In this document: positions 1 to 41,358 of the stretch, one piece after another | How the letters are laid out: every line of letters starts with the position of its first letter | How positions within the stretch are numbered: the first letter of the stretch is position 1 | Source of the DNA: a virus | Taxonomy: Duplodnaviria; Heunggongvirae; Uroviricota; Caudoviricetes | Strand: one strand, 5' to 3' | DNA length: 41,358 nt | IMG/VR virus record: IMGVR_UViG_2740892232_000004 | The notes under the pieces: generated by a model | What the model saw: the letters and a program-made list of their open reading frames with translations, nothing else | Database searches by the model: none | Told to the model about the DNA's origin: nothing | Made by a program: the position numbers and the translations under genes

Positions 1-516
1 ATGAAATTTAAAAAATGTCTTCTGCCTGTGGCAATGTTAGCGTCATTCACTCTGGCAGGATGCCAGTCAAATGCTGATGATCATGCCGCCGATGTTTATC
101 AAACCGATCAACTGAATACCAAACAAGAAACTAAAACCGTTAATATTATTTCCATTCTTCCCGCAAAAGTTGCCGTAGACAACTCCCAAAATAAACGAAA
201 TGCACAAGCCTTCGGCGCGCTTATTGGTGCAGTCGCTGGCGGTGTAATCGGCCACAACGTGGGGTCTGGCAGCAATTCCGGAACGACGGCAGGTGCAGTT
301 GGCGGCGGAGCTGTTGGCGCGGCAGCGGGTTCTATGGTGAATGATAAAACCTTAGTGGAAGGTGTTTCTCTAACGTATAAGGAAGGCACCAAAGTGTATA
401 CCTCCACCCAGGTGGGTAAAGAGTGCCAGTTTACGACAGGTTTAGCCGTTGTTATTACCACGACGTATAACGAAACGCGTATTCAGCCAAATACCAAATG
501 TCCTGAAAAGAGCTAA
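1..516 (+). CDS. Lipoprotein with Gly/Ala-rich glycine-zipper-like segment
   Basis: Signal peptide ending in lipobox LAGC; GxxxG-rich stretch (GALIGAVAGGVIGHNVG...); complete ORF starting at window position 1. Confidence 0.6.
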   Translation: MKFKKCLLPVAMLASFTLAGCQSNADDHAADVYQTDQLNTKQETKTVNIISILPAKVAVDNSQNKRNAQAFGALIGAVAGGVIGHNVGSGSNSGTTAGAVGGGAVGAAAGSMVNDKTLVEGVSLTYKEGTKVYTSTQVGKECQFTTGLAVVITTTYNETRIQPNTKCPEKS

Positions 517-531
517 TAATCAGGAGGAGTC

Positions 532-1071
532 ATGAAGAAAGTTTTTCTTTGCGCCATCTTAGCCTCCTTAAGCTATCCGGCTATCGCCTCATCATTGCAG
601 GATCAACTCTCGGCTGTCGCAGAAGCGGAACAGCAAGGTAAAAATGAAGAGCAAAGGCAGCATGACGAATGGGTCGCGGAGCGCAACAGGGAAATCCAGC
701 AAGAGAAGCAACGTCGCGCAAACGCCCAGGCCGCGGCTAATAAAAGAGCGGCAACGGCAGCAGCGAATAAGAAAGCTCGTCAGGATAAACTGGACGCCGA
801 AGCCACTGCGGACAAAAAACGCGATCAAAGTTATGAAGATGAGCTACGCAGCTTAGAGATTCAGAAACAAAAACTGGCGCTGGCGAAAGAAGAAGCCCGC
901 GTTAAGCGAGAAAACGAATTTATCGATCAGGAACTGAAGCACAAAGCTGCGCAAACCGATGTGGTGCAATCTGAAGCTGACGCAAACAGAAATATGACTG
1001 AAGGCGGTCGCGATCTGATGAAAAGCGTGGGCAAAGCAGAAGAGAATAAATCAGATAGCTGGTTTAATTAA
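532..1071 (+). CDS. Secreted/periplasmic coiled-coil protein, unknown function
   Basis: AGGAGG-like RBS before ATG; N-terminal signal peptide (…SYPAIA); K/E/Q/A-rich helical composition. Confidence 0.55.
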   Translation: MKKVFLCAILASLSYPAIASSLQDQLSAVAEAEQQGKNEEQRQHDEWVAERNREIQQEKQRRANAQAAANKRAATAAANKKARQDKLDAEATADKKRDQSYEDELRSLEIQKQKLALAKEEARVKRENEFIDQELKHKAAQTDVVQSEADANRNMTEGGRDLMKSVGKAEENKSDSWFN

Positions 1072-1110
1072 TCGATGTTAGTAACTTCAATCCTATGATT
1101 CGTGAGTATA

Positions 1111-1142
1111 AAAAACCCTCTGTAGTAACAGAGGGTTTTGTT
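1111..1142. terminator. Bidirectional rho-independent terminator between convergent lipoprotein genes and Rz
   Basis: 9-bp stem AACCCTCTG/CAGAGGGTT with 6-nt loop, flanked by an A-run upstream and T-run downstream. Confidence 0.6.
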
Positions 1143-1288
1143 CATTCATAGTGCAGAGTCAAATCATTCCCACTCAATTATTTACGATAACCATAACCAA
1201 TTGAGTGATAACATTTTTCCAAATCTCAATTTTTCCCGTACCGTTTTATATACCGTCACCGGAAATCAGTACCATGAAAAATGCCATG

Positions 1289-1771
1289 CTATCTGGTCAA
1301 AGTGTCGTACTGTTTTTCGCAGACTCTTCCGGCTTCGGCTGCCCGGTCAGCATACTCTGCCAGTTGTCTGTTTCTCTCGAGAGATTTGCTGAGCACGTCG
1401 GCAAGCAAAACTCCGGTGTCTGCGGCTGACGACCCAGCGCCGACAATGGCGTTATACTGCCTGAGCTGCTCACGGATGGCAAAGAGTTGTTGCTGCAACC
1501 GGCCAGCGCTAGCGGCAGCATCAAGAGCATCATTGCGCGCCTGGTCGATCCTCTGCTGAGCTTCACGTTCATTGGTCACTTTCTCCTGTTCGTAGTACTG
1601 ACGAACTTTGTCTTCTTCGGCTTTGCGGTCTTCTTCCGCCTGAGCATACCCGGCATCGTACTGGCGACTGCCGTGTATATTCCAGGCAACCACTCCTGAT
1701 ATGACCAGAACAGCAAGCACTGCCACGATAAGAAACTGTTTCCAGTATGCTTTTACGAATGCCCAGATCAT
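1289..1771 (-). CDS. i-spanin (Rz-like) lysis protein
   Basis: N-terminal TM helix then long coiled-coil region; start overlaps endolysin stop; contains out-of-frame embedded lipoprotein ORF. Confidence 0.75.
1297..1533 (-). CDS. o-spanin (Rz1-like) lipoprotein embedded in Rz in a different frame
   Basis: ORF inside Rz with signal peptide and lipobox LALAGC, Pro-rich mature part; start taken at the internal Met pair (MMLLML…). Confidence 0.6.
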   Translation of the reverse strand: MMLLMLPLALAGCSNNSLPSVSSSGSITPLSALGRQPQTPEFCLPTCSANLSRETDNWQSMLTGQPKPEESAKNSTTL

Positions 1772-2397
1772 ACCGCCAGCACCTTACTGGCAGTGATGTA
1801 CCGCGCTCGCCGGTCGTCGATGCCGTTCCGGCCACCATTGATAATCAGAGTTACACGTGCAATATCGCCGGTATACTTCATGCATCCTTTGCTGGCGAAG
1901 AACCACGCCGCGCTACGAGCCGCATATTCGTCCTGCGCCAGCAGTTCAGGGCTCTCCAGCAGGTCAACCTTCAGACCGTTTCCGCAATCACGATAGTTAT
2001 TCAAACCGGTAATCTGGATAAGTCCGCGCCCTCGGTAATTCCAGCCATCACCAGGGGCATTGTTCCCCATGCGTTTGCTGTATACCAGATTTGCGATCGC
2101 GCGCTGGCGCTCAAGTGGCAATGGTGGTTCACCAGCACGGCGCCCCAGTGCATTAGCCTGCCCCTGAGTGAGACGCCCAGCCCGAACGAAGTTAGCCAGT
2201 CCGCTGACACTGTAGTTGAAATTCTCCTGCAACCTGGTGAAGCCCCCAGACTCATGCCCGACTTGAGCAATAAACATTGCCTGATCTTCTGCTTTGCTGA
2301 TACCAAACTCTTTCATCGCAGAAGTTATATGCGAGAACCAGCGTGCGGCCAGTGCCTCGCTGATACCAGCAGCTCGCTGGAATTGTTTAATCTCCAT
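1768..2397 (-). CDS. Endolysin, glycoside hydrolase family 19 (chitinase-like) type
   Basis: Start at internal Met ([11 protein letters not shown]…); motifs [24 protein letters not shown] match what I recall of GH19 endolysins of epsilon15-like Salmonella phages. Confidence 0.8.
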
Positions 2398-2695
2398 GTT
2401 TAGACCTCGATACTTTAAAAATTTGAACGACGTTACCGCGCGTTTTAATAACCGCAGCCAGCATGACAGCGTTGATAATGACCTCAGATAAATCCACAGC
2501 CATTGGCGTACGTAACCAGATTGCATAGGCGACTCGAACAGGAATACTGGCCGCAGCAACAATCAGGAAATAAGCAAGCCATCCTCCCCACCTTCGATGT
2601 TGAGAGCCGTTACGCCGGAATGTGACAACGCGAATTGCTATGCCAGTGCAAATAACTGCATTGGTGATAAGCAAAAAAAACTCATGCGTTACCAT
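2387..2695 (-). CDS. Lysis-cassette membrane protein (holin/antiholin-like, 2 predicted TM segments)
   Basis: ATG with GGGGAGAA RBS; hydrophobic segments; overlaps holin stop and endolysin start. Confidence 0.55.
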
Positions 2696-3086
2696 CGTCT
2701 TTTCTCCCCGGAATTAACTCGCGTGGATTATCGGAACGGTGATAGAGCCATATACCAATACGCACAGCGACAATTGCTGACACGAATGCGCCTGCAGAGA
2801 AAACAATCCCTTTTTCAAAAGAGTCCTGCGTGATGGTAGGGATCAGGCTGGCTATGCCGATAAGAATTGATGCTGCTGGTTTGTAAAAGAGAAGGCCGCA
2901 AAGAAAGCTGAGCATCGACAGGAGCACCCGGCGACGGATGGGGTACTCTACTGCAGAGGTAACAAAAATTACCGCCCCAGCCAAAGCCCCTAAAGCAACC
3001 TCCGGAGGGGCACCTGCAATAACCGCAGCAAGAGAACTAAAACTAAGCAACTGATTTAATTGCTCACTTGTTACTTGAGCAGACAT
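2682..3086 (-). CDS. Holin-like membrane protein
   Basis: 134 aa, multiple hydrophobic helices, first gene of the lysis cassette upstream of endolysin. Confidence 0.6.
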   Translation of the reverse strand: MSAQVTSEQLNQLLSFSSLAAVIAGAPPEVALGALAGAVIFVTSAVEYPIRRRVLLSMLSFLCGLLFYKPAASILIGIASLIPTITQDSFEKGIVFSAGAFVSAIVAVRIGIWLYHRSDNPRELIPGRKDDGNA

Positions 3087-3367
3087 ACTTTCTCCTGTTT
3101 ACTATCTATAAGCCAGTCAATTATTGATGACTAAACCCGCATAGTAAACCATATATGAATCATTATTGTTCCATATCATATATCTCAATAAAAGTACTAA
3201 TGATTTTACAGAACGAGCCAGCAGAGTGGGGGCAGTTGTACAGGAACCATAGACTTAATTTTGTATTTAATAATGCTATGGTGTAATAAACCTGAACATG
3301 TATTTAAAATACGTACTGATTCATGATAGAATTCAAAGATAACTTTTCACAAACTCCGTTTTTGATA

Positions 3368-3394
3368 CCCGCAAAATATTGCGGGCTTTTTTTT
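3368..3394 (+). terminator. Hairpin plus T-run (plus-strand terminator-like) overlapping tailspike stop
   Basis: CCCGCAA-AATA-TTGCGGG followed by T8 on the plus strand; no T-run on the minus strand. Confidence 0.35.
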
Positions 3395-6300
3395 AACGTT
3401 CTTCCAGAGACTGAATCCGCTCTTTTATCTTATCCATTTCTCTGCGCTGCCATGCTGCCTCGATATAGAATAAGAGATCAGGTCTGACCCCCCATCTAGA
3501 TCCTGCTGGCGTTATTTCAACGCGCTCAATGATGTCTTCCATTACCATCACTGGATTATCATCCTCATCAACAATGATGCTCCCGTCATTATCAGTCAGC
3601 GGCATTTCCCTTTGGCCAGTAATGACGTCATCATATACTGCGGGATAATCGTCATAGCAAAGAAAGGCATAGCGGCATGTTGTGCTTTCTTCTTCCATGA
3701 GTCCGTGAGAAATAAGAACATCACGAAGTTGCTGCGCGATTACACCATGATGTATCCTCGCCCCTTCTTCCCCCTTTATAGCGACAGCGTTCAGCCATTT
3801 ATAAGCGATATACCTGACGTCACCCCAGGCATCCAGCAATGCTTCGTCAGGAGAGACCGGCTCTGTCTTTAATGTTCCGTCACTGGTAACCACAGGATTG
3901 GAGCCAAGATAAACTGTCGAGAACCTGTTTCCCGGACCACCAAGAGCATTTACATTATCAAGATAAGGTTTAACATCTCCGTTCTCAAAAAGATGTTCGA
4001 GTGCGTTATATACCGCGCGACGTGGAGTACTGCTTCCGGAACCATGCAACGTTATCATTGCACCATCTGCTGAAGACGTTGTTTCACCGCCGCTAACGAT
4101 TAATCTCTGAGCGGTAACATCATCAGACGGTACTTTCTTCGCAATAATGGCGTAATTACCCTCAAGTTTGACTTCCGCGCGAACTTGTCCTGATGTACCT
4201 GCATGGACAGTCAGTGACTGGACGGCAACATCATCTGTGAAATCAACGGGTACAGGAACCGTCCTCACGCCTGACGTCGACATAAAAGTAGGAAGCGTTC
4301 TGTTAGGAGTGGCTCCGTAGACAAAATCCCTTGAAACAAATTCTTCCTGTTTAATTTTCACCCTGAAACAATACAAATCAGCCGGGTGACCATCGTGAAC
4401 ATAAGGATATTTTCTGTTGTTATCCCCTATGCTCCATGGGTTTAGAAAGTCTTCCCCACCGAAAATGTAGTACAGCCAGTTGTCTTTGATACAAACTGAA
4501 CCAACACCAACTGCAGAGTTAACTATTCCGCCCTGATAAATCTGATCAGTAACATTAACCCACTCTACATTATCCAGACTCCACTCATTGACGTTAACTC
4601 TGGTCATAAATGTTCTTGGATAATTTCCTGCATAACGGTTATCAGGTTCTCCTCCTTCCCACTCACCAAATGCGCGCTCACTGCCAAAAATAATCAGCTC
4701 ATCGCCAACTTTGGCAAAAGGAAGGTTTGAGTGATGAACATTATTTGGGAAGCGAAGAGAATTCCATGATGTACCTAAATCAGAGCTTCTGTGCAATGAA
4801 CTACCGGGTTGAGTACTTAATGTCCCCCTGGTCGTCAGATACAGAATGCCATCATAATATTTTACACATGGCTCAGATGCATTCGCCTCATATTCTGCAG
4901 GTATGCGTCTGCGAACAAAGCTACCAGGAGAACCGAAAGCATCAGAGAAATAGAGTATCCCAAGCTCGCGTGGACCAATATCACCATTATGGTAGCCAAC
5001 AGCAAAACTGTTATCGCTAATCGTCGCAAAACTGTGAATCTCAGTAACAGGAGTGCTTCCGTCAACAAAAGAAGGAATAGTTCCAAGACTGGTTTTTCTC
5101 CATGGTGACGAGTGAAATGATGTACCAAAACTCCAGTATCTACCCTCGTTATTCTGATCCACATCCTGGGTATTTTGCGTCGTAACTGTAAAAGTATTTT
5201 TATCAATAACAGTAGTCACCGTCATATTCCCGGTAACACCTGTAACACCAGAGTTTGAGAAGTTGACAAAATCACCAGCAAATAATCCGTGATCAGTAAT
5301 GCGAATATAAGCGACTTGCTGATTTGCTGCTTTCGTTATACCACCATAAGCGCGAAGGCTGCGACTCATTGGGCGATCCCACAACTCTGCAACCTGCAGT
5401 TTATTTCCGCTCACGGTCCGCGTCTCAATTACAGCAAAAAGGCGATTTCTGACAACCCCCATACTCATGCAGTGATAGTTAACTGTGGGATAGTTTTCAT
5501 GTAAATCTGTAAGCCATTCCGGCGTTGTCCAGGTCTTCCCGTCATCTCCTGAGCGAACCCATGCAACATGGAGGTTATTTACACCATGGCGGTCTCCAGC
5601 CATAAAAGGCGCATAGATGACATTGTCATATACAAACGTTTTATCCTGCGTCCAGGCGTTGTACCACGGTGTATCTGTAATTTTAAATAACTCTCCCTGG
5701 ATAAAATCTTCAGAAGCATAAAAAAGAGGCTGGCCCGGTATTCTCTCAAATAAAAAACGAGCATTTTTAAATCGACTGACATCCGGAAGAGTTGATACTT
5801 TAAAAGTAAGCCCTAATCCGTCAATTTTATAACCTGGAGATGAGGCTTCAAGGCACGCGCTTATTGCAGTGGAATCGTCATTTATACCATCACCAACAGC
5901 TCCAAAATCTTTGGGGCTAATAGCATCACGCATTTTATCCTGGAACGTTCGGTACACAGCCCCAGAACCATACTGAATAAACCAACCAAAACCACCAACA
6001 ACCCCGGCGATTGCAGCATCGACATAATTACGCATTGAGCGATTATTTACAGCGTCCTGCTCAAATGATGGATCTGCAAGGTTAGAAATTTTGTTTTGCT
6101 TTGCATCGTAATATTTTGCAAGCAAAGATGGTTTCATCAATGCACGTCTGAACCACCCAAAACATTGCTGGATCAGCATCGTCAGGTAGTCAAAGGCATC
6201 TTCATGCACTTCGGGGAAAAATTTTCCCTGATTGCGAAGGTCTGTCTCCTGCACTACATCAAGCACACGATCTATCGTAATTCGCCATCCAGTAGCAAGC

Positions 6301-6512
6301 GGAGACGGAAGAACCACAGAACCGCCACTATAAGTGCCCGCCCCAGTTACCGTATAACCGGTATCCAGAACCAATTCTGTTACGTTTCCGTTCAGGTCAG
6401 ACACCTGAACAACCAGGTCTGATTTTCTGAAAATTCGAAAAGTATACGGAAACGATGTCGTAACGCCGTTACCGGTGTATTCGTTGTGGTCAACTTCGGT
6501 TGAGACCGTCAT
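3393..6512 (-). CDS. Tailspike/tail fibre: N-terminal particle-binding domain, central domain with sialidase-type Asp-box motifs, C-terminal intramolecular-chaperone (peptidase S74-like) domain
   Basis: 1039 aa; GGAGAT RBS; Asp-box-like SGDDGKTW and SSDLGTSW; C-terminal …TSDGTLK… region typical of auto-cleaving chaperone domains of endosialidases/tail fibres. Confidence 0.75.
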   Translation of the reverse strand: MTVSTEVDHNEYTGNGVTTSFPYTFRIFRKSDLVVQVSDLNGNVTELVLDTGYTVTGAGTYSGGSVVLPSPLATGWRITIDRVLDVVQETDLRNQGKFFPEVHEDAFDYLTMLIQQCFGWFRRALMKPSLLAKYYDAKQNKISNLADPSFEQDAVNNRSMRNYVDAAIAGVVGGFGWFIQYGSGAVYRTFQDKMRDAISPKDFGAVGDGINDDSTAISACLEASSPGYKIDGLGLTFKVSTLPDVSRFKNARFLFERIPGQPLFYASEDFIQGELFKITDTPWYNAWTQDKTFVYDNVIYAPFMAGDRHGVNNLHVAWVRSGDDGKTWTTPEWLTDLHENYPTVNYHCMSMGVVRNRLFAVIETRTVSGNKLQVAELWDRPMSRSLRAYGGITKAANQQVAYIRITDHGLFAGDFVNFSNSGVTGVTGNMTVTTVIDKNTFTVTTQNTQDVDQNNEGRYWSFGTSFHSSPWRKTSLGTIPSFVDGSTPVTEIHSFATISDNSFAVGYHNGDIGPRELGILYFSDAFGSPGSFVRRRIPAEYEANASEPCVKYYDGILYLTTRGTLSTQPGSSLHRSSDLGTSWNSLRFPNNVHHSNLPFAKVGDELIIFGSERAFGEWEGGEPDNRYAGNYPRTFMTRVNVNEWSLDNVEWVNVTDQIYQGGIVNSAVGVGSVCIKDNWLYYIFGGEDFLNPWSIGDNNRKYPYVHDGHPADLYCFRVKIKQEEFVSRDFVYGATPNRTLPTFMSTSGVRTVPVPVDFTDDVAVQSLTVHAGTSGQVRAEVKLEGNYAIIAKKVPSDDVTAQRLIVSGGETTSSADGAMITLHGSGSSTPRRAVYNALEHLFENGDVKPYLDNVNALGGPGNRFSTVYLGSNPVVTSDGTLKTEPVSPDEALLDAWGDVRYIAYKWLNAVAIKGEEGARIHHGVIAQQLRDVLISHGLMEEESTTCRYAFLCYDDYPAVYDDVITGQREMPLTDNDGSIIVDEDDNPVMVMEDIIERVEITPAGSRWGVRPDLLFYIEAAWQRREMDKIKERIQSLEER

Positions 6513-6615
6513 GTTAAATCTCCAGATAGTCGCAGCACCCGTTGCGCCGCATATCTGGTTATTCTATTACCTGGAAAACCACATATGGATAGAAAGGCTG
6601 TAAATACGAATAGAT

Positions 6616-6632
6616 ATTACCTTTCAGGTAAT
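6616..6632. repeat. Palindromic operator-like motif ATTACCT-TTC-AGGTAAT (copy 1)
   Basis: Perfect 7-3-7 inverted repeat in the intergenic region between tailspike start and the LexA-box gene; an ATTACCT half-site also at 6566-6572. Confidence 0.55.
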
Positions 6633-6668
6633 TTGCAAAACGTGCTGGATAGCAAACAAATTATTTGA

Positions 6669-6688
6669 TACTGTATAAATATACAGTT
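6669..6688 (+). promoter_or_regulatory. LexA (SOS) box
   Basis: TACTGTATAAATATACAGTT = CTGT-N8-ACAG with AT-rich spacer, overlapping a TATAAA-like -10; about 20 nt upstream of the ATG at 6708. Confidence 0.7.
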
Positions 6689-6707
6689 ATTGCATGGAGA
6701 AGATAAG

Positions 6708-6965
6708 ATGCAGCAGTATCACTATCCACTGGAAGACGGATTTACCGAAAGGATTCACACGCCGGGAGGCGTCAGGTCACTGGTGGAGGGATCGCACTTG
6801 ATGAAATTACTCCGGGATCTCGATAAGGATGGATTTAATGTCGATGGCCCACTTGCCGAACTGACTGCACTGATTAACTACGTCACCAGCTCACAGATGT
6901 CTATGCAGGATCTGCAAACACATCTCGACTATTGTGCCGAACAATTACGAAAACAAACCCGGTAA
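6708..6965 (+). CDS. Small SOS-regulated antirepressor candidate (stand-alone copy of the BRO-N protein C-terminal domain)
   Basis: ATG with GGAGAAG RBS; residues ~9-80 align to the C-terminal 75 aa of the 8114-8824 protein (shared …PLxxG…IH[ST]PxGV…LMxLL…DG…AELT…DxQTH…Y). Confidence 0.6.
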   Translation: MQQYHYPLEDGFTERIHTPGGVRSLVEGSHLMKLLRDLDKDGFNVDGPLAELTALINYVTSSQMSMQDLQTHLDYCAEQLRKQTR

Positions 6966-6987
6966 ATTTAAAGGCCGCAAGAGCGGC

Positions 6988-7716
6988 CTATCGTTTCGCT
7001 TTGTGCTCGTCCCAGCACGTTTTGCACCATGCCATTAAGCCGTCCGCATTTTGATTATTAGGGTAAAAGCTGGTCCGTTTTCTGCGGACATTACAAATTG
7101 GGCACCACTTCATATGGCGTGTATTCTTTGGGCCATCGAGACACCTTGCACACCACTTAGTCAATCCATCTGGATTTTTTGACGATTTCCGGAATTTGTC
7201 ATATGGAAGGTTTATTCTGCATCGCAAACACTGCTTGCGGCCACTTGAAACTCTGTTAGCTGATTCTTCTTTTGGCGGCGATACAGAAGGTATTCTTGCT
7301 GGCTCTGATACTGCCTGAGGTGCTTTTTTAGATGACTGAGACGATATGTCATCACCAGGGAATCTTCCATGATATGCCGGACGCATTGATACTCCAGGTG
7401 GAAGCTCAGCTGTAAACGGCTTTGGCTGAATCAGTTGCCTCTCTTTTGCTAACTCCTGCTGTTTACAATATGTCTGGATTACCGCACTATCATAAGCAGG
7501 AGGTGCGGAAATATTAGGCGCATTACCTCCAGTTTTTTGAAACTGAGTAGAGGTGTGTTCTATCACCTGTGTACGATTAATCGTTATCTCCCCATCTTCG
7601 GTCTTTATCGTTTTGTTATGATTAACGACCGTACGATCAGAGATCTTAGTCTTGTTCTGGTTGATAACGTAAATAATCACCGCAACCACACCAACAACTA
7701 TCCAGAAAACTTCCAT
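6988..7716 (-). CDS. Membrane-anchored protein with tandem CxxC zinc-ribbon repeats
   Basis: N-terminal TM helix, S/P-rich linker, C-terminal four CxxC pairs with repeated …DGLxxWCxxC; GAGGAAAA RBS. Confidence 0.6.
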   Translation of the reverse strand: MEVFWIVVGVVAVIIYVINQNKTKISDRTVVNHNKTIKTEDGEITINRTQVIEHTSTQFQKTGGNAPNISAPPAYDSAVIQTYCKQQELAKERQLIQPKPFTAELPPGVSMRPAYHGRFPGDDISSQSSKKAPQAVSEPARIPSVSPPKEESANRVSSGRKQCLRCRINLPYDKFRKSSKNPDGLTKWCARCLDGPKNTRHMKWCPICNVRRKRTSFYPNNQNADGLMAWCKTCWDEHKAKR

Positions 7717-7735
7717 TGCTTTTCCTCACAATAAC

Positions 7736-7752
7736 ATTACCTTAAAGGTAAT
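7736..7752. repeat. Palindromic motif ATTACCT-TAA-AGGTAAT (copy 2)
   Basis: Perfect inverted repeat 19 nt upstream of the ATG of the 6988-7716 gene. Confidence 0.55.
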
Positions 7753-7828
7753 ATCTTGCTTTCAGGTGATCAAGCGTTAAACGCCACCAACCAAATACGG
7801 TTGATTTTGATATTTCTCCGCGTTTATC

Positions 7829-7845
7829 ATTACCTTTGCGGTAAA
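7829..7845. repeat. Palindromic motif ATTACCT-TTG-CGGTAAA (copy 3, degenerate right arm)
   Basis: TTACC-N5-GGTAA core conserved; TTGATA -35-like hexamer about 17 bp upstream. Confidence 0.45.
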
Positions 7846-7935
7846 TTTACATCGCACTCCTCTTGTGCCATAGTAATCGGGCACTGGCAAAATCCAGTGC
7901 CGGGATTGGCGTCCCGGGTTACTAAGTGGCGCATA

Positions 7936-7957
7936 CCACGCCAGACGTGGTTTTTTT
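7936..7957 (+). terminator. Rho-independent terminator-like hairpin in a noncoding region
   Basis: CCACG-CCAGA-CGTGG followed by T7; preceded by a 9-bp stem-loop (GGCACTGG…CCAGTGCC) at about 7879-7902. Confidence 0.45.
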
Positions 7958-8113
7958 ATGCGTTAAGCACAGCTATATCCGAATTATGGTGGGCTGGGCA
8001 GGGGTCCGAAAGGACGCCGGTACCACTTAGGCCGGTACGCCAACCTTGTCCAGTTCACCACCAGTAATTGGCGTTGCGGTGGTGATTAAAATCACTAAGT
8101 GGAGATAACCACC

Positions 8114-8824
8114 ATGGCTAATGCTCAAACTTCCATCTTCAAATTTGAATCTGTTAACCCTATCCGTTCCATCATTATCGATGGCCAACCATGGTTTGTA
8201 GCCCAAGACGTTTGTAGTGCGCTGCGTATCCAAAACGTCACCCAAGCACTTGAAAAACTGGATGATGATGAAAGGTCTATGTTCAACATAGGGCATGAAC
8301 ATCGTGCAATTTTTGACAGCCGAGTAAAAGAGATCAACATCATCTCCGAGTCAGGCCTCTACACACTGATCCTCCGCTGCCGCGACGCAGTGACACCAGG
8401 CACTATCCCCTACCGCTTTCGTAAATGGGTTACGGGTGAGGTTCTTCCTCAGATCCGCCGCACCGGAAGCTACATTAAAAACTCGCTCCCGCAGGAAGAA
8501 CGCATAAAGATGGTTGCCGACCAGGTGGCCAACGCCACGGCGTCAGCAGTAATGCAGGCGATGAAGATAGAGAACAAAACCTACAGCGCCCCACTGAATC
8601 CCGGCTACCGCAGCCTGATTCATTCGCCGTCTGGTGTTCTCGGCCTGACGGAGAACTCACTGCTGATGAATCTGCTGAACCAGTTACAGGACGACGGGCA
8701 CGACGTATCGGGCGCGGCGGCGGAGCTGACCACCATGTTCTGCTACATCGTCGGTGTGAGCAAATGCCTGCGTGATATCCAGACCCACGCGGAATACATC
8801 AACGACAAGGCAGGGTTCTTCTGA
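8114..8824 (+). CDS. BRO-N domain antirepressor-like protein
   Basis: ATG with GGAG RBS; N-terminal BRO-N-like segment (FVAQDVCSAL…ISESGLYTLILR…FRKWV); C-terminal domain homologous to the 6708-6965 product. Confidence 0.75.
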   Translation: MANAQTSIFKFESVNPIRSIIIDGQPWFVAQDVCSALRIQNVTQALEKLDDDERSMFNIGHEHRAIFDSRVKEINIISESGLYTLILRCRDAVTPGTIPYRFRKWVTGEVLPQIRRTGSYIKNSLPQEERIKMVADQVANATASAVMQAMKIENKTYSAPLNPGYRSLIHSPSGVLGLTENSLLMNLLNQLQDDGHDVSGAAAELTTMFCYIVGVSKCLRDIQTHAEYINDKAGFF

Positions 8825-8895
8825 CGGGCGGTGGCACAGGGATGTGCCTTTAAATAATTCTGTACAGATTGCAGACTGTGGGTGAATAGCGTACT

Positions 8896-8912
8896 ATTAC
8901 CTTAAAGGTAAA
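8896..8912. repeat. Palindromic motif ATTACCT-TAA-AGGTAAA (copy 4)
   Basis: Directly abuts the AGGAGG RBS of the 8924 ORF. Confidence 0.5.
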
Positions 8913-8923
8913 GGAGGCGCGAT

Positions 8924-9091
8924 ATGACAGCGTTGAAAAATCGTACTCAGCACAATGAACAAGCCAAGCAATGCTGGGATGTCATTGGAAAAGTTATGCT
9001 TGGCCGCGCAAGCAAAGAGCGCGACAAGGATATGGTTTACCAGACAGGAACATCTTTCAGCGACTTCAAGGCGGCATTTCGCTCCAAATAG
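8924..9091 (+). CDS. Small hydrophilic protein (55 aa), unknown function
   Basis: Strong AGGAGG RBS 6 nt before ATG; below the ORF-track size cutoff; first gene of a two-gene cassette. Confidence 0.45.
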   Translation: MTALKNRTQHNEQAKQCWDVIGKVMLGRASKERDKDMVYQTGTSFSDFKAAFRSK

Positions 9092-9111
9092 AAGCACATC
9101 AGGAGTTTTCC

Positions 9112-9552
9112 TTGAAGTTTAACATTAGAATATCTAATAGTTTTCTACATGGGGAAAGCAACACCCCTTTCGCTGTAGACGGACCTTTCCTTACTGATGA
9201 TGAAATAAAAATCATACAAAGTTTTTTAGAGGATGTTGCCAATGGAAGGGCGCTTGTTGGAAAAAACAAGCCCTCGTGGGTTGATGATAACCATGATAAA
9301 ATTCCCGGCTCAGACAATTATGAGCAAGAGAATTATTGGCATTATCATTGTGGGCCAACATGGTATCCAAACACATTTAAGAATTATACCATTAACTTAA
9401 ATTTCAACCCTGGCGGAAGGCATTCTAATGAATGCATTCATTATGCAAAAAATGATAATGAAATTGTCATTGTTGGATTTTCAAGAGAACACATACCTTT
9501 CCTTTCATCAGATGGAAACAACAATCCGCTTTTTAATGATGAAGAAGAATAG
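9112..9552 (+). CDS. AT-rich moron protein (146 aa from proposed TTG start), unknown function
   Basis: Visibly lower GC than flanks; AGGAG 6 nt before TTG; no in-frame ATG except the overlapping one at 8971; N/D-rich product with single CGP and C-H pairs. Confidence 0.5.
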   Translation: MKFNIRISNSFLHGESNTPFAVDGPFLTDDEIKIIQSFLEDVANGRALVGKNKPSWVDDNHDKIPGSDNYEQENYWHYHCGPTWYPNTFKNYTINLNFNPGGRHSNECIHYAKNDNEIVIVGFSREHIPFLSSDGNNNPLFNDEEE

Positions 9553-9573
9553 CCCGCGCTGCGGGCTTTTTTG
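9551..9573 (+). terminator. Rho-independent terminator of the moron cassette
   Basis: AGCCCGC-GCT-GCGGGCT followed by T6. Confidence 0.7.
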
Positions 9574-9644
9574 TGGACGAAACAAAAGTCAGTGCTACAC
9601 TCATTGACGCCACATTGAGGTGGCTTATAGATGGAAATTTCACA

Positions 9645-9806
9645 ATGAAAAAAGCATTTGCTGCACTGTTCGTTTTGTTGTCTCTGGTAGCTTCAACTCA
9701 GGCCTTTGCCGGTCGTTGTCAGCACGACAGCGACACTGCTGCTGACGGCTCCCGCTGCGGTGGGCGTTCTGCGGACTCCCGTCCGGGCGGCGGTGGCATT
9801 CGTTAA
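9645..9806 (+). CDS. Small predicted secreted protein (53 aa)
   Basis: Signal-peptide-like N-terminus (MKKAFAALFVLLSLVASTQAFA), Gly-rich mature part with 2 Cys; TTGACG-16-TATAGA promoter-like elements upstream. Confidence 0.3.
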   Translation: MKKAFAALFVLLSLVASTQAFAGRCQHDSDTAADGSRCGGRSADSRPGGGGIR

Positions 9807-9829
9807 AAACAAGGCCGCGAAAGCGGCCT
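9800..9829 (-). terminator. Minus-strand terminator at the end of the virion operon
   Basis: GGCCGC-GAAA-GCGGCC hairpin followed on the minus strand by TTGTTTTT. Confidence 0.5.
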
Positions 9830-9841
9830 GTGACATGTCAC
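9830..9841. repeat. 12-bp perfect palindrome GTGACATGTCAC (copy 1 of 3)
   Basis: Exact copies also at 27026-27037 and 29291-29302. Confidence 0.6.
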
Positions 9842-9848
9842 GCTCACG

Positions 9849-9989
9849 TTATGACAAGCCTATGTACCCTGCTACACCAGATAATATCATAATAACTGCA
9901 ACAGCAAATTCGCCATCGTCAATGATACATTTACGGTTCATAACGCCAAGTGCAACAAGCGCAAACACAACAAGAATAAAAGCAATCAT
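9849..9989 (-). CDS. Small membrane protein (46 aa) at the end of the virion operon
   Basis: AAGGA RBS then ATG immediately after the stop of the 824-aa virion protein; two hydrophobic segments; followed by the minus-strand terminator. Confidence 0.4.
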   Translation of the reverse strand: MIAFILVVFALVALGVMNRKCIIDDGEFAVAVIMILSGVAGYIGLS

Positions 9990-9998
9990 TTCTCATCC

Positions 9999-12473
9999 TT
10001 ATTGCGGAGTGACATCCTGTGGTCGCCACCAGTATGTCTGGTTAAACTCTTTCTTCGAACGTTGCTCCATTTTACGCAAATAACCTGGTGAAAAATACTC
10101 CTGCATCTGGTTAAAGATCATGTGATCGAGAGCCGCCTTCAAGTACCAGAGATTCGCACCTGGCATCAGACCTTTCCCCAGCTTAACCAGATCACCACCA
10201 GTCTGCTCACTCTTCCCTTCCACAGCATTTAACGGTATGCCCTGAGCAATCTTCACTACGTCATCAACCAGACCAGCTACCGGGCCAAGCATCGACGCCA
10301 GCGCGCCGCTTCCGTACCTAGTGTGATCTGACAATAAAAAGTCACCGTAAAGGCCAAGACCACCACCTTTCAGTAGAGCACCAAGCCAAAATTTAGCAGC
10401 ATCTTCTCCTGTCATCTCGCGAGGATTACGACCAGACGCAAGGTCGTTAAGTTGCTGCGACAAAGCGCCAAGAATGGTCGTACTGGCAATAAACGTCGCA
10501 ATATATGCCGCACGCCCACCAGCAGACGGCATACCCATAGCGCGTGACCAGTGACGCATAACCACCGAGATAGGGAACGATTTAAACAGGAAAACACTTC
10601 TCGTTAATTCACCTTTCCATGTTCCACGCTGAATACCAGAACCGGTTATCAGTTGCTCACGTGCTCCCGGTGTAATAACAGCCATATCAACTTCTTCAGT
10701 TACGGCACCGAGCAGTTTACGCATTGCCTCAAATTTCACGCGTTCAGGCTCACCAAGATGTTTAACTGCTGAATCAGGGATACGCATAATGCTTTCCGGT
10801 GTCAGCATCGTATTATTACCGTTCCCCCAGTCCTCCTGTTTCGCCAGCTTCCATACGCTCCAGTCTGTGTCAGTAATCCCTTTGCTTTTCAGGATACGAA
10901 AATCAGAGTCATCGAGGCTACGAAGGTCTGGTGTACGTGACACTACTTCTCCCAGGCTTCCCATCATGGTTACGCCATAGGCGCGCTTGTGCGCATCTGA
11001 CCATGCTGTAAGCCCACTGGCACGCATTACCGCCGTTGCCGCCCAACGAGACACTGACGGCCCCATATTATCCATCGCCCAGCGGTTAACGCTGCCAAGT
11101 AGAGATTCCATCGCCAGACCAGCGCGGCGCGCCCGCGCAAGTTCTGTACGGTTCGTTGGGTCCATAGCTTCAAGCTGGTTGCGGAATAACTGGTTCATTG
11201 GAAGGTTGGTAACCTTCGCAGACAGATACATGGTTCCAAGATCAGAGAACGATGACAGCAACGCGGATCCGAGTCTGCTGGCAACCAGCCAGTTGCGGAT
11301 ATTGTCAGACCATCGCGCGATGTGCGGATTCGCTACAGGCTGTGTCTTTCCGGAAATAAAGTTGTACAGATTCTCTGTGTTGTTCGCCAGCCGCTCGACT
11401 TTACCGGTTTTACTCGGGTTAGCTGTTGCCGTTTCTGCCTTCACCTGATCAAGAAGAGAGCGGAAAACATGATCGGGGTTTGGGCCATATGTTTCCACCA
11501 GTGCAATATCTTTACTGATACCTTCCAGGTGACCGACCATGATTTCCCATAGAGAGCGATCGCCATAAAGTTGCTGATATTGCAGATAGGAATCTGCATC
11601 TTTGAAATGTATCTGTCGTGATGCATTACCACGGTTAGCACGTGCGCCGGAAATTCGCATTCCGGTATCAGTAAGCTTATTCAGCCCACCAGTAGCGATC
11701 GTGTTATAAGCCTCTCCAAGAAATGAAGACAACTCGGCATCGTTCATCAGTTGTCCATCGGCTCGGATATAATATTTGCGATCCAGCTTACCTATAACAT
11801 CGCTAACCCACTTATCCTTTGATACTGCCCCAACCTTTTCCATAGAATGATGTTGAGGGATCCCCCAGTTTTCGAGATAGCCAATGTCCCCACCAGCATC
11901 ATTAAACCGGCGGCGCAGCAGCTCTGTAACTTCTCTCCACGCCTTAGCACCGTTTCTTGCTTTAGCATTGCCAGTATTTTGCCCCCGCATTTCATATACC
12001 AGGTCACGTACGCCCGCTTCATCTTCAAACAGACCAAAAAAGCGAGGATCAACTGCTTCGAATGCCTCCTGCAATTGACTCAATGCATAATCACGGGTGG
12101 CTTTTGTTCTGGATTCAACAGAGAGGAAATTAGATTTACCGTCTGCATTAAAAGCTATAGTACGGTTAAGAGCGCCAAGTTTCCCATCAGCCCCTTGATA
12201 GCTATTGATAAATTTATCCAATCTCTGACGCGCGGCTATAGTGAGAGCCACACGACGTTTCTTTAATGCCGCTTCTCGCTGTAATTCTTCAGATGCCAAT
12301 TGTGCTGCTCGATATAGCCGCTCTGATTCGGAAAGTTGTCTCCACGACATCGGGTCATCACGAGCAATGGAGCGCATATTTCGATAAATGCGGTCTTCAA
12401 TGTTCTGTATTTCTCGCGCCGTTAACGTGCGCTGCGCCGCCTGCTGGACCGCTTGTATACATTCCTGTCTCAT
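9999..12473 (-). CDS. Internal virion / DNA-ejection protein (824 aa)
   Basis: Large ORF in the run of internal virion genes downstream of the tail tubular genes; no catalytic motif recognised. Confidence 0.7.
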   Translation of the reverse strand: MRQECIQAVQQAAQRTLTAREIQNIEDRIYRNMRSIARDDPMSWRQLSESERLYRAAQLASEELQREAALKKRRVALTIAARQRLDKFINSYQGADGKLGALNRTIAFNADGKSNFLSVESRTKATRDYALSQLQEAFEAVDPRFFGLFEDEAGVRDLVYEMRGQNTGNAKARNGAKAWREVTELLRRRFNDAGGDIGYLENWGIPQHHSMEKVGAVSKDKWVSDVIGKLDRKYYIRADGQLMNDAELSSFLGEAYNTIATGGLNKLTDTGMRISGARANRGNASRQIHFKDADSYLQYQQLYGDRSLWEIMVGHLEGISKDIALVETYGPNPDHVFRSLLDQVKAETATANPSKTGKVERLANNTENLYNFISGKTQPVANPHIARWSDNIRNWLVASRLGSALLSSFSDLGTMYLSAKVTNLPMNQLFRNQLEAMDPTNRTELARARRAGLAMESLLGSVNRWAMDNMGPSVSRWAATAVMRASGLTAWSDAHKRAYGVTMMGSLGEVVSRTPDLRSLDDSDFRILKSKGITDTDWSVWKLAKQEDWGNGNNTMLTPESIMRIPDSAVKHLGEPERVKFEAMRKLLGAVTEEVDMAVITPGAREQLITGSGIQRGTWKGELTRSVFLFKSFPISVVMRHWSRAMGMPSAGGRAAYIATFIASTTILGALSQQLNDLASGRNPREMTGEDAAKFWLGALLKGGGLGLYGDFLLSDHTRYGSGALASMLGPVAGLVDDVVKIAQGIPLNAVEGKSEQTGGDLVKLGKGLMPGANLWYLKAALDHMIFNQMQEYFSPGYLRKMEQRSKKEFNQTYWWRPQDVTPQ

Positions 12474-12478
12474 TTAAT

Positions 12479-14281
12479 TTAACCTCTCAAGAAACACGCC
12501 ACAGCGACATCAAACAGGCTGGAATCCTGTATTGCCTGCTCACTTTCCCTGTTCGCTTCATCCAGTACTTCACGCGCGCTGCGCGATTGTGGATTACCAT
12601 CATCATCCAGCACGGTGATTATCATGTCCGGATATTCAAGCAGCGAGTCTTCAGCTATACGCAGATCAATATCTCCTGCCGGATCTGCCATCATTTTTTG
12701 TTCTGTCTGTTGCAATATCTTACCGGGATCAAAAGGAGCTACTTCGTCTGGCGTCCTGACCTCTGCTGTTTTATAGAATGAAACAGCCTGAGCATTAAGT
12801 TCACTTTCTGCCTGCTGTCTCCGAGCCAGTTCTGCTCGAGCTTCAAAAAACTGACCGCCAGGCTCATGCGGTGCCAACGCGTTACGGGAAAATTCCAGGC
12901 GTTCTTGTGCCTGCCGGATTCGTTGGTCAATATCCCGAAGTCTGGCCTGTTTATCTGATCGAGCACGAGACAAAGCTTTACCGCTACCGGCTGGATCTTC
13001 TGCAAGAATTTGTGCGCGCTGTTCAGTGAGATTTTCAATAATTCGTTGGCTATTAGCGATTTCAGACTGGTAAACCTGTCTATCGCCACGCGGCAAAAGC
13101 TGCGCGGCCTGTTCTTCAAGCAACCGATTTTCTATAGCGCGCGCCGTTACTCCATCATCTACAGATGACAGAGCCTCATTAACTGCCTGAGACAGCAGAC
13201 TCTTGCGTCCAGGAATTTCACTGAAAGATGCAGACTCAACAATGCTGGCAACGTCTACAGGTCTCCCCTGGCTAACATCAGACATGGCTTTTCGCAGAGC
13301 CTGAATGTGCGAATTACGCGAAAGCACGTTGATCGGCACGCCGGGAGCAATATCAATTTCAGCATGATGAGCGGCATTCGCCGCCAGTGCAGCATCGATA
13401 TCAACTGGTGAAAAATTTGGTGCGCTTGTAGACTCGCCGCGAGAGTTAATAAATCTGCCGACACCACCAAACGCCACCCCAAGAACAGCATCAATAGCAA
13501 TTGCCTGTCGATCCAACACATCATACTGGTTAGCCATTTCGCTATAGCCACCATCACGAAGCGTTTTTGCAGTAAGCCCACGCTGTGCCATACCGAACGC
13601 AATATTTGTACCTGCGGCATAGGCAATATCTGGCGTTGCACGTACTGCTGTTGCTGCGGCGCGTCGCACTGAACTTTCACCCGTCCGCGCAAGCTGAGCC
13701 GCCACACCTTCCGCCAGCGCACCACCAGCACGTAACCCGAGGCTCATAGGGATCAGTGTTCCGGCACCAGCAGTAATACCCTGCACTAATCCCGCTTCCT
13801 GCGCCGTCCTGAAATCAACACCCTGTGCTGTAAGCCGTTCAAACTCAGAAAAACCCTGTAGAGAAGTTACCGCCGCAGCACCTCCGACCGGACCACCGAG
13901 CGTTGTACCGACAACAGCCTGCCCGCCCATATCGAACAACCCATAAAGGACCTGCCCGGCGGTTCCGGTTGTCGCGGCATCAGGCGTCAGCCGCTTAACC
14001 TGCTGCTCTGCTAGTTTTCTCTGCTCAGCAATGTATGAAACTGAAGTGTCATTGATCGAGGTGTTTTCGTTAACAAACTGAGCAATCGGGGATACGATTT
14101 TATCCATCCCTGCCCATAGCAACTGATCTGGCTTTGCCACCAGCCCGGAGTACAAACCAGACAATGCCGCTCCTACAGCATTGTCGAAAAAACCAACATC
14201 GCTGTTAAAGCCAGCTGGATTTGATGCTGCTTCGTCAAGCTGCTGATTCTGGTTTACTGGATTAAGGCCAAAGTAACTCAT
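12479..14281 (-). CDS. Internal virion protein (600 aa)
   Basis: Gly/Ala-rich N-terminal half, coiled-coil C-terminal half; position in virion operon. Confidence 0.65.
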   Translation of the reverse strand: MSYFGLNPVNQNQQLDEAASNPAGFNSDVGFFDNAVGAALSGLYSGLVAKPDQLLWAGMDKIVSPIAQFVNENTSINDTSVSYIAEQRKLAEQQVKRLTPDAATTGTAGQVLYGLFDMGGQAVVGTTLGGPVGGAAAVTSLQGFSEFERLTAQGVDFRTAQEAGLVQGITAGAGTLIPMSLGLRAGGALAEGVAAQLARTGESSVRRAAATAVRATPDIAYAAGTNIAFGMAQRGLTAKTLRDGGYSEMANQYDVLDRQAIAIDAVLGVAFGGVGRFINSRGESTSAPNFSPVDIDAALAANAAHHAEIDIAPGVPINVLSRNSHIQALRKAMSDVSQGRPVDVASIVESASFSEIPGRKSLLSQAVNEALSSVDDGVTARAIENRLLEEQAAQLLPRGDRQVYQSEIANSQRIIENLTEQRAQILAEDPAGSGKALSRARSDKQARLRDIDQRIRQAQERLEFSRNALAPHEPGGQFFEARAELARRQQAESELNAQAVSFYKTAEVRTPDEVAPFDPGKILQQTEQKMMADPAGDIDLRIAEDSLLEYPDMIITVLDDDGNPQSRSAREVLDEANRESEQAIQDSSLFDVAVACFLRG

Positions 14282-16791
14282 TGCGGAATATCTCCGGAGA
14301 ATCTCTGACGCTTCTGTGTCAGATTAAGAACAACGGGAGAACCATCATCTTTCAGCAGATAACCAGTACCAAGTTTCACCAGGTACTGACTATCGCCGTA
14401 ACTTTGCAAACCATACTGACCAGGCGGTGTTTTTATCCCGGAGCCGACAACTTGTTCATTCCAAGCCTGATTAACCTGCTTATCGAATTGCTCTGCAGAC
14501 ATTCCCCACGGCAAAAGGACATTCCCCATTCCGTTATAGTCATGCACGCCACCTGTAGCTACGTTAACAGCCTGTTTCCAGACATCATTGTCAATTTCGC
14601 CTGATACCACGCCTTTTTTCGCCATCACACCAGCGTAATAATCCTTTGCGATCTCGTATGCCATTGATGCGCCCTGAGCGTCACCAGCAAATGCATCCTT
14701 CACCATGTCAGAAAACTCAAGGCGAAGATCAGCATCTTTAGGCATCGGAATACCTTTCGCATCATCAGTACCTTTACGAGCCGCCGCGCCAGCAAGAATT
14801 GTCTGCGCAGCGGTTTCAGGAGACACGGAAACATCCGGATTAAACCAGTTTTTTTCTGCCAAAATACCACCAGGCTTATCCATCAGTATCCCGGCAACGG
14901 CAGCAGATGGAGCGTTGGCACTGATCTGCTGTAGTGCTGACATATACACCTGCCCACCACCAGTGCTCTGCCTGATGGTATCGAGATATGCTGCCTGTTG
15001 GGAAACTGGAGCATCACGAAAGAAAACACCGATCTGATTGGCCTCGTCTTTGGAAAAGAACGTCAGTGGAGTGCCATATGACTTAGCAAGGTCACTGACC
15101 TGAGCGGCACGCAAGGCAACGCTCTGTCCAAAGTTATCCTTATTGCTCATGTCGATAGGCTTTGCCTGTCGGGAGGCAAGAGAGAACTGCACAGGATCCG
15201 ACTGCCGCTGCTTTATCACCTGATTTGCAGCCGAAACAACGTTGTCATAAAGAGTTGCGCGTGCCGCATACCCCTCCCCTGTATCACCAGTATCCGGGCG
15301 TAATTGCTCAACATATGCTGTAATGCTGCTTGTCGGCATGTTGCGGAAAGAGCCTATATACTGTCCGGCGATCTGCGTATTCTTAAACTCGGTATATCGC
15401 AGGTTTCCTTCTCTGACTCCATAAGCTGCAATAAAATCATCCTCACCAGGTGGGTTAGGAAATTCAATGCCACGCATATACGCAGCCGTCGCATCGCGAA
15501 CCCGGCTGTCGAGCATCGTTTTATATTCAGCCTGCTGTTGTCTGGCTAGTGCATCAGTCTGTCGCAACACGCTGGCCTGATCTGATTCACTTAAAGCATC
15601 GAACCAGGCTACACCGGTATAACGTTTATTTTTTGTCGGTAGCTGAGAAAGCCCCAGCGCAGCACTAACACCTGCAGTTAACTGCTGATCACTGTATGGC
15701 TGGCTACCGTTTTCATGATGGATAATGGCTGCACAAAGCGCCTTCAGGGTATCAGGATTTGATGCATCGAGAGGCTCATCAGCAGAAACGCCAAGTTGTT
15801 CGCACACTGCTTTGATATACGACATAGTGTCATTTTTATCAGTAGGCGGTGCCCAGCGATTAATTATCTCGCTGACGGTATCAATACCCTGCCGCTGATA
15901 CGACATCAGGTTCCGCCCTAATGCACGAATACCGTGTTCAGGGGTTTCGAATTTGGCAAAGCGACCATCATCACCAGTCTGCCCAACCCACGGATTAGTT
16001 TTGCTGTATTCAAGATTGCCGGGGTTATTGTTGCGTATACCGCGGGTACGATCGGAAGAGCCACTATCTGCTACAGCACGGCGAGAACCAGCAGCAGTAT
16101 CGCTTAACTCGCCGTTTTGCTGTCTTACCTGAAGATAGTTTGCTCCAATAGCATTTTGAGCAGTTGCTTTTGCTGTTGCTTCTTTAAACTCGATTTTCTT
16201 GGCCTGGATTTGCTCGTCACTCCAGCCATGTGCAATGCCGTAATCCTCAATTTGCTGGAAAGTTTGCTTATTAGCCAATACGTATGCGGCGTTGTCGCCA
16301 TACAATGCTGCGGCATTTTTACCATTGTTCAGCAGCGTAGCCTGAAACTGGCCTTCTTCGTAGGCATTTATTTGCCCTATCTCGTGCCGCCCGGCCTGCG
16401 TAGTGAACTGAATGCGCTGCTGCTGCGCCTGCTGCATGAAAGCATTACGAGCCTGTTCATCCGGCAGCGACATAGCCAGTTGTTCGACCTGAGCATCAAA
16501 CTGCTGCGTATACTCCTGACCTTTTCCAATAGCATTTTTCCCTTTCAGGTTAAGCAAACCTGTTTCAGGGTTATTCAGCAGATCGCTGCTTATCTGGCTT
16601 AAGCTAAGAGAAGCATCCTGAGCCATAGCAACATTCGCACGCTGTTTTGCCTGCGCAATAATACCTGCATATTGCTCTGCAACATCGCCAAGTACATCAC
16701 CGACATTTGGTGTCTGAAACGATGAGAATCCCTGCGTCGAAATCCCTCTGCTCTGAACCTGACGGCCCGATGTTGTTGGTACAACTGGCAT
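14278..16791 (-). CDS. Internal virion protein with putative peptidoglycan-hydrolase-type motif
   Basis: 837 aa; segment GIRNNNPGNLEY…WVG…FAKFETPEHGIRA resembles motifs I recall from virion-associated cell-wall hydrolase domains (uncertain). Confidence 0.65.
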   Translation of the reverse strand: MPVVPTTSGRQVQSRGISTQGFSSFQTPNVGDVLGDVAEQYAGIIAQAKQRANVAMAQDASLSLSQISSDLLNNPETGLLNLKGKNAIGKGQEYTQQFDAQVEQLAMSLPDEQARNAFMQQAQQQRIQFTTQAGRHEIGQINAYEEGQFQATLLNNGKNAAALYGDNAAYVLANKQTFQQIEDYGIAHGWSDEQIQAKKIEFKEATAKATAQNAIGANYLQVRQQNGELSDTAAGSRRAVADSGSSDRTRGIRNNNPGNLEYSKTNPWVGQTGDDGRFAKFETPEHGIRALGRNLMSYQRQGIDTVSEIINRWAPPTDKNDTMSYIKAVCEQLGVSADEPLDASNPDTLKALCAAIIHHENGSQPYSDQQLTAGVSAALGLSQLPTKNKRYTGVAWFDALSESDQASVLRQTDALARQQQAEYKTMLDSRVRDATAAYMRGIEFPNPPGEDDFIAAYGVREGNLRYTEFKNTQIAGQYIGSFRNMPTSSITAYVEQLRPDTGDTGEGYAARATLYDNVVSAANQVIKQRQSDPVQFSLASRQAKPIDMSNKDNFGQSVALRAAQVSDLAKSYGTPLTFFSKDEANQIGVFFRDAPVSQQAAYLDTIRQSTGGGQVYMSALQQISANAPSAAVAGILMDKPGGILAEKNWFNPDVSVSPETAAQTILAGAAARKGTDDAKGIPMPKDADLRLEFSDMVKDAFAGDAQGASMAYEIAKDYYAGVMAKKGVVSGEIDNDVWKQAVNVATGGVHDYNGMGNVLLPWGMSAEQFDKQVNQAWNEQVVGSGIKTPPGQYGLQSYGDSQYLVKLGTGYLLKDDGSPVVLNLTQKRQRFSGDIPQ

Positions 16792-16803
16792 CTTATTATC
16801 CCC

Positions 16804-17343
16804 TTATCGACCGGTTGGAGTGCCAACAGCAGCAGAAATCGGCGCAGCCTTCTGAGAGAACGGGCTCCACGTTCCGCCGCCCATCTGGTATGCACCGTAT
16901 GCTTTTAGTGGTGCCGTTAACAAAGTGCTGGTCATCGATGATTTAGCAGCCGACTGAGCAGCAGCCCCCTGTGCCTGAGCATTCATTCCCTGAACCTGAT
17001 ACCCATATGCCTCACGCTGAGCATTATTCACTGTCGTTAACGCATCAAGAGTGCCGAACTGAGCATTATCCGCAAAAACGTCAAGAGCTGTTCCGCTACT
17101 TAATTCCGCACCGGTAGCCCCCATAGTGGCCGCCGCAGTGCCTGAGCGTTGACGCATTTCACGACGACGCTGATCCGCTTCAATATTCCCACGATTGATT
17201 GAATCCTGTGCCTGAGCTTCAGCAATTTCAGCATTCCGATCAGCTATGGCTGACTGGTATTTTGCCTGCTTGCTCTGGCTGTACATTGACGCGGCTGTGG
17301 ATGCCACTGTGACGGCAACCAAAGCGATGGCTGGGTTACACAT
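16804..17343 (-). CDS. Virion-associated protein (179 aa)
   Basis: Position between tail tubular B-like gene and large internal virion genes; Ala/Gln-rich. Confidence 0.55.
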   Translation of the reverse strand: MCNPAIALVAVTVASTAASMYSQSKQAKYQSAIADRNAEIAEAQAQDSINRGNIEADQRRREMRQRSGTAAATMGATGAELSSGTALDVFADNAQFGTLDALTTVNNAQREAYGYQVQGMNAQAQGAAAQSAAKSSMTSTLLTAPLKAYGAYQMGGGTWSPFSQKAAPISAAVGTPTGR

Positions 17344-17807
17344 TATTTTCTCTCCATGTGAAATCTGTGGAAATTAAGACCAAGAGCACCATAAGGCGCG
17401 GCTTCTTCAAGCCTGAATCCAAGCCAGTGCAGCCATGCTTTGGCAACATGGTTTCGCTCGTCGACGTAGTTTTCCAGGCGCGGATAAACTGCCAGCATCT
17501 GCTGCAATACAGGGCGGCAGTGGCGAAGAAATGTCTTCTGATATTTTTCAATACGGCTGGTTCCTACCAGCCAGGGCGTACCATTGCCACCGATCATTGA
17601 CGCCGGAGATACGCCAAACATGGTTACCAGTTCTCCGTTCGCAAATCCTGACCAGGCCATAGTCGCAGTACGCAGACCAACACGCAGCGCATCTTCGGTA
17701 GTCATCAGTGATACCGCATACAGTTCGTCAATATCAGCCTGACGAACATCCGGCAAAATCATCTGAAGATGCTCTTCGGTTGCGGGAATAATTTGAACAT
17801 CGATCAT
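17343..17807 (-). CDS. Virion-associated protein (154 aa)
   Basis: Start/stop coupled to flanking genes; unknown function. Confidence 0.55.
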   Translation of the reverse strand: MIDVQIIPATEEHLQMILPDVRQADIDELYAVSLMTTEDALRVGLRTATMAWSGFANGELVTMFGVSPASMIGGNGTPWLVGTSRIEKYQKTFLRHCRPVLQQMLAVYPRLENYVDERNHVAKAWLHWLGFRLEEAAPYGALGLNFHRFHMERK

Positions 17808-20278
17808 CAGAACCCACCAACAGTAAGGCGAGGAATAACGGCAAGAACAGACAGCGGCAACGGATCAAGCTGACGGATTTTTACACGTCCGTTTTTGCCC
17901 CAGTTACTGTCCAGTTTCACTTCTACTTTTCCGGTAGCATCATCAACAGGATCATCGTAGAACTCGAATTCACGCTGTGGATATTCGTACCATTTACCGC
18001 CGGGCGTAGTCGCCCAGATGCCGCGACTGGCATTCACAACCAGAGTAACGGACGGGATCACCTGTTTTTTGTCCAGCAGCGTTTCCTGTCCGTTAATGTT
18101 GATATCCAGTGTTTCGAATTCAGCAGTTATTGGCAGGCCGATGTGCACTACAGCCCCCGGTGATTCCAGCGTGACGGCACATCCGGAAACCACTTTCTGT
18201 GGTTCCACGTTCGCATCAGAGAGAATGTTTACGGTCTGGCCTTCAAGATGAGACAGGCCTCCAAATGTCCGGCGCGCCATCTGCCAGTTCGTGGTGGCCA
18301 CATTCCTGAGGGATGGCGGGACGTTCCTGTTAGCACGAACCACTACAGCGGTATTGCTGGTTACAGAAATAATGTCGCAACGTAATTCTTTTGACACCTC
18401 ATCGCCAGTATCAGGATCAGTTCCGGTATAAGGGAACTGTAGTTGCGCGCCGACATCACTACTGGTGAAGTACGCACCACCAGAAACACTGATTGTATAT
18501 TCCGCGCGGTAATCCCATTCGCCAGAACCACCAGTGATGATCATCGTTCTGTCAGACGTATTTCTTCCATCATAGCTAAGGCCAGAATCAACAAAGAAAG
18601 CATCTTCATCGCTGGTAAATAAACGGCTGGACAGTCGCTCGATGTATCTCACTGTTTGCCCGTTAACGGTTCGGTTAACGACGAAATACACCGCATCTTC
18701 ATTGCCTTCGCTGATACTGCATGTGCTTTCATATTTTCCGGTACTGGATTGTGGTGCCCATGCAAAAACCTGCTGATCACGCAAATAGGTCATCACCAGT
18801 AATTTACCGTCATCACGGATGCAGAAGGCGCTGGAGTAAGGGACTATTGAGAAGCACCAGTCAACAATGCTGTGCTTCTGAAAAAGATGATTGGCAAGGA
18901 TAGTAAGGTCGTTCCCCTGATAGCCGTCAACATCGAATGAGTAGGCCAGATCACGGACAACACTGCCTTTCTCCTGGACGAACAGAGCAATATTCGCCAC
19001 GGCAATTGGTGGGACATTGCTCGAGCCATTTGATCCCTGAGAGCTGAATGCAAATGATGATGGGGTAAGCACTTTGTTCTGGTCGCCAGTGATGACGTAC
19101 TCACCTCCGGAAGTCAGCGCCACCAGCGAACCAACATCAATCAGGTGACGGATCTCATTAACCTGACGCCCGGCATAGGTGTAGATAATTCTGTCGTCAT
19201 CCTGCGTAGGATTGCTTTTGCCAAAATCCTTATAATCCCCAGTACGGCTGGCCCAGATAGTCTGAGGGAACGCAGTCGATGCGGCGAAGTAAAGACGCTG
19301 TTGATAATAAACAACAGTGCCAGGATAACCATTAACACTGTTCCAGGCATATTTAGCCCATTTATAGCTGGCATTATCCTCGCCAACGACCTGCGAAGGG
19401 ATATAGGAAATCACCTCGGCAGTTGCAGTAGTGCCATTTGCAGCAGTGATACGGGCAATGCCAAAACCACTGTGCAGATACTCCCACTCAATGCCAGTAT
19501 CATCATCACCGGATCCGCCCCAGCCATCCCATGATGTGCCTTCTGTATGCGAAGGGCGCAAAGTACCTGTTTTGCCTGCTGTAACGGCGCGATAGTAGTT
19601 ACTGTCTGCACGGCGAATATCGCCAATCGACGTACTCTTACTGGTTTCCCATACAGGTACTGAATCCACTGCAGGCTGTTCCAGATAGAACAATTTGCCT
19701 ACCTGCTCCGCGCCAAAAATAGAGACGCTTGCCGTTAACGTAATTGTCCCGGTGCTGGCGCTGGCATAAACCGTCACTGACTCATCAATATTGATATCTT
19801 CAAATGGCCCGTTCTTCGTTACCACATCAACCAGTTGCCAGTTGTCATGCGCATAGCGACGCAACTCTTTCGGCGGGTATGCCGGATGAACAAGCGTAAG
19901 CACGTCTGCGCTTTGCGTGAATTTAATTCGGAACAGATCGGCTTCAGTATATGGCGTGGCAATTTCATAAATAACATTGCTGCTGTTCAGCACCAACGCA
20001 CCATCTTTGATAACGCGCATGTACTGGTGTCCGAACTCCAGAGCATAGGTCTGAACCGTCGAGAACTGGAACGGGATCAGGCGGCATTTCCGATTTGGGT
20101 ATTTGGCGGCACCGACAAAACGCGTACCAGGTCGATTCTCAACGCCGCCATACTGCCGCACGATAAAGTTATCGCACTTGCGCAATGCCACCTGGTACTT
20201 CGCCATGTCGATACGTCCGTACAACGACGGTCCAATCTCACCACCAGCAAAGCTGGGCTGGATCCAACTGATAGCCAT
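17807..20278 (-). CDS. Tail tubular protein B-like / tail hub protein
   Basis: 823 aa, follows the tail tubular A-like gene with overlapping stop/start; size and position as in T7-type tails. Confidence 0.65.
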   Translation of the reverse strand: MAISWIQPSFAGGEIGPSLYGRIDMAKYQVALRKCDNFIVRQYGGVENRPGTRFVGAAKYPNRKCRLIPFQFSTVQTYALEFGHQYMRVIKDGALVLNSSNVIYEIATPYTEADLFRIKFTQSADVLTLVHPAYPPKELRRYAHDNWQLVDVVTKNGPFEDINIDESVTVYASASTGTITLTASVSIFGAEQVGKLFYLEQPAVDSVPVWETSKSTSIGDIRRADSNYYRAVTAGKTGTLRPSHTEGTSWDGWGGSGDDDTGIEWEYLHSGFGIARITAANGTTATAEVISYIPSQVVGEDNASYKWAKYAWNSVNGYPGTVVYYQQRLYFAASTAFPQTIWASRTGDYKDFGKSNPTQDDDRIIYTYAGRQVNEIRHLIDVGSLVALTSGGEYVITGDQNKVLTPSSFAFSSQGSNGSSNVPPIAVANIALFVQEKGSVVRDLAYSFDVDGYQGNDLTILANHLFQKHSIVDWCFSIVPYSSAFCIRDDGKLLVMTYLRDQQVFAWAPQSSTGKYESTCSISEGNEDAVYFVVNRTVNGQTVRYIERLSSRLFTSDEDAFFVDSGLSYDGRNTSDRTMIITGGSGEWDYRAEYTISVSGGAYFTSSDVGAQLQFPYTGTDPDTGDEVSKELRCDIISVTSNTAVVVRANRNVPPSLRNVATTNWQMARRTFGGLSHLEGQTVNILSDANVEPQKVVSGCAVTLESPGAVVHIGLPITAEFETLDININGQETLLDKKQVIPSVTLVVNASRGIWATTPGGKWYEYPQREFEFYDDPVDDATGKVEVKLDSNWGKNGRVKIRQLDPLPLSVLAVIPRLTVGGF

Positions 20279-20886
20279 CAGGACAACCTCGCAATGGTAA
20301 ACTCGTCAACCGGTGGCTGTGGTTCCTGTGATTCATTCTGGCTATGCGAGCCAGCACTAAGAATCACGCGATTGTACATATTGAGAGCAAATGTACCGAG
20401 ATCCGCATTCCCAGTCAGCGCCATGTTAATGGCTGCCGCAAGACGCCAGGCCAGCGCCTCCATAAAAATGGCATCAAACATGTTTACATCTGAAACGCGA
20501 GAGACATACTTGAGCCATGCCTGAGGCTGGTCTGTGTAGATCAACTTTCCTGTTCCGTTGGTGTCTGCACCAACTTCGTACTGAACGCGCATTGCTGCTG
20601 TTGGATTGCGTACACCAGGAAGCATAATTTCAGTAATGCGCAGACAATCTGACGGGTACTGGTACGCATATTCCCAGTCAGGCGGTGGATTGCTCGTATC
20701 TGCAAGCGCCACGCGTTTGGTAGCAAAGTTCCAGTCAAAATCAGAAAGCACAGCATCACGGCAGGCCTCAAAGTGCAGCGAACATTCCCCCGCTTCCTTG
20801 CTGGCTTCCGTCAGGCTGTTAATGCTGCGGCTGTTGCCAATATTGGACAGCGCACGATTACAGATCTCTACTACAGAGGCCATCAC
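20278..20886 (-). CDS. Tail tubular protein A-like
   Basis: 202 aa immediately upstream of the tail tubular B-like gene. Confidence 0.6.
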   Translation of the reverse strand: MMASVVEICNRALSNIGNSRSINSLTEASKEAGECSLHFEACRDAVLSDFDWNFATKRVALADTSNPPPDWEYAYQYPSDCLRITEIMLPGVRNPTAAMRVQYEVGADTNGTGKLIYTDQPQAWLKYVSRVSDVNMFDAIFMEALAWRLAAAINMALTGNADLGTFALNMYNRVILSAGSHSQNESQEPQPPVDEFTIARLS

Positions 20887-21206
20887 TCACCTCCGTTACC
20901 GTACAGAGTTTCAGCCGCTGATTTTTCTACATCCCCGGAAACAGGAGCGATCGCCATATCAGTGATCTGCAGATCGGCGCTGCGATTAACACCATCGTCA
21001 GTTTCTTTGGCAGACAGGCCTCGAATAACAGCCTTTGCAGTTATCATCACTTCTGTTCCGACGCCCTGAGGTTGCGCCTTCAGCTTATTCAATGTGTCGT
21101 TATTAAGAGTGATGCACAGCCCCCACGGGTATTCATCGCGAGTTCTGGTTTCTCCGCTCTCATCCTGGTAGCTGTCAGTGCCGGTTTTGAGGTTTACGAG
21201 TTCCAT
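20883..21206 (-). CDS. Structural-module protein, unknown function
   Basis: ATG with AGGAG RBS; the track ORF begins at an upstream GTG. Confidence 0.55.
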   Translation of the reverse strand: MELVNLKTGTDSYQDESGETRTRDEYPWGLCITLNNDTLNKLKAQPQGVGTEVMITAKAVIRGLSAKETDDGVNRSADLQITDMAIAPVSGDVEKSAAETLYGNGGE

Positions 21207-21214
21207 ATACACTC

Positions 21215-21240
21215 CTGCAATAAAGGGGCCGAAGCCCCTT
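21215..21240 (-). terminator. Intra-operon hairpin (attenuator/terminator-like) downstream of capsid-proximal genes
   Basis: AGGGGC-CGAA-GCCCCT hairpin followed on the minus strand by TTATTG. Confidence 0.4.
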
Positions 21241-21256
21241 GTCTGATCCGCGAGGC

Positions 21257-21601
21257 TTACACGCCCAGTTCTTTACGCTTATCTGCGATCTTCTCGCGGA
21301 GCGTTTCGGCTTTGGCGTTATGGTGTGGCTTCTCGTTAAAGAGCAATTCGTACTCTTCACGGAGCTTATCCAGTTCACCATCATCTGACACGTCGTTGAT
21401 GATTTTGGTGCTGGTTGCTGCCATTGACACCTTTCCTGCAACTTTTGCTTTTGCCTGTCTGGCTGCATCGTTAACAGGTTCCAGTGCGCTACCAGGCTCA
21501 CCTTCGTATTCGATTTCTGCCCCCTCCGGCCACAGAGTGTTATGGATATGAGAGAGGCGCAGAACGCGGTATCTTGGTTTCTCACCTGACATCGATATCA
21601 C
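21257..21601 (-). CDS. Structural-module protein, unknown function (114 aa)
   Basis: ORF in virion operon; K/E-rich C-terminus. Confidence 0.55.
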   Translation of the reverse strand: MISMSGEKPRYRVLRLSHIHNTLWPEGAEIEYEGEPGSALEPVNDAARQAKAKVAGKVSMAATSTKIINDVSDDGELDKLREEYELLFNEKPHHNAKAETLREKIADKRKELGV

Positions 21602-21602
21602 C

Positions 21603-22040
21603 TTAACCAGTTACTTTTGAGCGGATCGGATACGGCGTATTGGCATCAACATCAAGACTGATACCAGCAGTGAATTCGCCAGCCGTTAGTGGGCCAGTTG
21701 CGACGGAGTAGTTAACACGCAGATATCGCTGAACACCGGCAGGCACCTTTGCAGAAACAACTCGTTTACCTGCTGTCAGGGCGGTCTTTGCCAGTGCGCC
21801 ACTATCATAAATAGTGGTCCATGAGCTGTTATTCTCACTCGTCTGCAACTGGATGTTTACAGTTGCATCACCGCTTGCTGCGGCGGCTGTGTTAACCAGC
21901 GCCCAAAACTCAAGCGGGTAACCCACGCCGATATCACGACGTTTTCCGTCAATTGGACCGAGATCGATTACGTCAGTAGAAGCCGCGGTATTCGTAACCG
22001 CCTGAGCTTCGGAGAACATCAACAGTTTGTCGGTGATCAT
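21603..22040 (-). CDS. Capsid-associated protein (possible decoration protein)
   Basis: 145 aa directly downstream of the major capsid gene. Confidence 0.55.
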   Translation of the reverse strand: MITDKLLMFSEAQAVTNTAASTDVIDLGPIDGKRRDIGVGYPLEFWALVNTAAAASGDATVNIQLQTSENNSSWTTIYDSGALAKTALTAGKRVVSAKVPAGVQRYLRVNYSVATGPLTAGEFTAGISLDVDANTPYPIRSKVTG

Positions 22041-22091
22041 CTTCTTTCTCCATTAGTGGGTCTGTTACGACCCACAGGTTAATAACAGGCG

Positions 22092-23078
22092 TTACACCAC
22101 GCGGGCTTCTGTTTCCAGAAGCGCATCAGTTTCACGGATTGGTACACCACGGAATGAAGTCCACCACTCGCCTTCTGTCTCTTTTACGCTGATAGCCAGA
22201 GATGTTTTCTCCAGAGACTGCAGATCAAGAGCCTGGCCTACAGTGCGGTTCATGTAGAACACCGGGCGGCCCATGCCACGGTTTGGAATGCGATGTAGTG
22301 CTTTAACCATCAACTTCGCAATATTTGCGGCAGAGGATGGTTCTGAAAGATTGCTGACATCGATGTTTGCAATGCGAACAACATAACGCCAGTCACGCAG
22401 AGCAAGTCCGTTATCCCATTTGTAATGGGTGCGATAGCCTTCGTACTTGCCGCCATTAGCATCTTCCAGTGTCACCTGGCCTTTATCTTCCATCTGGATG
22501 CCAGCCTTCTGCCCTTTCGGGAAGATGCCATGCACGGTGTTTTCGCCCCACACCACTAACCAGATTGAGGTGTTATCTGTACCCGTGCCACCAGCATCAA
22601 TGATGTTCTGAGCATTACCCGCAGACAGGCTGGAATAGCGGGAGGACAGTCCCATAAACTGCTGAGGGTTAACGCTGGAATCACCATAAAACAGCGTCTG
22701 CGCCATCTGCTGATTCATCGCTTCAATAAATGCGCGGTCTTCAGACAGGCGGAATTCGGCGGTATTGCCGTTCAGATCAGCCAGTGACTTATCGACTTCC
22801 GCATAGGTTTCCAGCATGCCAACGGAATCGGTTACCTGCACTGTGGTTGATTTGCTTGGCTGTACGCCATAGTTCAGCAAACGCCAGGTAGCTGAAGGTA
22901 AACCAGAACGAATGGTGGTTCGGTGTCCGGTAGGAAGGTTCCCTTCGACAAAAGGCATATCCTGAAGGATCGGGTTAGTTTGACCGAGAAGCTCGATAAT
23001 CTTATCGACTTTCCCGTTTGGATCGACGCGCTTACCCCAGTCAGCCAGCGTTAGCGCAGTTAAGCCTTTAACAGCCAT
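22092..23078 (-). CDS. Major capsid protein
   Basis: About 328 aa following the scaffolding gene; start at second ATG (GAGAGGAA RBS). Confidence 0.8.
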   Translation of the reverse strand: MAVKGLTALTLADWGKRVDPNGKVDKIIELLGQTNPILQDMPFVEGNLPTGHRTTIRSGLPSATWRLLNYGVQPSKSTTVQVTDSVGMLETYAEVDKSLADLNGNTAEFRLSEDRAFIEAMNQQMAQTLFYGDSSVNPQQFMGLSSRYSSLSAGNAQNIIDAGGTGTDNTSIWLVVWGENTVHGIFPKGQKAGIQMEDKGQVTLEDANGGKYEGYRTHYKWDNGLALRDWRYVVRIANIDVSNLSEPSSAANIAKLMVKALHRIPNRGMGRPVFYMNRTVGQALDLQSLEKTSLAISVKETEGEWWTSFRGVPIRETDALLETEARVV

Positions 23079-23092
23079 TGTCATTTCCTCTC

Positions 23093-23788
23093 TTATTTGC
23101 CATAGAGCACTTCGGCCGCACTACGCTGGCCTTCATTACCACCGGTGACCATGCCATCTTCAGACATCGCCTTTCCGATTTTCACGAACGTTTTGACCAG
23201 ATCAGGGTGATTACCCAGCCCGGTGGTGTTCAGATATTCTTTGAGTTCAGGTGTCCCGAACTGGTCAAGCGCACGCTGTGCGGCGCTAAGGTTAGAAATC
23301 AACTTGTCGCCACCGATTTCTTTGTCGGCTTTTACATCCGCAGCCCACTGCTCGGTTGTTTTCTGCCAGGCTTCTGCCTGGCGCTGCTGAACACCTGCCA
23401 GAATCTTCGGATAAGCATCAACCAGCTTTTGCGCTTGCTCGTTGGTCAGGTTTAGTTCTCGCGCCACCGGCTCGAATTCCTTCAACGCTTCTGTATCCAG
23501 CTCTACGCCTTCGGCAGCCTGAAACTCGTACTTTTCAGGCGCACCCTCTGGTTTATCGCCGTCCTTTTTTTCATCCTGCTTATCGTTTTCAGGCTTTTTG
23601 TCATCAGCAGGTTTATCGCCATCAGCAACAGGTTGTGGCTTATCACCTTCCTGTTGTGATGGATCACCAACTGGAGCAGGGTTATCACCTGCAGGCGCTG
23701 ACGGTTCTGACGCAGCCGGAGCTGCTCCACCATCGACTGGTTGCTCATTGCAAAGACGGCGATACAGCAAACGCTCAAATAAATTCAT
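23093..23788 (-). CDS. Scaffolding protein
   Basis: Low-complexity acidic, Pro/Ala/Lys-rich N-terminal half and helical C-terminal half between portal and capsid genes; AGGAG RBS before ATG at 23788. Confidence 0.7.
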   Translation of the reverse strand: MNLFERLLYRRLCNEQPVDGGAAPAASEPSAPAGDNPAPVGDPSQQEGDKPQPVADGDKPADDKKPENDKQDEKKDGDKPEGAPEKYEFQAAEGVELDTEALKEFEPVARELNLTNEQAQKLVDAYPKILAGVQQRQAEAWQKTTEQWAADVKADKEIGGDKLISNLSAAQRALDQFGTPELKEYLNTTGLGNHPDLVKTFVKIGKAMSEDGMVTGGNEGQRSAAEVLYGK

Positions 23789-23790
23789 GA

Positions 23791-24087
23791 TCACTCCTGT
23801 TCACTGGCCTCTTTGGCCATCTTCAAATACTGTTCAGGGCAATGCGCCATAACGCGCTGAAACAGTTCCAGCGCCAGATTGCGTTGCCCCTCATTAAATG
23901 CCATTGCCATAGCATCCATCGGAGAGATAGCGGAAAACACCCGGCCTTTCTCCAGCACCGACCAGACAACGCGACGCCCCTGTTCACTGCTCATGACAAA
24001 GCGAATGTCATCAATTTCACGCTGTGCCATGTCACGTTGCTTACGGGCGTTTTCTTCTTTCAGTTGATCGTCTTCGAAATCTGTCAT
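23791..24087 (-). CDS. Small head-assembly-module protein (98 aa)
   Basis: Translationally coupled between portal and scaffold genes. Confidence 0.55.
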   Translation of the reverse strand: MTDFEDDQLKEENARKQRDMAQREIDDIRFVMSSEQGRRVVWSVLEKGRVFSAISPMDAMAMAFNEGQRNLALELFQRVMAHCPEQYLKMAKEASEQE

Positions 24088-25763
24088 TGTGATTGCCCAC
24101 CCTGACCACTAACTGCATTCGCCATAGCTGACAAAACACTCGGATCCGAAGTTTTAGCTTCGCTTAGCGTCTTGGCACCCTGTGCCGCCGCCATCCCCAT
24201 CGCCATCATTTGTTGCTGCTGTTGTTGCTGTGCCCGTTGCTGGCGAGCCTGCTCAACCTGTTCCTGCGGAACAATGACGGTTGGAGACACTCCGGACATA
24301 TCAGCGAATGCATCGATCGCCTGATCAACGTTGAGTTTGTCGAGAGCTTCTGGTTTCGCTTGCGCAAGTTGACCAATGAAGTTAACCGTGGACGCCAGAC
24401 TGGACAGGCCGATAGACTTCTGCGCCTGAGCCATGACGGAAATGTATTCGACCTTCAGGGGCATGCCTTCCATCGCGTCAGGCGGTGTCGGCAGCATGTT
24501 TTTACGCACCATCATCGAGAAAGCGCGGTCAATGAGAGGATTAAGACATTCGTCGTTCAGACGCTCCAGAACCGGCCCCAACATCAGAAGTTTTTCTTCT
24601 TTCATTTCGATCACCGCTTCAACAGGCATCGAGCGGGTATTGATGTTCTGCAACATCATGAACAGATCGACAAAGTAGGCGCTGTTAATGATTTGACGGG
24701 TGTCCTGAATGTCTGCCACCAAATCTGCTGTACTGGGGTTAACCAGATAAGCAGGCCTGAAACCATCCTGACCAGTAATCTGATCGATATACGTGATGTC
24801 GCCAGGAAGAAGGGAGGCACGCTGATTCTTGAGGGAAGTCGGAGCAACCATCGGCGGATTGGTGGCTTTATCAATCAACTGCGACTTGCGCTTCTGGAGA
24901 AGCTGCAATGCCTTAACAGGTCCAAGCGCCAGCATACCCGGGCATGATGATCCATAAACATCTTCGCCGTTAACTTCCCAGCGCGGAGCCATAATTGGAA
25001 ACTCATCGAATCCGGACTCACGCAACAACTTGTCGTTATCGCCACCAACCTCGTAATAAACCGATTTGAATGGCTTGTTCTTGCTATCCAGCTTCGATGT
25101 ATCGCGGTCAATGTTCGGGTAAACCGAATGCATCACTTCAATCCACTTCTCGTAGGTGCCGCTTTCCCACATGCTTTTTACGGATTCGCTGACGTTATTT
25201 AGCCCGAACTCCTGAACAAGCTGACGAACAGTCATAGAGAACTTGCGAAAACAGGTGTCCACACTGCCACGAGGTGAGTTAGCCAGGTAGTAACTGCCTA
25301 TCGGGAATGGCATTGTGCGAATGATGTCCTCGTCATCCTCCAGCACCGCCATTGCACCAGTGCTGTATGTGCCGAGGCTTCCGTATAACTGCGGAAGAGA
25401 CTGGTAGAGATTCGACTTATTGAACATATCGTTCATGCGGTTCTGAACTGCCTCAAGCCACAACTTAACAGGGCCATAGTCCATCATTTCAGGATCTGGC
25501 GTAGCCAGGCGAAACCACGGACGGGCGGGGCTTGTTATGCCTGACATCATGCCGCTGGCAAGAGTGCGCGCCGCCATAGTCCCGGTCGAATCAATAATGC
25601 GTGTATTGCGTCGATCGTTACGGTTAACCTCAGAAGTCAGAAAGCGGGAACCACGCGGGTTGATGTAATCACTCAACTCGCGCCAGTGCGGCTCGAACGA
25701 CTGACGCTCGCTTTCAAGTTGTGCGAACTGTTTGTTCAATCGCTCTTTAGTTGTTTCCGCCAT
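24084..25763 (-). CDS. Portal protein
   Basis: 559 aa upstream of the scaffold/capsid genes; Gln/Ala-rich C-terminal tail. Confidence 0.8.
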   Translation of the reverse strand: MAETTKERLNKQFAQLESERQSFEPHWRELSDYINPRGSRFLTSEVNRNDRRNTRIIDSTGTMAARTLASGMMSGITSPARPWFRLATPDPEMMDYGPVKLWLEAVQNRMNDMFNKSNLYQSLPQLYGSLGTYSTGAMAVLEDDEDIIRTMPFPIGSYYLANSPRGSVDTCFRKFSMTVRQLVQEFGLNNVSESVKSMWESGTYEKWIEVMHSVYPNIDRDTSKLDSKNKPFKSVYYEVGGDNDKLLRESGFDEFPIMAPRWEVNGEDVYGSSCPGMLALGPVKALQLLQKRKSQLIDKATNPPMVAPTSLKNQRASLLPGDITYIDQITGQDGFRPAYLVNPSTADLVADIQDTRQIINSAYFVDLFMMLQNINTRSMPVEAVIEMKEEKLLMLGPVLERLNDECLNPLIDRAFSMMVRKNMLPTPPDAMEGMPLKVEYISVMAQAQKSIGLSSLASTVNFIGQLAQAKPEALDKLNVDQAIDAFADMSGVSPTVIVPQEQVEQARQQRAQQQQQQQMMAMGMAAAQGAKTLSEAKTSDPSVLSAMANAVSGQGGQSQ

Positions 25764-25777
25764 TTCAATGACTCCGG

Positions 25778-25984
25778 TTACTGACCAAGCAGCGTTTTAC
25801 CGCTGGTATTAGCGGTTGATGTGTCGCCCTGAGAACCGGTAAGCAGCGTAGAACTACGACCAGCAGCAGCGCGACGGCGACGAGTTTCTTCGTCGCGGGC
25901 ATCAACAACGGCGGCATCCTGCTCCTGTGGTGCTGCCTGAACTTCTGGTGTTGCAGGCACTGATGGTGAGCTACCCATGCACAT
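25778..25984 (-). CDS. Small protein upstream of portal (68 aa)
   Basis: ATG preceded by GGAGTCATTGAT, nearly identical to the portal translation-initiation region; Ala/Thr-rich. Confidence 0.4.
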   Translation of the reverse strand: MCMGSSPSVPATPEVQAAPQEQDAAVVDARDEETRRRRAAAGRSSTLLTGSQGDTSTANTSGKTLLGQ

Positions 25985-26073
25985 ATCAATGACTCCGTAC
26001 GCAATTAAATTATTACCAATTTAACCACATATGATTTATTTATCGTAGGTAGTTGACATTTAACGCACAAATT

Positions 26074-26090
26074 ATTACCTTTCAGGTAAC
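26074..26090. repeat. Palindromic motif ATTACCT-TTC-AGGTAAC (copy 5)
   Basis: Upstream of the portal operon; consensus TTGACA -35 hexamer on the plus strand 17 bp upstream of the left arm. Confidence 0.55.
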
Positions 26091-26401
26091 CAAAGAGTTC
26101 ATTCCGGTTACTAACCTGACTGGCTTGTCGTTAAATTGAACAGGTGGAGTGAGCTTTTATTTTGAGCAGTACGGCGTATGGCACATGCGCCGATAGCGGT
26201 CTGGATACGTTTAAGGGGCACCCTCCCTTGCTCGGGCAAACGAACCAGGTAGCCGGAATGTGCAAGTCGAGCGGTTTTATTCCGCGCACGGGGATTCACC
26301 ATCCCGGCGATTCGGTGTGACGCCTCGGAAGAGACGAGGGTACAACGATGAGAGCATTTATGGAGCCGCGACAAAGTGTGGCGCCTTAACAGGCTAAGTG
26401 C

Positions 26402-26478
26402 TCTCAGCGTTGTGGCATTAGCTCAGTTGGACAGAGCAACCGCCTTCTAAGCGGTTGGTCGCAGGTTCGAATCCTGCA
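26402..26478 (+). tRNA. tRNA-Arg (anticodon UCU)
   Basis: Folded by hand: 7-bp acceptor stem GUGGCAU/AUGCCAC, D-arm GCUC…GAGC, anticodon stem ACCGC/GCGGU with loop CUUCUAA, T-arm GCAGG-UUCGAAU-CCUGC, discriminator G, encoded CCA. Confidence 0.85.
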
Positions 26479-26531
26479 TGCCACGCCAGAATCACGCCTA
26501 AGGACCGTGATGCCAGAAGTTCCAGGTGCTT

Positions 26532-26574
26532 GGCGGTGATGGTTTCCCTTGAAGGACTATCACCGCCCTTTTTA
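26532..26574 (+). terminator. Terminator-like hairpin downstream of the tRNA
   Basis: GGCGGTGAT…ATCACCGCC stem (large loop) followed by CTTTTT. Confidence 0.5.
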
Positions 26575-26651
26575 CAGCAGGACGCCATTGCGATGACTTC
26601 ATGCTGTAAACCAGTACAGCCACGGAAGGCATAACTCATTGCTTCCAGTTC

Positions 26652-26676
26652 GCCCGGTTCGTCCGGGCATTTTTTT
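26652..26676 (+). terminator. Rho-independent terminator/attenuator immediately upstream of the 26689 gene RBS
   Basis: GCCCGG-TTCGT-CCGGGC followed by T7, then AAGGTGA RBS and ATG. Confidence 0.6.
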
Positions 26677-26688
26677 AAGGTGAAAATC

Positions 26689-27021
26689 ATGAAAGAGAAG
26701 ACTGCAGCTGAGCGCTATGCCGCAGCTATCAATGCCGCGATGGCGATTGTAAACCTGCGTGAAGAGATTAAAGATCTCCTTGCAATTATCCATAACAACC
26801 TGACATGTACAGAGTTGCTTGGCGGTCAGTACAACGGTGAGGCGGTGAAGGAGGCATTTAAAAATGCCGAGGTAGGAATAATTCCAGCAAACTATGTCAA
26901 GGCTGAATGTGTGCTCCTAAAGGCACGAGTGAGTCTGCATGAAGATCCTGGTAATCTCGGTCGAACTGCAATGCGTTACGTGATAGACGAGTCGAATGCC
27001 AAACACAATCTACCGAAATAA
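26689..27021 (+). CDS. Hypothetical protein (110 aa) on the plus strand inside the morphogenesis region
   Basis: ATG with AAGGTGA RBS; opposite strand to flanking terminase/portal genes. Confidence 0.55.
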   Translation: MKEKTAAERYAAAINAAMAIVNLREEIKDLLAIIHNNLTCTELLGGQYNGEAVKEAFKNAEVGIIPANYVKAECVLLKARVSLHEDPGNLGRTAMRYVIDESNAKHNLPK

Positions 27022-27025
27022 CACC

Positions 27026-27037
27026 GTGACATGTCAC
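27026..27037. repeat. 12-bp perfect palindrome GTGACATGTCAC (copy 2 of 3)
   Basis: Between terminase large-subunit stop and the plus-strand gene; GTAGATT lies 11 nt downstream on the minus strand. Confidence 0.6.
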
Positions 27038-27111
27038 AAACAGACAGCCTATGAGCTGGCTTTGTTTTATCCTCACCAGAGGATATCAACGACATTATCC
27101 CCACCAGCGGA

Positions 27112-28587
27112 TTAAGCATAGGGATCGTAATCTGTGATGGCCTTGCCTTGCTGGTTCTGCTGACCGGGAATTCGCAGACGCTTCGACACAGGGAACGCAA
27201 ACGTCAGCAGTAGCGCATCGCCTTTACCAGGAGAACGCCCAAGTCGCTCTTTGATATCTTCCTTCGGTTCGATAACGATTTTACCGTCCACTCGAACTTT
27301 GTACTCTGCTGCCGACAGGTCGTCCGCTGTTTCCTGGTCATCCAGCATGCCGCCCAGCCTCAGCCATGTCTTGCATGAATTGAACATCTCCCCACGCTTG
27401 TTGAGCATCTGCGGGTCAGTAGACGCGCCACCGAACGGAACAAGTTGCCATGTACGACCCCATCCGTCACCGATTGACTTCAGACCGGTTCCGTAACCGA
27501 AGTCGATGAACACCGCGTCAGCCTGATACTGGTCTTCAAAGTCAGCGATACGCTTCGCCATAATCAGATCGTCGGTAGTCTTGTTGCCAGTCCACAGCAC
27601 CTTACTGTGTAGCCCCTGCCGCAGGTATATCACCGCGTCATCAACGCCTGAATATGCCGGGTCAACACCGATTATCACCGGAGCATGCGCCACCTGCGCA
27701 GCGGTTACCACCCGTTTCATTGCCTCATCAGTAAGACCGGTAGGGATAAACTGCAATTCAGATGCATCAGGGAATATGCCGCGCACACGGATTTTAACGA
27801 AGTCGCTGTCTTCCCCGTAGTCATCAACCCATTTCTGCAACTGCTGTTTGTTAGTGCCTTCCACCGTTCGGCTGTCAATCTGCGCAGTTTTCCAGCGGTG
27901 TTTATATTTGCGGAAACATTCGCGGAAACGTCCGGTATTACGCGTCGGGTTTCCGAACGCCACCCAGATAATCTCAGTGTCTTCGTCCGTTAGTGCACCC
28001 TCGGCAACTTCCCACACCAGATCCGCAATGTTCGACGCTTCATCGAATACCACGATGATGCGTTTGCGCTCGTTGTGTAGTCCGGCGAATGCCTCAGTGT
28101 TGTGCTCAGACCAGGGGATTGCGTCAGCTCGCCACCGCTTGTCGTGTCCAGGATCATTGCTGTACATCGCGGTAGCGGTACAGGTAAACCAGTCTTTCGT
28201 GATAGCAAGGTTCGACCACTTGATAATTTCCGGCCAGGTCTTCGTTCGTAGCTGGTTGTCGGTGTTGGCGGTCACCACGACCTTACAATCCTCGCAAGTG
28301 GACATGCCCCAGTTGATCAGCATTGAGATGAATGCGGATTTACCAATACCGTGACCCGAAGCACGTGCCAGCATAAGCGGCTGATAGCGCGTCTCTGGAT
28401 TCTGCAGGTGATCACGTATCTCTCGGAACGCATCAGCCTGCCACTGACGTGGGCCGGTAGCATGTGCCAGTTCAGTCCCCTCTTCCCCCCACGGGAACGC
28501 ATAGAGGGCATAGCCAAGCGGATCGTGAGTGAACCCTGCAATATCCTCGATCAACTGCTCTTCAGGAGATAACGCTGTATCTGTCAC
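27112..28587 (-). CDS. Terminase large subunit
   Basis: 491 aa; Walker A-like SGHGIGKS; acidic nuclease-type C-terminal half; start overlaps small-subunit stop. Confidence 0.85.
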   Translation of the reverse strand: MTDTALSPEEQLIEDIAGFTHDPLGYALYAFPWGEEGTELAHATGPRQWQADAFREIRDHLQNPETRYQPLMLARASGHGIGKSAFISMLINWGMSTCEDCKVVVTANTDNQLRTKTWPEIIKWSNLAITKDWFTCTATAMYSNDPGHDKRWRADAIPWSEHNTEAFAGLHNERKRIIVVFDEASNIADLVWEVAEGALTDEDTEIIWVAFGNPTRNTGRFRECFRKYKHRWKTAQIDSRTVEGTNKQQLQKWVDDYGEDSDFVKIRVRGIFPDASELQFIPTGLTDEAMKRVVTAAQVAHAPVIIGVDPAYSGVDDAVIYLRQGLHSKVLWTGNKTTDDLIMAKRIADFEDQYQADAVFIDFGYGTGLKSIGDGWGRTWQLVPFGGASTDPQMLNKRGEMFNSCKTWLRLGGMLDDQETADDLSAAEYKVRVDGKIVIEPKEDIKERLGRSPGKGDALLLTFAFPVSKRLRIPGQQNQQGKAITDYDPYA

Positions 28588-29177
28588 TGATTACCATCCT
28601 GACGTTCTTTGAGTCGCTTCCTGGCTGCTGCTATGCGATCAGCAATTGTCACATTCACATTAACATCCAGACGTTCTTTGAACGCGTTGACATCAACATG
28701 CTTACCAATCAGCTCAAGGTTCTTCACCTTGTCAGGCCATTTAATTTTTTTGAGGATTGTCTCTATCGAATCCTCGTTCATGTTCATGATGGTCGATGAC
28801 AGATCAAAGCCACTAAGCGTAGTGCGCCAGATTTTCGGCCACTCACGGATTGGTTTAAGGCTCCCATCGTCGTTGAGGATGTCGATCACGTCCATCTGGT
28901 CGATCTCCACCAGGCGCATGAGAACGTAATCAGCACTGACGCGCATTCGTTTGTTGCGCTCCTCCATCAACTCGGCAATCCGTTTTTGAATGCGTTCATC
29001 GCGCATCATGACACTGGCTTTAACTGCCGCTGTATTTGGGGAGAATCCTGCGTTAATCGCTGCCTGAGTCTGGTTTTCAGGCGTTTTGATGTATGACTGG
29101 CAATAAGCCTCCTGCATTGCTGTTAGTGGCTTAAATTGCGTTGATTTGCGTTTATAGGTTTTAGGTTCAGCAGGCAT
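28584..29177 (-). CDS. Terminase small subunit
   Basis: Immediately upstream of and overlapping the large subunit; start set at the internal Met pair because the track ORF 5' end runs through a terminator hairpin. Confidence 0.6.
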   Translation of the reverse strand: MPAEPKTYKRKSTQFKPLTAMQEAYCQSYIKTPENQTQAAINAGFSPNTAAVKASVMMRDERIQKRIAELMEERNKRMRVSADYVLMRLVEIDQMDVIDILNDDGSLKPIREWPKIWRTTLSGFDLSSTIMNMNEDSIETILKKIKWPDKVKNLELIGKHVDVNAFKERLDVNVNVTIADRIAAARKRLKERQDGNQ

Positions 29178-29196
29178 CATAACCACCGTGGTAATA

Positions 29197-29213
29197 GTTA
29201 CCGTTGTGGTAAT
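29197..29213. repeat. Palindromic motif GTTACCG-TTG-TGGTAAT (copy 6) within tandem ACTATTACCAC direct repeats
   Basis: TTACC-N5-GGTAA core just upstream of the terminase small-subunit start. Confidence 0.45.
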
Positions 29214-29221
29214 AGTACCAT

Positions 29222-29249
29222 GCAAAATAAAGCCGCCATAGTTGGCGGC
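29222..29249 (-). terminator. Minus-strand rho-independent terminator between the late promoter region and terminase genes
   Basis: GCCGCC-AACTAT-GGCGGC (minus-strand sense) followed by TTTATTTTG. Confidence 0.6.
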
Positions 29250-29290
29250 AGTATTCAAAACCCATCAAATTCATCATGCATAATCTACTC

Positions 29291-29302
29291 GTGACATGTC
29301 AC
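29291..29302. repeat. 12-bp perfect palindrome GTGACATGTCAC (copy 3 of 3)
   Basis: Lies between a TTAATA -35-like and a TAGATT -10-like hexamer on the minus strand, about 40 nt upstream of the terminator at 29222-29249. Confidence 0.6.
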
Positions 29303-29535
29303 ACTATTAATTTCGTTTCATGCCAGCCTTTAGTCACCCAGCATTGCGAGTCACCATTACACGGGCATGAATTAACTGGAACTCTCTCGCCGCACTTACC
29401 GCAACATTTTCTGCTGATCGATTTTATACGCCCGCGCACGCGTGCATCATCCTGGCGGATCAGTAACGCGATGTACTCGGCCATTTCATAGGGATCGCGA
29501 CCAGGGCGCCGGGCGGCGCAGTTCCGCGCCAGCAT
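29299..29535 (-). CDS. Small Cys-rich (zinc-finger-like) protein; candidate late-gene regulator
   Basis: ATG with AGGAG RBS (track ORF extends to a GTG at 29646); C-terminal CCGKCG…CPC…C cluster; last gene before the late promoter-like region. Confidence 0.45.
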   Translation of the reverse strand: MLARNCAARRPGRDPYEMAEYIALLIRQDDARVRGRIKSISRKCCGKCGERVPVNSCPCNGDSQCWVTKGWHETKLIV

Positions 29536-29629
29536 TTCCTGCTCCTGCTTATCCAGCACCAGTTCAATTTTGCGCTCACCGGCGGCGGACTGCCGAGCGC
29601 GCTGCGCGGCTTTGCGTTCTGCGGGGGAT

Positions 29630-29751
29630 TTAGCCACGAATCGCACTCCACGCCAGATTGATTAATGACTCCCAGGTAATATAAACCCGGATACCAGCAG
29701 CCAGGCCGAAACCAATCACCATGGCATAAAGCAGAGCGTTGCACTTGTTCA
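29630..29751 (-). CDS. Small hydrophobic membrane protein (40 aa)
   Basis: GGAGGTG RBS then ATG abutting the stop of the upstream gene; single TM helix. Confidence 0.4.
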
Positions 29752-30759
29752 TCACTTCACCTCCTGCGGCGGTTCTGGTAGCGGCATCCAGAACAAGGCG
29801 TTCCCTAACCACGATAAAGTGCCGTCGCTCAACTCCACGTATTCCCCTTGTACCTGTCCTGCCATATACTCGCCGTGCTTTGAATAAATTAAAATCCAAT
29901 CATCTTGAGGGGGCATTCGCTCACTACAGCTTATCCAACCATCCGGAGTCACCGGAAGCGAGAACGGCAGCACATCTCTGTGAACAAGTTTTTGCTGTGA
30001 CAGGTTATCCAGAACTTTCTGTACTGCTGCATCACCGAATACACCAAGCGCATCTGCCATAACTCCTACAACCTGATAAGCCTCAGCGCATACCGTGGAT
30101 AAACCATCCGGAATATCCGGATAGTTGCCTGCCAGTCTACGCAAAACAGCCTTAACAGCCTCAATACGGTCATCATCGTAACTTTCCGCCGTATCTATGC
30201 GGTCGAGCATGATGATTGCGTTATCAATATCAGGATTGCCGGTCCACTCATTACCGCGATTGGATTCGGCAGCCTGGTTGCCGCGTACTGGTTGATTGTC
30301 GGCTTTACCCAGTCTGTCGTCGCTGCATGAATGCCCTTCCAGCCAGGCCAATGCTTGTCGCATGAAATACGCAATATGTTTGCCGTGGTAATCGTCTTCA
30401 TCGATGTGAAAAGCGATACTACGAATGTATTCAATTGCGTTTTCAATGGCCTCTAACGCTATCGGCGCTGGCGGAGTGGTATATAGTTTTCGACATTTGT
30501 ATATCCAACCGGCATGGTCAGGCGTGTCTGTAAAACGCAAATCGTCTTCGTAGCACTCACGACTACGTTCTTTCCATTCCGTCCACGGAACACCGCTATT
30601 CCAGGTGGGGCGAGTGCAGGACTGATACAGAACAGGCTCTGCTTCCAGCGATGCCAGAGCAATTTCATAAGCCAGGCGCTCAATATTGTCTCGCACGTCC
30701 AGGCTGCCGATTCGCTCTCTGATTTCTTTAATCAGTTCTTTGTCGGTAAAAGTAGTCAT
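29752..30759 (-). CDS. Phage protein with DUF551-like C-terminal domain
   Basis: C-terminal W/C-rich segment (WISCSERMPP…DGTLSWLGNALFWMPLPEPP) resembles the DUF551 pattern as I recall it. Confidence 0.55.
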   Translation of the reverse strand: MTTFTDKELIKEIRERIGSLDVRDNIERLAYEIALASLEAEPVLYQSCTRPTWNSGVPWTEWKERSRECYEDDLRFTDTPDHAGWIYKCRKLYTTPPAPIALEAIENAIEYIRSIAFHIDEDDYHGKHIAYFMRQALAWLEGHSCSDDRLGKADNQPVRGNQAAESNRGNEWTGNPDIDNAIIMLDRIDTAESYDDDRIEAVKAVLRRLAGNYPDIPDGLSTVCAEAYQVVGVMADALGVFGDAAVQKVLDNLSQQKLVHRDVLPFSLPVTPDGWISCSERMPPQDDWILIYSKHGEYMAGQVQGEYVELSDGTLSWLGNALFWMPLPEPPQEVK

Positions 30760-30762
30760 GTG

Positions 30763-31050
30763 TTAGTCCTCATCCACTTCAACGCCATCTTTCAGCGTGA
30801 TGCCGTGCCAATCATCAGCCCAACTGGTTAGCCCTGGCGCATCAATGCTAGGCATATAGACGCTTGCAGTGTGGTAGCCCTTATCGTTATCAATGCTGGC
30901 AACGTGCTCGCCGTTGTATGCGCTCAGCGTGTCCAGGACGCTATAAAACTTTCCTCCGGCTGCCCTGAAATCCTTTACAGCCTTCACAAGGCGATTCCAC
31001 GCTTTTTCCTGTTCTGGCGTCAGGTCGATTAATTCCTGCAAAGTTGCCAT
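30763..31050 (-). CDS. Hypothetical protein (95 aa)
   Basis: ORF in the nin-like region, tightly packed with neighbours. Confidence 0.5.
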   Translation of the reverse strand: MATLQELIDLTPEQEKAWNRLVKAVKDFRAAGGKFYSVLDTLSAYNGEHVASIDNDKGYHTASVYMPSIDAPGLTSWADDWHGITLKDGVEVDED

Positions 31051-31051
31051 A

Positions 31052-31780
31052 TCACTCTCCTTTGATGCCTATATTTACAGCCTGGCAAGCCTCTTTGAGC
31101 ACCCAGTCAATAGCGTCTTTCCATGCTCCGGTTTCGACTGACGGATTTTCACGCTTAACCTGTTCATAGAAGCGCACTGCTTTAACCAGTCCTTCCGGTA
31201 CTACTGGCGATGGCTGTTTAGCTTCTAAATCAGCAATTCTGTCAACCACGGCATCGACAGCATCTGAAAAGCCGAACCAGTTACTCCACTCCGGTCTGTC
31301 CCCGGTTGCTGCAAAGTACATATCAGCTAAAGCAGACTCAGCATGGTCACGCTCATTGATGAGTTGCTCTTCGCTTTTCTCCAGTTCAGCAATACGATTA
31401 CTTCCATCCGAGATAACACCTTCGTAATACTCACGCTGCTCGTTGAGTTTTGATTTTGTCTCCTCAAGCTCAACACGCAGCTTCCCTACCGTTAGCGCAA
31501 TATCCTCGTTCTCCTGGTCGCGGCGTTTGATGTATTGCTGGTTTCTTTCCCGTTCATCCAGCAGTGCAAGCACGGTAGCCGGATTAGCCTTGGCAACAAA
31601 ATCCCGGACTGGCTTACAATCAATCTCCGCAATGGGTTGATACGATGTGTAGCCATGCTGTCTTGTATAACTACCGTGACGAATAACGAAAAAATCACCA
31701 TTTATTTTTTTAGCCTGCCACTTATCTTCACCGGCTTTCTCTGCCGCTTCACGCAGTGCATGATAGTTAATTTTGATCAC
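31052..31780 (-). CDS. Ea22-like coiled-coil protein
   Basis: Start proposed at GTG with GAGG RBS (track ORF extends to 31861); central coiled-coil. Confidence 0.5.
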   Translation of the reverse strand: MIKINYHALREAAEKAGEDKWQAKKINGDFFVIRHGSYTRQHGYTSYQPIAEIDCKPVRDFVAKANPATVLALLDERERNQQYIKRRDQENEDIALTVGKLRVELEETKSKLNEQREYYEGVISDGSNRIAELEKSEEQLINERDHAESALADMYFAATGDRPEWSNWFGFSDAVDAVVDRIADLEAKQPSPVVPEGLVKAVRFYEQVKRENPSVETGAWKDAIDWVLKEACQAVNIGIKGE

Positions 31781-32069
31781 TGGTTGCCTCCTTTGCTGGG
31801 CTTTCGAATGTATCAAGCTCAAACAACTTAACCACGTCATCAAACAGGACATAATCGCCATCAGAATCTTCAGTCATGTCAGCGCCACAATCCTGACCGC
31901 ACGAGTCACAACCATCCATATCAAGCTCGTATCGCTTCAGGTTTGCGATATTTGATAAATTCAGCGCCAGTACAGCCAGGTCATAAACCTCTTCGGCAGT
32001 GACATCGCTGTTCAGTCCCATTTCATGGCGATATATGATTTTTCCTACTCGTTGTTTTGTGATTGTCAT
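31767..32069 (-). CDS. Hypothetical protein (100 aa), acidic, Cys cluster
   Basis: ORF with CDSCGQDCG motif; nin-like region. Confidence 0.5.
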   Translation of the reverse strand: MTITKQRVGKIIYRHEMGLNSDVTAEEVYDLAVLALNLSNIANLKRYELDMDGCDSCGQDCGADMTEDSDGDYVLFDDVVKLFELDTFESPAKEATSDQN

Positions 32070-32614
32070 TTTTGCTCACCGCCCTGTTCTTCCAGAAAAA
32101 TACGCATAGCCTCAAGCATCTCTTCGGTGTCATACGGTGACAACTTGTCACGCAGGATGTGTTCAATGCTGTTAATGAACTTGCGGATTGCTTTGCGTTC
32201 AATTTCAGCCAGGAAAGCGTCGGTGGCTTGGGTTTCGATATCGTTAATTTCAGGAAGAATCTCTTCCCATGTAGCGATATCGCCATTCAAATGCCATCCG
32301 GCAATTCCACTGGAGTTATCCGCAACACTGCGAACGGCTTCAATAGTTTCATGCATTGCCGCATTCTCCGCTGCCAGCGCCGAAAACTTCTCGTGTGCCA
32401 ACTTAACAGCCGCATCAGCCTGCTTAATTGACTCAATCGCTTTCTGCTGGTCTTCGGCCAGCGCATTAGCACGCACCAGTTGCACTTCCAGTTGCGTTGC
32501 CAAATCGCTGATCAGCTTTGCCACACTGCGCATATCAACGGCACCACATTCTGCTTTCAGTTCCGAAGCCATCTCATGCCCGGCGGCAACTAACCCTTTG
32601 ATATTACTTTCCAT
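32066..32614 (-). CDS. Hypothetical coiled-coil protein (182 aa)
   Basis: ORF coupled to downstream gene; Ala/Glu-rich helical. Confidence 0.5.
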   Translation of the reverse strand: MESNIKGLVAAGHEMASELKAECGAVDMRSVAKLISDLATQLEVQLVRANALAEDQQKAIESIKQADAAVKLAHEKFSALAAENAAMHETIEAVRSVADNSSGIAGWHLNGDIATWEEILPEINDIETQATDAFLAEIERKAIRKFINSIEHILRDKLSPYDTEEMLEAMRIFLEEQGGEQK

Positions 32615-32675
32615 CTTTACCCTCGCTTATCCACATAACTTATTGATTACATTGATAACTAAAAAGATCGTCGAT

Positions 32676-33020
32676 TCAGAACTCTTCGATGTTCCAGCCA
32701 CCACCTGCTTTCTTTGGTTTAACCGTTACCCCGATGATTCGGAACGGATACTGATCTGCGGCGACTTTGGTTTTCACCCTGGCGTCGTCGGTCCAGAAAC
32801 CTTTCACTTCGTGCAGTTCCATCTCTCCGGTGGCGAGCATCACAGCGAAATCGGGCGTATAGAACGTGTTGTCAGCTAACCGCAGCTTGATACCCTCGAA
32901 TCGATACCAGGCGATTTCCCCTGCACGTTTACGCTGCTCAAGGTGCTGGCAATACGCAGATTCTGTTTTGTTCATCTGGCCTGTTTTGAGTCGACCAAGA
33001 GCCTGTATCTGTTTTCTCAT
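32676..33020 (-). CDS. DUF1064-like putative nuclease-fold protein
   Basis: 114 aa with …YTPDF…E…K pattern; start codon abuts palindrome copy 7, whose AGGT arm sits in the RBS position. Confidence 0.55.
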   Translation of the reverse strand: MRKQIQALGRLKTGQMNKTESAYCQHLEQRKRAGEIAWYRFEGIKLRLADNTFYTPDFAVMLATGEMELHEVKGFWTDDARVKTKVAADQYPFRIIGVTVKPKKAGGGWNIEEF

Positions 33021-33022
33021 GA

Positions 33023-33039
33023 TTTACCTCTAAGGTAAT
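33023..33039. repeat. Palindromic motif TTTACCT-CTA-AGGTAAT (copy 7)
   Basis: Two nt upstream of the 32676-33020 gene start codon. Confidence 0.55.
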
Positions 33040-33084
33040 TAAAAACCATATAAGACACGAAATCAATAGAGTTTAGAATATTTT

Positions 33085-33101
33085 GTTACCTTGTAGGTAA
33101 T
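33085..33101. repeat. Palindromic motif GTTACCT-TGT-AGGTAAT (copy 8)
   Basis: Between a weak terminator after the P-like gene (about 33111-33135) and copy 7. Confidence 0.55.
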
Positions 33102-33137
33102 TGTTGAGGCGTAAAAAAATGCGCTATCGCGCTGGTA

Positions 33138-33914
33138 TTACTTGATAAATCCTGCCGCCTTTCCCCGCCTGTATTCCTCCATCAGCCACTGCGCCGGTGT
33201 TATTCCCCCAAGGGTGGCGGCGTTAGGCATGCACCCGAAACTTCGCCCTGGTGGATGGTAAACGTCTCTCCCTGTGTCCGGAGGTGTACTCATGGGCTCT
33301 GGCTTTGCCTGTATGCTGATCACCGGATCGGGTATCTGCTGTCCGGAAGCCACCTTTTTCGCCCAATCATCGAGCAGCCTGCGCGCGTGTTTCTCAACCT
33401 CACTCTCGCTAAGCTGGCGCTGATACATTGCACGACGGGTATCACATACGACCCAGTACATAACCGGATGCCGCCACGGGAATCTTTCGGGACCACCAGG
33501 ATATAAACTTTTTTCCTTGCTGTACCGGTGAAACTCCGCCATCACATCGTCAATGGTGACGCCAAGAACCATCTTGCTGTCTTTGCACCACTTGATGAAT
33601 TGCCCTGGCGACGGCCAGAACGGAGATTCACTGGCGCGGGCGTGGCGCATACCAGCGTTAACCTGTTCCATTGTAGTGATCCCATTCTCCAGAAACGCAA
33701 GCATCCATTGCTTACGGAATTCATTAAGTTTGTTCTGCTCCCTTATGGTCGAAACGCTTGCAGGAAATGCAGCCTGTAACTGGACAAATAGTTCATTGAA
33801 AATTCTAGCAACCTGCTCCTTTTTGCCATTGCTGTCACGCCGCTCTTCATGCACAGCAACACCATGCTCACGTAAGCGATCGTACTCATTGAGAAGTTCT
33901 GGAGTTGATTTCAT
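33138..33914 (-). CDS. P: Replication protein P-like (helicase loader)
   Basis: Central region …FPAS…QNKLNEFRKQWMLAFLENGITTMEQVNAGMRHAR…PFWPSPGQFIKWC closely matches lambda P as I recall it. Confidence 0.8.
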   Translation of the reverse strand: MKSTPELLNEYDRLREHGVAVHEERRDSNGKKEQVARIFNELFVQLQAAFPASVSTIREQNKLNEFRKQWMLAFLENGITTMEQVNAGMRHARASESPFWPSPGQFIKWCKDSKMVLGVTIDDVMAEFHRYSKEKSLYPGGPERFPWRHPVMYWVVCDTRRAMYQRQLSESEVEKHARRLLDDWAKKVASGQQIPDPVISIQAKPEPMSTPPDTGRDVYHPPGRSFGCMPNAATLGGITPAQWLMEEYRRGKAAGFIK

Positions 33915-34716
33915 CCCACACCCCTTCTATCCAGTCAGTGTTATTCCAGTCAAGCTCATCGCTTTTCCCGGCATTTTTTGATTTTCCCCTGATATGATTT
34001 ACGTGCCTGGCGAATTTTTGTTCCCACTGAACCTGCGTGAACACTTTGCCCTCAGCCATCCAGTAATCCCGGAATGCAGCAAGTTCAGCAGGTGTAAATT
34101 CCGGTTCCGGCAGGGCCGTTCCCCACAGCGCAGCACGCCGCCGAAAATCTGGCGACGGTAGCCAGCCATCTGTCATCGGAAATTTCCCGATGGGTTCACT
34201 CAGGCCATCCAGAAATTCAGGTTCTGCCACCTGCAACGGCGTACTGTTCGCTTCACTGGTCGGAGCACCCTCGCGCACGTGCGCTATGTGTGGGGTTTTA
34301 TATATATCTTCCTCTTCCTCTTCCTCTGGTAACTCCTTTTGTAACGCTGTTGGCGTTACTTTTTGCGTTACTCGTTTTCTATGCTCTGCCACTCTTCTAT
34401 TCGTAAGTGCACGTTTTTTCGATGATTCTCCATTATGTCGCTCAAAGTTTGGAAGAATTAGTTTGCCGTCATGATAAGCAAGCCATCCGACGCTAATGAG
34501 GGCGTCAGCAAATCCTGTAATAAAAGCGAGTCTATCAAGTACTCCTTTTGTAACGCTGCCAGCGTTACCGTCTATTGTTTGCTGGTCAGCCCATGCCCAT
34601 ATACGAACCAGCTTTCCAAGAACAGCATCTGGATCAATACCCAGAATTTCTGCTATCTGAAAAATTTCAGGTTTATCAGGAGTGATAACTTCAACCTTAA
34701 TCCAGCTGCTTGCCAT
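33886..34716 (-). CDS. Replication initiation protein O-like (replisome organiser)
   Basis: Upstream of and overlapping P; ATG with GAGGGG RBS (track ORF starts at GTG 34734); acidic EEEEEE linker. Confidence 0.6.
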   Translation of the reverse strand: MASSWIKVEVITPDKPEIFQIAEILGIDPDAVLGKLVRIWAWADQQTIDGNAGSVTKGVLDRLAFITGFADALISVGWLAYHDGKLILPNFERHNGESSKKRALTNRRVAEHRKRVTQKVTPTALQKELPEEEEEEDIYKTPHIAHVREGAPTSEANSTPLQVAEPEFLDGLSEPIGKFPMTDGWLPSPDFRRRAALWGTALPEPEFTPAELAAFRDYWMAEGKVFTQVQWEQKFARHVNHIRGKSKNAGKSDELDWNNTDWIEGVWDEINSRTSQ

Positions 34717-34891
34717 AGGTTTCCCCTCTTGCACTCTTTAGTGCACAAGCAAATTCATTACGATGGCGGTTGGCGCTATTCATTGCACATTCAACACATG
34801 TTCCGTTCAGAACATACCTTTCAGAGAGATGGCCGTGACGGCACCGCTTTCCTGTGAAATAGCGATTTAACCCGGCTTTTGCGGCCTCCAT
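34697..34891 (-). CDS. Small zinc-finger-like protein (65 aa), cII-position
   Basis: CRHGH…CVEC motif; lies between the cro-like and O-like genes; weak RBS. Confidence 0.4.
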   Translation of the reverse strand: MEAAKAGLNRYFTGKRCRHGHLSERYVLNGTCVECAMNSANRHRNEFACALKSARGETYGKQLD

Positions 34892-35057
34892 TCTGGTTAC
34901 TATCTTCAATTTTTCCGCCCCTTTTTGTTATTGATATTGGCTATTTTGCACAATTGGAAAATTTGATCAACCAGATTTGGTTTTTTATTACCCTTAAGGT
35001 GCGAATAGATATGAAAAGACCGCCGGATGGCGGTCTACAGAGGGTTGTGGCTGGATA

Positions 35058-35288
35058 TCATGAGTAGAAGAAGTATGCCAGTTCTGCTTTTGAGCGCAGC
35101 CATTGTCTTGTTTTACAGGCTTTAAAAAGCCCATTCATCAATACTTTACCTGGCATTTTGCGCTTGCCTGTTAAGTGAGTCTGGATATAGTGACTCGTCG
35201 TTCCGGCTTCCTGTGCGAAGGCTTCACGCTCATCCGGAGTAAGTGCAAGCCAGTGCTTTTTGAAATCGAAATGTCCGTTATCGCTCAT
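35058..35288 (-). CDS. Cro-like HTH regulator
   Basis: 76 aa, HTH-like segment, first gene of the replication operon, divergent from the CI-like gene. Confidence 0.6.
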   Translation of the reverse strand: MSDNGHFDFKKHWLALTPDEREAFAQEAGTTSHYIQTHLTGKRKMPGKVLMNGLFKACKTRQWLRSKAELAYFFYS

Positions 35289-35354
35289 AGCTATTGCCTG
35301 ATATTTATTTCAGATAATAAATATTCACCCATAAGGTAACAAAAATCAAGGATA

Positions 35355-35388
35355 GTTACCTATGAGGTGCATTTACCTGTTGGGTAAT
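35355..35388. promoter_or_regulatory. Immunity-region operator cluster (degenerate TTACC-N5-GGTAA copies)
   Basis: GTTACCT-ATG-AGGTGCA and TTTACCT-GTT-GGGTAAT, plus an AGGTAAC half-site at 35334-35340, between divergent cro-like and cI-like starts. Confidence 0.5.
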
Positions 35389-35442
35389 ATTGCTTTAAAT
35401 TGAATCATCTACTGATTCATATATGAGGCGATTTTCCAGAAA

Positions 35443-36027
35443 ATGAAAAGTATCCAGGACGTCCGCAGGCAAAATCTCAACGACTTGATCGACCGTGAAT
35501 TCAATGGTGTTCAGACGCGGATGGCAGAAAAACTTGGAACTCAGGCAAATCTGGTAAACCGCTGGGCTCTTGGCAAGAAGGTTATCGGCGACCAGGTTGC
35601 ACGAAAAATTGAAGCTGCCGCCAATAAACCCCGTAACTGGCTTGATATTGATCGTTCGCTTTCTCAGGAGGGTTTTCAGCCTGTCGGCCCGAGCGATATA
35701 GGTCAGCTGGCGGCTCACAACCTGGAACGCTGGATGAGCGAAAGCCGCGACCTTTCAACACAGGGAAAACTTCACCGCGCATCCGGCGTCGCCCAGGTGA
35801 CAATCAGCCGCCTGTTAAACAATGAGGTCAGCGTTTCCATTTCCACCCTGGAGAATGTTGCATCCGCATTCGGGCGTCACGGATATGAACTACTGATTCA
35901 CCCGCACGACCCTGCGACTATCAACTATGACCGCTCACGCTACGCATTGTTACCCGAAACCGAGAAAGCAAAGATCGAAAGTTACATTGAATTTGTCATC
36001 AACCAGAACGAAAAAAGCAAACAATAA
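35443..36027 (+). CDS. CI-like repressor with two HTH-like segments and no LexA-type (S24) autocleavage domain
   Basis: 194 aa; HTH-like regions around residues 25-45 and 105-135; no GDSM / Ser-Lys dyad motif; no obvious SD upstream of ATG. Confidence 0.65.
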   Translation: MKSIQDVRRQNLNDLIDREFNGVQTRMAEKLGTQANLVNRWALGKKVIGDQVARKIEAAANKPRNWLDIDRSLSQEGFQPVGPSDIGQLAAHNLERWMSESRDLSTQGKLHRASGVAQVTISRLLNNEVSVSISTLENVASAFGRHGYELLIHPHDPATINYDRSRYALLPETEKAKIESYIEFVINQNEKSKQ

Positions 36028-36048
36028 AACTATAGTTTTCAGTAAGTA

Positions 36049-36072
36049 AGCCGCCTCATGGCGGCTTTTTTA
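36049..36072 (+). terminator. Rho-independent terminator after the cI-like gene
   Basis: AGCCGCC-TCAT-GGCGGCT followed by T6. Confidence 0.7.
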
Positions 36073-36083
36073 TTGCCAGATAG

Positions 36084-36100
36084 ATTACCTTACGGGTAAT
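36084..36100. repeat. Palindromic motif ATTACCT-TAC-GGGTAAT (copy 9)
   Basis: Upstream of the early recombination operon. Confidence 0.55.
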
Positions 36101-36145
36101 TTTTTTAACTCATATCTATTGACACCAAACCAAATAAGCATAATT

Positions 36146-36162
36146 ATTACCCCAACGGTAAC
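36146..36162. repeat. Palindromic motif ATTACCC-CAA-CGGTAAC (copy 10, degenerate)
   Basis: TTACC-N5-GGTAA core; extra AGGTAAC half-site at 36169-36175 overlapping the RBS of the 36181 ORF. Confidence 0.45.
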
Positions 36163-36180
36163 AGACCGAGGTAACAAGTT

Positions 36181-36333
36181 ATGCAGTGGAAAATCATCAA
36201 CGGTTGGTACTGCGTTACTGCATGCGGATTCATGAGCTGGAAGTTCCGCACCTTACAGGAAGGCATTAAGTGGGCTTTCGTCAGCAAAGAAGCTCGCGAT
36301 GTAGCCAACGATAACGAGATATGGGAGGGCTGA
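36181..36333 (+). CDS. Small protein (50 aa), first gene of the early recombination operon
   Basis: GAGGT RBS; W/C-containing; below track cutoff. Confidence 0.4.
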   Translation: MQWKIINGWYCVTACGFMSWKFRTLQEGIKWAFVSKEARDVANDNEIWEG

Positions 36334-36335
36334 TA

Positions 36336-36635
36336 ATGAACGTTAATCAGCAGAAAAATCTTCAAAAAATCATGCTGGCATTCGACAAGGACTACCGCCT
36401 GTCAGAACAGCTATATGACCGACAAGTTGAACTGATTGAGAGCATCCGACTTCATCAACTGTCCTCAACTTTCGACGTTGTAACAGGCAAAGGCGTTCGT
36501 CAGGAAGTGCTGGAGGCTGCTAAAGACAGCCCTGAGTTCGAAGAACTGATGGATGCCTACCGGCGCGAGGCAATGGCAATTATAGCGCGCTGGGATCTGG
36601 CGGATCAGCTTGATGGGCAGAGGGACGCGGCATGA
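36336..36635 (+). CDS. Hypothetical early protein (99 aa)
   Basis: GGGAGGG RBS 6 nt before ATG; precedes the exonuclease gene. Confidence 0.55.
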   Translation: MNVNQQKNLQKIMLAFDKDYRLSEQLYDRQVELIESIRLHQLSSTFDVVTGKGVRQEVLEAAKDSPEFEELMDAYRREAMAIIARWDLADQLDGQRDAA

Positions 36636-37531
36636 TGCGGAACGCTGGAATCATGGATAGAACAAAATACATCGGAGGAAGCGATGTTGCAGGGATTCTT
36701 GGAATTAGCCCATGGCGCACCCCGCTTGAGGTTTATCTGGATAAGGTCCAGCCACGTGTCAAACCAGTAGACCCAAGCAAGCAGAAAGTTTTCACGCGTG
36801 GCCAGCGTATGGAGCCATACGTAATAGACCTGCTTTCTGAGGAAACAGGGATGGAAATCGTTCATCGCGGAAACCGCTATATCCACCGTGATTACGATTT
36901 TATTGCAGCTGAGATCGATGCAGAAGCAGCGTCAGGCGAGAACATTGAGATCAAAACAGTTAGTCCGTTCAAAGCCAAAGAATGGGGAGAAATCCAGACA
37001 GATGCAATTCCTGTGCATTACACGGCCCAGGCCATGCACGGGTTGATGGTTACAAACAAACAGGTATGCGTTTTCGGTGTGCTTATCGGTGGCGACGACT
37101 TCCGAATCTATCGGGTTGAGCGTGATGAAGAAACTATCCAGGCGATCTTAGAAAAAGAAATCGCTTTCTGGGACCGAGTGAAAAATCTTAACCCGCCGGA
37201 AGCTACCAGCGTAAGCGATGTATCGCTGATGTTTGAGAAAGATGCCGGGACAAGTATCGAGGCTGACGGAAAGGCACTCGCACTATTCAACGATCTACGA
37301 GACATGAAATCACGCAGAAAATCACTGGAAGAAGAAATAGCTATATCAGAAGAGAAGCTGAAGATGTACATGCAAGAGCACTCAGTCCTGACCCTGGACG
37401 GAAAGCCGCTCTGCACATGGAAATCTCAGATCAGCAACAGATTCGACCAGAAGCTATTCCAGTCAGTACACCCTGAGTTATTCGAAAAATTCAAAACAAC
37501 AACGACACAACGCGTCTTCAGAATGAAGTAA
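36632..37531 (+). CDS. YqaJ-like (lambda Exo-type) recombination exonuclease
   Basis: Motifs GGSDVAGILG, …EIK…; adjacent to recT; ATGA overlap with upstream gene. Confidence 0.8.
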   Translation: MMRNAGIMDRTKYIGGSDVAGILGISPWRTPLEVYLDKVQPRVKPVDPSKQKVFTRGQRMEPYVIDLLSEETGMEIVHRGNRYIHRDYDFIAAEIDAEAASGENIEIKTVSPFKAKEWGEIQTDAIPVHYTAQAMHGLMVTNKQVCVFGVLIGGDDFRIYRVERDEETIQAILEKEIAFWDRVKNLNPPEATSVSDVSLMFEKDAGTSIEADGKALALFNDLRDMKSRRKSLEEEIAISEEKLKMYMQEHSVLTLDGKPLCTWKSQISNRFDQKLFQSVHPELFEKFKTTTTQRVFRMK

Positions 37532-37540
37532 GGAGAAAAA

Positions 37541-38563
37541 ATGTCTATCAATGCACTTAAGGCAGCGGCTACCGGTAACCAAGTTGCACATCATAATGAG
37601 AAACCAACAACTCTGGCCGGACTTCTGGCAGACCCAAAAATTAAAGCTCAGATGGCTTTGGCACTTCCAAAGCACATGACAGCAGACCGTCTGGCGCGCA
37701 TAGCAACCACAGAGATCAGAAAGGTTCCAAAACTTGCATCATGCGACCAAGCCAGCTTCCTGGGGGCAATTATGCAATGTGCCCAATTGGGTCTTGAACC
37801 AGGCGGAGCTCTTGGACACGCTTACCTGATACCGTTCGACAAACGCCAGAAAGTAAATGGAAGATGGGAAACCGTATCTACAGAAGCACAGCTGATTATC
37901 GGCTATCGCGGAATGATTGACCTTGCCCGCCGCTCTGGGCAGATCCTGAGTATCTCGGCTCGTACCGTACATACAAACGACAAATTCAGCTACTCATACG
38001 GCCTGGAAGAAACGCTCGAGCATTTACCTTGCGAAACAGGTGACCGCGGAGAATTAACGCACGTTTACGCCGTTGCACGACTGAAAGATGGCGGAGTCCA
38101 ATTTGAAGTTATGAGCCGGGCAGACGTTGAGAAAGTTCGTGCACTGAGCAAAGCCGGTAGCAGTGGCCCATGGGTTGATCACTTCGATGAGATGGCTAAA
38201 AAAACAGTAATTCGCCGACTGTTCAAATATCTTCCTGTTTCTATTGAAATGCAGAAGGCTGTTGTTATGGATGAGCGCGCTGAAGCTGGACTTAGCCAAG
38301 ATAACGCAGCTGTTATCACTGGTGAATATTCCGTAGTTGACGATGAGCGTCAACACCTGTCGCCAATTTCAGATTCAGAACGAGAAGAAGCTCGAGAATA
38401 TATCATCGCGATACTTAATAGCCTGGATCCATCTGCTGAAGATGCAAAAACGATGTTCAAGCGCGCTGAAAATGAAATTAACACCATGGCTGAAAAGCTC
38501 GGTGATGAATATCACCAAAAATTCATGATGACGCTTAACGATATGCGTCCAGAATTCGAGTAA
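37541..38563 (+). CDS. recT: RecT-family single-strand annealing protein
   Basis: Blocks ALPKHMTADRLARIATTEIRKVP, IIGYRGMIDLARRSGQI, THVYAVARLKDGG, IRRLFKYLPVSIE match RecT as I recall it. Confidence 0.85.
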   Translation: MSINALKAAATGNQVAHHNEKPTTLAGLLADPKIKAQMALALPKHMTADRLARIATTEIRKVPKLASCDQASFLGAIMQCAQLGLEPGGALGHAYLIPFDKRQKVNGRWETVSTEAQLIIGYRGMIDLARRSGQILSISARTVHTNDKFSYSYGLEETLEHLPCETGDRGELTHVYAVARLKDGGVQFEVMSRADVEKVRALSKAGSSGPWVDHFDEMAKKTVIRRLFKYLPVSIEMQKAVVMDERAEAGLSQDNAAVITGEYSVVDDERQHLSPISDSEREEAREYIIAILNSLDPSAEDAKTMFKRAENEINTMAEKLGDEYHQKFMMTLNDMRPEFE

Positions 38564-38612
38564 CCACCACCGCGGCGCCACGTGCGCCGCACTGCAACCA
38601 AGAGAGGTATTC

Positions 38613-38861
38613 ATGAAAGGTGCATTAGGTAAGAAAGAACTCCTGGCGGTGGTGCCACTGTCATGGAGCACTATCGACCGTATGGAGCGCGCAGGGGAAT
38701 TTCCTAAACGCTGGTATATCACCGATAAACGCTGCGCATGGAACCGTGATGAAGTTGAGCGTTGGCTTGATGAACGTCAGGCAGCAAGCCCGGCAGAGTT
38801 CCAGGGTAAAAAGCCTCCTGTTCAGCAACGTGTATATCGTCCCGTGAGCAACGCTGCATGA
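38613..38861 (+). CDS. AlpA/excisionase-like small DNA-binding protein
   Basis: 82 aa; …LSWSTIDRMERAGEFPKRW…WNRDEVERWL pattern typical of AlpA/Xis family. Confidence 0.6.
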   Translation: MKGALGKKELLAVVPLSWSTIDRMERAGEFPKRWYITDKRCAWNRDEVERWLDERQAASPAEFQGKKPPVQQRVYRPVSNAA

Positions 38862-38970
38862 GTGCGCTGCTAAGGCACTGGAGCAAATGGTCAGGATGGT
38901 ACTTATTCCTGGCCTCTGTTTCAGCATGGCTTTATCTGCTGGCATTAATTTTCAGAGAGGGTTGGATTAA

Positions 38971-39270
38971 GTGAGAAAGTTAAGCCGACTTGAAAAATAT
39001 CACATGAATAAGGTTTCAATGCGCAGTCCGTCAAAGATTGTCGCCGTTACTCCTGCGGCGATAGAGATCGAAAAACGCGCGATTGAAAGAGAGAAAAAAG
39101 GGCAATTCCGCATTGCCGCTCACCTTTGGCTTCAGTGTATGGATGTTGCTTCTGGTGATGTTGAACGTGCAAGGATCGCGGTTCGCAGGGACCAATGTAT
39201 CACAAAAGGTAACGGCCTTCGCCGTGGCGACTATAGCGGCATAGGATGTTGTGGGGTGGTTTATGACTAA
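38971..39270 (+). CDS. Small regulator-like protein (possible PerC-family)
   Basis: …FRIAAHLWLQCMDVASGDVERARIAVRRDQC resembles PerC-like proteins from memory; start uncertain (GTG 38971 or ATG 39004). Confidence 0.4.
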   Translation: MRKLSRLEKYHMNKVSMRSPSKIVAVTPAAIEIEKRAIEREKKGQFRIAAHLWLQCMDVASGDVERARIAVRRDQCITKGNGLRRGDYSGIGCCGVVYD

Positions 39271-39913
39271 GAAATACACACTAATCTATGCAGATCCACC
39301 CTGGGTATACCGGGACAAAGCCGCAGATGGTAATCGCGGTGCCGGTTTTAAATATCCGGTTATGAGTGTGCTGGATATCTGCCGCCTTCCTGTGTGGGAT
39401 TTGGCCGATGAAAACTGTCTGTTGGCCATGTGGTGGGTGCCAACACAACCACTCGAAGCACTAAAAGTTGTTGAAGCCTGGGGATTCCGTCTGATGACGA
39501 TGAAGGGCTTCACGTGGATAAAATGTGGTAGTCGACAACCAGATAAACTGGTTATGGGTATGGGACACATGACTCGCGCCAATAGTGAAGATTGCCTGTT
39601 TGCGGTAAAGGGAAAACTACCTACGCGCATTAATGCAGGGATCGTTCAGTCATTTACCGCACCGCGGCTTGAGCATTCAAGAAAGCCAGATATCGTTCGT
39701 GAAAAACTTGTGCAATTATTAGGCGATATTTCTCGCATTGAACTGTTCGCCCGCCAGACGTCTCATGGCTTTGATGTTTGGGGTAATCAGTGCGAAGACC
39801 CGGCAGTGCAACTACACCCTGGATACGCGTTGGATATTGGCGGATTAACAAATGCATTCAGCAATGCTCCGCTGTCACCAACAGACATCCAGGGGCGGGA
39901 GCGTGCTGCATGA
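39263..39913 (+). CDS. Orphan DNA N6-adenine methyltransferase (MT-A70-like)
   Basis: Catalytic DPPW motif in LIYADPPWVY near N-terminus; no adjacent restriction endonuclease gene. Confidence 0.75.
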   Translation: MTKKYTLIYADPPWVYRDKAADGNRGAGFKYPVMSVLDICRLPVWDLADENCLLAMWWVPTQPLEALKVVEAWGFRLMTMKGFTWIKCGSRQPDKLVMGMGHMTRANSEDCLFAVKGKLPTRINAGIVQSFTAPRLEHSRKPDIVREKLVQLLGDISRIELFARQTSHGFDVWGNQCEDPAVQLHPGYALDIGGLTNAFSNAPLSPTDIQGRERAA

Positions 39914-40104
39914 ACAGGGCATCACCAGCAGATTTAAGAAAATGCCTTGAAACTGCAAACATGCTTGCACACAGCGGGATCAGGTTTGTTCCAATTCCCG
40001 CTGTCACTGATGCTGAATTTGCAACACTGTCAGCAATATTCGAAAACAAAATTGAATCACTGGCAGCAGAAGCAGAGATGGAAGAAAATCAGCAGAACTA
40101 TTAA
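39910..40104 (+). CDS. Hypothetical small protein (64 aa)
   Basis: ATGA overlap with methyltransferase stop; convergent with integrase. Confidence 0.45.
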   Translation: MNRASPADLRKCLETANMLAHSGIRFVPIPAVTDAEFATLSAIFENKIESLAAEAEMEENQQNY

Positions 40105-40107
40105 ACG

Positions 40108-41358
40108 TTATTCCCCCGCCATCCACTTCTCAAACTTCGACGGGGAGAACGGAATCAGATCCGTATGCTCCCCGTCAATCCATGAATCAATCATATCGGC
40201 CCACTGCTGCAACATGTAGGCGCGCTGTCTGGCGTATTCCGCTTTGTTATATACGGCGCGCACACCTTTCTGCTCATGTGCCAGAGCCTTTTCAATCCAG
40301 TCTGAAGGATAACCAGCCTCATGCAACAACGTACTGGCTGTACGGCGCATATCATGTACAGTGAAGTCCTGAATATGCTCACCATCTTCATTTATTATTT
40401 TCACCGTTCTGTCGATCAGAGAGTTCAGCGCGGCATTAGATAATGGCTTCCGGAAATTGTAACGACCAGGAACCAGATATTCACTTCCACCAGCGCACAT
40501 CTGCAACCCGACCAATATATCCTGTGCCTGTTTAGGCAGGTAAATAACGTGCGCCCGGCTTCCCTTCATGCGGTCTGGAGGAATTGTCCATGTCCATTTT
40601 TTAAAATCTATTTCATCCCACGTTGCATTGGTGAATTCGCCCTTACGAACCATAGTGATAAGCACCAGTTTTAAAGCCATTTTCATAGTGCCCATAGCAC
40701 CAATGGCATCCAGCGTGCGGAAGAACAGGCCAATTTCTTCTGGTGCCAGTGTTCGCTCTCGTGGTTTAAATATGGCGATAGACGAAGGTTTAATGTCAGC
40801 CGCAGGATTAAACAAACCATGACCACGGTCATTGGCGTGACGGTATACGCTACTGATGATCTCCCTGGCCTGCACTGCTGTTGCCCGGCCACCGCGTTCG
40901 ACAATCCGGTCACACAAATCACGAACCATCGATGTGGTAATTTCAGCCATCATTTTATTGCCAAGAACCGGAAGTATGTCACGGTCGATCACCGCCTGTT
41001 TCATTGCGCGGGTACTGTCAGCCAGGATGACGTGTTTCATATAACTGTCGGTATGTACCGCAAACGTCTCGGCACCACGAATCTTTTTGATACCGTCACG
41101 TTTAGCCGCAGCCGGTGACTGGCCTGCTTTAAGCAGCTTCTTTGCAGCAATCAGTTCTTCTCGCGCTTCTGCCAGGCTGATACCGTCACGCCCATACTGC
41201 CCGATTACCAGTGTTTCGCGGCGACCGTTGATACGGTAGTCATAGCGAAACGAGACCGTGCCTGACGTAAGCACAGCTACATACAGCCCGTCACGATCGG
41301 AGACCTTGTACAGTTTGTCCTGCGGCTTGAGGTTTTTTAATTTTGTATCGGTAAGCAC
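40108..41358 (-). CDS. Tyrosine integrase with N-terminal arm-binding domain; 5' end beyond window
   Basis: N-terminal …LTDTKLKNLKP…LYKVSDRDGLYVAV… and C-terminal catalytic region (…HDMRRTAS…; LAHE…); ORF runs to the window edge. Confidence 0.85.
   Translation of the reverse strand: MLTDTKLKNLKPQDKLYKVSDRDGLYVAVLTSGTVSFRYDYRINGRRETLVIGQYGRDGISLAEAREELIAAKKLLKAGQSPAAAKRDGIKKIRGAETFAVHTDSYMKHVILADSTRAMKQAVIDRDILPVLGNKMMAEITTSMVRDLCDRIVERGGRATAVQAREIISSVYRHANDRGHGLFNPAADIKPSSIAIFKPRERTLAPEEIGLFFRTLDAIGAMGTMKMALKLVLITMVRKGEFTNATWDEIDFKKWTWTIPPDRMKGSRAHVIYLPKQAQDILVGLQMCAGGSEYLVPGRYNFRKPLSNAALNSLIDRTVKIINEDGEHIQDFTVHDMRRTASTLLHEAGYPSDWIEKALAHEQKGVRAVYNKAEYARQRAYMLQQWADMIDSWIDGEHTDLIPFSPSKFEKWMAGE

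Follow-up and report, generated by a model that had tools for sequence, protein, structure and literature searches.

Palindromic sites in an epsilon15-like phage genome

The window analyzed here, a 41,358-nt stretch of viral DNA (IMG/VR record IMGVR_UViG_2740892232_000004), belongs to an epsilon15-like (Uetakevirus) temperate phage. An exact scan of the window detected three perfect copies of the 12-base palindrome GTGACATGTCAC (starting at 9830, 27026, and 29291), for which 100 dinucleotide-preserving shuffles gave a chance expectation of 0.00. These are the three copies that a sequence-only reading of this DNA had placed on either side of the terminase genes and at the end of the virion operon, and both their number and their placement were borne out. 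Allowing up to two mismatches added only one near-copy in the window, GTGCCATGTCAC at 24024, which lies inside a coding region. The palindrome is a specific, non-random element.

Copy 3 (site A, 29291–29302) marks the end of the early-right operon and includes the TGA stop codon of a minus-strand gene (29299–29637) that encodes a protein of 112 aa, referred to below as the regulator. On the minus strand, this copy lies 41 nt upstream of a strong intrinsic terminator, tA (29222–29249, minus strand), located between the regulator gene and the gene for the small terminase subunit, terS. Terminator scanning and folding confirm tA as real; it consists of GCCGCCAACTATGGCGGC followed by TTTATTTT, with a stem at 29249–29232, and is kept in epsilon15, PAT1, and Tyrion. 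For terS (28584–29180, minus strand; Pfam Terminase_2), we prefer the ATG at 29180 over the TTG at 29258 because a gene beginning at the latter would span tA; the epsilon15 terS start is homologous. The large-subunit gene, terL (27112–28587, minus strand), was assigned from the annotation of relatives. Copies 3 and 2 thus bracket terS and terL.

Copy 2 (site B, 27026–27037) sits where terL converges with a plus-strand moron unit, which is composed of a tRNA-Arg and an ORF (26680–27021, plus strand); the copy lies 4 nt past the stop of that ORF. The hairpin next to it (27045–27058, detected by the terminator scan on the minus strand at 27058–27045 and by folding) is weak in the window; its counterpart in relatives is a strong terminator in the moron direction, in the order palindrome, 4–6 nt, hairpin, T-run. 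Copy 1 (site C, 9830–9841) is found 8 nt past the stop of the final virion-operon ORF (9849–9989, minus strand), where that operon converges with the plus-strand ant-region unit. It directly abuts the strong virion-operon terminator (9802–9829, minus strand; AGGCCGCTTTCGCGGCCT followed by TGTTTTT, stem 9829–9812), which begins right after the palindrome in the late direction. All three copies in the window therefore adjoin hairpins.

In epsilon15, SPN1S, Tyrion, and PAT1, copies occupy the same three places and the flanks are diverged or replaced; across the group, sites are conserved at homologous positions in phages of E. coli, Salmonella, Enterobacter, and Klebsiella. The arrangement at copy 3, with the site over the regulator stop codon, occurs in these four phages and in 77 of 80 Uetakevirus-like IMG/VR loci. 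The position of copy 2 after terL is kept in epsilon15, SPN1S, Tyrion, and, with one mismatch, PAT1; it is occupied in about 55 of 77 IMG/VR loci and vacant in roughly a quarter, so site B is not essential. Here the terL side is conserved and the moron side carries at least eight different cargos. Homologs of copy 1 are present in epsilon15 (19517), SPN1S (19662), PAT1 (3438), and Tyrion (20377). The Tyrion GenBank record opens at the center of a palindrome; we rejected this as a physical end, since the genome is circularly permuted and its ends are arbitrary.

The surroundings of copy 3 had also been read as a late promoter and terminator resembling the lambda pR'/tR' layout. Two parts of that proposal stand, the terminator and the neighboring protein as the likely binder; the promoter is weak and unconserved, and no homology to Q was found. 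The proposed hexamers, TTAATA-N17-TAGATT, score 8/12, under the scan threshold, and the sole promoter-like match at this location, GTGACA-N18-CATGAT (9/12), begins in the palindrome itself. Matches of 8/12 or 9/12 are no commoner than in shuffles. In many relatives other genes have taken the place of the DNA past the palindrome. At least four layouts, unrelated to one another, occur there: those of the epsilon15 and window types, one in which a small additional ORF begins 9 nt past the palindrome, and one with a umuD-like moron accompanied by a LexA box. Point variants such as GAGTGGGTT abolish the proposed "-10." The GTAGATT that had been matched to it at copy 2 is the reverse complement of the final codons of the moron ORF (..HNLPK*) and is absent from relatives with other morons. 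Nor does placement in a promoter describe the sites more widely: copies 1 and 2 and most sites in other phages are found at gene ends, at intercistronic junctions, or just upstream of terminators.

The putative regulator protein and its family

The regulator gene had been taken for an ORF of 78 aa (29299–29535). Homologs conserve the N-terminus MAKSPAERK, and the correct extent is therefore 112 aa, with a GTG start at 29637. The protein belongs to the epsilon15 gp49/N15 gp46 family (phrog_536), which comprises at least 150 clusters at 50% identity and also includes phiKO2 gp45 and members from P2-like, lambda-like, and Vibrio phages. Sequence comparison of the 112-aa protein with Pfam, NCBIfam, and PDB returned no match, a Foldseek search against PDB and BFVD returned no characterized full-length match, and PHROG 536 carries merely the generic annotation "transcriptional regulator." The protein is uncharacterized, and the palindrome is its candidate target.

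Structure prediction allows us to assign the protein confidently to a ribbon-helix-helix (RHH) domain joined to a zinc ribbon. The predicted fold has the β-strand, helix, helix topology that defines the RHH superfamily, and some family members give weak Pfam matches to RHH_5 or RHH_1. A predicted C-terminal Cys4 zinc ribbon follows the pattern C-x2-C-x7/8-C-x8-C, and the helix preceding it is part of the RHH fold. We considered and rejected an identity with TraR/DksA: in profile comparison the zinc region resembles the RNAP-binding proteins TraR and YbiI only marginally (E 0.05–0.09), the Pfam family zf-dskA_traR gives no match, and the cysteine spacing is wrong, the zinc finger of DksA/TraR being CxxC-N17-CxxC after a coiled coil or N-terminal helix with an acidic tip.

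Linkage of gene and site across phages

The site can be generalized to Y-GTGAC-NN-GTCAC-R (14-bp YGTGACNNGTCACR), and it travels with one gene family. Across 82 distant loci bearing the gene, sites with the 2-bp spacer occur 118 times versus 1.2 expected; in the same loci, other spacers (N0–N7) occur 0–11 times each (11 for N3), and the reversed arrangement of half-sites 1–4 times. Where a perfect site is missing, sites with one mismatch were detected 22 and 43 nt past the regulator gene. Among 80 P2-like loci, the site stands beside the gene in all 14 that carry it and is found in none of the 66 without it (929 kb). The flanking Y/R is present in 92% of sites, C5 and G8 are invariant, and the central dinucleotide is free. 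By these sequence comparisons, the gene-plus-site module is a recurrent one in many unrelated temperate phages of Enterobacterales, Vibrionales, and Aeromonadales. Host taxonomy for the distant loci was taken from isolated phages only, whose hosts are Vibrio, Aeromonas, and Enterobacterales; at least one Pseudomonas record and some GC-rich loci carry the module as well.

Positions relative to genes are similarly nonuniform. The site lies over the regulator stop codon in N15 and phiKO2 (GTGACTGGTCAC) and in P2-like Yersinia phages (GTGACGCGTCAC); in another subfamily it lies over the GTG start of the gene and is read as M-T-x-H. Overall, an ORF of 50 codons or more takes its TGA stop from the site in 56% of 142 cases (random TGA, 17% per strand), and several sites are followed by a ribosome-binding site and a start codon 12–36 nt on. 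One-fifth of sites (20%) fall within 30 nt of a strict terminator, as against 3.7% of random positions. Some sites are located inside genes, including N15 repA and, in one phage type (L145), the prohead protease gene. A terminase-adjacent position recurs in several lineages.

The half-sites are identical to those of matS, the E. coli chromosomal site GTGACRNYGTCAC (GTGAC[AG]N[TC]GTCAC) bound by the RHH protein MatP; the phage spacer is 2 bp, one base shorter than the 3 bp of matS. True matS is reported to be avoided by prophages, and the window contains no 13-bp matS even when one mismatch is allowed. We could not relate the regulator to MatP by sequence: no Pfam match to the MatP domains PF06303 and PF17414 was obtained at E ≤ 1 among 56 family members, hhalign of the regulator family against MatP gave a probability of 0.2%, Smith-Waterman comparison with shuffles gave z-scores with a median of 0, and MatP was not among the matches when PDB sequences were searched with the family profile. 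The MatP homologs found were all at least 97% identical, too uniform for a useful MatP profile. As other identities of the palindrome, we set aside a CRP site because of its spacing and an SlmA site (GTGAGTACTCAC) because of its different inner bases. An assignment of the N15 and phiKO2 palindromes to the annotated plasmid-partition sites was rejected, as the coordinates differ. Text searches of the literature for the palindrome, and for systems like matS or MatP in phages, brought up nothing of relevance.

Interpretation and relation to known systems

Because gene and site co-occur across lineages and physically overlap, the neighboring protein is the best candidate binder, and these comparisons lead us to think it likely that the 112-aa RHH protein binds the palindromes. 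A dimer would engage each site through the RHH β-ribbon and a basic N-terminal helix; the flanking Y/R and the free central dinucleotide fit recognition of DNA by such a dimer. Since the sites mark the borders of cistrons and operons, a dispersed-operator role in transcription is the most likely one. The protein would control transcription across these boundaries by acting as a roadblock, an insulator, or a modulator of adjacent terminators; in the window, the boundaries concerned would be those where the early-right operon ends ahead of terS (A), where terL meets the moron (B), and where the virion operon ends (C). Taken whole, the proposal that the palindromes are cognate sites of the phage's own protein, serving as a dispersed-operator regulator of boundaries, has in our estimate about an even chance of being correct. 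Its functional component, namely control at boundaries or by roadblock as opposed to some other effect, is put forward tentatively.

Some features fit the boundary model poorly. A roadblock is odd for sites within genes, and adjacency to terminators could reflect a mere preference for non-coding gaps. The recurrent adjacency to terminase genes hints at a role specific to the packaging module, which the boundary model leaves unexplained.

Several alternatives place the action of the sites elsewhere. If copy 3 were a QBE-like site in a late promoter, the upstream protein would load onto RNA polymerase there and enable read-through into terS and terL past the terminator at 29222–29249. The order of regulator gene, site, strong terminator, and late genes resembles Q-pR'-tR', epsilon15 has a promoter-like match of its own (GTGACA-N17-TAAATT) comparable to the one starting in the window palindrome, and the faint TraR/YbiI similarity of the zinc region could point to RNAP. 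We nevertheless judge this improbable: beyond the weak promoter and the discordant zinc-ribbon spacing, Pfam, NCBIfam, and PDB sequence searches found no Q-family domain (Q-lambda, Q21, or Q82 type), and the family coexists with dedicated late regulators: N15 and phiKO2 have the Q-like gp40/gp38 and a separate promoter/terminator for late genes, P2-like phages have Ogr-type control, and in neither group do the sites lie at late promoters. The protein may still have a local antitermination role at the copy-3 terminator. Another option is a function at the RNA level: the transcribed palindrome would fold into a hairpin to which the zinc ribbon or the arginine-rich N-terminus binds, and this binding would govern, in a BglG- or Com-like manner, how the following cistron is translated or whether the neighboring terminator forms. 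It would account for the many sites 12–36 nt upstream of a start codon or over the regulator's own start, and for window copies 1 and 2 lying 0–6 nt upstream of a terminator stem; minimum-free-energy folds do include a palindrome hairpin of 4–5 bp. That hairpin, however, has just 4 bp closing a loop of 4 nt and is unstable in centroid structures, RHH folds read double-stranded DNA, and the invariant C5/G8, strict 2-bp spacer, and free center fit dimer-DNA contacts better than RNA pairing. We regard this option as decidedly unlikely. Still less probable is a packaging signal, by which sites bracketing the terminase genes would aid terminase expression or pac recognition. Besides the bracketing of terS-terL in the window, its support comes from Vibrio phage K233, with a site 19 nt upstream of the terS ATG, from loci L156 and L160, with a site over the terL stop, and from two P2-like loci with a site at the terL 3' end. 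Yet cos phages (N15, P2-like, lambda-like) and headful phages alike carry the module, no site lies close to the terminase genes of N15 and phiKO2, most P2-like members have as their sole site the one beside the regulator gene, and the mid-palindrome start of the circularly permuted Tyrion record is arbitrary.

The resemblance to matS raises two further possibilities. One is that the copies arose by chance, belong to a host repeat family, or are bound by host MatP itself. This can be given hardly any credence: no copies are expected by chance, host origin does not fit the conserved homologous positions in phages or the perfect co-occurrence with a phage gene in P2-like loci, and for MatP the spacer is one base short and the 13-bp matS is absent. 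The other is a MatP/matS-like architecture, in which dimers at dispersed sites would bridge or organize phage DNA or act on the host SMC (MukBEF)/Ter machinery rather than on RNAP; a 2.3-kb A–B loop around the terminase genes, for example, would be possible. Identical half-sites, a small number of sites in each genome, scattered over lineage-conserved positions that in part fall within genes, an isolated host range largely matching the MatP/MukBEF clade, and the absence of true matS from the window together with its reported avoidance by prophages are all consistent with such a role. Against it stand the undetectable homology to MatP, the missing four-helix bundle and coiled coil, the 2-bp spacer, the Pseudomonas record and GC-rich loci outside the MatP clade, and a strong bias toward stop codons, gaps near ribosome-binding sites, and terminators that looks related to gene expression. 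We therefore consider it unlikely, although it remains the alternative to which we give some weight. A more specific version, which we rate as rather doubtful, holds that temperate phages whose hosts possess MatP and MukBEF have a MatP/matS-like system of their own, made up of the RHH-zinc-ribbon protein and a handful of YGTGACNNGTCACR sites deliberately offset by one bp from host matS. Such a system would organize or insulate the phage chromosome, for instance through loops, through exclusion or unloading of the host's SMC complexes, or through DNA positioning. The phage system might be evolutionarily related to the origin of MatP/matS.

If confirmed, the dispersed-operator proposal would supply a DNA target, and hence a testable function, for a widespread family of "hypothetical" phage proteins and would reveal a conserved level of punctuation in temperate phage genomes, at the borders of operons and cistrons. 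The late-gene junction of epsilon15-like phages would then not be simply a copy of the lambda Q arrangement. The near-identity to matS was unexpected and, with the reported avoidance of matS by prophages, makes a possible link between a phage DNA-binding module and a host chromosome organizer directly testable.

Among known systems, MatP of E. coli, which organizes the Ter macrodomain through matS sites in the Ter region, where MukBEF is unloaded, and interacts with ZapB or MukBEF, shares with the regulator the RHH DNA-binding and dimerization core, as judged from the predicted fold. Unlike MatP, the regulator has no four-helix bundle or C-terminal coiled coil and ends in a Cys4 zinc ribbon; it is encoded by the phage, and its sites lie at gene boundaries of a 40-kb genome. 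The locus is like lambda Q/QBE/pR'-tR' in that the regulator gene ends the early-right operon and is followed by a presumed site, a strong terminator, and the late genes. It differs in having no Q-family homology and apparently no conserved promoter or sigma-dependent pause element, and in having further sites at operon ends. The same predicted fold is found in RHH repressors and centromere binders (Arc, Mnt, CopG, omega, ParG, MetJ) and in antitoxins, and by analogy a dimer would be expected to read short symmetric sites; the site adjoining or overlapping the regulator's own gene suggests autoregulation. Unlike these proteins, the regulator carries a fused zinc ribbon, its sites are dispersed over the genome and lie at stop or start codons and in terminator-proximal gaps rather than at its own promoter, and it has no partner toxin or ParA in the window phage. 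Phage P1 C1 acts at many scattered operators, and LacI, PurR, and CodY can act as transcriptional roadblocks. Fold and site differ from those of all four proteins, and the effect on transcription is our proposal; by analogy with P1 C1, one small regulator would serve several operators scattered over a phage genome, some of them within or between transcribed genes.

Three palindromes in an epsilon15-like genome

Judged from its megablast identities over 25700-29800, the window is an epsilon15-like (Uetakevirus) temperate podophage genome. This segment is ~96-97% identical to Escherichia phages phiv142-3, HEMP4, ZX5 and phiV10 and ~81% identical to Salmonella phage epsilon15, whose plus strand corresponds to the minus strand of the window. 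Read along that strand, ORF 29299-29637 is the last of the early-right genes, and a strong terminator comes next. Behind it are terS and terL and then, in the opposite orientation, a moron unit containing a tRNA-Arg. The gp3-to-gp18-like virion operon follows and extends to 9849; beyond it lie the ant-region unit, again in opposite orientation, and finally the tailspike and lysis genes.

An exact scan bore out the three perfect copies of GTGACATGTCAC noticed in the sequence-only reading, at 9830-9841 (copy 1), 27026-27037 (copy 2) and 29291-29302 (copy 3); with 0.00 expected, their occurrence is highly non-random. The terminator reported downstream of copy 3 is also real, consisting of a strong minus-strand stem (29249-29232) and a T-run. 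A strong minus-strand terminator (9829-9812) begins at the base directly following copy 1. At copy 2 there is a weak hairpin (27058-27045) leading into the palindrome. The ORF at copy 3, initially taken as 29299-29535, had been truncated at its N terminus; the gene is 29299-29637 (-), with a GTG start and 112 aa. The sole near-copy in the window, GTGCCATGTCAC at 24024-24035, has one mismatch, lies within the coding region of the gp5-like gene and is probably not functional. In many relatives this near-site is kept as coding sequence, there as GTGACATGGCAC.

In epsilon15 the palindrome occurs three times and no more, each copy at a position homologous to one in the window: behind terL, where gp18 ends, and across the gp49 stop. 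SPN1S likewise has three copies, as does Tyrion, where one lies across an arbitrary record junction; PAT1 has two that are perfect and a third with one mismatch. The DNA surrounding the palindromes has diverged or been exchanged. At copy 2, at least eight different cargos occupy the moron side, with the terL side and palindrome unchanged, and at least four unrelated versions of the DNA follow copy 3, including one with a 69-aa small ORF starting 9 nt past the palindrome and another with a umuD-like gene under a promoter of its own, with a LexA box (TACTGTTTAAATATACAGTA). In relatives, morons are inserted in the gap that separates copy 3 from the terminator ahead of terS (1087-1330 in phage locus L028; 2182-2590 in L060). 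In 77 of 80 IMG/VR relatives the gp49-like gene has its stop codon precisely at the palindrome. In Uetakeviruses the order at copies 1 and 2 is fixed when followed along the unit that terminates at each copy: gene stop, palindrome, 0-6 nt and terminator. The GenBank record of Tyrion, an Enterobacter phage, opens exactly at the dyad centre of copy 3 (GTGACA/TGTCAC). We rejected a physical end here and consider the opening arbitrary, since Tyrion DNA is circularly permuted according to its genome announcement.

A protein-site module in unrelated phages

The product of 29299-29637 (-) matches PHROG 536 ("transcriptional regulator") and has no Pfam, NCBIfam or PDB sequence match; database entries read "hypothetical protein". 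Clustering at 50% identity divides its family into at least 150 clusters. Conserved among the members are four cysteines and a strand-helix-helix core, as well as a basic helix at the N terminus (AlphaFold2 model of the regulator, pLDDT 90.5). A PDB-sequence profile search returned only marginal matches, to the YbiI and TraR zinc fingers (E 0.05-0.09), a likeness backed neither by Pfam nor by cysteine spacing. Two small hydrophobic ORFs, 29627-29752 (-) (MNKCNALLYAMVIGFGLAAG..), which overlaps the regulator's start codon, and the gp18-like 9849-9989 (-) (MIAFILVVFALVALGV..), the last ORF ahead of copy 1, likely encode small membrane proteins easily overlooked by annotation.

Unrelated phages with a homologue of the regulator gene show the same gene/site arrangement. 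N15 gp46 ends in GTGACTGGTCAC, with two further copies in that phage; phiKO2 has the same three copies; the homologue in a P2-like Yersinia phage ends in GTGACGCGTCAC; and Vibrio phage K233 carries three 12-bp sites, one located 19 nt upstream of the terS ATG. From these sites, the general element reads GTGAC-NN-GTCAC. The connection of gene and site is backed by statistics. Across 82 distant loci (1.29 Mb) chosen by protein similarity only, the 2-bp-spacer site occurs 118 times, whereas other spacers from 0 to 7 occur 0-11 times each and sites with reversed half-sites are seen only 1-4 times (1.2 expected in every case). Loci lacking a perfect site have one-mismatch sites 22 and 43 nt past the gene. 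The flank-extended consensus is Y-GTGAC-NN-GTCAC-R (92% Y/R), to which all three window copies conform. As a within-lineage control, among 80 P2-like loci fetched via the portal gene, the site lies at the gene end in 14 of 14 that carry the gene and is absent from 66 of 66 (929 kb) that do not. The window holds one representative of an uncharacterised module, found widely among phages, that pairs a protein with a matS-like site.

In one GC-rich subfamily (loci L100, L104, L138, L145, L165 and others; locus position ~10001), the site lies on the regulator's GTG start, not its stop (GTG ACx xGT CAC, M-T-x-H). There, an integrase gene precedes the regulator gene, and further sites lie on the stops of successive small genes, 25-30 nt before the next RBS.

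Site placement and candidate functions

Of 142 sites, 56% contain the TGA that ends an ORF of ≥50 codons (random TGAs, 17% per strand), an RBS and start codon follow many sites by 12-36 nt, and a strict terminator lies ≤30 nt from 20% of sites versus 3.7% of random positions. Together with the fixed order at copies 1 and 2, these sequence data locate the sites at cistron and operon boundaries. We infer that the protein is most likely a dispersed-operator regulator of transcription across such boundaries. It would serve as a roadblock or an insulator, or else modulate terminators, and it may regulate itself via the site located at its own gene. The boundary model leaves unexplained the sites inside genes (N15 repA and a prohead protease gene) and the fact that, in four lineages, a site recurs next to terminase genes. 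Because of these intragenic and terminase-adjacent sites, the module may instead have an architectural, MatP-like role, serve in packaging or act as an RNA-level element.

The sequence-only reading had proposed a lambda Q-like arrangement, in which copy 3 sits within a late promoter and the protein encoded upstream antiterminates at the terminator 29222-29249 (-). The binder it named is probably correct; the mechanism probably is not. The promoter, TTAATA-N17-TAGATT, scores only 8/12 and its "-10" is altered or replaced in relatives; a promoter scan at copy 3 gives GTGACA-N18-CATGAT (9/12) instead, and promoter-like matches near copy 3 are no commoner than in shuffles. The GTAGATT by copy 2 belongs to the coding sequence at the end of a moron gene. 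Moreover, the regulator family coexists in N15 and phiKO2 with a Q-like activator that has its own late promoter and terminator, and in P2-like phages with Ogr-type control. Given the weak, unconserved promoter and this coexistence, a family-wide late antiterminator role is unlikely; the regulator may have a local effect on the terminator before terS.

A second, unrelated palindrome family in the window, TTACC-N5-GGTAA (15 bp each), has 11 copies versus 0.04 expected (6617, 7737, 7830, 8897, 26075, 29198, 33024, 33086, 35373, 36085 and 36147). The immunity region and the ant region both contain copies; others precede the gp3 cluster, the tailspike gene and, at close range, terS, where the copy is located between the terminator and the terS ATG. 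Homologous sites are annotated in the epsilon15 record as prophage-repressor operators; with the positions in the window, this suggests that the operator guards each late gene block. An isrK RNA (7881-7957, +; 67.7 bits) and a C4 antisense RNA (7982-8065, +; 66 bits), both above the Rfam gathering score, immediately precede an ant-like ORF (8099-8824) and form with it a P1/P7/N15-type antisense-RNA-controlled anti-repressor unit whose end is palindrome copy 1. The tRNA-Arg (anticodon TCT; 26412-26488, +) is followed by two strong terminator-like hairpins (26532-26567 and 26652-26668), all within the plus-strand moron unit that separates the gp3 gene from terL; epsilon15 has an annotated RNase III site in the homologous region.

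Comparison with MatP and matS

The matS motif is quoted as GTGAC[AG]N[TC]GTCAC (Mercier 2008, in PMC3603311), and the E. coli consensus is GTGACATTGTCAC (PMC8669397); the window palindrome thus has the same half-sites and equals that consensus with one central base removed. To bind matS, MatP uses a central ribbon-helix-helix, aided by a four-helix bundle (PMC12756933). The phage regulator has no detectable sequence homology to MatP and lacks its other domains, with a zinc ribbon instead; the spacers differ by one base, and the window contains no 13-bp matS. We therefore rejected membership in the MatP family. True matS is reportedly avoided by prophages (PMC3603311). In the K233 locus, one true 13-bp matS-type sequence, GTGACACCGTCAC (19491-19503), accompanies the three 12-bp sites, and N3 sites are mildly enriched in family loci overall (11 versus 1.2 expected). 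Our literature search found nothing on the palindrome sequence or on phage matS-like systems. The likeness of the phage protein to MatP is confined to fold class and half-site.

Follow-up and report, generated by a model that had tools for sequence, protein, structure and literature searches.

What is a plus-strand island doing inside the minus-strand late operon of a tailed phage, and what is the role of its non-coding part? The question is raised by a DNA stretch of 41,358 nucleotides (IMG/VR record IMGVR_UViG_2740892232_000004, Caudoviricetes), hereafter the window, in which the coding strand flips between the portal gene and the terminase gene (TerL, 27112–28587, minus strand). The initial annotation placed here a plus-strand TTGACA box, a leader with no convincing ORF, a tRNA-Arg(UCU), two terminators, the second directly before a ribosome-binding site, a 110-aa gene and a terminal copy of GTGACATGTCAC. 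All of these features are present (Table 1), and the Shine-Dalgarno (SD) sequence indeed comes right after the second terminator. What needs a different description is the stretch before the tRNA, which is not a mere leader; it contains an autonomous, widely distributed structured RNA that is the main content of the locus. The island is best explained as a single early transcription unit under the phage repressor. It would run from a promoter with an operator through a short leader, a pseudoknotted RNA domain of about 245 nt and the tRNA to a conserved hairpin, terminator T1, two further conserved hairpins, terminator T2, and an SD sequence with an interchangeable accessory ORF.

Table 1. Features of the plus-strand island and its borders (window coordinates; a dot marks features without a strand).
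Feature	Position	Strand	Basis or remark
Portal/head-tail adaptor gene	24084–25763	-	Flanks the plus-strand island
gp3-like ORF	25778–25984	-	Flanks the plus-strand island
Direct repeat AAATTATTACC, upstream copy	26007–26017	+	Second copy at 26069–26079
Candidate sigma-70 promoter: TTGACA (26054–26059), 17-nt spacer, weak -10 TACCTT (26077–26082)	26054–26082	+	Read from the sequence
Operator palindrome TTACCTTTCAGGTAA, overlapping the -10 box and the likely start site	26075–26089	.	Repeat count
5' leader, long imperfect hairpin CAGGTAACC...GGTTACTAACCTG	26090–26167	+	Uetakevirus lineage only
Helix P1, hairpin CGGCG-UAUGGCACAUG-CGCCG	26172–26192	+	Covariation
Helix P2, long hairpin of variable length	26196–26253	+	Covariation
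Invariant joining strand GGUAGCCGGAAUGUGCAAG	26248–26266	+	Identical in all BLAST-found phage homologues
Helix P3, variable hairpin (GCGG/CCGC in the window)	26267–26288	+	Hairpin at this position in most homologues
Helix P4 and pseudoknot PK2	26291–26317	+	Covariation
Helix P5, hairpin CCUCG-GAAGAGA-CGAGG	26323–26339	+	Covariation
Helix P6, long-range, UACAACGAUGAGAGCA...UGCUCUCAGCGUUGUG around a variable insert	26341–26414	+	RNAalifold
tRNA-Arg(UCU) with encoded CCA, in the cargo slot	26412–26488	+	ARAGORN, Rfam
H8, hairpin AUCACG-CCUAAGGAC-CGUGAU	26491–26511	+	Fixed offset after the cargo
Terminator T1, 14-bp stem (26532–26567) and CTTTTT	26532–26575	+	-22 kcal/mol
Hairpins H9 (26574–26607) and H10 (26624–26646) between the terminators	26574–26646	+	Conservation
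Terminator T2, GCCCGG-UUCGU-CCGGGC (26652–26668) and ATTTTTTT (AUUUUUUU as RNA)	26652–26676	+	Terminator scan
SD AAGGTGA (26677–26683) and 110-aa accessory ORF (ATG 26689, end 27021)	26677–27021	+	ORF list
Palindrome GTGACATGTCAC	27026–27037	.	Exact copies at 9830, 27026 and 29291
Short hairpin CAGCCTATGAGCTG with T-rich tails on both strands, ends the island	27045–27070	.	Terminator scan, minus-strand call

A conserved structured RNA precedes the tRNA

Positions 26172–26414 fold into a conserved RNA domain of about 245 nt, in which six helices are combined with two pseudoknots. The several hairpins reported initially for this stretch are real, but the description understates a covarying multi-helix structure. 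In the stem of helix P1, a G-C pair is replaced by A-U in 15 of 37 sequences, with additional G.U wobbles and one C-G swap. Helix P2 shows C-G to U-A replacements in 12/37 and G-C to A-U in 3/37 sequences, and two of its pairs, G-C and C-G, are invariant; most of its apical loops carry the motif YCCUUG, which is not found in the copies of the phage P1 type. Helix P4 (26291–94 with 26302–05, loop UUCACCA) has changes on both sides in three of its four pairs. Its loop contributes the CACC strand (26297–300) of PK2, which pairs with GGUG (26314–17) and switches from C-G to A-U in 5/37 sequences on different P3/P4 backgrounds. In helix P5 three of five pairs are changed on both sides (U-A to C-G and C-G to G-C) and the loop is conserved. 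Altogether, twelve pairs in P1, P2, P4, PK2 and P5 are changed on both sides. The covariation score is 0.262 versus 0.114 in shuffled alignments; none of 500 shuffles reached the observed value, and slid controls gave at most 0.07.

The other elements of the fold are of different kinds. PK1 joins the P1 loop (GCACAU, 26181–86) to AUGUGC (26258–63); its bases are invariant, and the pairing is also given by RNAalifold. Helix P3 differs among homologues in both sequence and length, and its alignment is too poor for pair counts. In helix P6, RNAalifold with 29 sequences finds six pairs with changes on both sides; its insert varies from 74 to 210 nt across homologues, and its last three pairs involve the first three nucleotides of the tRNA. 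This helix is missing from the phage P1 copies and short in D6. The minimum free energy of the plus strand has a z-score of -2.95, and the many G.U pairs make sense on the plus strand only. We regard it as shown that the fold is real and covarying and that the plus strand is the one read.

It is very improbable that the region is instead a small protein gene, such as the 87-aa minus-strand ORF at 26111–26374, or a recombination or boundary site acting at the DNA level. Hypothetical proteins are annotated over it in some records (gp37 of mEp460, gp36 of mEp390), some frame is open across 31 of 37 cores, and repeats here do recombine, as shown by epsilon15, where the P2 apex has recombined with the T1 loop and the whole intervening sequence is lost. 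Against this, the open frame differs in strand and phase between homologues: the longest one lies on the minus strand in 19 cores and on the plus strand in 18, and core lengths fall into all three classes modulo 3 (17/11/9). The minus-strand ORFs of phage cdtI and the window diverge past their shared, nucleotide-identical part, the stem substitutions are compensatory with G.U pairs on the plus strand only, and the orientation of the RNA is always that of local transcription. The stop-free stretches of 26111–26397 were accordingly not kept as reading frames, and no conserved small protein is encoded in 26100–26400, since frame and strand vary among homologues.

Several further pairings and motifs were considered and dropped. 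RNAalifold offers a nested alternative for the 5' part, against which stands the L152 double change that supports the local P1 hairpin. A tertiary pairing of CUUG in the P2 apex with CAAG of the invariant strand is unsupported, as the copies of the phage P1 type have no CUUG. The 3' strand of P6 resembles boxA in some variants (UGCUCUUU), but conservation does not extend to the UUUA part, and the strand is engaged in pairing. An integron-like core site (GTTRRRY) was rejected because the sequence is unfit and an integrase is absent.

The RNA domain is fused to a tRNA or to a stem-closed cargo

The tRNA-Arg(UCU) is confirmed by ARAGORN, with the anticodon tct at position 35, and by Rfam (RF00005), with 73.3 bits versus a threshold of 29. 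It was rightly taken for phage cargo and shows no sign of being an attachment-site remnant: 11 of 77 positions differ from argU of strain K-12, with compensation in the stems, so that it is not a host copy. Most E. coli genomes lack it (it was found in 508 out of 5426), and relatives from Klebsiella and Salmonella carry it in the same slot. Phage vB_EcoP_ZX5, whose leader is identical to that of the window, integrates at guaA, and the paper describing it mentions nothing of this region apart from the tRNA (PMC9782041).

The suggested decoding of rare AGA codons is partly supported by codon counts. The ORFs of the window are AGA-rich (7.7 AGA and 3.9 AGG per 1000 codons), but the neighbouring head, portal and terminase genes are essentially devoid of AGA and AGG; the AGA-rich genes are tail-end and early genes. 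In E. coli, AGA and AGG make up about 2 and 1 per 1000 codons, respectively. The window tRNA resembles other phage tRNA-Arg(UCU) genes, such as argN and argO of Stx phages and the tRNAs of phage P1, in being an accessory tRNA for rare AGA/AGG codons in a phage with AGA-enriched genes. It differs from them in being welded to a structured RNA, in its position between terminase and portal, and in its operator-controlled promoter.

The tRNA is one of several cargos of the RNA domain. Among 87 distinct downstream contexts, the same tRNA-Arg follows in 26, and in 52 it is replaced by a non-tRNA cargo of 71–202 nt closed by a GUUGUGG...CCACAAC stem. Phage P1 copies have no cargo at all, and helices P1–P5 are conserved in them at about 80% identity. 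The RNA domain ends flush with nucleotide 1 of the tRNA. In the acceptor stem the 5' strand is invariant and the 3' strand drifts to wobble pairs. In the three non-tRNA cargos that were read (cdtI, mEp460 and L130 types) the closing stem is kept, with a hairpin stacked on its 3' strand, and some P6 inserts contain T-arm-like hairpins (GGTTCAATTCC, GTTCGATTCGGAC). The GUUGUGG strand has alternative partners, either the 5' YRCAAC of P6 or the 3' CCACAAC (or the 3' strand of the tRNA), and the stems of T1 and T2 are uninvolved; positions 26341–42 are always a pyrimidine and a purine, as needed to pair with G and U.

Comparable cases are the tRNA-like module that processes 3' ends in MALAT1/mascRNA and, in phage T4, the stable RNAs encoded in the tRNA cluster. 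By analogy, a tRNA or tRNA-like fold immediately downstream could let RNase P set the 3' end of an upstream RNA that ends in a stable helix, although the RNA described here has no recognisable triple-helix element.

The close fusion also suggests a more modest role, in which the 5' domain has no function of its own and only aids the maturation or stability of the tRNA or other cargo. Such a scaffold would account for the contact with tRNA nucleotide 1, for the overlap of P6 with the acceptor stem, and for the recurrence of the same tRNA-Arg in 26 of the 87 contexts. We find it quite unlikely, as most copies have no tRNA, the cargo-less copies of phage P1 still conserve P1–P5, the 5' domain is more strongly conserved than the cargo, and host and other phage tRNAs need no leader of this kind.

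Occurrence of the RNA in phages and bacterial genomes

Unrelated temperate phages carry the RNA, each element with a single copy. Family members were found in 86 phage records; a scan for exact matches of GGUAGCCGGAAUGUGCAAG hit at least 120 viral contigs, and a relaxed pattern of the same strand gave 23 loci in GTDB genomes. The phages concerned are podoviruses similar to phiV10 and epsilon15, lambdoid phages without N, including Stx2a and Stx2c phages, and P1-like plasmid prophages. As far as scanned, the range of the RNA is phages of Enterobacterales. It occurs in 1840 of 5426 complete E. coli genomes (34%), and is without annotation throughout them. A covariance model matched once per locus in 54 loci, 53 times with 116–166 bits and with 40 bits at the remnant in epsilon15. 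A second, weak match in the window (37650–37788, minus strand, E = 0.07) breaks pairs and was treated as noise.

The family is apparently undescribed so far. None of the 4227 models of Rfam 15, which include GOLLD, ROOL, YrlA, riboswitches and ribozymes, matched 26090–26411 on the plus strand at E <= 10, and at gathering thresholds none matched the RNA or its cargo at 12 other loci. Four motif strings from the RNA are absent from the searchable literature, the family is not treated in the 'Minerva' preprint, which deals with new ncRNAs, and nothing useful came from searching for papers about transcripts of P1 ban or about the N of Stx2c phages. The prophage sRNA svsR, which derives from the 3' end of cI, is a different region of 77 nt inside cI. 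Other Rfam matches, to isrK and C4, lie elsewhere in the window.

Repressor-controlled promoters upstream of the RNA

The -10 box TACCTT is the sole one at 17-nt spacing from the TTGACA of the window, and both hexamers are kept across Uetakevirus relatives; the -10 box is weak, and a consensus promoter scan did not call this promoter. Two exact copies of AAATTATTACC flank the -35 box, where 0.65 matches would be expected at up to one mismatch, and the region of this repeat is conserved in relatives from Klebsiella, Salmonella and Enterobacter. The initial annotation passed over the phage operator palindrome that the promoter overlaps. This palindrome, TTACC-N5-GGTAA, has 13 copies in the window versus 0.53 expected, clustered in intergenic regulatory regions (positions include 6617, 7737, 7830, 8897, 33024, 33086, 35325, 35373, 36085 and 36147). 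In the record of epsilon15, a repressor site is annotated 150–190 nt downstream of gp3 (1825–1854 of locus L005); in the alignment it falls over the -35 box, slightly upstream of the palindrome of the window. From the overlap of promoter and operator we infer that the island is an early, repressor-controlled unit, not a lysogenic moron. The 5' leader is conserved in relatives from Klebsiella and Enterobacter and in epsilon15, in whose record an RNase III site is annotated within it, and is missing from the lambdoid and phage P1 copies.

In lambdoid relatives the RNA is the first thing transcribed from pL. In phage cdtI, the stop codon of cI is followed by a terminator, a promoter with 11 of 12 consensus matches and a palindromic operator; the RNA begins about 45 nt later and is followed by a strong terminator and then the first ORF, and no further plus-strand promoter was found. 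The same layout is repeated in mEp460, mEp390, 1720a-02, a Stenotrophomonas phage and Stx2a_WGPS2. All of these are without an N gene, and N is absent next to pL in the RNA-bearing lambdoid phages examined. In phage P1 the RNA lies inside the C1-controlled ban operon, just before ban. Wherever the promoter is identifiable (lambdoid pL, the ban operon of phage P1 and the operator-overlapping promoter of the window), it is repressor-controlled.

Crude promoter and terminator scans covered a larger set of contexts: 45/130 contexts have a promoter-like site in the 200 nt before the RNA, versus 24/244 controls, typically 50–55 nt from helix P1, and at least one terminator is predicted before the next same-strand ORF in 101 of 121 downstream contexts, with none predicted in the other 20.

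Terminators and interchangeable genes downstream of the RNA

In phiV10-like phages and some other lineages, the cargo is followed by a hairpin, two terminators, an SD sequence and a swappable ORF. Hairpin H8 stands after 23 of 26 tRNA cargos and 16 of 52 non-tRNA cargos. H9 and H10 are kept across copies from E. coli, Klebsiella, Salmonella, Kosakonia and Citrobacter; a RyhB-like score over them was weak and below threshold (E = 0.24). Four terminator-like sites were found, versus 2.2 expected in shuffled sequences. Between T1 and the 110-aa ORF the scan gave no promoter-like site; an alternative GTG start of this ORF at 26680 would give 113 aa.

The 110-aa protein belongs to PHROG 27507 (E = 4e-75), annotated as of unknown function, and had no match in Pfam or PADLOC. 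Rather than a single unknown gene, it is one of many interchangeable cassettes. Phage phiV10 has a gene of the Sf6 gp66/N4 gp49 family in the same slot, with breakpoints exactly at the SD sequence and at AATAACACCGTGACATGTCAC, and the T1-T2-SD unit is conserved before at least eight different ORF cassettes. This terminator-terminator-SD socket is a neat natural expression platform, and its conservation as a unit before different ORFs makes the suggested control at the terminators plausible. The ORF resembles morons in being a small accessory gene on the opposite strand of a late operon, exchangeable between relatives. It differs from them in having no promoter of its own, in being preceded by two terminators and some 600 nt of conserved non-coding RNA, and in that the promoter of the island carries a phage operator.

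In the initial annotation, the terminator directly before the ribosome-binding site suggested attenuation-type control. Made specific, this idea would be a riboswitch-like sensor, whose 5' domain recognises a protein, a tRNA or a small molecule and in which the mutually exclusive pairings of GUUGUGG decide whether transcription stops at T1 and T2. The architecture, with pseudoknots and invariant junctions, is aptamer-like, GUUGUG is able to pair with either partner, and the UCCCUUG of the P2 apex is repeated in the loop of T1. A sensor of this kind is nevertheless unlikely. T1 lies at least 120 nt past the conserved core, with unrelated cargo of 71–202 nt between them, unlike known expression platforms, and phage P1 copies have neither P6 nor cargo. 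Moreover, no competing pairing was found that would open the stem of T1 or of T2, and the downstream ORFs have no common functional theme that would point to a ligand.

A possible put-like antiterminator

The closest known counterpart of this arrangement is the put system (putL and putR of HK022, the putL-like site of HK639). In both cases a cis-encoded RNA lies just downstream of a repressor-controlled early promoter of lambdoid phages without N, upstream of terminators. Both also share a 5' hairpin A-CGGCG...CAUG-CGUCG; the pattern ACGGCG...CAUGCGUCG, a 5-bp stem with a G.U wobble, is common to the put RNAs and found at the same position after pL. Among the matches listed for this pattern, most of them from viral contigs, put and the present family account for 96 of 162. 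The loop of the put hairpin also takes part in an extra pairing (PMC9378689). A likeness between the P5 loop and the apex of put stem II (GGAAGAG) is in a different register, loop versus loop plus stem, and is regarded as coincidental.

The 245-nt RNA is not a member of the put family itself. The put RNAs are about 70 nt long (the HK639 annotation gives 126 nt) and have two stems, in contrast to about 245 nt, six helices and two pseudoknots, and they have no counterpart of the invariant GGUAGCCGGAAUGUGCAAG and GGCGAUNCGGUGUGAC strands. Phages with put have sites in both early operons, whereas this RNA is single-copy, fused to a tRNA or stem-closed cargo, and found also in P1-like and epsilon15-like phages. 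Neither of two covariance models (R1 and R2), a full one and one of helix P1 only, matched a put site in HK022 or in HK639 at E <= 10, so the likeness is one of motifs only; it was noticed post hoc.

The reading that we favour, with a probability of roughly 0.4, is a put-like cis-acting antiterminator RNA released by RNase P. The nascent domain would fold and act in cis on its own RNA polymerase, as the put RNA of HK022 does. The polymerase would become resistant to T1 and T2, and in lambdoid phages to the terminator or terminators between pL and the early-left genes, and the downstream genes would then be expressed from this promoter only. RNase P would cut directly before the tRNA, or before the cargo that takes its place, detaching the domain and leaving P6 as its protected 3' end, and the tRNA would supply AGA decoding for the AGA-rich tail and early genes. 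Besides the single copy per phage, the absence of model matches at put sites and the 20 contexts with no predicted terminator, two considerations weigh on this proposal. As only the 110-aa ORF lies downstream on the plus strand, antitermination in the window would serve one small gene, whose expression leaky terminators would explain equally well. The complexity of the fold, with two pseudoknots and invariant joining strands, is also beyond the needs of put, and an RNA that binds a ligand or a protein would fit it equally.

Such a binding RNA could be a stable ncRNA acting in trans, a possibility that we hold to be real although the odds are against it. The unit would then make the 245-nt RNA and the tRNA abundantly, early in lytic growth; RNase P would free the RNA, T1 would end the transcript, and the downstream ORFs would be expressed only by leak-through. 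The RNA might bind a host or phage factor; it could, for example, act as a decoy or sponge that titrates a nuclease, an enzyme that handles tRNAs or a defence protein. Complex conserved folds whose single strands are invariant are typical of RNAs that bind a partner, and the same RNA occurs in podovirus, siphovirus and myovirus backgrounds that do not share the neighbouring protein genes. The tight fusion to a tRNA or stem-closed cargo, the T-arm-like hairpins in some P6 inserts, and the strong terminator after the RNA in most contexts also agree with a released product. Precedents exist in GOLLD (RF01998) and ROOL (RF03087), phage-borne and elaborately folded RNAs without known function that typically lie next to tRNA genes, and GOLLD can enclose a tRNA; the RNA described here shares the elaborate fold next to a tRNA, but is much smaller, is located at early promoters and has no Rfam match. 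A trans-acting role leaves unexplained why the entire early-left operon of lambdoid phages lies behind the RNA and a terminator, with no other promoter found, and why the SD sequence of the accessory ORF is welded to T2 in many lineages.

The position of the RNA corresponds to that of nutL and N in lambda and of putL in HK022, which makes it a concrete, testable candidate for the way in which lambdoid phages without N pass their early-left terminators. For phages of this kind, a study from 2025 got no further than guessing that a put-like mechanism operates (PMC12315714). In its widest form the proposal is more tentative: the 245-nt RNA may represent a new class of nascent-RNA regulators of bacterial RNA polymerase, a larger relative or analogue of put with a tRNA or tRNA-like module as its RNase P release site. 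This class would be the early antitermination device of lambdoid phages without N (including Stx2a and Stx2c phages), P1-like and epsilon15-like phages, active in about one third of sequenced E. coli strains. If the RNA controls early transcription, it matters for how Stx phages are induced and how much toxin they yield; if it is instead set free to bind a host factor, it would be another tRNA-linked phage RNA besides GOLLD and ROOL, with the advantage of the most tractable host. In either case, a pseudoknotted RNA in Stx2-converting phages and P1-like plasmids had been without annotation, Rfam family or any literature that we could find.

Boundaries of the island

The palindrome at the end of the island recurs elsewhere in the window. 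Its three exact copies compare with about 0.005 expected by our own arithmetic, a copy with one mismatch lies at 24024, and all copies coincide with boundaries of minus-strand operon segments. The short hairpin that follows has GCTTTGTTTTAT after it on the plus strand, and in the record of phiV10 a terminator is annotated at the position of this hairpin.

A conserved structured RNA in the plus-strand island

The leader between the plus-strand promoter and the tRNA gene, in the island separating the terminase and portal genes, is a conserved structured RNA, here termed the RNA domain. In the alignment of homologues, invariant blocks are separated by hairpins that differ in sequence and length. 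The covariation test used 37 non-redundant cores. Both-sided changes were found at 12 pairs, the covariation score was 0.262 against 0.114 ± 0.008 after shuffling (0 of 500 shuffles as high), and pairing fell from 90% to 28–52% when the partners were slid by 1–3 columns. In five sequences, pseudoknot PK2 changes from CACC:GGUG to AACC:GGUU on different stem backgrounds, and helix P6 has double changes at six pairs among 29 sequences. The bases of pseudoknot PK1 never vary; the support for it consists of this invariance and of RNAalifold picking the same pairing. We read the RNA domain on the plus strand, since on the opposite strand its frequent G.U pairs would become C.A; the minimum free energy z-score of the stretch is -2.95. 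The 3' strand of P6 (26397–26409 and homologues) reads UGCUCUUU in many variants and resembles boxA (UGCUCUUUA), probably by coincidence: the strand is base-paired and its 3' part is not conserved.

Features of the island and its flanking genes, in window coordinates
Feature	Position	Strand	Remarks
Portal gene	24084–25763	minus	flanks island
gp3-like gene	25778–25984	minus	flanks island
TTGACA (-35)	26054	plus	
Helix P1	26172–76 with 26188–92		
PK1	26181–86 with 26258–63		P1-loop GCACAU with AUGUGC
Helix P2	26196–97 + 26200–04 with 26245–49 + 26252–53		YCCUUG at apex in most copies
Invariant strand	26248–66		
P3	~26267–88		variable hairpin
P4	26291–94 with 26302–05		
PK2	26297–300 with 26314–17		P4-loop CACC with GGUG
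P5	26323–27 with 26335–39		loop GAAGAGA
P6	26341–56 with 26397–26414		long-range helix, encloses variable insert
tRNA-Arg(UCU)	26412–26488	plus	
H8	26491–26511		AUCACG-CCUNAGGAC-CGUGAU, after cargo
T1	26532–26567	plus	T run after stem
H9	26574–26607		conserved hairpin between T1 and T2
H10	26624–26646		conserved hairpin between T1 and T2
T2	26652–26668	plus	T run after stem
SD and 110-aa ORF	ATG 26689	plus	SD AAGGTGA
GTGACATGTCAC	27026–27037		
TerL	27112–28587	minus	flanks island

The initial annotation saw no convincing ORF in the leader, in agreement with our comparison of homologues. All three mod-3 classes are represented among the core lengths, and the strand of the longest open frame over the core switches. 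On the minus strand, the ORFs of the window and of phage cdtI have in common just the part that is near-identical in nucleotide sequence. We therefore rejected a protein-coding reading, including a conserved small protein in 26100–26400, and consider a coding or DNA-level element highly improbable. Hypothetical proteins are annotated over the RNA or its cargo at L003 3943–4311(-), L016 2511–2753(+) and L010 2698–2868(+); mEp460 gp37, mEp390 gp36 and SopranoGao gp01 are probably mis-annotations of this kind.

Distribution of the RNA family

A distant BLAST search with 26060–26411 matched 86 phage records, with identities of 70–83% and hardly any annotation of the element. Besides close relatives, the matches include the lambdoid phages cdtI, mEp460, mEp390, 2H10, Ayreon, 1720a-02 and Stx2c and Stx2a converting phages; phages P1, P7, D6, SJ46 and RCS47; several Klebsiella, Enterobacter and Salmonella phages; and one Stenotrophomonas phage. 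The invariant 19-mer GGTAGCCGGAATGTGCAAG occurs in at least 120 viral contigs. A relaxed two-block pattern was found at 23 loci among GTDB species representatives, all in Enterobacterales except for one 1.7-kb contig assigned to a Bacillota MAG. The element is present in 1840 of 5426 complete E. coli genomes, at 1920 chromosomal and 554 plasmid places, and the neighboring tRNA-Arg is the sole annotated feature under any listed E. coli match.

The covariance model of the RNA core (R1) found a single copy per locus in 54 loci, scoring 116–166 bits in 53 of them and 40 bits in the truncated remnant of epsilon15; the window has a single real match (146 bits). With E values as high as 10 allowed, Rfam 15 still gave no match in the RNA domain; Rfam also gave none over the element or neighboring cargo RNAs in twelve other loci, and four motif strings taken from the domain are absent from the searchable literature. 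The RNA family is widespread and apparently undescribed. In temperate enterobacterial phages it is found at early promoters, joined to a tRNA or another stem-closed cargo, and is followed by a conserved terminator-SD socket that accepts exchangeable ORFs.

Island layout and the tRNA gene

By BLAST, the window belongs to the phiV10/epsilon15 group of temperate podoviruses (Uetakevirus), and the island is 97–98% identical to phiV10, vB_EcoP_ZX5 and O157 typing phages except for one replaced segment. The plus-strand island described in the initial annotation indeed lies between minus-strand genes, and every feature listed there, from TTGACA to GTGACATGTCAC, was located in the sequence; its interpretation was right only in part. 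As neither T1 nor T2 has a T run on the minus strand, they should not halt the late operon. The sole minus-strand terminator-like site in the island is a weak hairpin at 27058–27045. The palindrome GTGACATGTCAC has three exact copies (9830–9841, 27026–27037 and 29291–29302; about 0.005 expected in the window by our own arithmetic) and one with a single mismatch (24024–24035). The exact copies mark boundaries of the minus-strand late operon: one follows the last structural gene, one follows TerL and one lies directly upstream of TerS. The palindrome may be a regulator site.

The tRNA is not identical to the host copy: 11 of its 77 positions deviate from K-12 argU, with every change in a compensated stem, and it is an accessory gene found in 508 of 5426 genomes. 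AGA and AGG reach 7.7 and 3.9 per 1000 codons in the window ORFs, several-fold above E. coli usage. The proposal that the tRNA is phage cargo decoding AGA holds, though not specifically for the adjacent late genes, since AGA/AGG are almost absent from the head, portal and terminase genes and the AGA-rich genes lie elsewhere (3393–6512, 9999–16791 and early genes at 29752–34716).

Cargo and downstream module

In all cases the RNA domain ends in ...GCGUUGUGG. A tRNA-Arg starts within this sequence in 26 of 87 distinct downstream contexts (at G26412 in the window); in 52 of the 87 it forms the 5' strand of a GUUGUGG...CCACAAC stem closing an unrelated RNA of 71–202 nt, and in the three cargos read a hairpin is stacked on the 3' strand of this stem. 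Many non-tRNA cargos (L003, L010, L022, L079 and others; ~250–350 nt past the core) share a 5' acceptor-like and D-arm-like GUGGUGAAUGCGCAGGCUGAUGCGC and a 3' GCAAGCCGGAGAUCAGCACCGGCCACCACAAC with a 5-bp stem beside the closing strand; GCCGGAGATC recurs in 32 loci. Rfam identified no tRNA or other family in them. The P6 inserts of SPN1S (L014, 1665–1770), L015 and L019 contain two T-arm-like hairpins, CTGGTTCAATTCCAG, followed by ...CCCA, and GTCCGTTCGATTCGGAC, which resemble tRNA 3' halves, whether as remnants or as mimics.

In lineages with hairpin H8, it is followed by T1, two conserved hairpins, T2, the SD and an ORF. At least eight unrelated ORFs alternate behind T2 and the SD. In the window the ORF belongs to PHROG 27507, a family of unknown function, and has no match in Pfam or PADLOC; the phiV10 socket holds a gene of the Sf6-gp66/N4-gp49 family, with breakpoints exactly at the SD and AATAACACCGTGACATGTCAC. 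H9, H10 and T2 (26574–26676) resemble a ~100-nt Hfq-type sRNA with three hairpins and a U tail, conserved across genera; the sole database score there is a sub-threshold RyhB-like one (E 0.24). Enterobacter phage Tyrion (L007, 3708–3772) carries an int-alpA RNA (RF02996, 44 bits) in the same island, downstream of accessory ORFs.

In epsilon15 (L005, 2047–2152) helix P1 and half of P2 are fused straight to the 3' half of T1. The deletion spans the invariant strand through H8, including the tRNA, and arose when the P2 apex recombined with the T1 loop, both of which carry UUCCCUUGAUGCU in that lineage.

Promoters and operators

The cI gene of cdtI, which stops at 3882, has its own terminator, and behind this lies a TTGACA-16-CATAAT promoter (11/12 matches) with a palindromic operator. 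The element begins ~45 nt downstream of the -10 box and is followed by its cargo, then by a strong terminator and a long hairpin ahead of the first ORF, at 4549. Neither a further plus-strand promoter nor an N-like gene was found at this locus. The order of repressor gene, element and early-left genes recurs in mEp460, mEp390, 1720a-02, the Stenotrophomonas phage and Stx2a_WGPS2. In phage P1 the element lies just after tRNA-Ile and before ban, inside the ban operon, which has C1 operators at its promoters. In the window, TTACCTTTCAGGTAA overlaps the -10 box and start region, and the epsilon15 record has a repressor site annotated over the -35 box of the corresponding promoter. The common denominator of these contexts is therefore a repressor-controlled early promoter, and the lysogenic-moron picture implicit in the initial annotation has to be revised. 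In two crude scans, 45 of 130 contexts had a promoter-like site within 200 nt upstream, versus 24 of 244 controls, and 101 of 121 contexts had one or more predicted intrinsic terminators ahead of the next ORF (at least 70 aa) on the same strand.

The window contains 13 copies of TTACC-N5-GGTAA where 0.5 would be expected (~25-fold excess), in intergenic regulatory positions of the immunity and antirepressor regions; the set presumably represents the operators of the phage repressor. The sites include 6617, 7737, 7830, 8897, 26075, 29198 (near the TerS start), 33024, 33086, 35373, 36085 and 36147. Those at 7737 and 7830 lie beside a P1 immI-like antirepressor control region, where Rfam detected isrK (7881–7957, plus strand, 67.7 bits) and C4 antisense RNA (7982–8065, plus strand, 66 bits).

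Proposed function

The put RNA of HK022 acts on the transcribing polymerase (PMC9378689). The RNA domain is the first RNA from an early promoter, is followed by terminators, and has neither an N gene nor a shared protein neighbor, which suggests a similar action. Our leading hypothesis, with a probability of roughly 0.4, is that it works by analogy with put as a cis antiterminator, acting on the polymerase that transcribes it. Leaky terminators merely damping the 110-aa ORF would explain the window layout equally well; antitermination is attractive because of the lambdoid contexts.

One sequence resemblance speaks for a link with put. HK022 putL and the putL-like RNA of HK639 start with A-CGGCG-(12 nt)-AUG-CGUCG, and helix P1 of cdtI-type copies reads A-CGGCG-(8 nt)-AUG-CGUCG, the same stem including the G.U pair. 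Among the 162 viral and locus matches listed for the gapped motif, the two families account for 65 and 31, and the rest look random. We did not assign the RNA domain to the put family: the put sites are missed both by the full model and by one built on helix P1 alone, the remainder of the domain has no put counterpart, and put phages have two copies in contrast to one per phage here.

That the domain abuts a tRNA or stem-closed cargo without a gap suggests that RNase P could cut there, freeing the domain with P6 as its 3' end. The acceptor 5' strand GUGGCAU is invariant among relatives and the 3' strand drifts to wobble pairs, which is consistent with two constraints acting on the 5' strand. 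A released RNA that binds a host or phage factor in trans, as in a GOLLD/ROOL-like reading, is possible, though we hold it with less confidence than antitermination. A sensor based on alternative pairing of P6 and the closing stem seems unlikely. That the domain is a mere scaffold for tRNA processing is improbable, as many copies have no tRNA and those of phage P1, which keep helices P1–P5 only, have no cargo at all. In HK639 (L160, 37910–37969), an 'M3-like RNA' is annotated after cII in the pR operon.

Follow-up and report, generated by a model that had tools for sequence, protein, structure and literature searches.

Gene content and reading frame at the early/late junction

The window, a stretch of 41,358 nucleotides from a caudoviricete genome (IMG/VR record IMGVR_UViG_2740892232_000004), is an epsilon15/phiV10-like prophage. 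The final member of its early-right (PR) operon, directly 5' of terS, encodes a small Cys-rich protein. The features that bear on this gene are as follows.

29630-29752, minus strand: 40-aa hydrophobic ORF upstream of the Cys-rich gene (PHROG 5525)
29299-29637, minus strand: gene for the 112-aa Cys-rich protein (PHROG 536 match)
29291-29302, unstranded: site 1, palindrome GTGACATGTCAC, a putative binding site of the Cys-rich protein that overlaps the stop codon of the gene (TGA inside GTGAC)
29222-29249, minus strand: strong intrinsic terminator (GCCGCCAACTATGGCGGC plus TTTATTTTG, dG -12.6), 41 nt past site 1, between the early operon and terS
29179-29213, unstranded: two adjacent repressor-operator-like palindromes (type ATTACC-N5-GGTAAT), located after the terminator and ahead of the terS start
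28584-29180, minus strand: terS (Terminase_2; PF03592, E = 1.4e-29; PHROG 51; TL-2011b annotation), first gene of the late operon
27026-27037, unstranded: site 2, exact copy of the palindrome, flanked by the stop of terL (27112) and the end of a convergent moron ORF on the plus strand (26680-27021)
9830-9841, unstranded: site 3, exact copy of the palindrome, 13 nt past the stop of a small membrane ORF, the last of the structural operon
9802-9829, minus strand: strong intrinsic terminator (AGGCCGCTTTCGCGGCCT plus TGTTTTT, dG -13.2), immediately adjoining site 3, where the main late transcription unit ends

The Cys-rich gene is read on the minus strand from a GTG start codon at 29637 to 29299, and a GGAG lies 8 nt 5' of the start. 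The original prediction had described a Cys-rich ORF at 29299-29535; its end and its place as the last gene before terS stand, whereas its start was placed too far downstream. The ATG at 29535 is the internal Met35 of the 112-aa protein, and the “good RBS” assigned to it is coding sequence (KQEQEM). Overlapping ORFs do exist on both strands at 29440-29650, as had been pointed out, but they are shadows of the 112-aa gene. The accompanying doubt about the coding frame in this segment is settled by the comparison of five orthologues, in which the nucleotide differences per codon position (189/117/457 in the frame of the gene) fix the minus-strand frame. Most of the 748 database homologues are likewise 112 aa long.

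An 8-nt overlap joins the start of the gene to the stop of the 40-aa ORF before it, an arrangement that suggests translational coupling. The gene found at this upstream position varies among relatives, and in some of them similarity breaks exactly at the start of the Cys-rich gene. A toxin-antitoxin pair formed with the hydrophobic ORF was rejected, given that the upstream neighbors in relatives come from different families.

Protein family and predicted fold

Profile comparison identifies the protein as a member of the epsilon15 gp49/N15 gp46 family (PHROG 536; E = 6e-54, residues 5-114 of the 115-aa ORF aligned to profile positions 3-114 of 115). N15 gene 46 and ZF40 gp22 were matched by tblastn, and the epsilon15 record describes gp49 as similar to N15 gp46. 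The family comprises about 150 representatives at 50% identity and is carried by podo-, sipho-, and myoviruses whose hosts are Enterobacterales or Vibrio, as well as by other metagenomic phages. Neither Pfam nor NCBIfam holds a model for it, and literature searches on the motif, gp49, and gp46 returned nothing relevant. With the palindrome described below, this widespread family gains a predicted recognition sequence.

Three family motifs, ERKxxQRxR, PY..EY..LIR.D, and CxxCG..LP...C, are all present in the window protein, which shows the Cys pattern C-x2-C-x8-C-x7-C. The C-terminal Cys cluster to which the original prediction drew attention is conserved in large part: C79 and C82 are invariant across the family alignment, as is R13, and C99 is conserved at a level of at least 90%, together with R8, L36, E54, L59, and P87. 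The exception is C93, which is variable and is replaced, for example, by His in Klebsiella phage BUCT711.

The AlphaFold (AF2) model of the protein (pLDDT 91) begins with a basic helix (residues 5-18, ERKxxQRxR) that carries the invariant arginines of the family, R8 and R13. It is followed by a ribbon-helix-helix (RHH)-like core with a long second helix (residues 20-74), which in the model is the likely dimerization unit, a Cys-rich zinc knuckle (residues 78-99), and a short C-terminal helix (residues 100-108). A few family members gave weak matches to RHH_5, RHH_1, or RepB. The C-terminal half, compared by HMM with all PDB sequences, returned TraR and YbiI at weak significance (E = 0.02-0.07), with hhalign probabilities of 69% and 84%; Foldseek searches of the PDB and BFVD gave no informative match. 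Judged by sequence and model, the protein looks like a DNA-binding regulator, with DNA binding a prediction. The long helix and the knuckle bear a weak similarity to the finger of DksA/TraR, which docks on RNA polymerase. The fusion of an RHH-like DNA binder to a TraR-like finger, as modeled, would be an unusual domain combination.

A palindrome at the 3' end of the gene

Exact copies of GTGACATGTCAC, of the form GTGAC-N2-GTCAC, occur 3 times in the window versus 0.03 expected, and the form with a 3-bp spacer is absent. Every copy stands no more than 13 nt past a stop codon and ahead of a terminator in the direction of that transcription unit, the moron included. At site 1, the palindrome is overlapped by a weak promoter-like match (GTGACA-18-CATGAT), and no -10-like repeat was seen there. 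An RNA hairpin was considered and rejected. Five-base arms around a 2-nt center cannot fold into a hairpin, for which the minimum loop is 3 nt, and the sole possible fold, a 4-bp stem closing a 4-nt loop, is weak; furthermore, the central dinucleotide varies while the half-sites are constant. The palindrome is therefore read as a predicted DNA site. Across the family, the half-site and R8/R13 of the basic helix are both constant, and the putative beta-strand is variable.

The site recurs with the gene. Among close relatives, the site 1 palindrome lies at the end or stop codon of the gene in 77 of 80 loci. It also overlaps the stop codon of the homologue in N15, the Yersinia P2-like phage, and three other loci (L093, L128, and L129); the ZF40 homologue, gp22, has a copy that starts 3 nt past its stop. 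In members that carry the TGA in another frame, translation continues across the site to give V-T-G-H inside the coding 3' end, which indicates that selection acts on the DNA and not on the protein. The 52 distant loci contain 32 copies, distributed over 24 loci, versus 0.53 expected; as controls, other spacer lengths yield 0 to 5 copies (3 for the 3-bp, matS-type form) and the everted arrangement 0 to 3. The link between gene and palindrome is both statistical and positional, and the overlap of a site with the stop codon of its own gene is an unusual arrangement.

The other two sites are also retained to varying extents. Site 2 is present in 51 of 80 close loci, with a terminator within 40 nt in the direction of the moron in 49 of the 51; in the window itself, the hairpin adjacent to site 2 is weak. 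Site 3 retains its position in epsilon15, overlapping there the stop of gp18, and in 65FD and BUCT711. All three positions are kept in epsilon15 and 65FD, and BUCT711 retains sites 1 and 3, its other copies lying inside coding regions.

One alternative is that the palindrome serves a different binder, from the host or the phage, and that the Cys-rich protein has an unrelated role; it might, for example, modulate host RNA polymerase as a free TraR-like factor. Binding of the palindrome by the Cys-rich protein is predicted, its C-terminal half is similar to TraR and YbiI, and TraR-like genes are common in the nin regions of lambdoid phages, all of which leaves room for this possibility. We nevertheless consider it improbable. 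The association of the site with the 3' end of the gene holds in podoviruses, siphoviruses, and myoviruses that infect different hosts, and no other gene is common to those phages: the Cys-rich gene is the only window ORF with homologues in N15, ZF40, Vibrio K303, and the P2-like phage, all four of which carry the palindrome. Moreover, the helix whose N-terminal tip must be free in TraR to enter the secondary channel is here joined to another domain.

A second alternative is a DNA organizer akin to MatP, the organizer of the Ter macrodomain in E. coli, that bridges a few dispersed sites or marks the phage DNA for replication, recombination, or packaging. The matS site, GTGACRNYGTCAC, has identical half-sites and a spacer of 3 bp instead of 2 bp, and each phage genome carries about three dispersed copies of the palindrome with the same central dinucleotide. 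In Uetakeviruses, the copies flank terS-terL, and Vibrio K303 has one between an HNH gene and terS, 20 nt ahead of the latter. Conversely, neither ZF40 nor N15 has a copy near the terminase genes, the matS 13-mer is absent from the window, the profile comparison with E. coli MatP is not significant (hhalign probability 0.3%, E = 0.22), and the protein lacks a coiled coil for tetramerization and a ZapB-binding tail. On balance, this alternative has a slim chance of being correct. The possibility that the GTGAC copies of N15 are its known Sop centromeres was also dismissed: N15 has a separate four-copy family, GCGACC-N2-GGTCGC, which resembles sopC of F, so its three GTGAC copies are a different element.

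Late transcription, terminators, and operator-like sites

The Cys-rich gene occupies the place expected for lambda Q: it closes the early genes, and a strong terminator and then terS follow directly. In many distant phages, too, no gene separates the homologue from holin/endolysin or HNH/terS. The original prediction correctly noted both the palindrome/terminator arrangement that separates the gene from terS (site 1, then the terminator at 29222-29249) and the lack of a lambda Q homologue, none of which was found among the early-right genes of the window. It went on to propose the protein as a candidate for the role of Q. In favor of that role are the position of the gene, the DNA-binding look of the protein, and the presence of its putative site before both strong late-strand terminators; what fails is the homology, and the coexistence of family members with Q or Ogr further restricts the claim. 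A role as a switch for late-gene transcription, acting through late-gene read-through, is plausible from the sequence.

The suggested profile comparison with Q, Ogr, and Delta came out negative, with no Pfam, NCBIfam, or PDB-sequence match for the protein or 60 relatives, while N15 gene 40, a true Q, was readily recognized by the same tools (PF06323, E = 1e-110). By these searches, the protein is no homologue of Q, Ogr, or Delta. Its small size, its Cys cluster, and its place upstream of the late genes might still point to a divergent Q or to a member of the P2/P4 Ogr/Delta zinc-finger group that acts likewise, a notion that we regard as scarcely credible: the Cys spacing is unlike that of the Ogr finger (Cys-X2-Cys...Cys-X4-Cys), and homologues occur side by side with the real regulators. 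N15 and ZF40 encode a bona fide Q in addition to the family homologue, and in the Yersinia P2-like phage, the family gene follows gpA and a small regulator gene occupies the Ogr position after gpD. Thus, the family is not a general late switch. The zinc-finger ORF that had been offered as a substitute (34697-34909) belongs to PHROG 1081 and has neither a Pfam match nor any other informative match.

In the distant loci, the palindrome lies 53 to 103 nt upstream of a promoter that has its own pause-like element and terminator and looks like the target of a different factor. A fixed distance between the palindrome and the late promoter, as for an activator, finds no support in this range. A recurrent upstream protein in these loci, guessed to be Q-like, has no Pfam match and falls into PHROG 5285/4300, annotated as “unknown function.”

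Only two strong minus-strand intrinsic terminators are present in the late region of the window (29249 and 9829), each 2 to 41 nt past a palindrome copy. In close relatives, a terminator lies within 80 nt of site 1 in 44 of 78 loci and is lacking within that distance in the other 34; in Klebsiella relatives, a moron sits between site 1 and the terminator. Sites of the ATTACC-N5-GGTAAT type number 13 in the window versus 1.08 expected and precede terS, a gp3-like gene, and the tailspike gene. The equivalent of the 29179-29213 site is annotated as repressor binding in epsilon15, and the repeats at 29188-29216, considered as a target of the Cys-rich protein, were discarded as copies of this operator-like element. 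Given such sites ahead of each, the late segments may have promoters of their own; a sequence scan revealed no convincing sigma-70 promoter between the 29249 terminator and terS.

These observations bear on a further explanation, in which the palindrome-bound protein is a roadblock or insulator and a 3'-end autoregulator. It would hinder polymerase and so reinforce the ends of the early operon, the structural operon, and the convergent moron; the site at its own stop codon would cut off its own mRNA when the protein is abundant, and the late genes would be expressed from repressor-controlled promoters. The placement of every window copy shortly past a stop and before a terminator in the direction of its own unit, again including the moron, agrees with such a function, as do the operator-like sites, which suggest separate promoters for the late segments, and the members in which the site lies within the coding 3' end (the VTGH variants). 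Coexistence with Q or Ogr is also easily explained. However, with terminators this strong next to the sites (dG about -13, good U tracts), an enhancer seems unnecessary; a block upstream of a terminator would make the terminator redundant; and the stretch from the terminator to terS yielded no good promoter. We consider this explanation unlikely, albeit with appreciable weight.

Proposed mechanism

The reading that we tentatively favor, and to which we would give slightly less than an even chance on sequence evidence, is that the protein is a small site-specific DNA-binding regulator that controls the passage of RNA polymerase at operon junctions, most probably permitting late read-through. 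We infer that it binds the palindrome, that it contacts RNA polymerase, and that the outcome would be read-through rather than a block. Under this model, expression of the early-right (PR) operon would end with this protein, which would bind GTGAC-N2-GTCAC as a dimer. Because the first copy overlaps the stop codon of the gene itself, the protein could be loaded in cis, next to its gene. From site 1, 41 nt before the terminator, it would alter the behavior of RNA polymerase at the early/terS junction, most probably such that polymerase reads on into the late genes, and site 3, before the terminator of the structural operon, would act likewise. Site 2, after terL, fits less neatly, being oriented with the terminator of the opposite-strand moron and not with late transcription. 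A more specific version, which we judge distinctly unlikely, is a site-loaded elongation regulator: the RHH dimer would hand the TraR-like module to polymerase, which would then ignore the terminator, and the protein would replace Q in epsilon15-like phages.

Comparison with known systems

RHH factors, which form intertwined dimers of a strand-helix-helix fold and bind short inverted or tandem repeats in DNA, are among the closest known systems. Compared with Arc, Mnt, CopG, MetJ, and RHH antitoxins such as TacA and MazE, the window protein has an extra N-terminal basic helix that holds the only invariant basic residues, whereas its beta-strand is variable, and it adds a C-terminal zinc knuckle. 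Its putative site is found where the gene ends, not at its promoter, and the protein passes the threshold of no Pfam RHH model.

MatP differs beyond the spacer of its site. The window protein lacks the four-helix bundle as well as the C-terminal coiled coil and is encoded by a phage, in an early lytic operon. The identity of the half-sites with those of matS raises the possibility of cross-talk with the Ter macrodomain system of the host.

Like DksA/TraR proteins (F TraR, YbiI of E. coli, and lambda Orf73), the window protein has a long helix, then the pattern C-x2-C-G-x2-[ILV]-P...G-x3-C, and finally a short helix at the C terminus; the matches are weak but agree with one another (E = 0.019-0.058 against PDB sequences). 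Its first CxxC, its G..[ILV]P motif, and its third Cys can be aligned, whereas the fourth Cys is absent; the second CxxC of the finger (CxxC-x17-CxxC) is represented by a single Cys, and a further Cys or His occurs at another position. The helix (from residue 52) has its N-terminal end fused to the RHH-like domain instead of being free with an acidic tip, and no PF01258 match was seen among the Pfam families listed for the relatives. If the TraR-like part does contact RNA polymerase, it would represent a new way to deliver a module of the secondary-channel type at defined genome positions.

P2 Ogr and P4 Delta are, similarly, small zinc-binding phage proteins connected with late genes, but Pfam reveals no homology, and their domain architecture is different.

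Lambda Q, with its QBE/PR'/tR' modules, offers a further comparison. The window protein has no similarity to Q in sequence or fold, and the gp49/gp46 family coexists with real Q proteins. The window site is a symmetric palindrome that recurs at the ends of other transcription units, one of them on the opposite strand, and site 1 has no clear promoter or sigma-dependent pause element, the terminator lying 41 nt beyond. What is shared is the layout: the last early gene, a site immediately 3' of it, and a terminator before the late genes. In lambda, a site just downstream of the gene favors action in cis, as it would in the window. To our knowledge, the epsilon15/phiV10-like phages, among them serotype-converting and reporter phages of Salmonella and E. 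coli O157, have no recognized late-gene regulator; the small protein, its putative 12-bp site, and the two terminators defined here provide a concrete candidate and make their late control testable.

A conserved gene before the terminase genes

The window is a prophage of the epsilon15/phiV10-like (Uetakevirus) type; among its close matches at the DNA level are phiV10, TL-2011b, and several podoviruses of E. coli and Salmonella. A minus-strand gene block extends from ∼35.3 kb down to ∼9.8 kb and encodes, in this order, a cro-like gene, O-like and P-like replication genes, a Holliday-junction resolvase, ea22/DUF551-type genes, the Cys-rich ORF, terS (PF03592), terL, and the portal, head, and tail genes. 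The Cys-rich ORF singled out by the original prediction is real, but its strand, start, and length had to be corrected: it lies on the minus strand, and the proposed start, ATG 29535, is internal Met35. The listed ORF (29646→29299) has 115 aa, and its GTG (29646) shares bases with the Shine-Dalgarno sequence GGAG; starting instead from GTG 29637, 8 nt past GGAG, yields 112 aa, the length of nearly all 748 database homologs. Across five equal-length orthologs, differences at codon positions 1, 2, and 3 number 189, 117, and 457, which settles the frame that had been considered doubtful over the GC-rich segment; the other ORFs overlapping there are shadows of this gene. The predicted Cys cluster is borne out as well, with C79 and C82 invariant and C99 and P87 at least 90% conserved in the family alignment.

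The protein matches PHROG 536 (“transcriptional regulator”) over its full length (E = 6e-54) and has no Pfam or NCBIfam family; an exhaustive representative search gave ∼150 family clusters at 50% identity. Named relatives are epsilon15 gp49, N15 gene 46, phiKO2 gp44, Pectobacterium ZF40 gp22, and genes in Vibrio and P2-like Yersinia phages. The epsilon15 gp49 record states only “similar to N15 gp46,” and a literature search on their function gave no paper for any named relative.

A palindrome accompanies the gene

A 12-bp palindrome of the form GTGAC-N2-GTCAC (GTGACATGTCAC, 29291-29302) overlaps the stop codon of the Cys-rich gene, with the TGA inside GTGAC. The overlap is kept in TL-2011b, two Klebsiella phages, and Salmonella 65FD despite differing last codons (LIV, LPL, and LPM); in ZF40, a copy starts 3 nt past the homolog’s stop, and 77 of 80 close IMG/VR loci carry the palindrome at the gene end. 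A search of the accessible literature did not find the motif string. The window holds exactly three copies, versus 0.03 expected:

Site 1, 29291: 41 nt ahead of a strong terminator, with two repressor-operator-like palindromes and then terS beyond
Terminator after site 1, 29249-29232 plus U tract, minus strand: dG −12.6
Site 2, 27026: in the interval from the terL stop to the end of a convergent moron on the plus strand
Site 3, 9830: 13 nt past the stop of the last ORF in the structural operon, a small membrane ORF; abuts a strong terminator
Terminator after site 3, 9829-9812, minus strand: dG −13.2

Each copy thus lies just past a stop codon, ahead of a terminator, in the orientation of its own unit. 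Across the late region, the minus strand has no strong intrinsic terminators other than the two after sites 1 and 3. The hairpin past site 2 is weak in the window; a terminator lies within 40 nt past site 2 in the moron direction in 49 of the 51 close loci having this site. All three positions are occupied in epsilon15, where site 3 overlaps the gp18 stop, and in 65FD, and BUCT711 keeps sites 1 and 3. Strict adjacency is not required, given that 34 of 78 close loci have no terminator within 80 nt of site 1 and that a LexA-box moron is inserted between site 1 and the terminator in Klebsiella relatives.

Several other elements were noted around these sites. In BUCT711 (L006 2850-2900) and ST512-KPC3phi13.3 (L007 3355-3410), a perfect LexA box (TACTGTTTAAATATACAGTA) sits in a TTGACT promoter with a small moron ORF, and epsilon15 has a similar LexA-box promoter ahead of gp19. 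The moron island between terL and portal contains a tRNA-Arg gene (anticodon TCT, 26412-26488, plus strand), with plus-strand terminators and a 113-aa ORF of the same strand (26680-27021) on its flanks. A one-mismatch near copy of the palindrome (GTGCCATGTCAC, 24024-24035), kept in TL-2011b, falls within the coding sequence of the 98-aa gene that follows portal. The last ORF of the late operon, just before site 3, is a 46-aa membrane ORF (∼9850-9990, minus strand); a small signal-peptide-like plus-strand ORF (MKKAFAALFVLLSLVASTQAFA..., ∼9648-9812) converges on the operon end.

The association extends to 52 distant loci that share only ∼30 to 60% identity: 24 of them carry 32 copies of GTGAC-N2-GTCAC, compared with 0.53 expected from the half-site frequency. 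Spacers of 0, 1, 3, 4, 5, and 6 bp occur 0, 5, 3, 1, 0, and 2 times in the same loci, and the everted arrangement 0 to 3 times. The gene-nearest copy often overlaps the stop codon again (L093, L128, L129, N15 GTGACTGGTCAC, and the Yersinia P2-like phage TTGTGACGCGTCACAA); in other distant relatives, it lies within ∼240 nt downstream of the gene. Where the TGA is out of frame (L101, L125, L134, P0144, and P0182), the palindrome is translated as V-T-G-H near the C terminus, and therefore conservation acts on the DNA, not the protein. Genomes typically contain ∼3 copies, usually with the same central dinucleotide. N15, ZF40, Vibrio K303, and the P2-like phage are otherwise unrelated and all carry the palindrome; the Cys-rich gene is the only ORF of the window with BLASTP homologs in all four. 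The most secure conclusion is that the protein is probably a dimeric, site-specific DNA binder with the predicted target GTGAC-N2-GTCAC, gene and site being inherited as one cassette.

Predicted structure of the Cys-rich protein

An AlphaFold model built with a 60-sequence alignment (pLDDT 91) contains helices at residues 5-18, 30-42, 52-74, and 100-108, an extended segment at 19-29, and a knuckle at 75-99. A basic helix and an RHH-like dimerization core are moderately supported. We suspect that the basic helix reads GTGAC because the family has a constant half-site and constant R8 and R13 residues in this helix, while the putative beta strand varies. Searched against all PDB sequences, the C-terminal half (long helix and knuckle) weakly but consistently matched YbiI and TraR, proteins with the DksA/TraR finger (E = 0.019 to 0.058), and it gave weak pairwise hhalign matches to the same proteins (probabilities of 69% and 84%). 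The C-x2-C-G-x2-[ILV]-P...G-x3-C motif aligns with the DksA/TraR finger, but the fourth Cys of that finger is absent here; a TraR-like zinc finger is a tentative assignment.

Possible role in late transcription

The Cys-rich protein is likely a regulator at the late junction, in partial support of the original prediction; it is not a homolog of Q or Ogr, and antiterminator function is only putative. Control of read-through into the late genes is the best single hypothesis for this prophage, albeit a tentative one. It is favored because the gene is the last early gene; because the window, as already noted in the original prediction, contains no Q homolog; because a strong terminator directly precedes terS, with no convincing promoter between the two; and because a second copy of the palindrome precedes the terminator dividing the structural genes from the moron island, tailspike, and lysis genes. 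Lying at the 3' terminus of the gene, the site would place newly made protein right beside its target, conferring a cis preference, the same effect as in lambda, where Q acts preferentially in cis. The weak TraR-like similarity would offer a possible contact with RNA polymerase.

Counting against read-through control, N15 and ZF40 carry a family member alongside Q, the P2-like phage has one alongside a regulator at the Ogr position, and the orientation of site 2 is wrong for late transcription. The main rival keeps the same predicted binding with the opposite sign: bound protein would act as a roadblock that sharpens unit ends, an unlikely reading. It would also limit the protein’s own synthesis, halting its mRNA short of the stop codon.

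A 17-bp repressor-operator-like palindrome of the ATTACC-N5-GGTAAT type also counts against read-through control. It has 13 copies in the window, versus 1.08 expected, at the following positions:

29179-29213
26074-26090
6616-6632
33023-33101
35372-35388
36084-36162
7736-8912

These lie at the OR/OL regions and directly upstream of terS, a gp3-like gene, and the tailspike gene, and their equivalents in the epsilon15 record carry the annotation repressor binding. Given the operator-like sites upstream of these three genes, each late segment may have its own repressor-controlled promoter.

Other candidate regulators are encoded in this phage, for which no late switch is known. A PerC-family activator homolog (38971-39270, plus strand; PF06069, PHROG 868) is part of the early-left operon. 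The zinc-finger ORF that the original prediction named as an alternative (34697-34909, minus strand; 70 aa, C-x-H...C-x2-C) matches only PHROG 1081, of unknown function, and no Pfam family.

Comparison with known systems

The distant loci show a recurrent layout: gene, palindrome, a 53- to 103-nt spacer with A tracts and TTACAC/ACCACAAAA repeats, a good sigma-70 promoter, a −10-like repeat, a strong terminator 142 to 320 nt past the palindrome, and holin/endolysin or HNH/terS genes. In L093-L128 and L004 (Vibrio K303), this conserved late-promoter architecture spans 50 to 330 nt downstream of the homologous gene, with TTGACx-17-TAxxxT as the promoter and the terminator ahead of holin. The −10-like TAtCGTGGTG is repeated at about +2 to +10, and the arrangement is reminiscent of Q-type late promoters with their sigma-dependent pause; the palindrome is outside the core promoter. 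A conserved protein (PHROG 5285/4300), encoded 2.5 to 4.5 kb upstream in ∼21 of the 52 loci, is a candidate for the factor acting at this promoter.

N15 (NC_001901) has GTGAC-N2-GTCAC copies at 28550, 33237, and 39269, one of which lies ∼24 nt upstream of a −35-like TTGACG and ∼114 nt upstream of a terminator annotated ahead of gene 32. A separate four-copy family, GCGACC-N2-GGTCGC (33481, 35932, 41126, and 45563), resembles F sopC and is probably the dispersed Sop centromere.

Membership in the Q, Ogr/Delta, and MatP families was rejected, as the Cys-rich protein lacks their defining features; it may belong to the RHH superfamily or the DksA/TraR finger family. The predicted recognition motif, the stop-codon overlap, the recurrence beside terminators, and the predicted domain combination appear to be undescribed in the searchable literature. 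A new mechanism, in which an RNA-polymerase-binding module is loaded at a DNA site, has a modest probability. As a predicted site-specific phage transcription regulator, the protein would work most like an RHH operator-binding protein placed at the position of Q.

Follow-up and report, generated by a model that had tools for sequence, protein, structure and literature searches.

The closest described system is that of SPC32H, an epsilon15-like Salmonella phage (PDB 5D50, 5D4Z), whose Rep-Ant lytic switch is reportedly described by Kim & Ryu 2013 (J Virol 87:11775) and Kim et al. 2016 (PNAS 113:E2480); Kim & Ryu are also said to have found its Ant to be structurally distinct. According to two further sources, SPC32H uses a LexA-controlled Ant in place of repressor cleavage (PMC7380047), and its Rep is a tetramer that is split by tetrameric Ant (PMC9638917). 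In ZX5, a phage 98% identical to the one studied here, overexpression of Rep lowered holin and endolysin mRNA by 99.97-99.99%, while overexpression of Ant, which counteracts Rep, lowered the titre of the prophage (lysogen) about 1,000-fold (PMC9782041).

The immunity region of lambda has the order cro, OR1-3, cI, (rexAB), OL1-3/PL, N and gam-bet-exo, with cI and the recombination genes on the same strand. Terminators in lambda and in HK022 are overcome by antitermination. The textbook case of a leaderless mRNA is the lambda cI transcript from PRM (PMC10491246).

We analysed a stretch of 41,358 nucleotides, called the window below. Judged by its sequence, it is a Uetakevirus prophage of E. coli with the epsilon15/phiV10 genome type. 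Its DNA was 99.7% identical to one E. coli prophage and, where 34600-36700 was compared, 97-98% identical to phiV10 (DQ126339), TL-2011b (JQ011317) and vB_EcoP_ZX5 (MW722083); epsilon15 (AY150271.2) was compared as well. The prophage is common in E. coli, being present in 561 of 5,426 complete genomes. Our reading is that 35058-36180 is very probably the immunity switch of this prophage, built like that of lambda with N-dependent antitermination and RecA-dependent repressor cleavage taken away. This is ordinary repressor/operator control and is already known, since the switch has been characterised in the sister phage SPC32H. In the phiV10 record both terminators, p41 and p40, the latter as a two-HTH repressor, are already annotated. 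The phiV10 region did not differ substantively from the window, in which exo and RecT are separate genes while one fused recET is annotated in phiV10.

Relatives for footprinting were gathered by tblastn on phage records and by nine homologue look-ups, which gave 17 diverse lineages. A profile search of viral contigs with the Rep alignment returned 80 near-identical loci, of no use in footprinting, and a search of genome contigs with a single Rep protein returned 2 loci only. The features identified are listed in the table.

Table. Genes and predicted regulatory elements of the window, in order of position
Feature	Coordinates	Strand	Description
Operator between tailspike gene and ant	6616..6632	.	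epsilon15 equivalent 19895-19911
Predicted LexA (SOS) box before ant	6669..6688	+	TACTGTATAAATATACAGTT; 20 nt before ant ATG
ant, small antirepressor	6708..6965	+	~86 aa; PDB 5D50_E, E 4.1e-47
Second antirepressor module	7736..8824	+	operators 7736-7752 and 7829-7845; isrK and C4 antisense RNAs; 236-aa Ant
Operator before 55-aa ORF (8924-9091)	8896..8912	.	centred on predicted start
Operator upstream of portal operon	26074..26090	.	epsilon15 equivalent 2931-2947
Operator pair, centres 18 bp apart	29179..29213	.	between terminator 29232-29249 and small terminase gene; epsilon15 equivalent 12/30
Second copy of PL design	33023..33101	-	operator, 18 nt, TTGATT, 17 nt, TTTAAT overlapping second operator; centres 0 and -62
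Degenerate operator just after cro terminator	34987..35003	.	~59 bp upstream of conserved promoter-like TTGATC-16-CAAAAT facing replication genes
Intrinsic terminator directly 3' of cro-like gene	35017..35036	-	RNA fold -15 kcal/mol, z = -5.1; annotated in phiV10
cro-like gene	35058..35288	-	76 aa; first gene of rightward lytic unit; PHROG 35 'transcriptional repressor', E 5.6e-13
PR-like promoter of cro-like gene	35314..35342	-	TTGTTA-17-TATTAT, 9/12 matches; O1 inside spacer
Predicted operator O1	35324..35340	.	17-bp palindrome TTCACCCATAAGGTAAC
Predicted operator O2	35355..35371	.	17-bp palindrome GTTACCTATGAGGTGCA; centre -80 from rep ATG, conserved
Predicted operator O3	35372..35388	.	17-bp palindrome TTTACCTGTTGGGTAAT; left half is -35-like TTTACC of candidate rep promoter
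Candidate rep promoter	35372..35400	+	TTTACC (35372-35377), 17 bp, TTAAAT (35395-35400); predicted start ~35407, leader ~35 nt
rep, repressor gene	35443..36027	+	194 aa; two-domain HTH; SPC32H Rep homologue
Intrinsic terminator after rep	36048..36073	+	hairpin 36048-36067, 8-bp G+C stem, U6 tract
Predicted operator OL2	36084..36100	.	exact palindrome; centre -62 from predicted PL start
PL-like promoter of left operon	36119..36147	+	TTGACA-17-AATTAT; 10/12 matches; 10.9 bits
Predicted operator OL1	36146..36162	.	exact palindrome; overlaps last 2 nt of -10, centred on predicted start
Left operon	36181..39913	+	50-aa and 99-aa ORFs, YqaJ exonuclease, RecT, AlpA-like regulator, PerC-like activator, MT-A70 methylase
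Left-operon ORFs	36181-36333; 36336-36635; 36632-37531; 37541-38563	+	third, YqaJ exonuclease; fourth, RecT

The preliminary description held that the layout of this region differs from that of lambda, which was mostly wrong. As in lambda, the repressor and cro genes are divergent with a tripartite operator of 17-bp sites, the repressor gene is without a Shine-Dalgarno sequence, and a second operator set and a leftward promoter, which lie past the repressor gene and share its strand, would drive the recombination/excision genes. The differences from lambda lie in other respects. The window has no rexAB, and homology searches found neither an N protein nor nut sites. Its Rep is without the S24 domain, and inactivation by an antirepressor rather than by cleavage is predicted. 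The two OL sites stand 62 bp apart and bracket the promoter, whereas lambda has three in tandem; the distance from O3 to the rep ATG is 54 nt, compared with 10 nt in lambda; int is on the opposite strand; and operators are found genome-wide, also before replication, late and antirepressor genes.

Rep matched the SPC32H Rep structure (PDB 5D50_A) over its full length, with residues 1-190 aligned to 2-197 (E 3.5e-42). The identity between the two proteins is only ~43%, which indicates a different allele. Pfam recognised HTH_3 only, and neither Pfam nor PDB homology revealed an S24 peptidase (autocleavage) domain in Rep. It thus has the build of the SPC32H-type repressor, which is S24-free and ~195 aa long and in which an N-terminal domain binds DNA while a C-terminal HTH-like domain serves oligomerisation and Ant binding. 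Its N-terminus, MKSI, was invariant in 26 homologues. SPC32H and the window further share the gene order (cro-like gene, three operators, rep, OL/PL, exo operon), identical operator half-sites, and a LexA box before an ant gene whose products are ~88% identical. In SPC32H, OL has three sites and rep is not followed by a canonical terminator; the window encodes an additional, larger Ant downstream of isrK and C4 RNAs.

The cro-like gene corresponds to p41 of phiV10 and gp39 of epsilon15. That it diverges from the cI-like gene with palindromes in between was seen correctly from the start, and the palindromes are the three 17-bp copies O1, O2 and O3. Their centres lie at -111/-80/-63 from the rep ATG across the 17 lineages, that of O1 keeping its place within 2 bp in 16 of them. 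With 11.0 bits, the PR-like promoter exceeds the 99.9th percentile for the window. Rep is expected to bind the 17-bp ATTACC-N5-GGTAAT palindromes and would occupy O1, within the spacer of the cro-like promoter, along with O2 and O3. As O3 overlaps the probable rep promoter, autoregulation is possible. An inverted repeat at 35401-35419 (TGAATCA-N5-TGATTCA), considered as a site for Cro or a second regulator or as a leader hairpin, has only its right arm conserved, and the predicted rep leader was unstructured in RNA folding. Two plus-strand promoter-like sites were rejected as PRE analogues: the one at 35034-35061 loses its conservation in Tyrion, and the one at 35164-35191 sits in conserved coding sequence, so that its conservation is uninformative.

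The strong terminator noticed after the cI-like gene was confirmed, with an RNA fold of -21.1 kcal/mol (z = -6.7 against shuffles), and would end the rep transcript. It is kept in 13 of 17 relatives; epsilon15, SPC32H and BUCT711 have no canonical terminator there, which indicates that it is inessential to the design. Past it, as had also been described, two more palindromes (OL2 and OL1) precede a co-directional exo/recT operon, and we found that they flank a strong PL-like promoter. All 16 relatives that have this module, with Rep identity down to 42%, keep the -35 TTGAC(A/T), the -10 RATTAT overlapping an operator and the 62-bp spacing, and across lineages the OL spacing is 62-63 bp. The recombination/excision operon therefore appears to be a separate unit under the same operator family, with its own operator-flanked promoter directly downstream of the rep terminator, as the preliminary description had proposed. 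With one operator centred on the PL start and a partner 62 bp upstream, we propose that bound Rep shuts PL in the lysogen. The SPC32H Rep tetramer has four DNA-binding domains, and looping between operator pairs may be involved.

Induction would proceed through the LexA-controlled small antirepressor, which would bind Rep without cleaving it. The LexA box before ant (TACTGTATAAATATACAGTT) was the sole match in the window, with 0 expected by chance. A non-cleavable repressor inactivated by an SOS-induced antirepressor is likewise found in the Gifsy and Fels-2 prophages and with Tum of coliphage 186 (PMC3121763; PMC7380047), although their Ant proteins do not belong to the family found here. The second module resembles immI of P1/P7 (c4 antisense RNA, icd, ant) and isrK-anrP of Gifsy-1 in that isrK and C4 matches lie directly upstream of the Ant gene (PMC7380047). 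It differs from them in being flanked by Rep operators and in the C-terminus of its 236-aa Ant, an SPC32H-Ant-like domain resembling the small Ant. The antirepressor region at 6965-9985 is mosaic relative to the phiV10-type phages.

The Rep operator is not confined to the switch. Exact copies of TTACC-N5-GGTAA numbered 11 in the window, compared with 0 in 100 shuffles, and are spread over ~9 intergenic regions. Epsilon15 has 11 exact and 4 near-exact operators (0.68 expected), mostly at positions equivalent to those of the window, and most of the equivalent sites are annotated as 'protein_bind repressor' in AY150271.2; the dispersed sites are thus already known for epsilon15. Positions with a palindrome in both phages are upstream of terS and of the portal gene, in the interval from ant to the tailspike gene, at OL and past the replication genes; the pair spacings of 62 bp and 18 bp are likewise shared. 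The epsilon15 pair 35907/35969, for example, is equivalent to 33023-33101 and has the same 62-bp distance. Epsilon15 differs in carrying additional sites, upstream of the lysis genes and close to int. Four sites that it does possess, three in the rep-gp39 interval and one after gp39, are left unannotated in its record. The degenerate site at 34987 is present in epsilon15, SPC32H, BUCT711 and BUCT554. The 33023-33101 element stands after the P gene and before a resolvase-like gene.

Beyond the switch, the operator recurs at ~7 further intergenic regions. The arrangement seen at PL, with the operator lying partly over a predicted -10, is repeated at 33023-33101, 7829-7845 and 8896-8912, and three operator locations (34987, the 33023-33101 pair and the 29179-29213 pair) follow terminators. 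Each early and late operon therefore appears to be repressed on its own rather than reached by antitermination. At 34987, 26074, 29179-29213 and 6616 the placement over a predicted promoter is unconvincing, and these sites may loop or act as roadblocks.

Two alternatives concern the transcripts on either side of the repressor gene. The cI-like gene had been called apparently leaderless, a label inferred from its missing Shine-Dalgarno sequence. Absence of a Shine-Dalgarno sequence held in 17 of 17 lineages (anti-SD duplex of -1.9 kcal/mol over -16..-3 in the window; mean of the 17 relatives -0.24, whereas the first left-operon gene has -6.4), while the leaderless start did not fare as well. 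The candidate rep promoter was missed by a strict consensus scan, which found no plus-strand promoter 5' of rep, and was found by a PWM scan, which scored it 6-8 bits (99th percentile, 4.4). It is the best-scoring and sole conserved sigma-70-like site 5' of rep in 17 of 17 relatives, and its TT(A/T)AAT is the sole conserved non-operator block there; TTTACC would be conserved anyway, because it doubles as an operator half-site, and the -10-like hexamer usually has T instead of the critical A at -11. As this sole conserved element predicts a ~35-nt leader, our best guess from the sequence is that the rep mRNA would carry such a leader without a Shine-Dalgarno sequence. A truly leaderless mRNA, whose first nucleotide would be the A of the start codon at 35443 and for which lambda cI is the precedent, is less likely and still deserves some weight. 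It agrees with the missing Shine-Dalgarno sequence, with an A/T-rich stretch in which a weak -10-like GATTTT (TATTTT in Tyrion) stops 7 nt short of the ATG, and with an O3-to-ATG distance constant within 2 nt. Epsilon15 and SPC32H even have a good TACAAT (6.9 bits) just before the rep ATG, which fits a leaderless or near-leaderless start; it ends, however, only 4 nt before the A, where 6-7 is usual. Moreover, none of the ten best conserved promoter positions is compatible with a leaderless start, conservation immediately 5' of the ATG is poor, and 54 nt separate O3 from the ATG, against 10 nt from OR3 in lambda. The rep ATG is overlapped by a 7-codon upstream ORF (ATGAGGCGATTTTCCAGAAAATGA), which we rejected as a translational coupling device because only 4 of 17 lineages have it. 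Downstream of rep, a single read-through transcript into the recombination genes, with no promoter in 36073-36180 and the palindromes acting only as roadblocks, is highly improbable. It would accord with the missing canonical terminator in epsilon15, SPC32H and BUCT711 and with the third, further-downstream operator of these phages, which cannot occlude a promoter. But TTGAC(A/T)-17-RATTAT (10.9 bits) is invariant in 16 lineages whose flanks have diverged, the rep terminator is strong (-21 kcal/mol with a U6 tract), and every lysogen would then express AlpA-like/excision and recombination functions.

The other two alternatives concern how the remaining operons are reached. No N-like antiterminator had been noticed before, and our searches agree: neither Pfam nor PHROGs gave a match to the N or Q family among the genes scanned, the RefSeq annotation of the 99.7%-identical prophage lists none, and an Rfam scan of the window at gathering threshold found no put-like or other antitermination RNA, so N-like antitermination is probably absent. 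Terminators do stand directly behind the cro-like gene and the P gene, and the first two ORFs of the left operon (PHROG 898 and 856) are without known function. Nevertheless, an unrecognised antitermination factor that overcomes these terminators, be it a put-like RNA or a small protein (for instance the 50-aa or 99-aa product of the left operon), seems very unlikely to us, as N, Q and put were unmatched in Pfam, PHROGs and Rfam, both small proteins lack an arginine-rich N-terminus, and operator-bearing promoter-like elements follow each terminator. Somewhat less improbable, though still unlikely, is that the dispersed palindromes serve mainly as elongation blocks or loop anchors and that the lytic operons are read through in long units after induction. 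The stoperators of mycobacteriophage L5, which block elongation, are many and asymmetric, have a single orientation and lie within transcription units. Sites just past terminators or far from good predicted promoters (34987, 29179-29213, 26074 and the third OL of epsilon15) would suit such a role, as would the weak terminator with a 4-bp stem after the P gene. The sites of the window, in contrast, are palindromic, intergenic and found in both transcription orientations, and four of them (at PL, 33031, 7837 and 8904) share one register: each is centred on the predicted start and covers the two final bases of a predicted -10.

Separate repression of each operon can tentatively be extended to the genus. 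In Uetakevirus, terminator-bounded operons may take the place of the lambdoid antitermination cascade, with a fixed operator/-10/+1 register in at least four operons and half-sites that do not depend on the repressor allele; this proposal may well prove wrong. In at least four operons the last two -10 bases are the first two of a Rep operator centred on the predicted +1. Two of these, PL and 33023-33101, have a partner operator exactly 62 bp upstream, which we propose could be bridged by a Rep tetramer. Rep alleles with only 42% identity, from Escherichia, Salmonella, Klebsiella, Enterobacter, Citrobacter and Serratia, go with the same TTACC/GGTAA half-sites. We found no description of the fixed register or of an allele-independent operator in the accessible literature.

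As a discovery the locus has little weight, for the prophage is common in E. coli and the switch is known structurally and genetically in a sister phage. The analysis provides a useful correction, namely that the layout is no departure from lambda in the respects first named. It also yields, for phiV10-type phages, a map of promoters, operators and terminators that can be tested; phages of this type serve as reporter and biocontrol phages for O157. If the tentative proposal is true, immunity specificity in these phages may sit in the Rep-Ant pairing and not in operator recognition. The window would illustrate a temperate phage without an antiterminator, in which each operon has its own repressor-controlled promoter.

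In the region studied, the window showed 97–98% identity to the phages phiV10, TL-2011b and vB_EcoP_ZX5 and 99.7% identity to an E. coli SCU-125 prophage; of 5,426 complete E. coli genomes, 561 contain related sequence. The window is a prophage of the Uetakevirus (epsilon15/phiV10-like) type. In the record of phiV10, annotations already exist for the repressor, p40 ("two helix-turn-helix motifs"), for p41, which is cro-like, and for the two terminators; the system in question is well populated, annotated and partly characterised. The tailspike gene (3393–6512, minus strand) is annotated as an endosialidase (K1 capsule depolymerase) in a near-identical prophage, and O1:K1:H7 APEC strains host close relatives of the window prophage.

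The genes, palindromes, terminator and co-directional operon listed in the preliminary description were all confirmed in every particular.

Features of the immunity region and Rep operators elsewhere (window positions)
Feature	Position	Strand	Remarks
cro-like gene, 76 aa	35058–35288	−	in interval 35058–36180
Operators O1, O2, O3	35324–35340, 35355–35371, 35372–35388		17-bp palindromes ATTACC-N5-GGTAAT between cro-like gene and rep
Inverted repeat TGAATCA-N5-TGATTCA	35401–35419		between O3 and rep ATG; right arm ATTCA(Y) alone conserved among relatives
Repressor gene rep, 194 aa	35443–36027	+	
Intrinsic terminator	36048–36067 + U6 tract		3′ of rep; −21.1 kcal/mol, z = −6.7
OL2	36084–36100		exact palindrome, 3′ of rep terminator
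PL	36119–36147		sigma-70 promoter TTGACA-17-AATTAT
OL1	36146–36162		second exact palindrome
Left operon		same as rep	two small ORFs, YqaJ exonuclease, RecT, AlpA-like regulator, PerC-like activator, MT-A70 methylase
Integrase gene	40108–41358	opposite to rep and left operon	
Further exact operators	starts 6617, 7737, 7830, 8897, 26075, 29198, 33024, 33086		
Degenerate operators	starts 29180, 34988		
Operator locations			ant/tailspike gene interval; ahead of isrK/C4/second-Ant module; ahead of 55-aa ORF; ahead of portal operon; 3′ of terminator, ahead of terS; 3′ of P gene; 3′ of cro terminator

Where lambda has cII, as the first gene past the cro terminator, the window carries a gene (34697–34909, minus strand) for a 70-aa Cys-rich, zinc-finger-like protein of PHROG 1081. 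One relative, a Serratia prophage, has a DNA polymerase III theta-like gene (L092 1794–2060) that overlaps the end of rep and is probably co-transcribed with it; this gene sits where lambda has rexAB. The annotated Tyrion minus-strand gene gp39 (L002 4632–4844) overlaps the conserved OL/PL region and a conserved 50-aa ORF (MQWKII...), and is probably a mis-annotation.

It had been proposed that this layout differs from that of lambda. In the lambda record the order is cro, OR1–3, cI, rexA, rexB, OL3–1, nutL, N, ..., gam, bet, exo, xis, int, all on one strand from cI onward, and the lambda cI mRNA from PRM is leaderless (PMC10491246). Therefore, a leaderless cI, operators after cI and a co-directional recombination operon under the same operators are lambda's own layout, and the proposal fails on all three points. 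The window differs from lambda in other respects: it lacks rexAB, its repressor is inactivated via an antirepressor, its two OL sites, 62 bp apart, bracket the promoter, and its integrase gene is on the other strand. Neither N nor nut was found in it, as the preliminary description had stated for an N-like antiterminator.

We compared 17 lineages whose Rep proteins (the rep products) are 42–100% identical: the window, Tyrion, BUCT554, BUCT711, SPC32H, epsilon15 and eleven prophages or contigs. In all 16 lineages with the module, the −35 element TTGAC(A/T) of PL is invariant and the last two bases of the −10 element RATTAT are shared with OL1; the OL2–OL1 spacing is 62 bp, except in two of them, where it is 63 bp. 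PL scored 10.9 bits with a simple sigma-70 PWM (>99.9th percentile of the window), its predicted start coincides with the centre of OL1, and the centre of OL2 is at −62. A good Shine-Dalgarno sequence (−6.4 kcal/mol on average) precedes the first gene of the left operon. The rep terminator is kept in 13 of 17 lineages; in the epsilon15 group its place is taken by a hairpin of non-canonical type together with a third operator. It is very unlikely that the left-operon transcript arises by read-through alone. These sequence comparisons indicate that PL is a real, Rep-controlled internal promoter, and the suggestion that the recombination operon is an independent unit under the same operator family holds.

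On balance, the sequence data speak against a leaderless rep mRNA. The start codon is secure, because the MKSI N-terminus is invariant in 26 homologues, and no Shine-Dalgarno sequence was found for rep in any of the 17 lineages (anti-SD energy at −16 to −3 averaging −0.24 kcal/mol, none better than −3.5). The rep ATG lies 54 nt beyond O3, compared with 10 nt beyond OR3 for lambda cI, and the only conserved non-operator block in between is TT(A/T)AAT at 35395–35400. A spacer of 17 bp separates this block from TTTACC, which forms the left half of O3, and the combination is the top-scoring promoter in 17/17 lineages (6–8 bits; 99th percentile, 4.4). The predicted start is near 35407 and the predicted 36-nt leader is unstructured; O3, O2 and O1 would lie at about −28, −45 and −76, much as in lambda, with OR3 overlapping PRM and OR2 abutting it. 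On the other hand, the −35 of this candidate would be conserved anyway because it is an operator half-site, its −10 mostly lacks the A at −11, and in epsilon15 and SPC32H a TACAAT ends 4 nt before the rep ATG. A truly leaderless rep mRNA seems rather unlikely to us.

Rep aligned over its full length to SPC32H Rep (PDB 5D50_A, E 3.5e-42) and lacks an S24 autocleavage domain, and the small ORF at 6708–6965, ant, matched SPC32H Ant in that crystal structure (5D50_E, E 4.1e-47). The sole LexA box in the window (6669–6688) precedes ant, and a Rep operator (6616–6632) separates ant from the divergent tailspike gene. The repressor system is a known one. In SPC32H, the non-cleavable Rep is inactivated by SOS-induced Ant (PMC7380047); the DNA-binding form of Rep is a tetramer, and Ant, itself tetrameric, splits it into dimers (PMC9638917). 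The ZX5 repressor is 99.5% identical to that of the window; in that phage, overexpressing Rep reduced the holin and endolysin mRNA levels by 99.97–99.99%, and overexpressing Ant brought the prophage (lysogen) titre down about 1,000-fold (PMC9782041).

A second antirepressor module (7736–8824), mosaic relative to close relatives, has two Rep operators 93 bp apart, followed by isrK (7881–7957), a C4 antisense RNA (7982–8065) and a 236-aa Ant. Over its last 80 residues this larger Ant belongs to PHROG 450, the family of the small Ant, so that a single prophage codes for two differently controlled antirepressors that have one Rep-binding domain in common.

The half-sites TTACC/GGTAA were identical in 17/17 lineages, at Rep identities down to 42% (operator sites counted: 15 in the window, 15 in epsilon15), and the invariant Rep residues, NLxxRW included, cluster within the first 70 aa. 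From these sequences, diversification of operator specificity seems to be absent in this group, in contrast to lambdoid immunity regions.

No Q-like antiterminator was found in the window. The late-gene activator could be either of two candidate transcription activators, a PHROG 536 "transcriptional regulator" (29299–29646, minus strand), the last early gene before terS, or the PerC-like activator of the left operon (38971–39270, plus strand). The DnaT-like replication gene contains a 28-nt repeat twice (34332–34359 and 34541–34568, 209 bp apart), and each copy holds a 19-bp palindrome, GTAACGCTG-N-CAGCGTTAC; the arrangement resembles an iteron-bearing origin located within the initiator gene, as in lambda O.

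Copies of the Rep operator also lie elsewhere in the window. It contains 11 exact TTACCN5GGTAA sites, against none in 100 shuffles, and the operators outside the immunity region are all intergenic. Epsilon15, likewise, has 11 exact and four near-exact copies, mostly in equivalent places and with the same pair spacings of 62 bp and 18 bp; most are already labelled "protein_bind: repressor" in its GenBank record. The PL design is repeated base for base at 33023–33101 (operator, 18 nt, TTGATT, 17 nt, and TTTAAT overlapping a second operator), and predicted promoters at 7801–7830 and 8869–8897 have the −10/operator register of PL. A conserved TTGATC-16-CAAAAT facing the replication genes lies about 59 bp downstream of the operator that follows the cro terminator. 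Between the terminase and portal operons lies a tRNA gene (26412–26485, plus strand; tRNA-Arg in RefSeq), upstream of which a strong plus-strand promoter-like TTGACA-17-TACCTT overlaps the operator at 26074–26090. Some operator sites may just as well serve as roadblocks or in looping; the simplest reading is that in this phage family each operon would have its own Rep-controlled promoter, and an antiterminator would not be needed.

Follow-up and report, generated by a model that had tools for sequence, protein, structure and literature searches.

Temperate podoviruses of the phiV10/epsilon15 type are common as prophages in Escherichia coli. Phage phiV10 carries, beside a convergent integrase gene, genes for a PerC-family activator (PhiV10p34), a DNA methyltransferase (PhiV10p33), and a DUF1382 protein (PhiV10p32), and epsilon15 encodes counterparts of the first two (gp31 and gp29, respectively). 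Our literature search found no experiment on the phiV10/epsilon15 methyltransferase or a close relative and no functional study of the phiV10/epsilon15 PerC-like protein. Two other groups of described proteins bear on these genes. (i) M.EcoGI and M.EcoGII of E. coli O104:H4 are nonspecific, orphan, prophage-borne adenine methyltransferases of the beta class. Silent in the lysogen and presumably induced along with the prophage, they shield DNA from many restriction enzymes (PMC5778455); constitutive expression of M.EcoGII is harmful to the cell (PMC4659465). (ii) PerC of enteropathogenic E. coli (EPEC) and the Pch proteins of enterohemorrhagic E. coli (EHEC) are small, mobile-element-borne regulators that activate the H-NS-silenced LEE1 promoter; Pch acts as an anti-H-NS anti-silencer and has no homology to known DNA-binding proteins (PMC4764244).

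The stretch of DNA analyzed here (41,358 nucleotides; the window) is a phiV10/epsilon15-like (Uetakevirus) prophage adjoining guaA. It ends at the start codon of the integrase gene, beyond which guaA lies in a matching genome. The window matches phiV10 across most of its length. Outside the stretch from 38560 to 41358 it is a mosaic variant, with epsilon15-like exo/recT genes and several accessory genes that differ from those of phiV10. Within that stretch, the window and phiV10 share about 98% nucleotide identity (98% for 38971-40104), with the same gene order, the same overlaps, and the same convergent integrase gene, that is, with essentially no difference in this region.

The initial annotation had singled out 38971-40104 as carrying an orphan MT-A70-type adenine methyltransferase gene and a possible PerC-like regulator gene next to the integrase gene. 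These coordinates are exact, and our analysis confirms the observation and supports its interpretation in part. The identification of the genes is correct but ordinary, and their identities are already known. Of 5426 complete E. coli genomes, 534 contain this same 1.7 kb, annotated identically in public records, and 561 contain the prophage itself; at least 80% of the region is present in 537 E. coli records under the same product names. The three small genes form the end of the early operon, and all are already annotated publicly. They appear with their family names in the entries for phiV10 and epsilon15 as well as in those of more than 500 E. coli genomes, and as it stands the finding has little significance.

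Gene order is kept in relatives from Salmonella, Enterobacter, and Klebsiella. The window has the early-left order of Uetakevirus (epsilon15-like) phages (repressor, pL, exo/recT, alpA, membrane protein, PerC-like, methyltransferase, int), and epsilon15, SPNIS2, Tyrion, and a Klebsiella prophage share the order recT, alpA, membrane protein, PerC-like, zero to two small genes, MT-A70, small open reading frame (ORF), and int. Both proteins of interest have orthologues in these phages (about 77% amino acid identity for gp31 and gp29 of epsilon15), in which the gene pair likewise lies between an alpA-type excisionase gene and int. Unlike the window, however, these relatives have one or two genes inserted between the members of the pair (gp30, DUF1317, a winged-helix protein, or a 355-amino-acid DGQHR/DndB-like protein) and another small gene in place of the DUF1382 gene.

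The layout of the operon bears on when these genes are expressed. A terminator-like hairpin (36048-36067, + strand; 8-bp stem with six GC pairs and a T-run) follows the repressor gene (35443-36027) at a place where phiV10 has an annotated terminator. It is followed by a candidate for the leftward early (pL-like) promoter (36119-36147, + strand; TTGACA-17-AATTAT, 10 of 12 matches), which is the sole + strand promoter-like site in a consensus scan of 35200-40300 and lies at the position equivalent to that of the annotated repressor operators of epsilon15. This candidate promoter would drive the whole operon to 40104. About 2.8 kb downstream of it lie the PerC-like, methyltransferase, and DUF1382 genes, immediately preceded by genes for an 82-amino-acid AlpA-family excisionase/regulator (38613-38861, + strand; Pfam Phage_AlpA, 24.2 bits with a cutoff of 21; PHROG 66 “excisionase,” 2e-16), the epsilon15 counterpart of which (gp33) is annotated as an excisionase, and for a 38-amino-acid membrane protein (38858-38974, + strand; PHROG 17484, 2.6e-27). 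The reading frames overlap at every junction: alpA and the membrane protein gene by ATGA, the membrane protein and PerC-like genes by GTGA, the PerC-like and methyltransferase genes by 8 nucleotides, and the methyltransferase and DUF1382 genes by ATGA. The gene for a 416-amino-acid P4-type tyrosine integrase (40108-41358, − strand; Pfam Arm-DNA-bind_3, Phage_int_M, and Phage_integrase) converges on the operon, and its stop codon lies 3 nucleotides from that of the DUF1382 gene. On the + strand, the scan found no promoter-like or terminator-like site flanking 38971-40104 and no terminator within the operon; as it used simple consensus patterns, a weak internal promoter or read-through of the repressor transcript in lysogens is possible. 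Rfam and repeat scans of 38500-40300 revealed no relevant feature.

Morons are accessory genes that carry a promoter and a terminator of their own. The consensus scan found neither for 38971-40104, the genes of which overlap their neighbors, and judged by its sequence features the layout is that of a repressed early operon and not of a moron. Overlapping frames below a repressor-controlled promoter, without a promoter or terminator of their own, favor lytic expression over lysogenic conversion, which the initial annotation had proposed beside an anti-restriction role. Under lysogenic conversion, the resident prophage would express both genes, the methyltransferase placing heritable methylation on the host genome and the PerC-like protein activating host genes (for example, virulence genes), as Pch does in EHEC. 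Membership in the PerC family is real, and the Pch proteins are themselves prophage encoded and act on host loci (PMC4764244). Likewise, the frequency of the prophage among E. coli genomes makes a benefit to the host conceivable, and the repressor gene is codirectional with the operon, so that read-through of the terminator could give low expression. However, there is no + strand promoter-like site from 36147 to 40104, the genes lie downstream of repressor-controlled early recombination genes, and PHROG 868, the family of the PerC-like protein, is kept in all Uetakevirus relatives whatever the pathotype of the host, including phages of Salmonella, Enterobacter, and Klebsiella. Furthermore, related prophage enzymes from other methyltransferase families stay silent in lysogens (PMC5778455), and constitutive M.EcoGII is deleterious (PMC4659465). 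We therefore regard lysogenic conversion or an epigenetic role as unlikely; lysogenic conversion is unsupported by the repressed early-operon layout, while the anti-restriction role proposed with it is reasonable. Cross-regulation of host virulence genes, also raised in the initial annotation, is pure extrapolation from Pch and PerC, with which the phage protein, a member of a distinct subfamily, shares only a core of about 45 residues.

The methyltransferase gene (39263-39913, + strand) starts with ATG, although its mechanically called ORF opens at a GTG at 39251, and encodes an MT-A70-family (beta-class) N6-adenine methyltransferase of 216 amino acids. Residues 5 to 176 span the whole Pfam MT-A70 profile (PF05063, positions 1 to 172 of 172; 79.8 bits, 3e-22, with a cutoff of 23.9), and the protein matches PHROG 359 at 1e-119. 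The DPPW of catalytic motif IV, mentioned in the initial annotation, is intact at residues 11 to 14 (sequence, MTKKYTLIYADPPW), at the N terminus of the domain. Across 20 aligned sequences, P12 and W14 of this motif do not vary, and neither do E160, F162, R164, W173, and G174 of the C-terminal segment R-I-E-L-F-A-R...W-G-N-Q; D11 and P13 of the motif and N175 of the segment show at least 90% conservation. By analogy with the published structures of METTL3 and MTA1, the ELFAR...WGNQ residues would bind AdoMet; this putative cofactor-binding segment follows the catalytic motif, in the order typical of the beta class. The methyltransferase and PerC-like genes have dN/dS ratios of 0.08 to 0.09 and 0.10 to 0.16, respectively, against the orthologues of epsilon15, Tyrion, and the Klebsiella prophage, values that are approximate because dS is near saturation. 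Ratios of about 0.1 point to strong purifying selection, and by this comparison both ORFs are real coding genes, not chance ORFs.

Among proteins of solved structure, the best match of the methyltransferase is Tetrahymena MTA1 (AMT1; chain 7f4r, 5.9e-13), with which it aligns in both the DPPW segment and the EIFAR segment, the latter corresponding to ELFAR here. MTA1 and METTL3 belong to the same Pfam family and also have the DPPW motif at the N terminus of the domain. In contrast to the eukaryotic MT-A70 enzymes, which are larger and function only when assembled with accessory proteins and a second MT-A70 subunit, the phage enzyme is a bare domain with a variable 40-residue tail and without a separate target recognition domain. 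An AlphaFold2 model built from the 20-sequence alignment had a pLDDT of 46, too poor for an assessment of DNA-binding surfaces. As a minimal bacterial relative of the eukaryotic 6mA/m6A writers, the phage MT-A70 enzyme has a specificity that may be of some interest to that field and to users of methylation tools.

The name of the family also raises the question of the substrate. The database name “N6-adenosine-specific RNA methylase IME4” would make the enzyme an RNA, not a DNA, methyltransferase. The family takes its name from the mRNA methyltransferase METTL3, which is itself among the PDB matches, the JGI names of homologues read RNA methylase, and some beta-class enzymes also act on RNA (PMC7544214). 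However, the match to the ciliate DNA 6mA methyltransferase MTA1 is far better than that to METTL3 (about 1e-5), and the database names come from a COG label, not from experiment. In addition, the protein scores 256.6 bits against the PADLOC model MTase_II for Type II restriction-modification methyltransferases, a strong match that indicates a DNA methyltransferase lineage. An RNA substrate thus appears highly improbable.

Three other groups of adenine methyltransferases were considered as possible relatives and rejected, since none belongs to this family. M.EcoGI and M.EcoGII, like the phage enzyme, are prophage-borne orphans of the beta class, but they are 349-amino-acid enzymes with DPPY and FxGxG motifs and a central target recognition domain, and no sequence relationship to the phiV10-type enzyme was detected. 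M.EcoGIX is plasmid borne and specific for single strands, and Hia5, Hin1523, and Nme1821 are Dam-like DPPY enzymes.

The absence of a partner endonuclease from the window, stated in the initial annotation, was borne out by the searches that we performed. The methyltransferase gene is flanked by the PerC-like, DUF1382, and integrase genes, with no cognate restriction endonuclease gene nearby, and the annotation of phiV10 contains no restriction enzyme. Pfam and PHROG scans, which covered all but six of the ORFs longer than 60 amino acids in the stretches without a match to phiV10 (one of the six has 1039 amino acids, at 3393-6512), and a PADLOC scan of nine selected ORFs detected no cognate endonuclease either. 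Two ORFs qualify this result: that at 6988-7716 encodes endonuclease VII/Lar-like zinc ribbons, and that at 32025-32879 had no match anywhere. Within these scans the methyltransferase is an orphan (solitary) enzyme, which makes an anti-restriction role reasonable.

We favor the explanation, with a probability of roughly 0.55 for the whole of it, that these are distal genes of a repressor-controlled leftward early operon, in which a lytic-phase methyltransferase would pre-protect the progeny and the PerC-like protein would serve as an early regulator. Upon induction or infection, a transcript from the pL-like promoter would run through exo, recT, and alpA into the PerC-like, MT-A70, and DUF1382 genes. 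The stand-alone methyltransferase would then methylate adenines of replicating phage DNA at N6, with host DNA as an incidental substrate, so that the progeny would enter the next host already protected from restriction that is sensitive to adenine methylation. In the lysogen, the methyltransferase would be silent, by the same logic as that of the unrelated prophage enzymes M.EcoGI and M.EcoGII, orphan adenine methyltransferases that shield DNA from restriction (PMC5778455).

Instead of counter-defense, the methyltransferase may serve the biology of the phage itself, by methylating phage sites to time replication, packaging, or gene expression. Host Dam methylation, for instance, acts in the packaging of P1, and phage methyltransferases that mimic CcrM and are encoded near replication genes may act similarly. 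Many homologues of the methyltransferase gene adjoin replication or nin genes, the gene is kept across the whole phage genus, and small phage adenine methyltransferases encoded beside replication modules have been proposed to act in the phage cycle (PMC5537653). Against such a role, neither a target motif nor regulatory sites are known, the gene lies at the integrase end of the prophage, far from the replication genes, and 28 of 41 species-level MT-A70 loci show it in shifting contexts, as expected of an accessory gene. We consider this explanation possible, though unlikely, and retain self-methylation against restriction as the preferred one.

The PerC-like gene (38971-39270, + strand) encodes a small helical regulator of 99 amino acids from a GTG start. 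Its phiV10 counterpart is annotated from a start that yields 88 amino acids, and NCBI's annotation pipeline (PGAP) annotates the identical protein, as “PerC family transcriptional regulator,” from one that yields 83 amino acids. Residues 1 to 16 (L..LEKYH) are kept in homologues down to 59% identity, and because of this conservation the 99-amino-acid GTG start, given in the initial annotation, is better supported than the PGAP start. The resemblance to PerC, described there as loose, withstood the profile search suggested for it: the protein scores 30.1 bits (E value, 6e-07) against Pfam PerC (PF06069), above the gathering cutoff of 22.6, and matches PHROG 868 “transcriptional activator” over its full length (5.7e-62, residues 1 to 99 of 99).

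PerC, Pch, and the phage protein thus share the Pfam PerC core, which here comprises residues 35 to 80. These residues align with positions 5 to 50 of the 90 in the profile, so that the phage protein matches only the first half, and its own N-terminal (LEKYH) and C-terminal (YSGI..GVVYD) extensions are conserved. It represents a distinct subfamily, PHROG 868, that belongs to the phage backbone. Unlike perC and pch, the phage gene is part of a lytic early operon and is not separately regulated, and there is no evidence of a link to the LEE or to a host target. No helix-turn-helix is recognizable in the protein. An AlphaFold2 model (pLDDT, 73.7) is all helical and forms a helical bundle; a Foldseek search of the PDB with this model returned no significant hit (MIT/TPR three-helix domains came closest, with an E value of about 0.2), and a sequence search of the PDB gave no match. 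From its likeness to Pch and PerC and from the helical model, the protein most likely modulates transcription in early infection as they do, by relieving H-NS-type silencing of AT-rich DNA. Even for the archetype, a direct protein-protein mechanism is uncertain, since the authors of the PchA study could not coprecipitate H-NS (PMC4764244).

The ANR family provides a second point of comparison. Its members act as anti-activators and bind both AraC-type regulators and H-NS. For Aar of enteroaggregative E. coli (EAEC), binding of H-NS has been reported (PMC5570504), and a relationship to this family would accord with the mechanism proposed above. Aar and residues 37 to 76 of the PerC-like protein have the pattern A-x3-E-x7-A-x3-W-x18-R-x3-C in common, and both are three-helix proteins. 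The PerC-like core scores 23.6 bits (E value, 3.4e-5) against the NCBIfam ANR model NF033650, which is below the curated cutoff of 32 bits and does not place it in the family; an hhalign comparison with Aar alone was not significant (E value, 0.058), and Aar has no match to Pfam PerC. The shared signature residues weakly suggest a relationship and serve as a lead only.

The position of the PerC-like gene directly upstream of the methyltransferase gene suggests another role, in which the two would form a functional cassette and the small protein might control the expression or activity of the methyltransferase or else direct or limit it on DNA. As a loose analogy, eukaryotic MT-A70 enzymes need accessory subunits. 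The closest relatives of solved structure, MTA1 and METTL3, are subunits of multiprotein complexes (PMC7544214). The pair also recurs in other settings. (i) In Dryocola, Buttiauxella (two loci), Lonsdalea, and Acerihabitans (L019, L021, L023, L024, and L030), an MT-A70 gene located after O/P-type replication genes is directly preceded and overlapped by a PerC-domain ORF. (ii) Proteins of the YfdN type, which contain a PerC domain, are encoded directly upstream of and overlapping the gene for an unrelated orphan adenine methyltransferase, phage Dam (PF05869), in temperate enterobacterial phages and prophages: yfdN-yfdM of K-12 prophage CPS-53, orf40-dam of SfV, sb43-sb44 of ST64B, and F1055. 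These pairs differ from the one in the window: YfdN carries about 90 additional residues as an N-terminal domain, phage Dam has an NPPY motif, and the pair follows replication genes and does not lie beside int. (iii) Two gene calls are fused, P0003 (PerC and MT-A70) and P0267 (PerC and Dam).

Several observations speak against such a cassette. A PerC-like gene is near only 13 of the 41 species-level methyltransferase loci, so that an obligate pairing is rejected; in the other 28, no PerC-like gene occurs within 1.1 kb, and the neighbors are NinB, replication, or other genes. Close relatives insert a DUF1317, winged-helix, or DGQHR/DndB-like gene between the two, and stop/start overlaps join every neighboring pair of the operon, not the PerC-like and methyltransferase genes alone. 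The fused calls were rejected as Rosetta-stone evidence, since they are 94 to 96% identical to unfused genes and probably are frameshift artifacts, and a common insertion hotspot could also account for the shared position. Neither perC in EPEC nor the pch genes in EHEC are known to adjoin methyltransferase genes. Among the matches listed by a profile search for wider PerC neighborhoods were only the subfamilies already described, and a tblastn search with the protein of the L030 type found Tyrion only. A functional cassette at this locus is thus quite unlikely. A more general proposal is improbable, namely that in temperate enterobacterial phages the PerC-domain proteins are devoted to orphan adenine methyltransferases, as their partners or regulators, in a pairing that would survive changes of operon context and a swap of methyltransferase family (MT-A70 here and in five distant lambdoid prophages, phage Dam in the YfdN-YfdM, SfV, and ST64B types). 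If it were true, a methylation-linked phage module would be the ancestor of the virulence regulators PerC and Pch and perhaps of the ANR proteins, and the small protein might gate a methyltransferase that has no recognition domain of its own or guide it to its target. That PerC-domain genes recur immediately ahead of adenine methyltransferase genes is a cheap and testable lead.

The initial annotation did not mention the DUF1382 gene (39910-40104, + strand), which completes 38971-40104. It encodes a protein of 64 amino acids (Pfam DUF1382, 105.2 bits, 1.8e-30) that matches PDB entry 8dsb at 8.5e-13, a structure named “Xis (Excision72)” by its depositors.

The plus-strand interval 38971 to 40104 contains three co-directional genes rather than the two described initially. 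The first (38971-39270, +) encodes a 99-amino-acid PerC-like protein with a GTG start. It scores 30.1 bits (E = 6e-07) against Pfam PerC, above the gathering cutoff of 22.6 bits, with residues 35 to 80 on profile positions 5 to 50 of 90, and PHROG 868 ("transcriptional activator") matches it end to end (5.7e-62). The second gene (39263-39913, +, ATG start) encodes a 216-amino-acid methyltransferase that covers the entire Pfam MT-A70 profile (79.8 bits) and matches PHROG 359 ("DNA methyltransferase") at 1e-119; its N terminus is MTKKYTLIYADPPW, with DPPW at residues 11 to 14. The third (39910-40104, +) encodes a 64-amino-acid DUF1382 protein (Pfam DUF1382, 105 bits). A P4-type tyrosine integrase gene (40108-41358, -) converges on the three genes, the stop codons lying 3 nt apart. 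The initial annotation had thus placed the genes correctly beside the integrase and recognized the DPPW methyltransferase, and its tentative PerC assignment holds up in the profile search. The start codon that it chose for the PerC-like gene, a GTG overlapping the stop of the preceding gene, differs from those of PGAP (RefSeq), which uses an internal ATG (83 amino acids; 6520-6771 in comparison record L002), and of the phiV10 record, which uses another one (88 amino acids). We consider the GTG start better than that of PGAP, because residues 1 to 16 (L..LEKYH; 38971-39019) are conserved across genera, including homologs with as little as 59% identity, and the tblastn alignments to epsilon15-type phages begin at residue 1.

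Upstream, the layout starts with the prophage repressor gene (35443-36027, +), followed by a terminator-like hairpin (36048-36067, +) and then by TTGACA-17-AATTAT (36119-36147, +), the sole promoter-like site found on the plus strand between 35200 and 40300. A consensus-type scan found no further plus-strand promoter-like or terminator-like sites downstream of 36147 as far as 40300. Repressor operators are annotated in the corresponding intergenic region of epsilon15. Two small genes and those for a lambda-type exonuclease (36632-37531, +), RecT (37541-38563, +), an AlpA-type excisionase (38613-38861, +), and a 38-amino-acid membrane protein (38858-38974, +) precede the PerC-like gene. From alpA on, all junctions overlap: ATGA between alpA and the membrane protein gene, GTGA between the latter and the PerC-like gene, 8 nt shared by the end of the PerC-like gene and the start of the methyltransferase gene, and ATGA between the methyltransferase and DUF1382 genes. 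The arrangement is that of a repressed leftward early operon, unlike that of an independently expressed moron. It lends no support to the earlier suggestions of lysogenic conversion and virulence cross-talk, given that the frames overlap within a repressed early operon, and we regard a lysogenic-conversion or epigenetic role as unlikely.

Our preferred explanation is that the PerC-like and methyltransferase genes are lytic-cycle early genes with anti-restriction and anti-silencing functions (probability roughly 0.55 for this reading as a whole). On induction or infection, a pL-type transcript would reach the methyltransferase gene, whose product would methylate adenines of the replicating phage DNA and leave the progeny pre-protected against restriction; the PerC-like protein would be an early-acting, small helical transcription modulator that most plausibly counters H-NS-type silencing. 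The data show what the genes are, their motifs, the selection on them, their operon layout and conservation, and the lack of a nuclease partner; when they are expressed, DNA as the substrate, protection, and anti-silencing are inferred.

The methyltransferase has the conservation of an intact enzyme core. An alignment of 20 homologs (60 to 80% identity) shows no variation at P12 and W14 of the DPPW motif or at E160, F162, R164, W173, and G174 of the C-terminal R-I-E-L-F-A-R...W-G-N-Q segment, conservation of 90% or more at D11, P13, and N175, and a variable tail of some 40 residues. The closest solved structures are those of the Tetrahymena (ciliate) DNA 6mA methyltransferase MTA1 (7f4r, 5.9e-13; also 7f4l, 7yi8, and 8xyl), followed by human METTL3 (about 1e-5); the DPPW and ELFAR/EIFAR segments align between the phage enzyme and MTA1. 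A match to the PADLOC Type II methyltransferase model PDLC03262 (256.6 bits) points to a DNA-methylating lineage, and RNA methylation would be very improbable indeed. The protein is hardly more than a catalytic domain and lacks a separate target-recognition domain. AlphaFold2, run on a shallow alignment, gave an unusable model (pLDDT 46). That the enzyme instead controls the phage's own replication or packaging is rather unlikely.

Neither the phiV10 annotation, nor Pfam and PHROG scans covering the ORFs of most non-phiV10 stretches (leaving aside six ORFs that overlap such stretches, including the 1,039-amino-acid ORF 3393-6512), nor PADLOC on nine selected ORFs revealed an endonuclease partner in the window. 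The "orphan" status proposed initially stands, subject to those six ORFs and to ORFs 32025-32879 and 6988-7716, and the accompanying anti-defense idea is reasonable. ORF 32025-32879 (+, 284 amino acids) lies in the early-right region, opposite to its neighbors and in a moron-like placement, is absent from phiV10, and matches nothing in Pfam, PHROGs, or PADLOC. ORF 6988-7716 (-) encodes a 242-amino-acid PHROG 6762 protein whose C-terminal zinc-ribbon repeats have matches (1.3e-09) in the endonuclease VII and "Lar-like restriction alleviation protein" families, making it a candidate for another anti-restriction or nuclease function. ORF 1-516 (+) matches PHROG 1277 ("DNA methyltransferase") at 5e-111, but Pfam shows a glycine-zipper/TraT-like lipoprotein; the PHROG label looks wrong, and we rejected it as a second methyltransferase.

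We found no experimental work on this MT-A70 subfamily in the literature. Several characterized enzymes were ruled out as members: M.EcoGIX (a plasmid-borne single-strand-specific methyltransferase), Hia5 and Hin1523 (Dam-like DPPY enzymes), and M.EcoGI and M.EcoGII (349-amino-acid DPPY/FxGxG enzymes). Despite its different family, M.EcoGII is a functional precedent: this prophage orphan adenine methyltransferase is silent in the lysogen, harmful if constitutive, and blocks many restriction enzymes (PMC5778455). ST131 prophage methyltransferases were likewise transcriptionally silent (PMC4659465).

In the PerC-like protein, the PerC match is limited to the core (residues 35 to 80), and the flanks (the LEKYH N terminus and a YSGI..GVVYD C terminus) are specific to a phage subfamily. 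AlphaFold2 predicts an all-helical protein (pLDDT 73.7, core 80 to 90; helices 6-17, 28-42, 46-59, and 63-81) with no significant structural neighbors in the PDB, the best being MIT and TPR three-helix modules (E of about 0.2); a PDB sequence search gave no matches. Pch, the PerC-family activators of EHEC, are without homology to known DNA-binding proteins and activate LEE1 only through displacement of H-NS/StpA from AT-rich DNA (PMC4764244). Unexpectedly, the NCBIfam ANR (Aar) model matches the core (residues 35 to 77; E = 3.4e-5) at 23.6 bits, under the curated cutoff of 32 bits. Aar of EAEC 042 (plasmid pAA; 46246-46437 in record L128) and the PerC-like protein have in common the pattern A-x3-E-x7-A-x3-W-x18-R-x3-C (here A37, E41, A49, W53, R72, and C76), which comprises the most conserved positions of the phage family. 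Aar binds H-NS and AraC-type activators (PMC5570504, PMC4983702). For Aar by itself, hhalign gave no significant match (E = 0.058), and Aar did not match Pfam PerC. The PerC/Pch activators may be distantly related to the ANR anti-activators, a link that we treat as a lead and not as a result.

The pairing of the two genes was examined in one locus per species for methyltransferase homologs (41 loci, 56 to 90% identity), searched with an iterated PerC-like HMM and Pfam. In 13 loci, a PerC-like gene lies upstream on the same strand at a distance of no more than 1.1 kb; in the other 28, NinB, replication proteins, nucleases, or other genes take its place, so the methyltransferase does not need a PerC-like neighbor. 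In five distant loci (Dryocola, two Buttiauxella, Lonsdalea, and Acerihabitans; L019, L021, L023, L024, and L030, at about 3500-4600), a PerC-domain ORF abuts the MT-A70 gene, each pair directly after O-type (HTH_36 plus Phg_2220_C) or lambda P replication genes. Escherichia coli K-12 CPS-53 has the order yfdO-yfdN-yfdM (yfdN-yfdM at 8113-8882 in L129). YfdN is of the PerC family (36.1 bits, in its C-terminal domain), proteins of its type having an additional N-terminal domain of about 90 residues, and YfdM is a truncated phage Dam (PF05869), a methyltransferase family other than MT-A70. In 68 of 80 related viral contigs (L130 to L209), the ORF just downstream of yfdN encodes a 228-amino-acid NPPY enzyme; other intact yfdN-dam-type pairs occur in SfV (orf40-dam), ST64B (sb43-sb44), and Salmonella phage F1055 (45% identity). 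This recurrent placement, in two contexts and with two unrelated methyltransferase families, is suggestive and would favor a PerC-methyltransferase functional cassette, but it is equally compatible with a common insertion hotspot. We consider the cassette quite unlikely and direct functional coupling of the two proteins improbable.

The order recT-alpA-membrane protein-PerC-like-...-MT-A70-small ORF-int also occurs in Salmonella phages epsilon15 (gp33 to gp29) and SPNIS2, Enterobacter phage Tyrion, and a Klebsiella prophage, with zero to two genes (gp30, DUF1317, a winged-helix protein, or a 355-amino-acid DGQHR-domain protein) between the PerC-like and methyltransferase genes. Each of the two proteins shares about 77% identity with its epsilon15 counterpart. 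The dN/dS ratios (0.08 to 0.09 for the methyltransferase gene, 0.10 to 0.16 for the PerC-like gene) are comparable with those of alpA and recT, and rough, as synonymous sites are near saturation. Both are functional genes belonging to the phage backbone. The DGQHR-domain gene occupies the slot between them in SPNIS2 (L125:2453-3520) and probably in L010 (2937-4004); in a batch Pfam scan including the latter, one upstream ORF matched DndB, a DNA-sulfur-modification-associated family. This DGQHR/DndB-type gene is a putative second DNA-modification-related gene in that slot.

The 1.7 kb around the three genes matches several E. coli chromosomes at 99.9% identity, and 537 records (from 534 of 5,426 complete E. 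coli genomes) contain 80% or more of it. Among phages, phiV10 and its relatives share 98% identity with the gene region. Alignment to phiV10 over most of the window, with mosaic replacements, and the matching-genome context, in which guaA adjoins the prophage, indicate a Uetakevirus (epsilon15-like) prophage. The gene identities were already known in this well-known, very common phage type: PGAP uses the names "PerC family transcriptional regulator," "MT-A70 family methyltransferase," and "DUF1382 family protein," and the phiV10 record has a PerC-family transcriptional activator and an adenine methylase. Only the PerC-ANR resemblance and the recurrent adjacency of PerC-domain and adenine methyltransferase genes go beyond the databases, and both are unproven.

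Some further features of the prophage were observed. Only 3 nt separate the end of the early-left operon from the int stop (40104-40108), with no terminator between, so early transcripts would run antisense into int, which could down-regulate the integrase in lytic growth. The DUF1382 protein (39910-40104, +) is about 47% identical (8.5e-13) to PDB 8dsb_A, named "Xis (Excision72)" by its depositors; if that name, possibly a misnomer, reflects function, its gene could encode a recombination directionality factor besides the AlpA-type one. Rfam matches to the isrK Hfq-binding sRNA and C4 antisense RNA (7881-7957 and 7982-8065, +) lie directly upstream of a Bro-N (antirepressor-type) gene (8099-8824, +), and 7881-8824 is a predicted P1/P7 immI-like antisense immunity module. 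A tRNA-Arg gene (anticodon TCT; 26412-26488, +) is located between structural and terminase genes.
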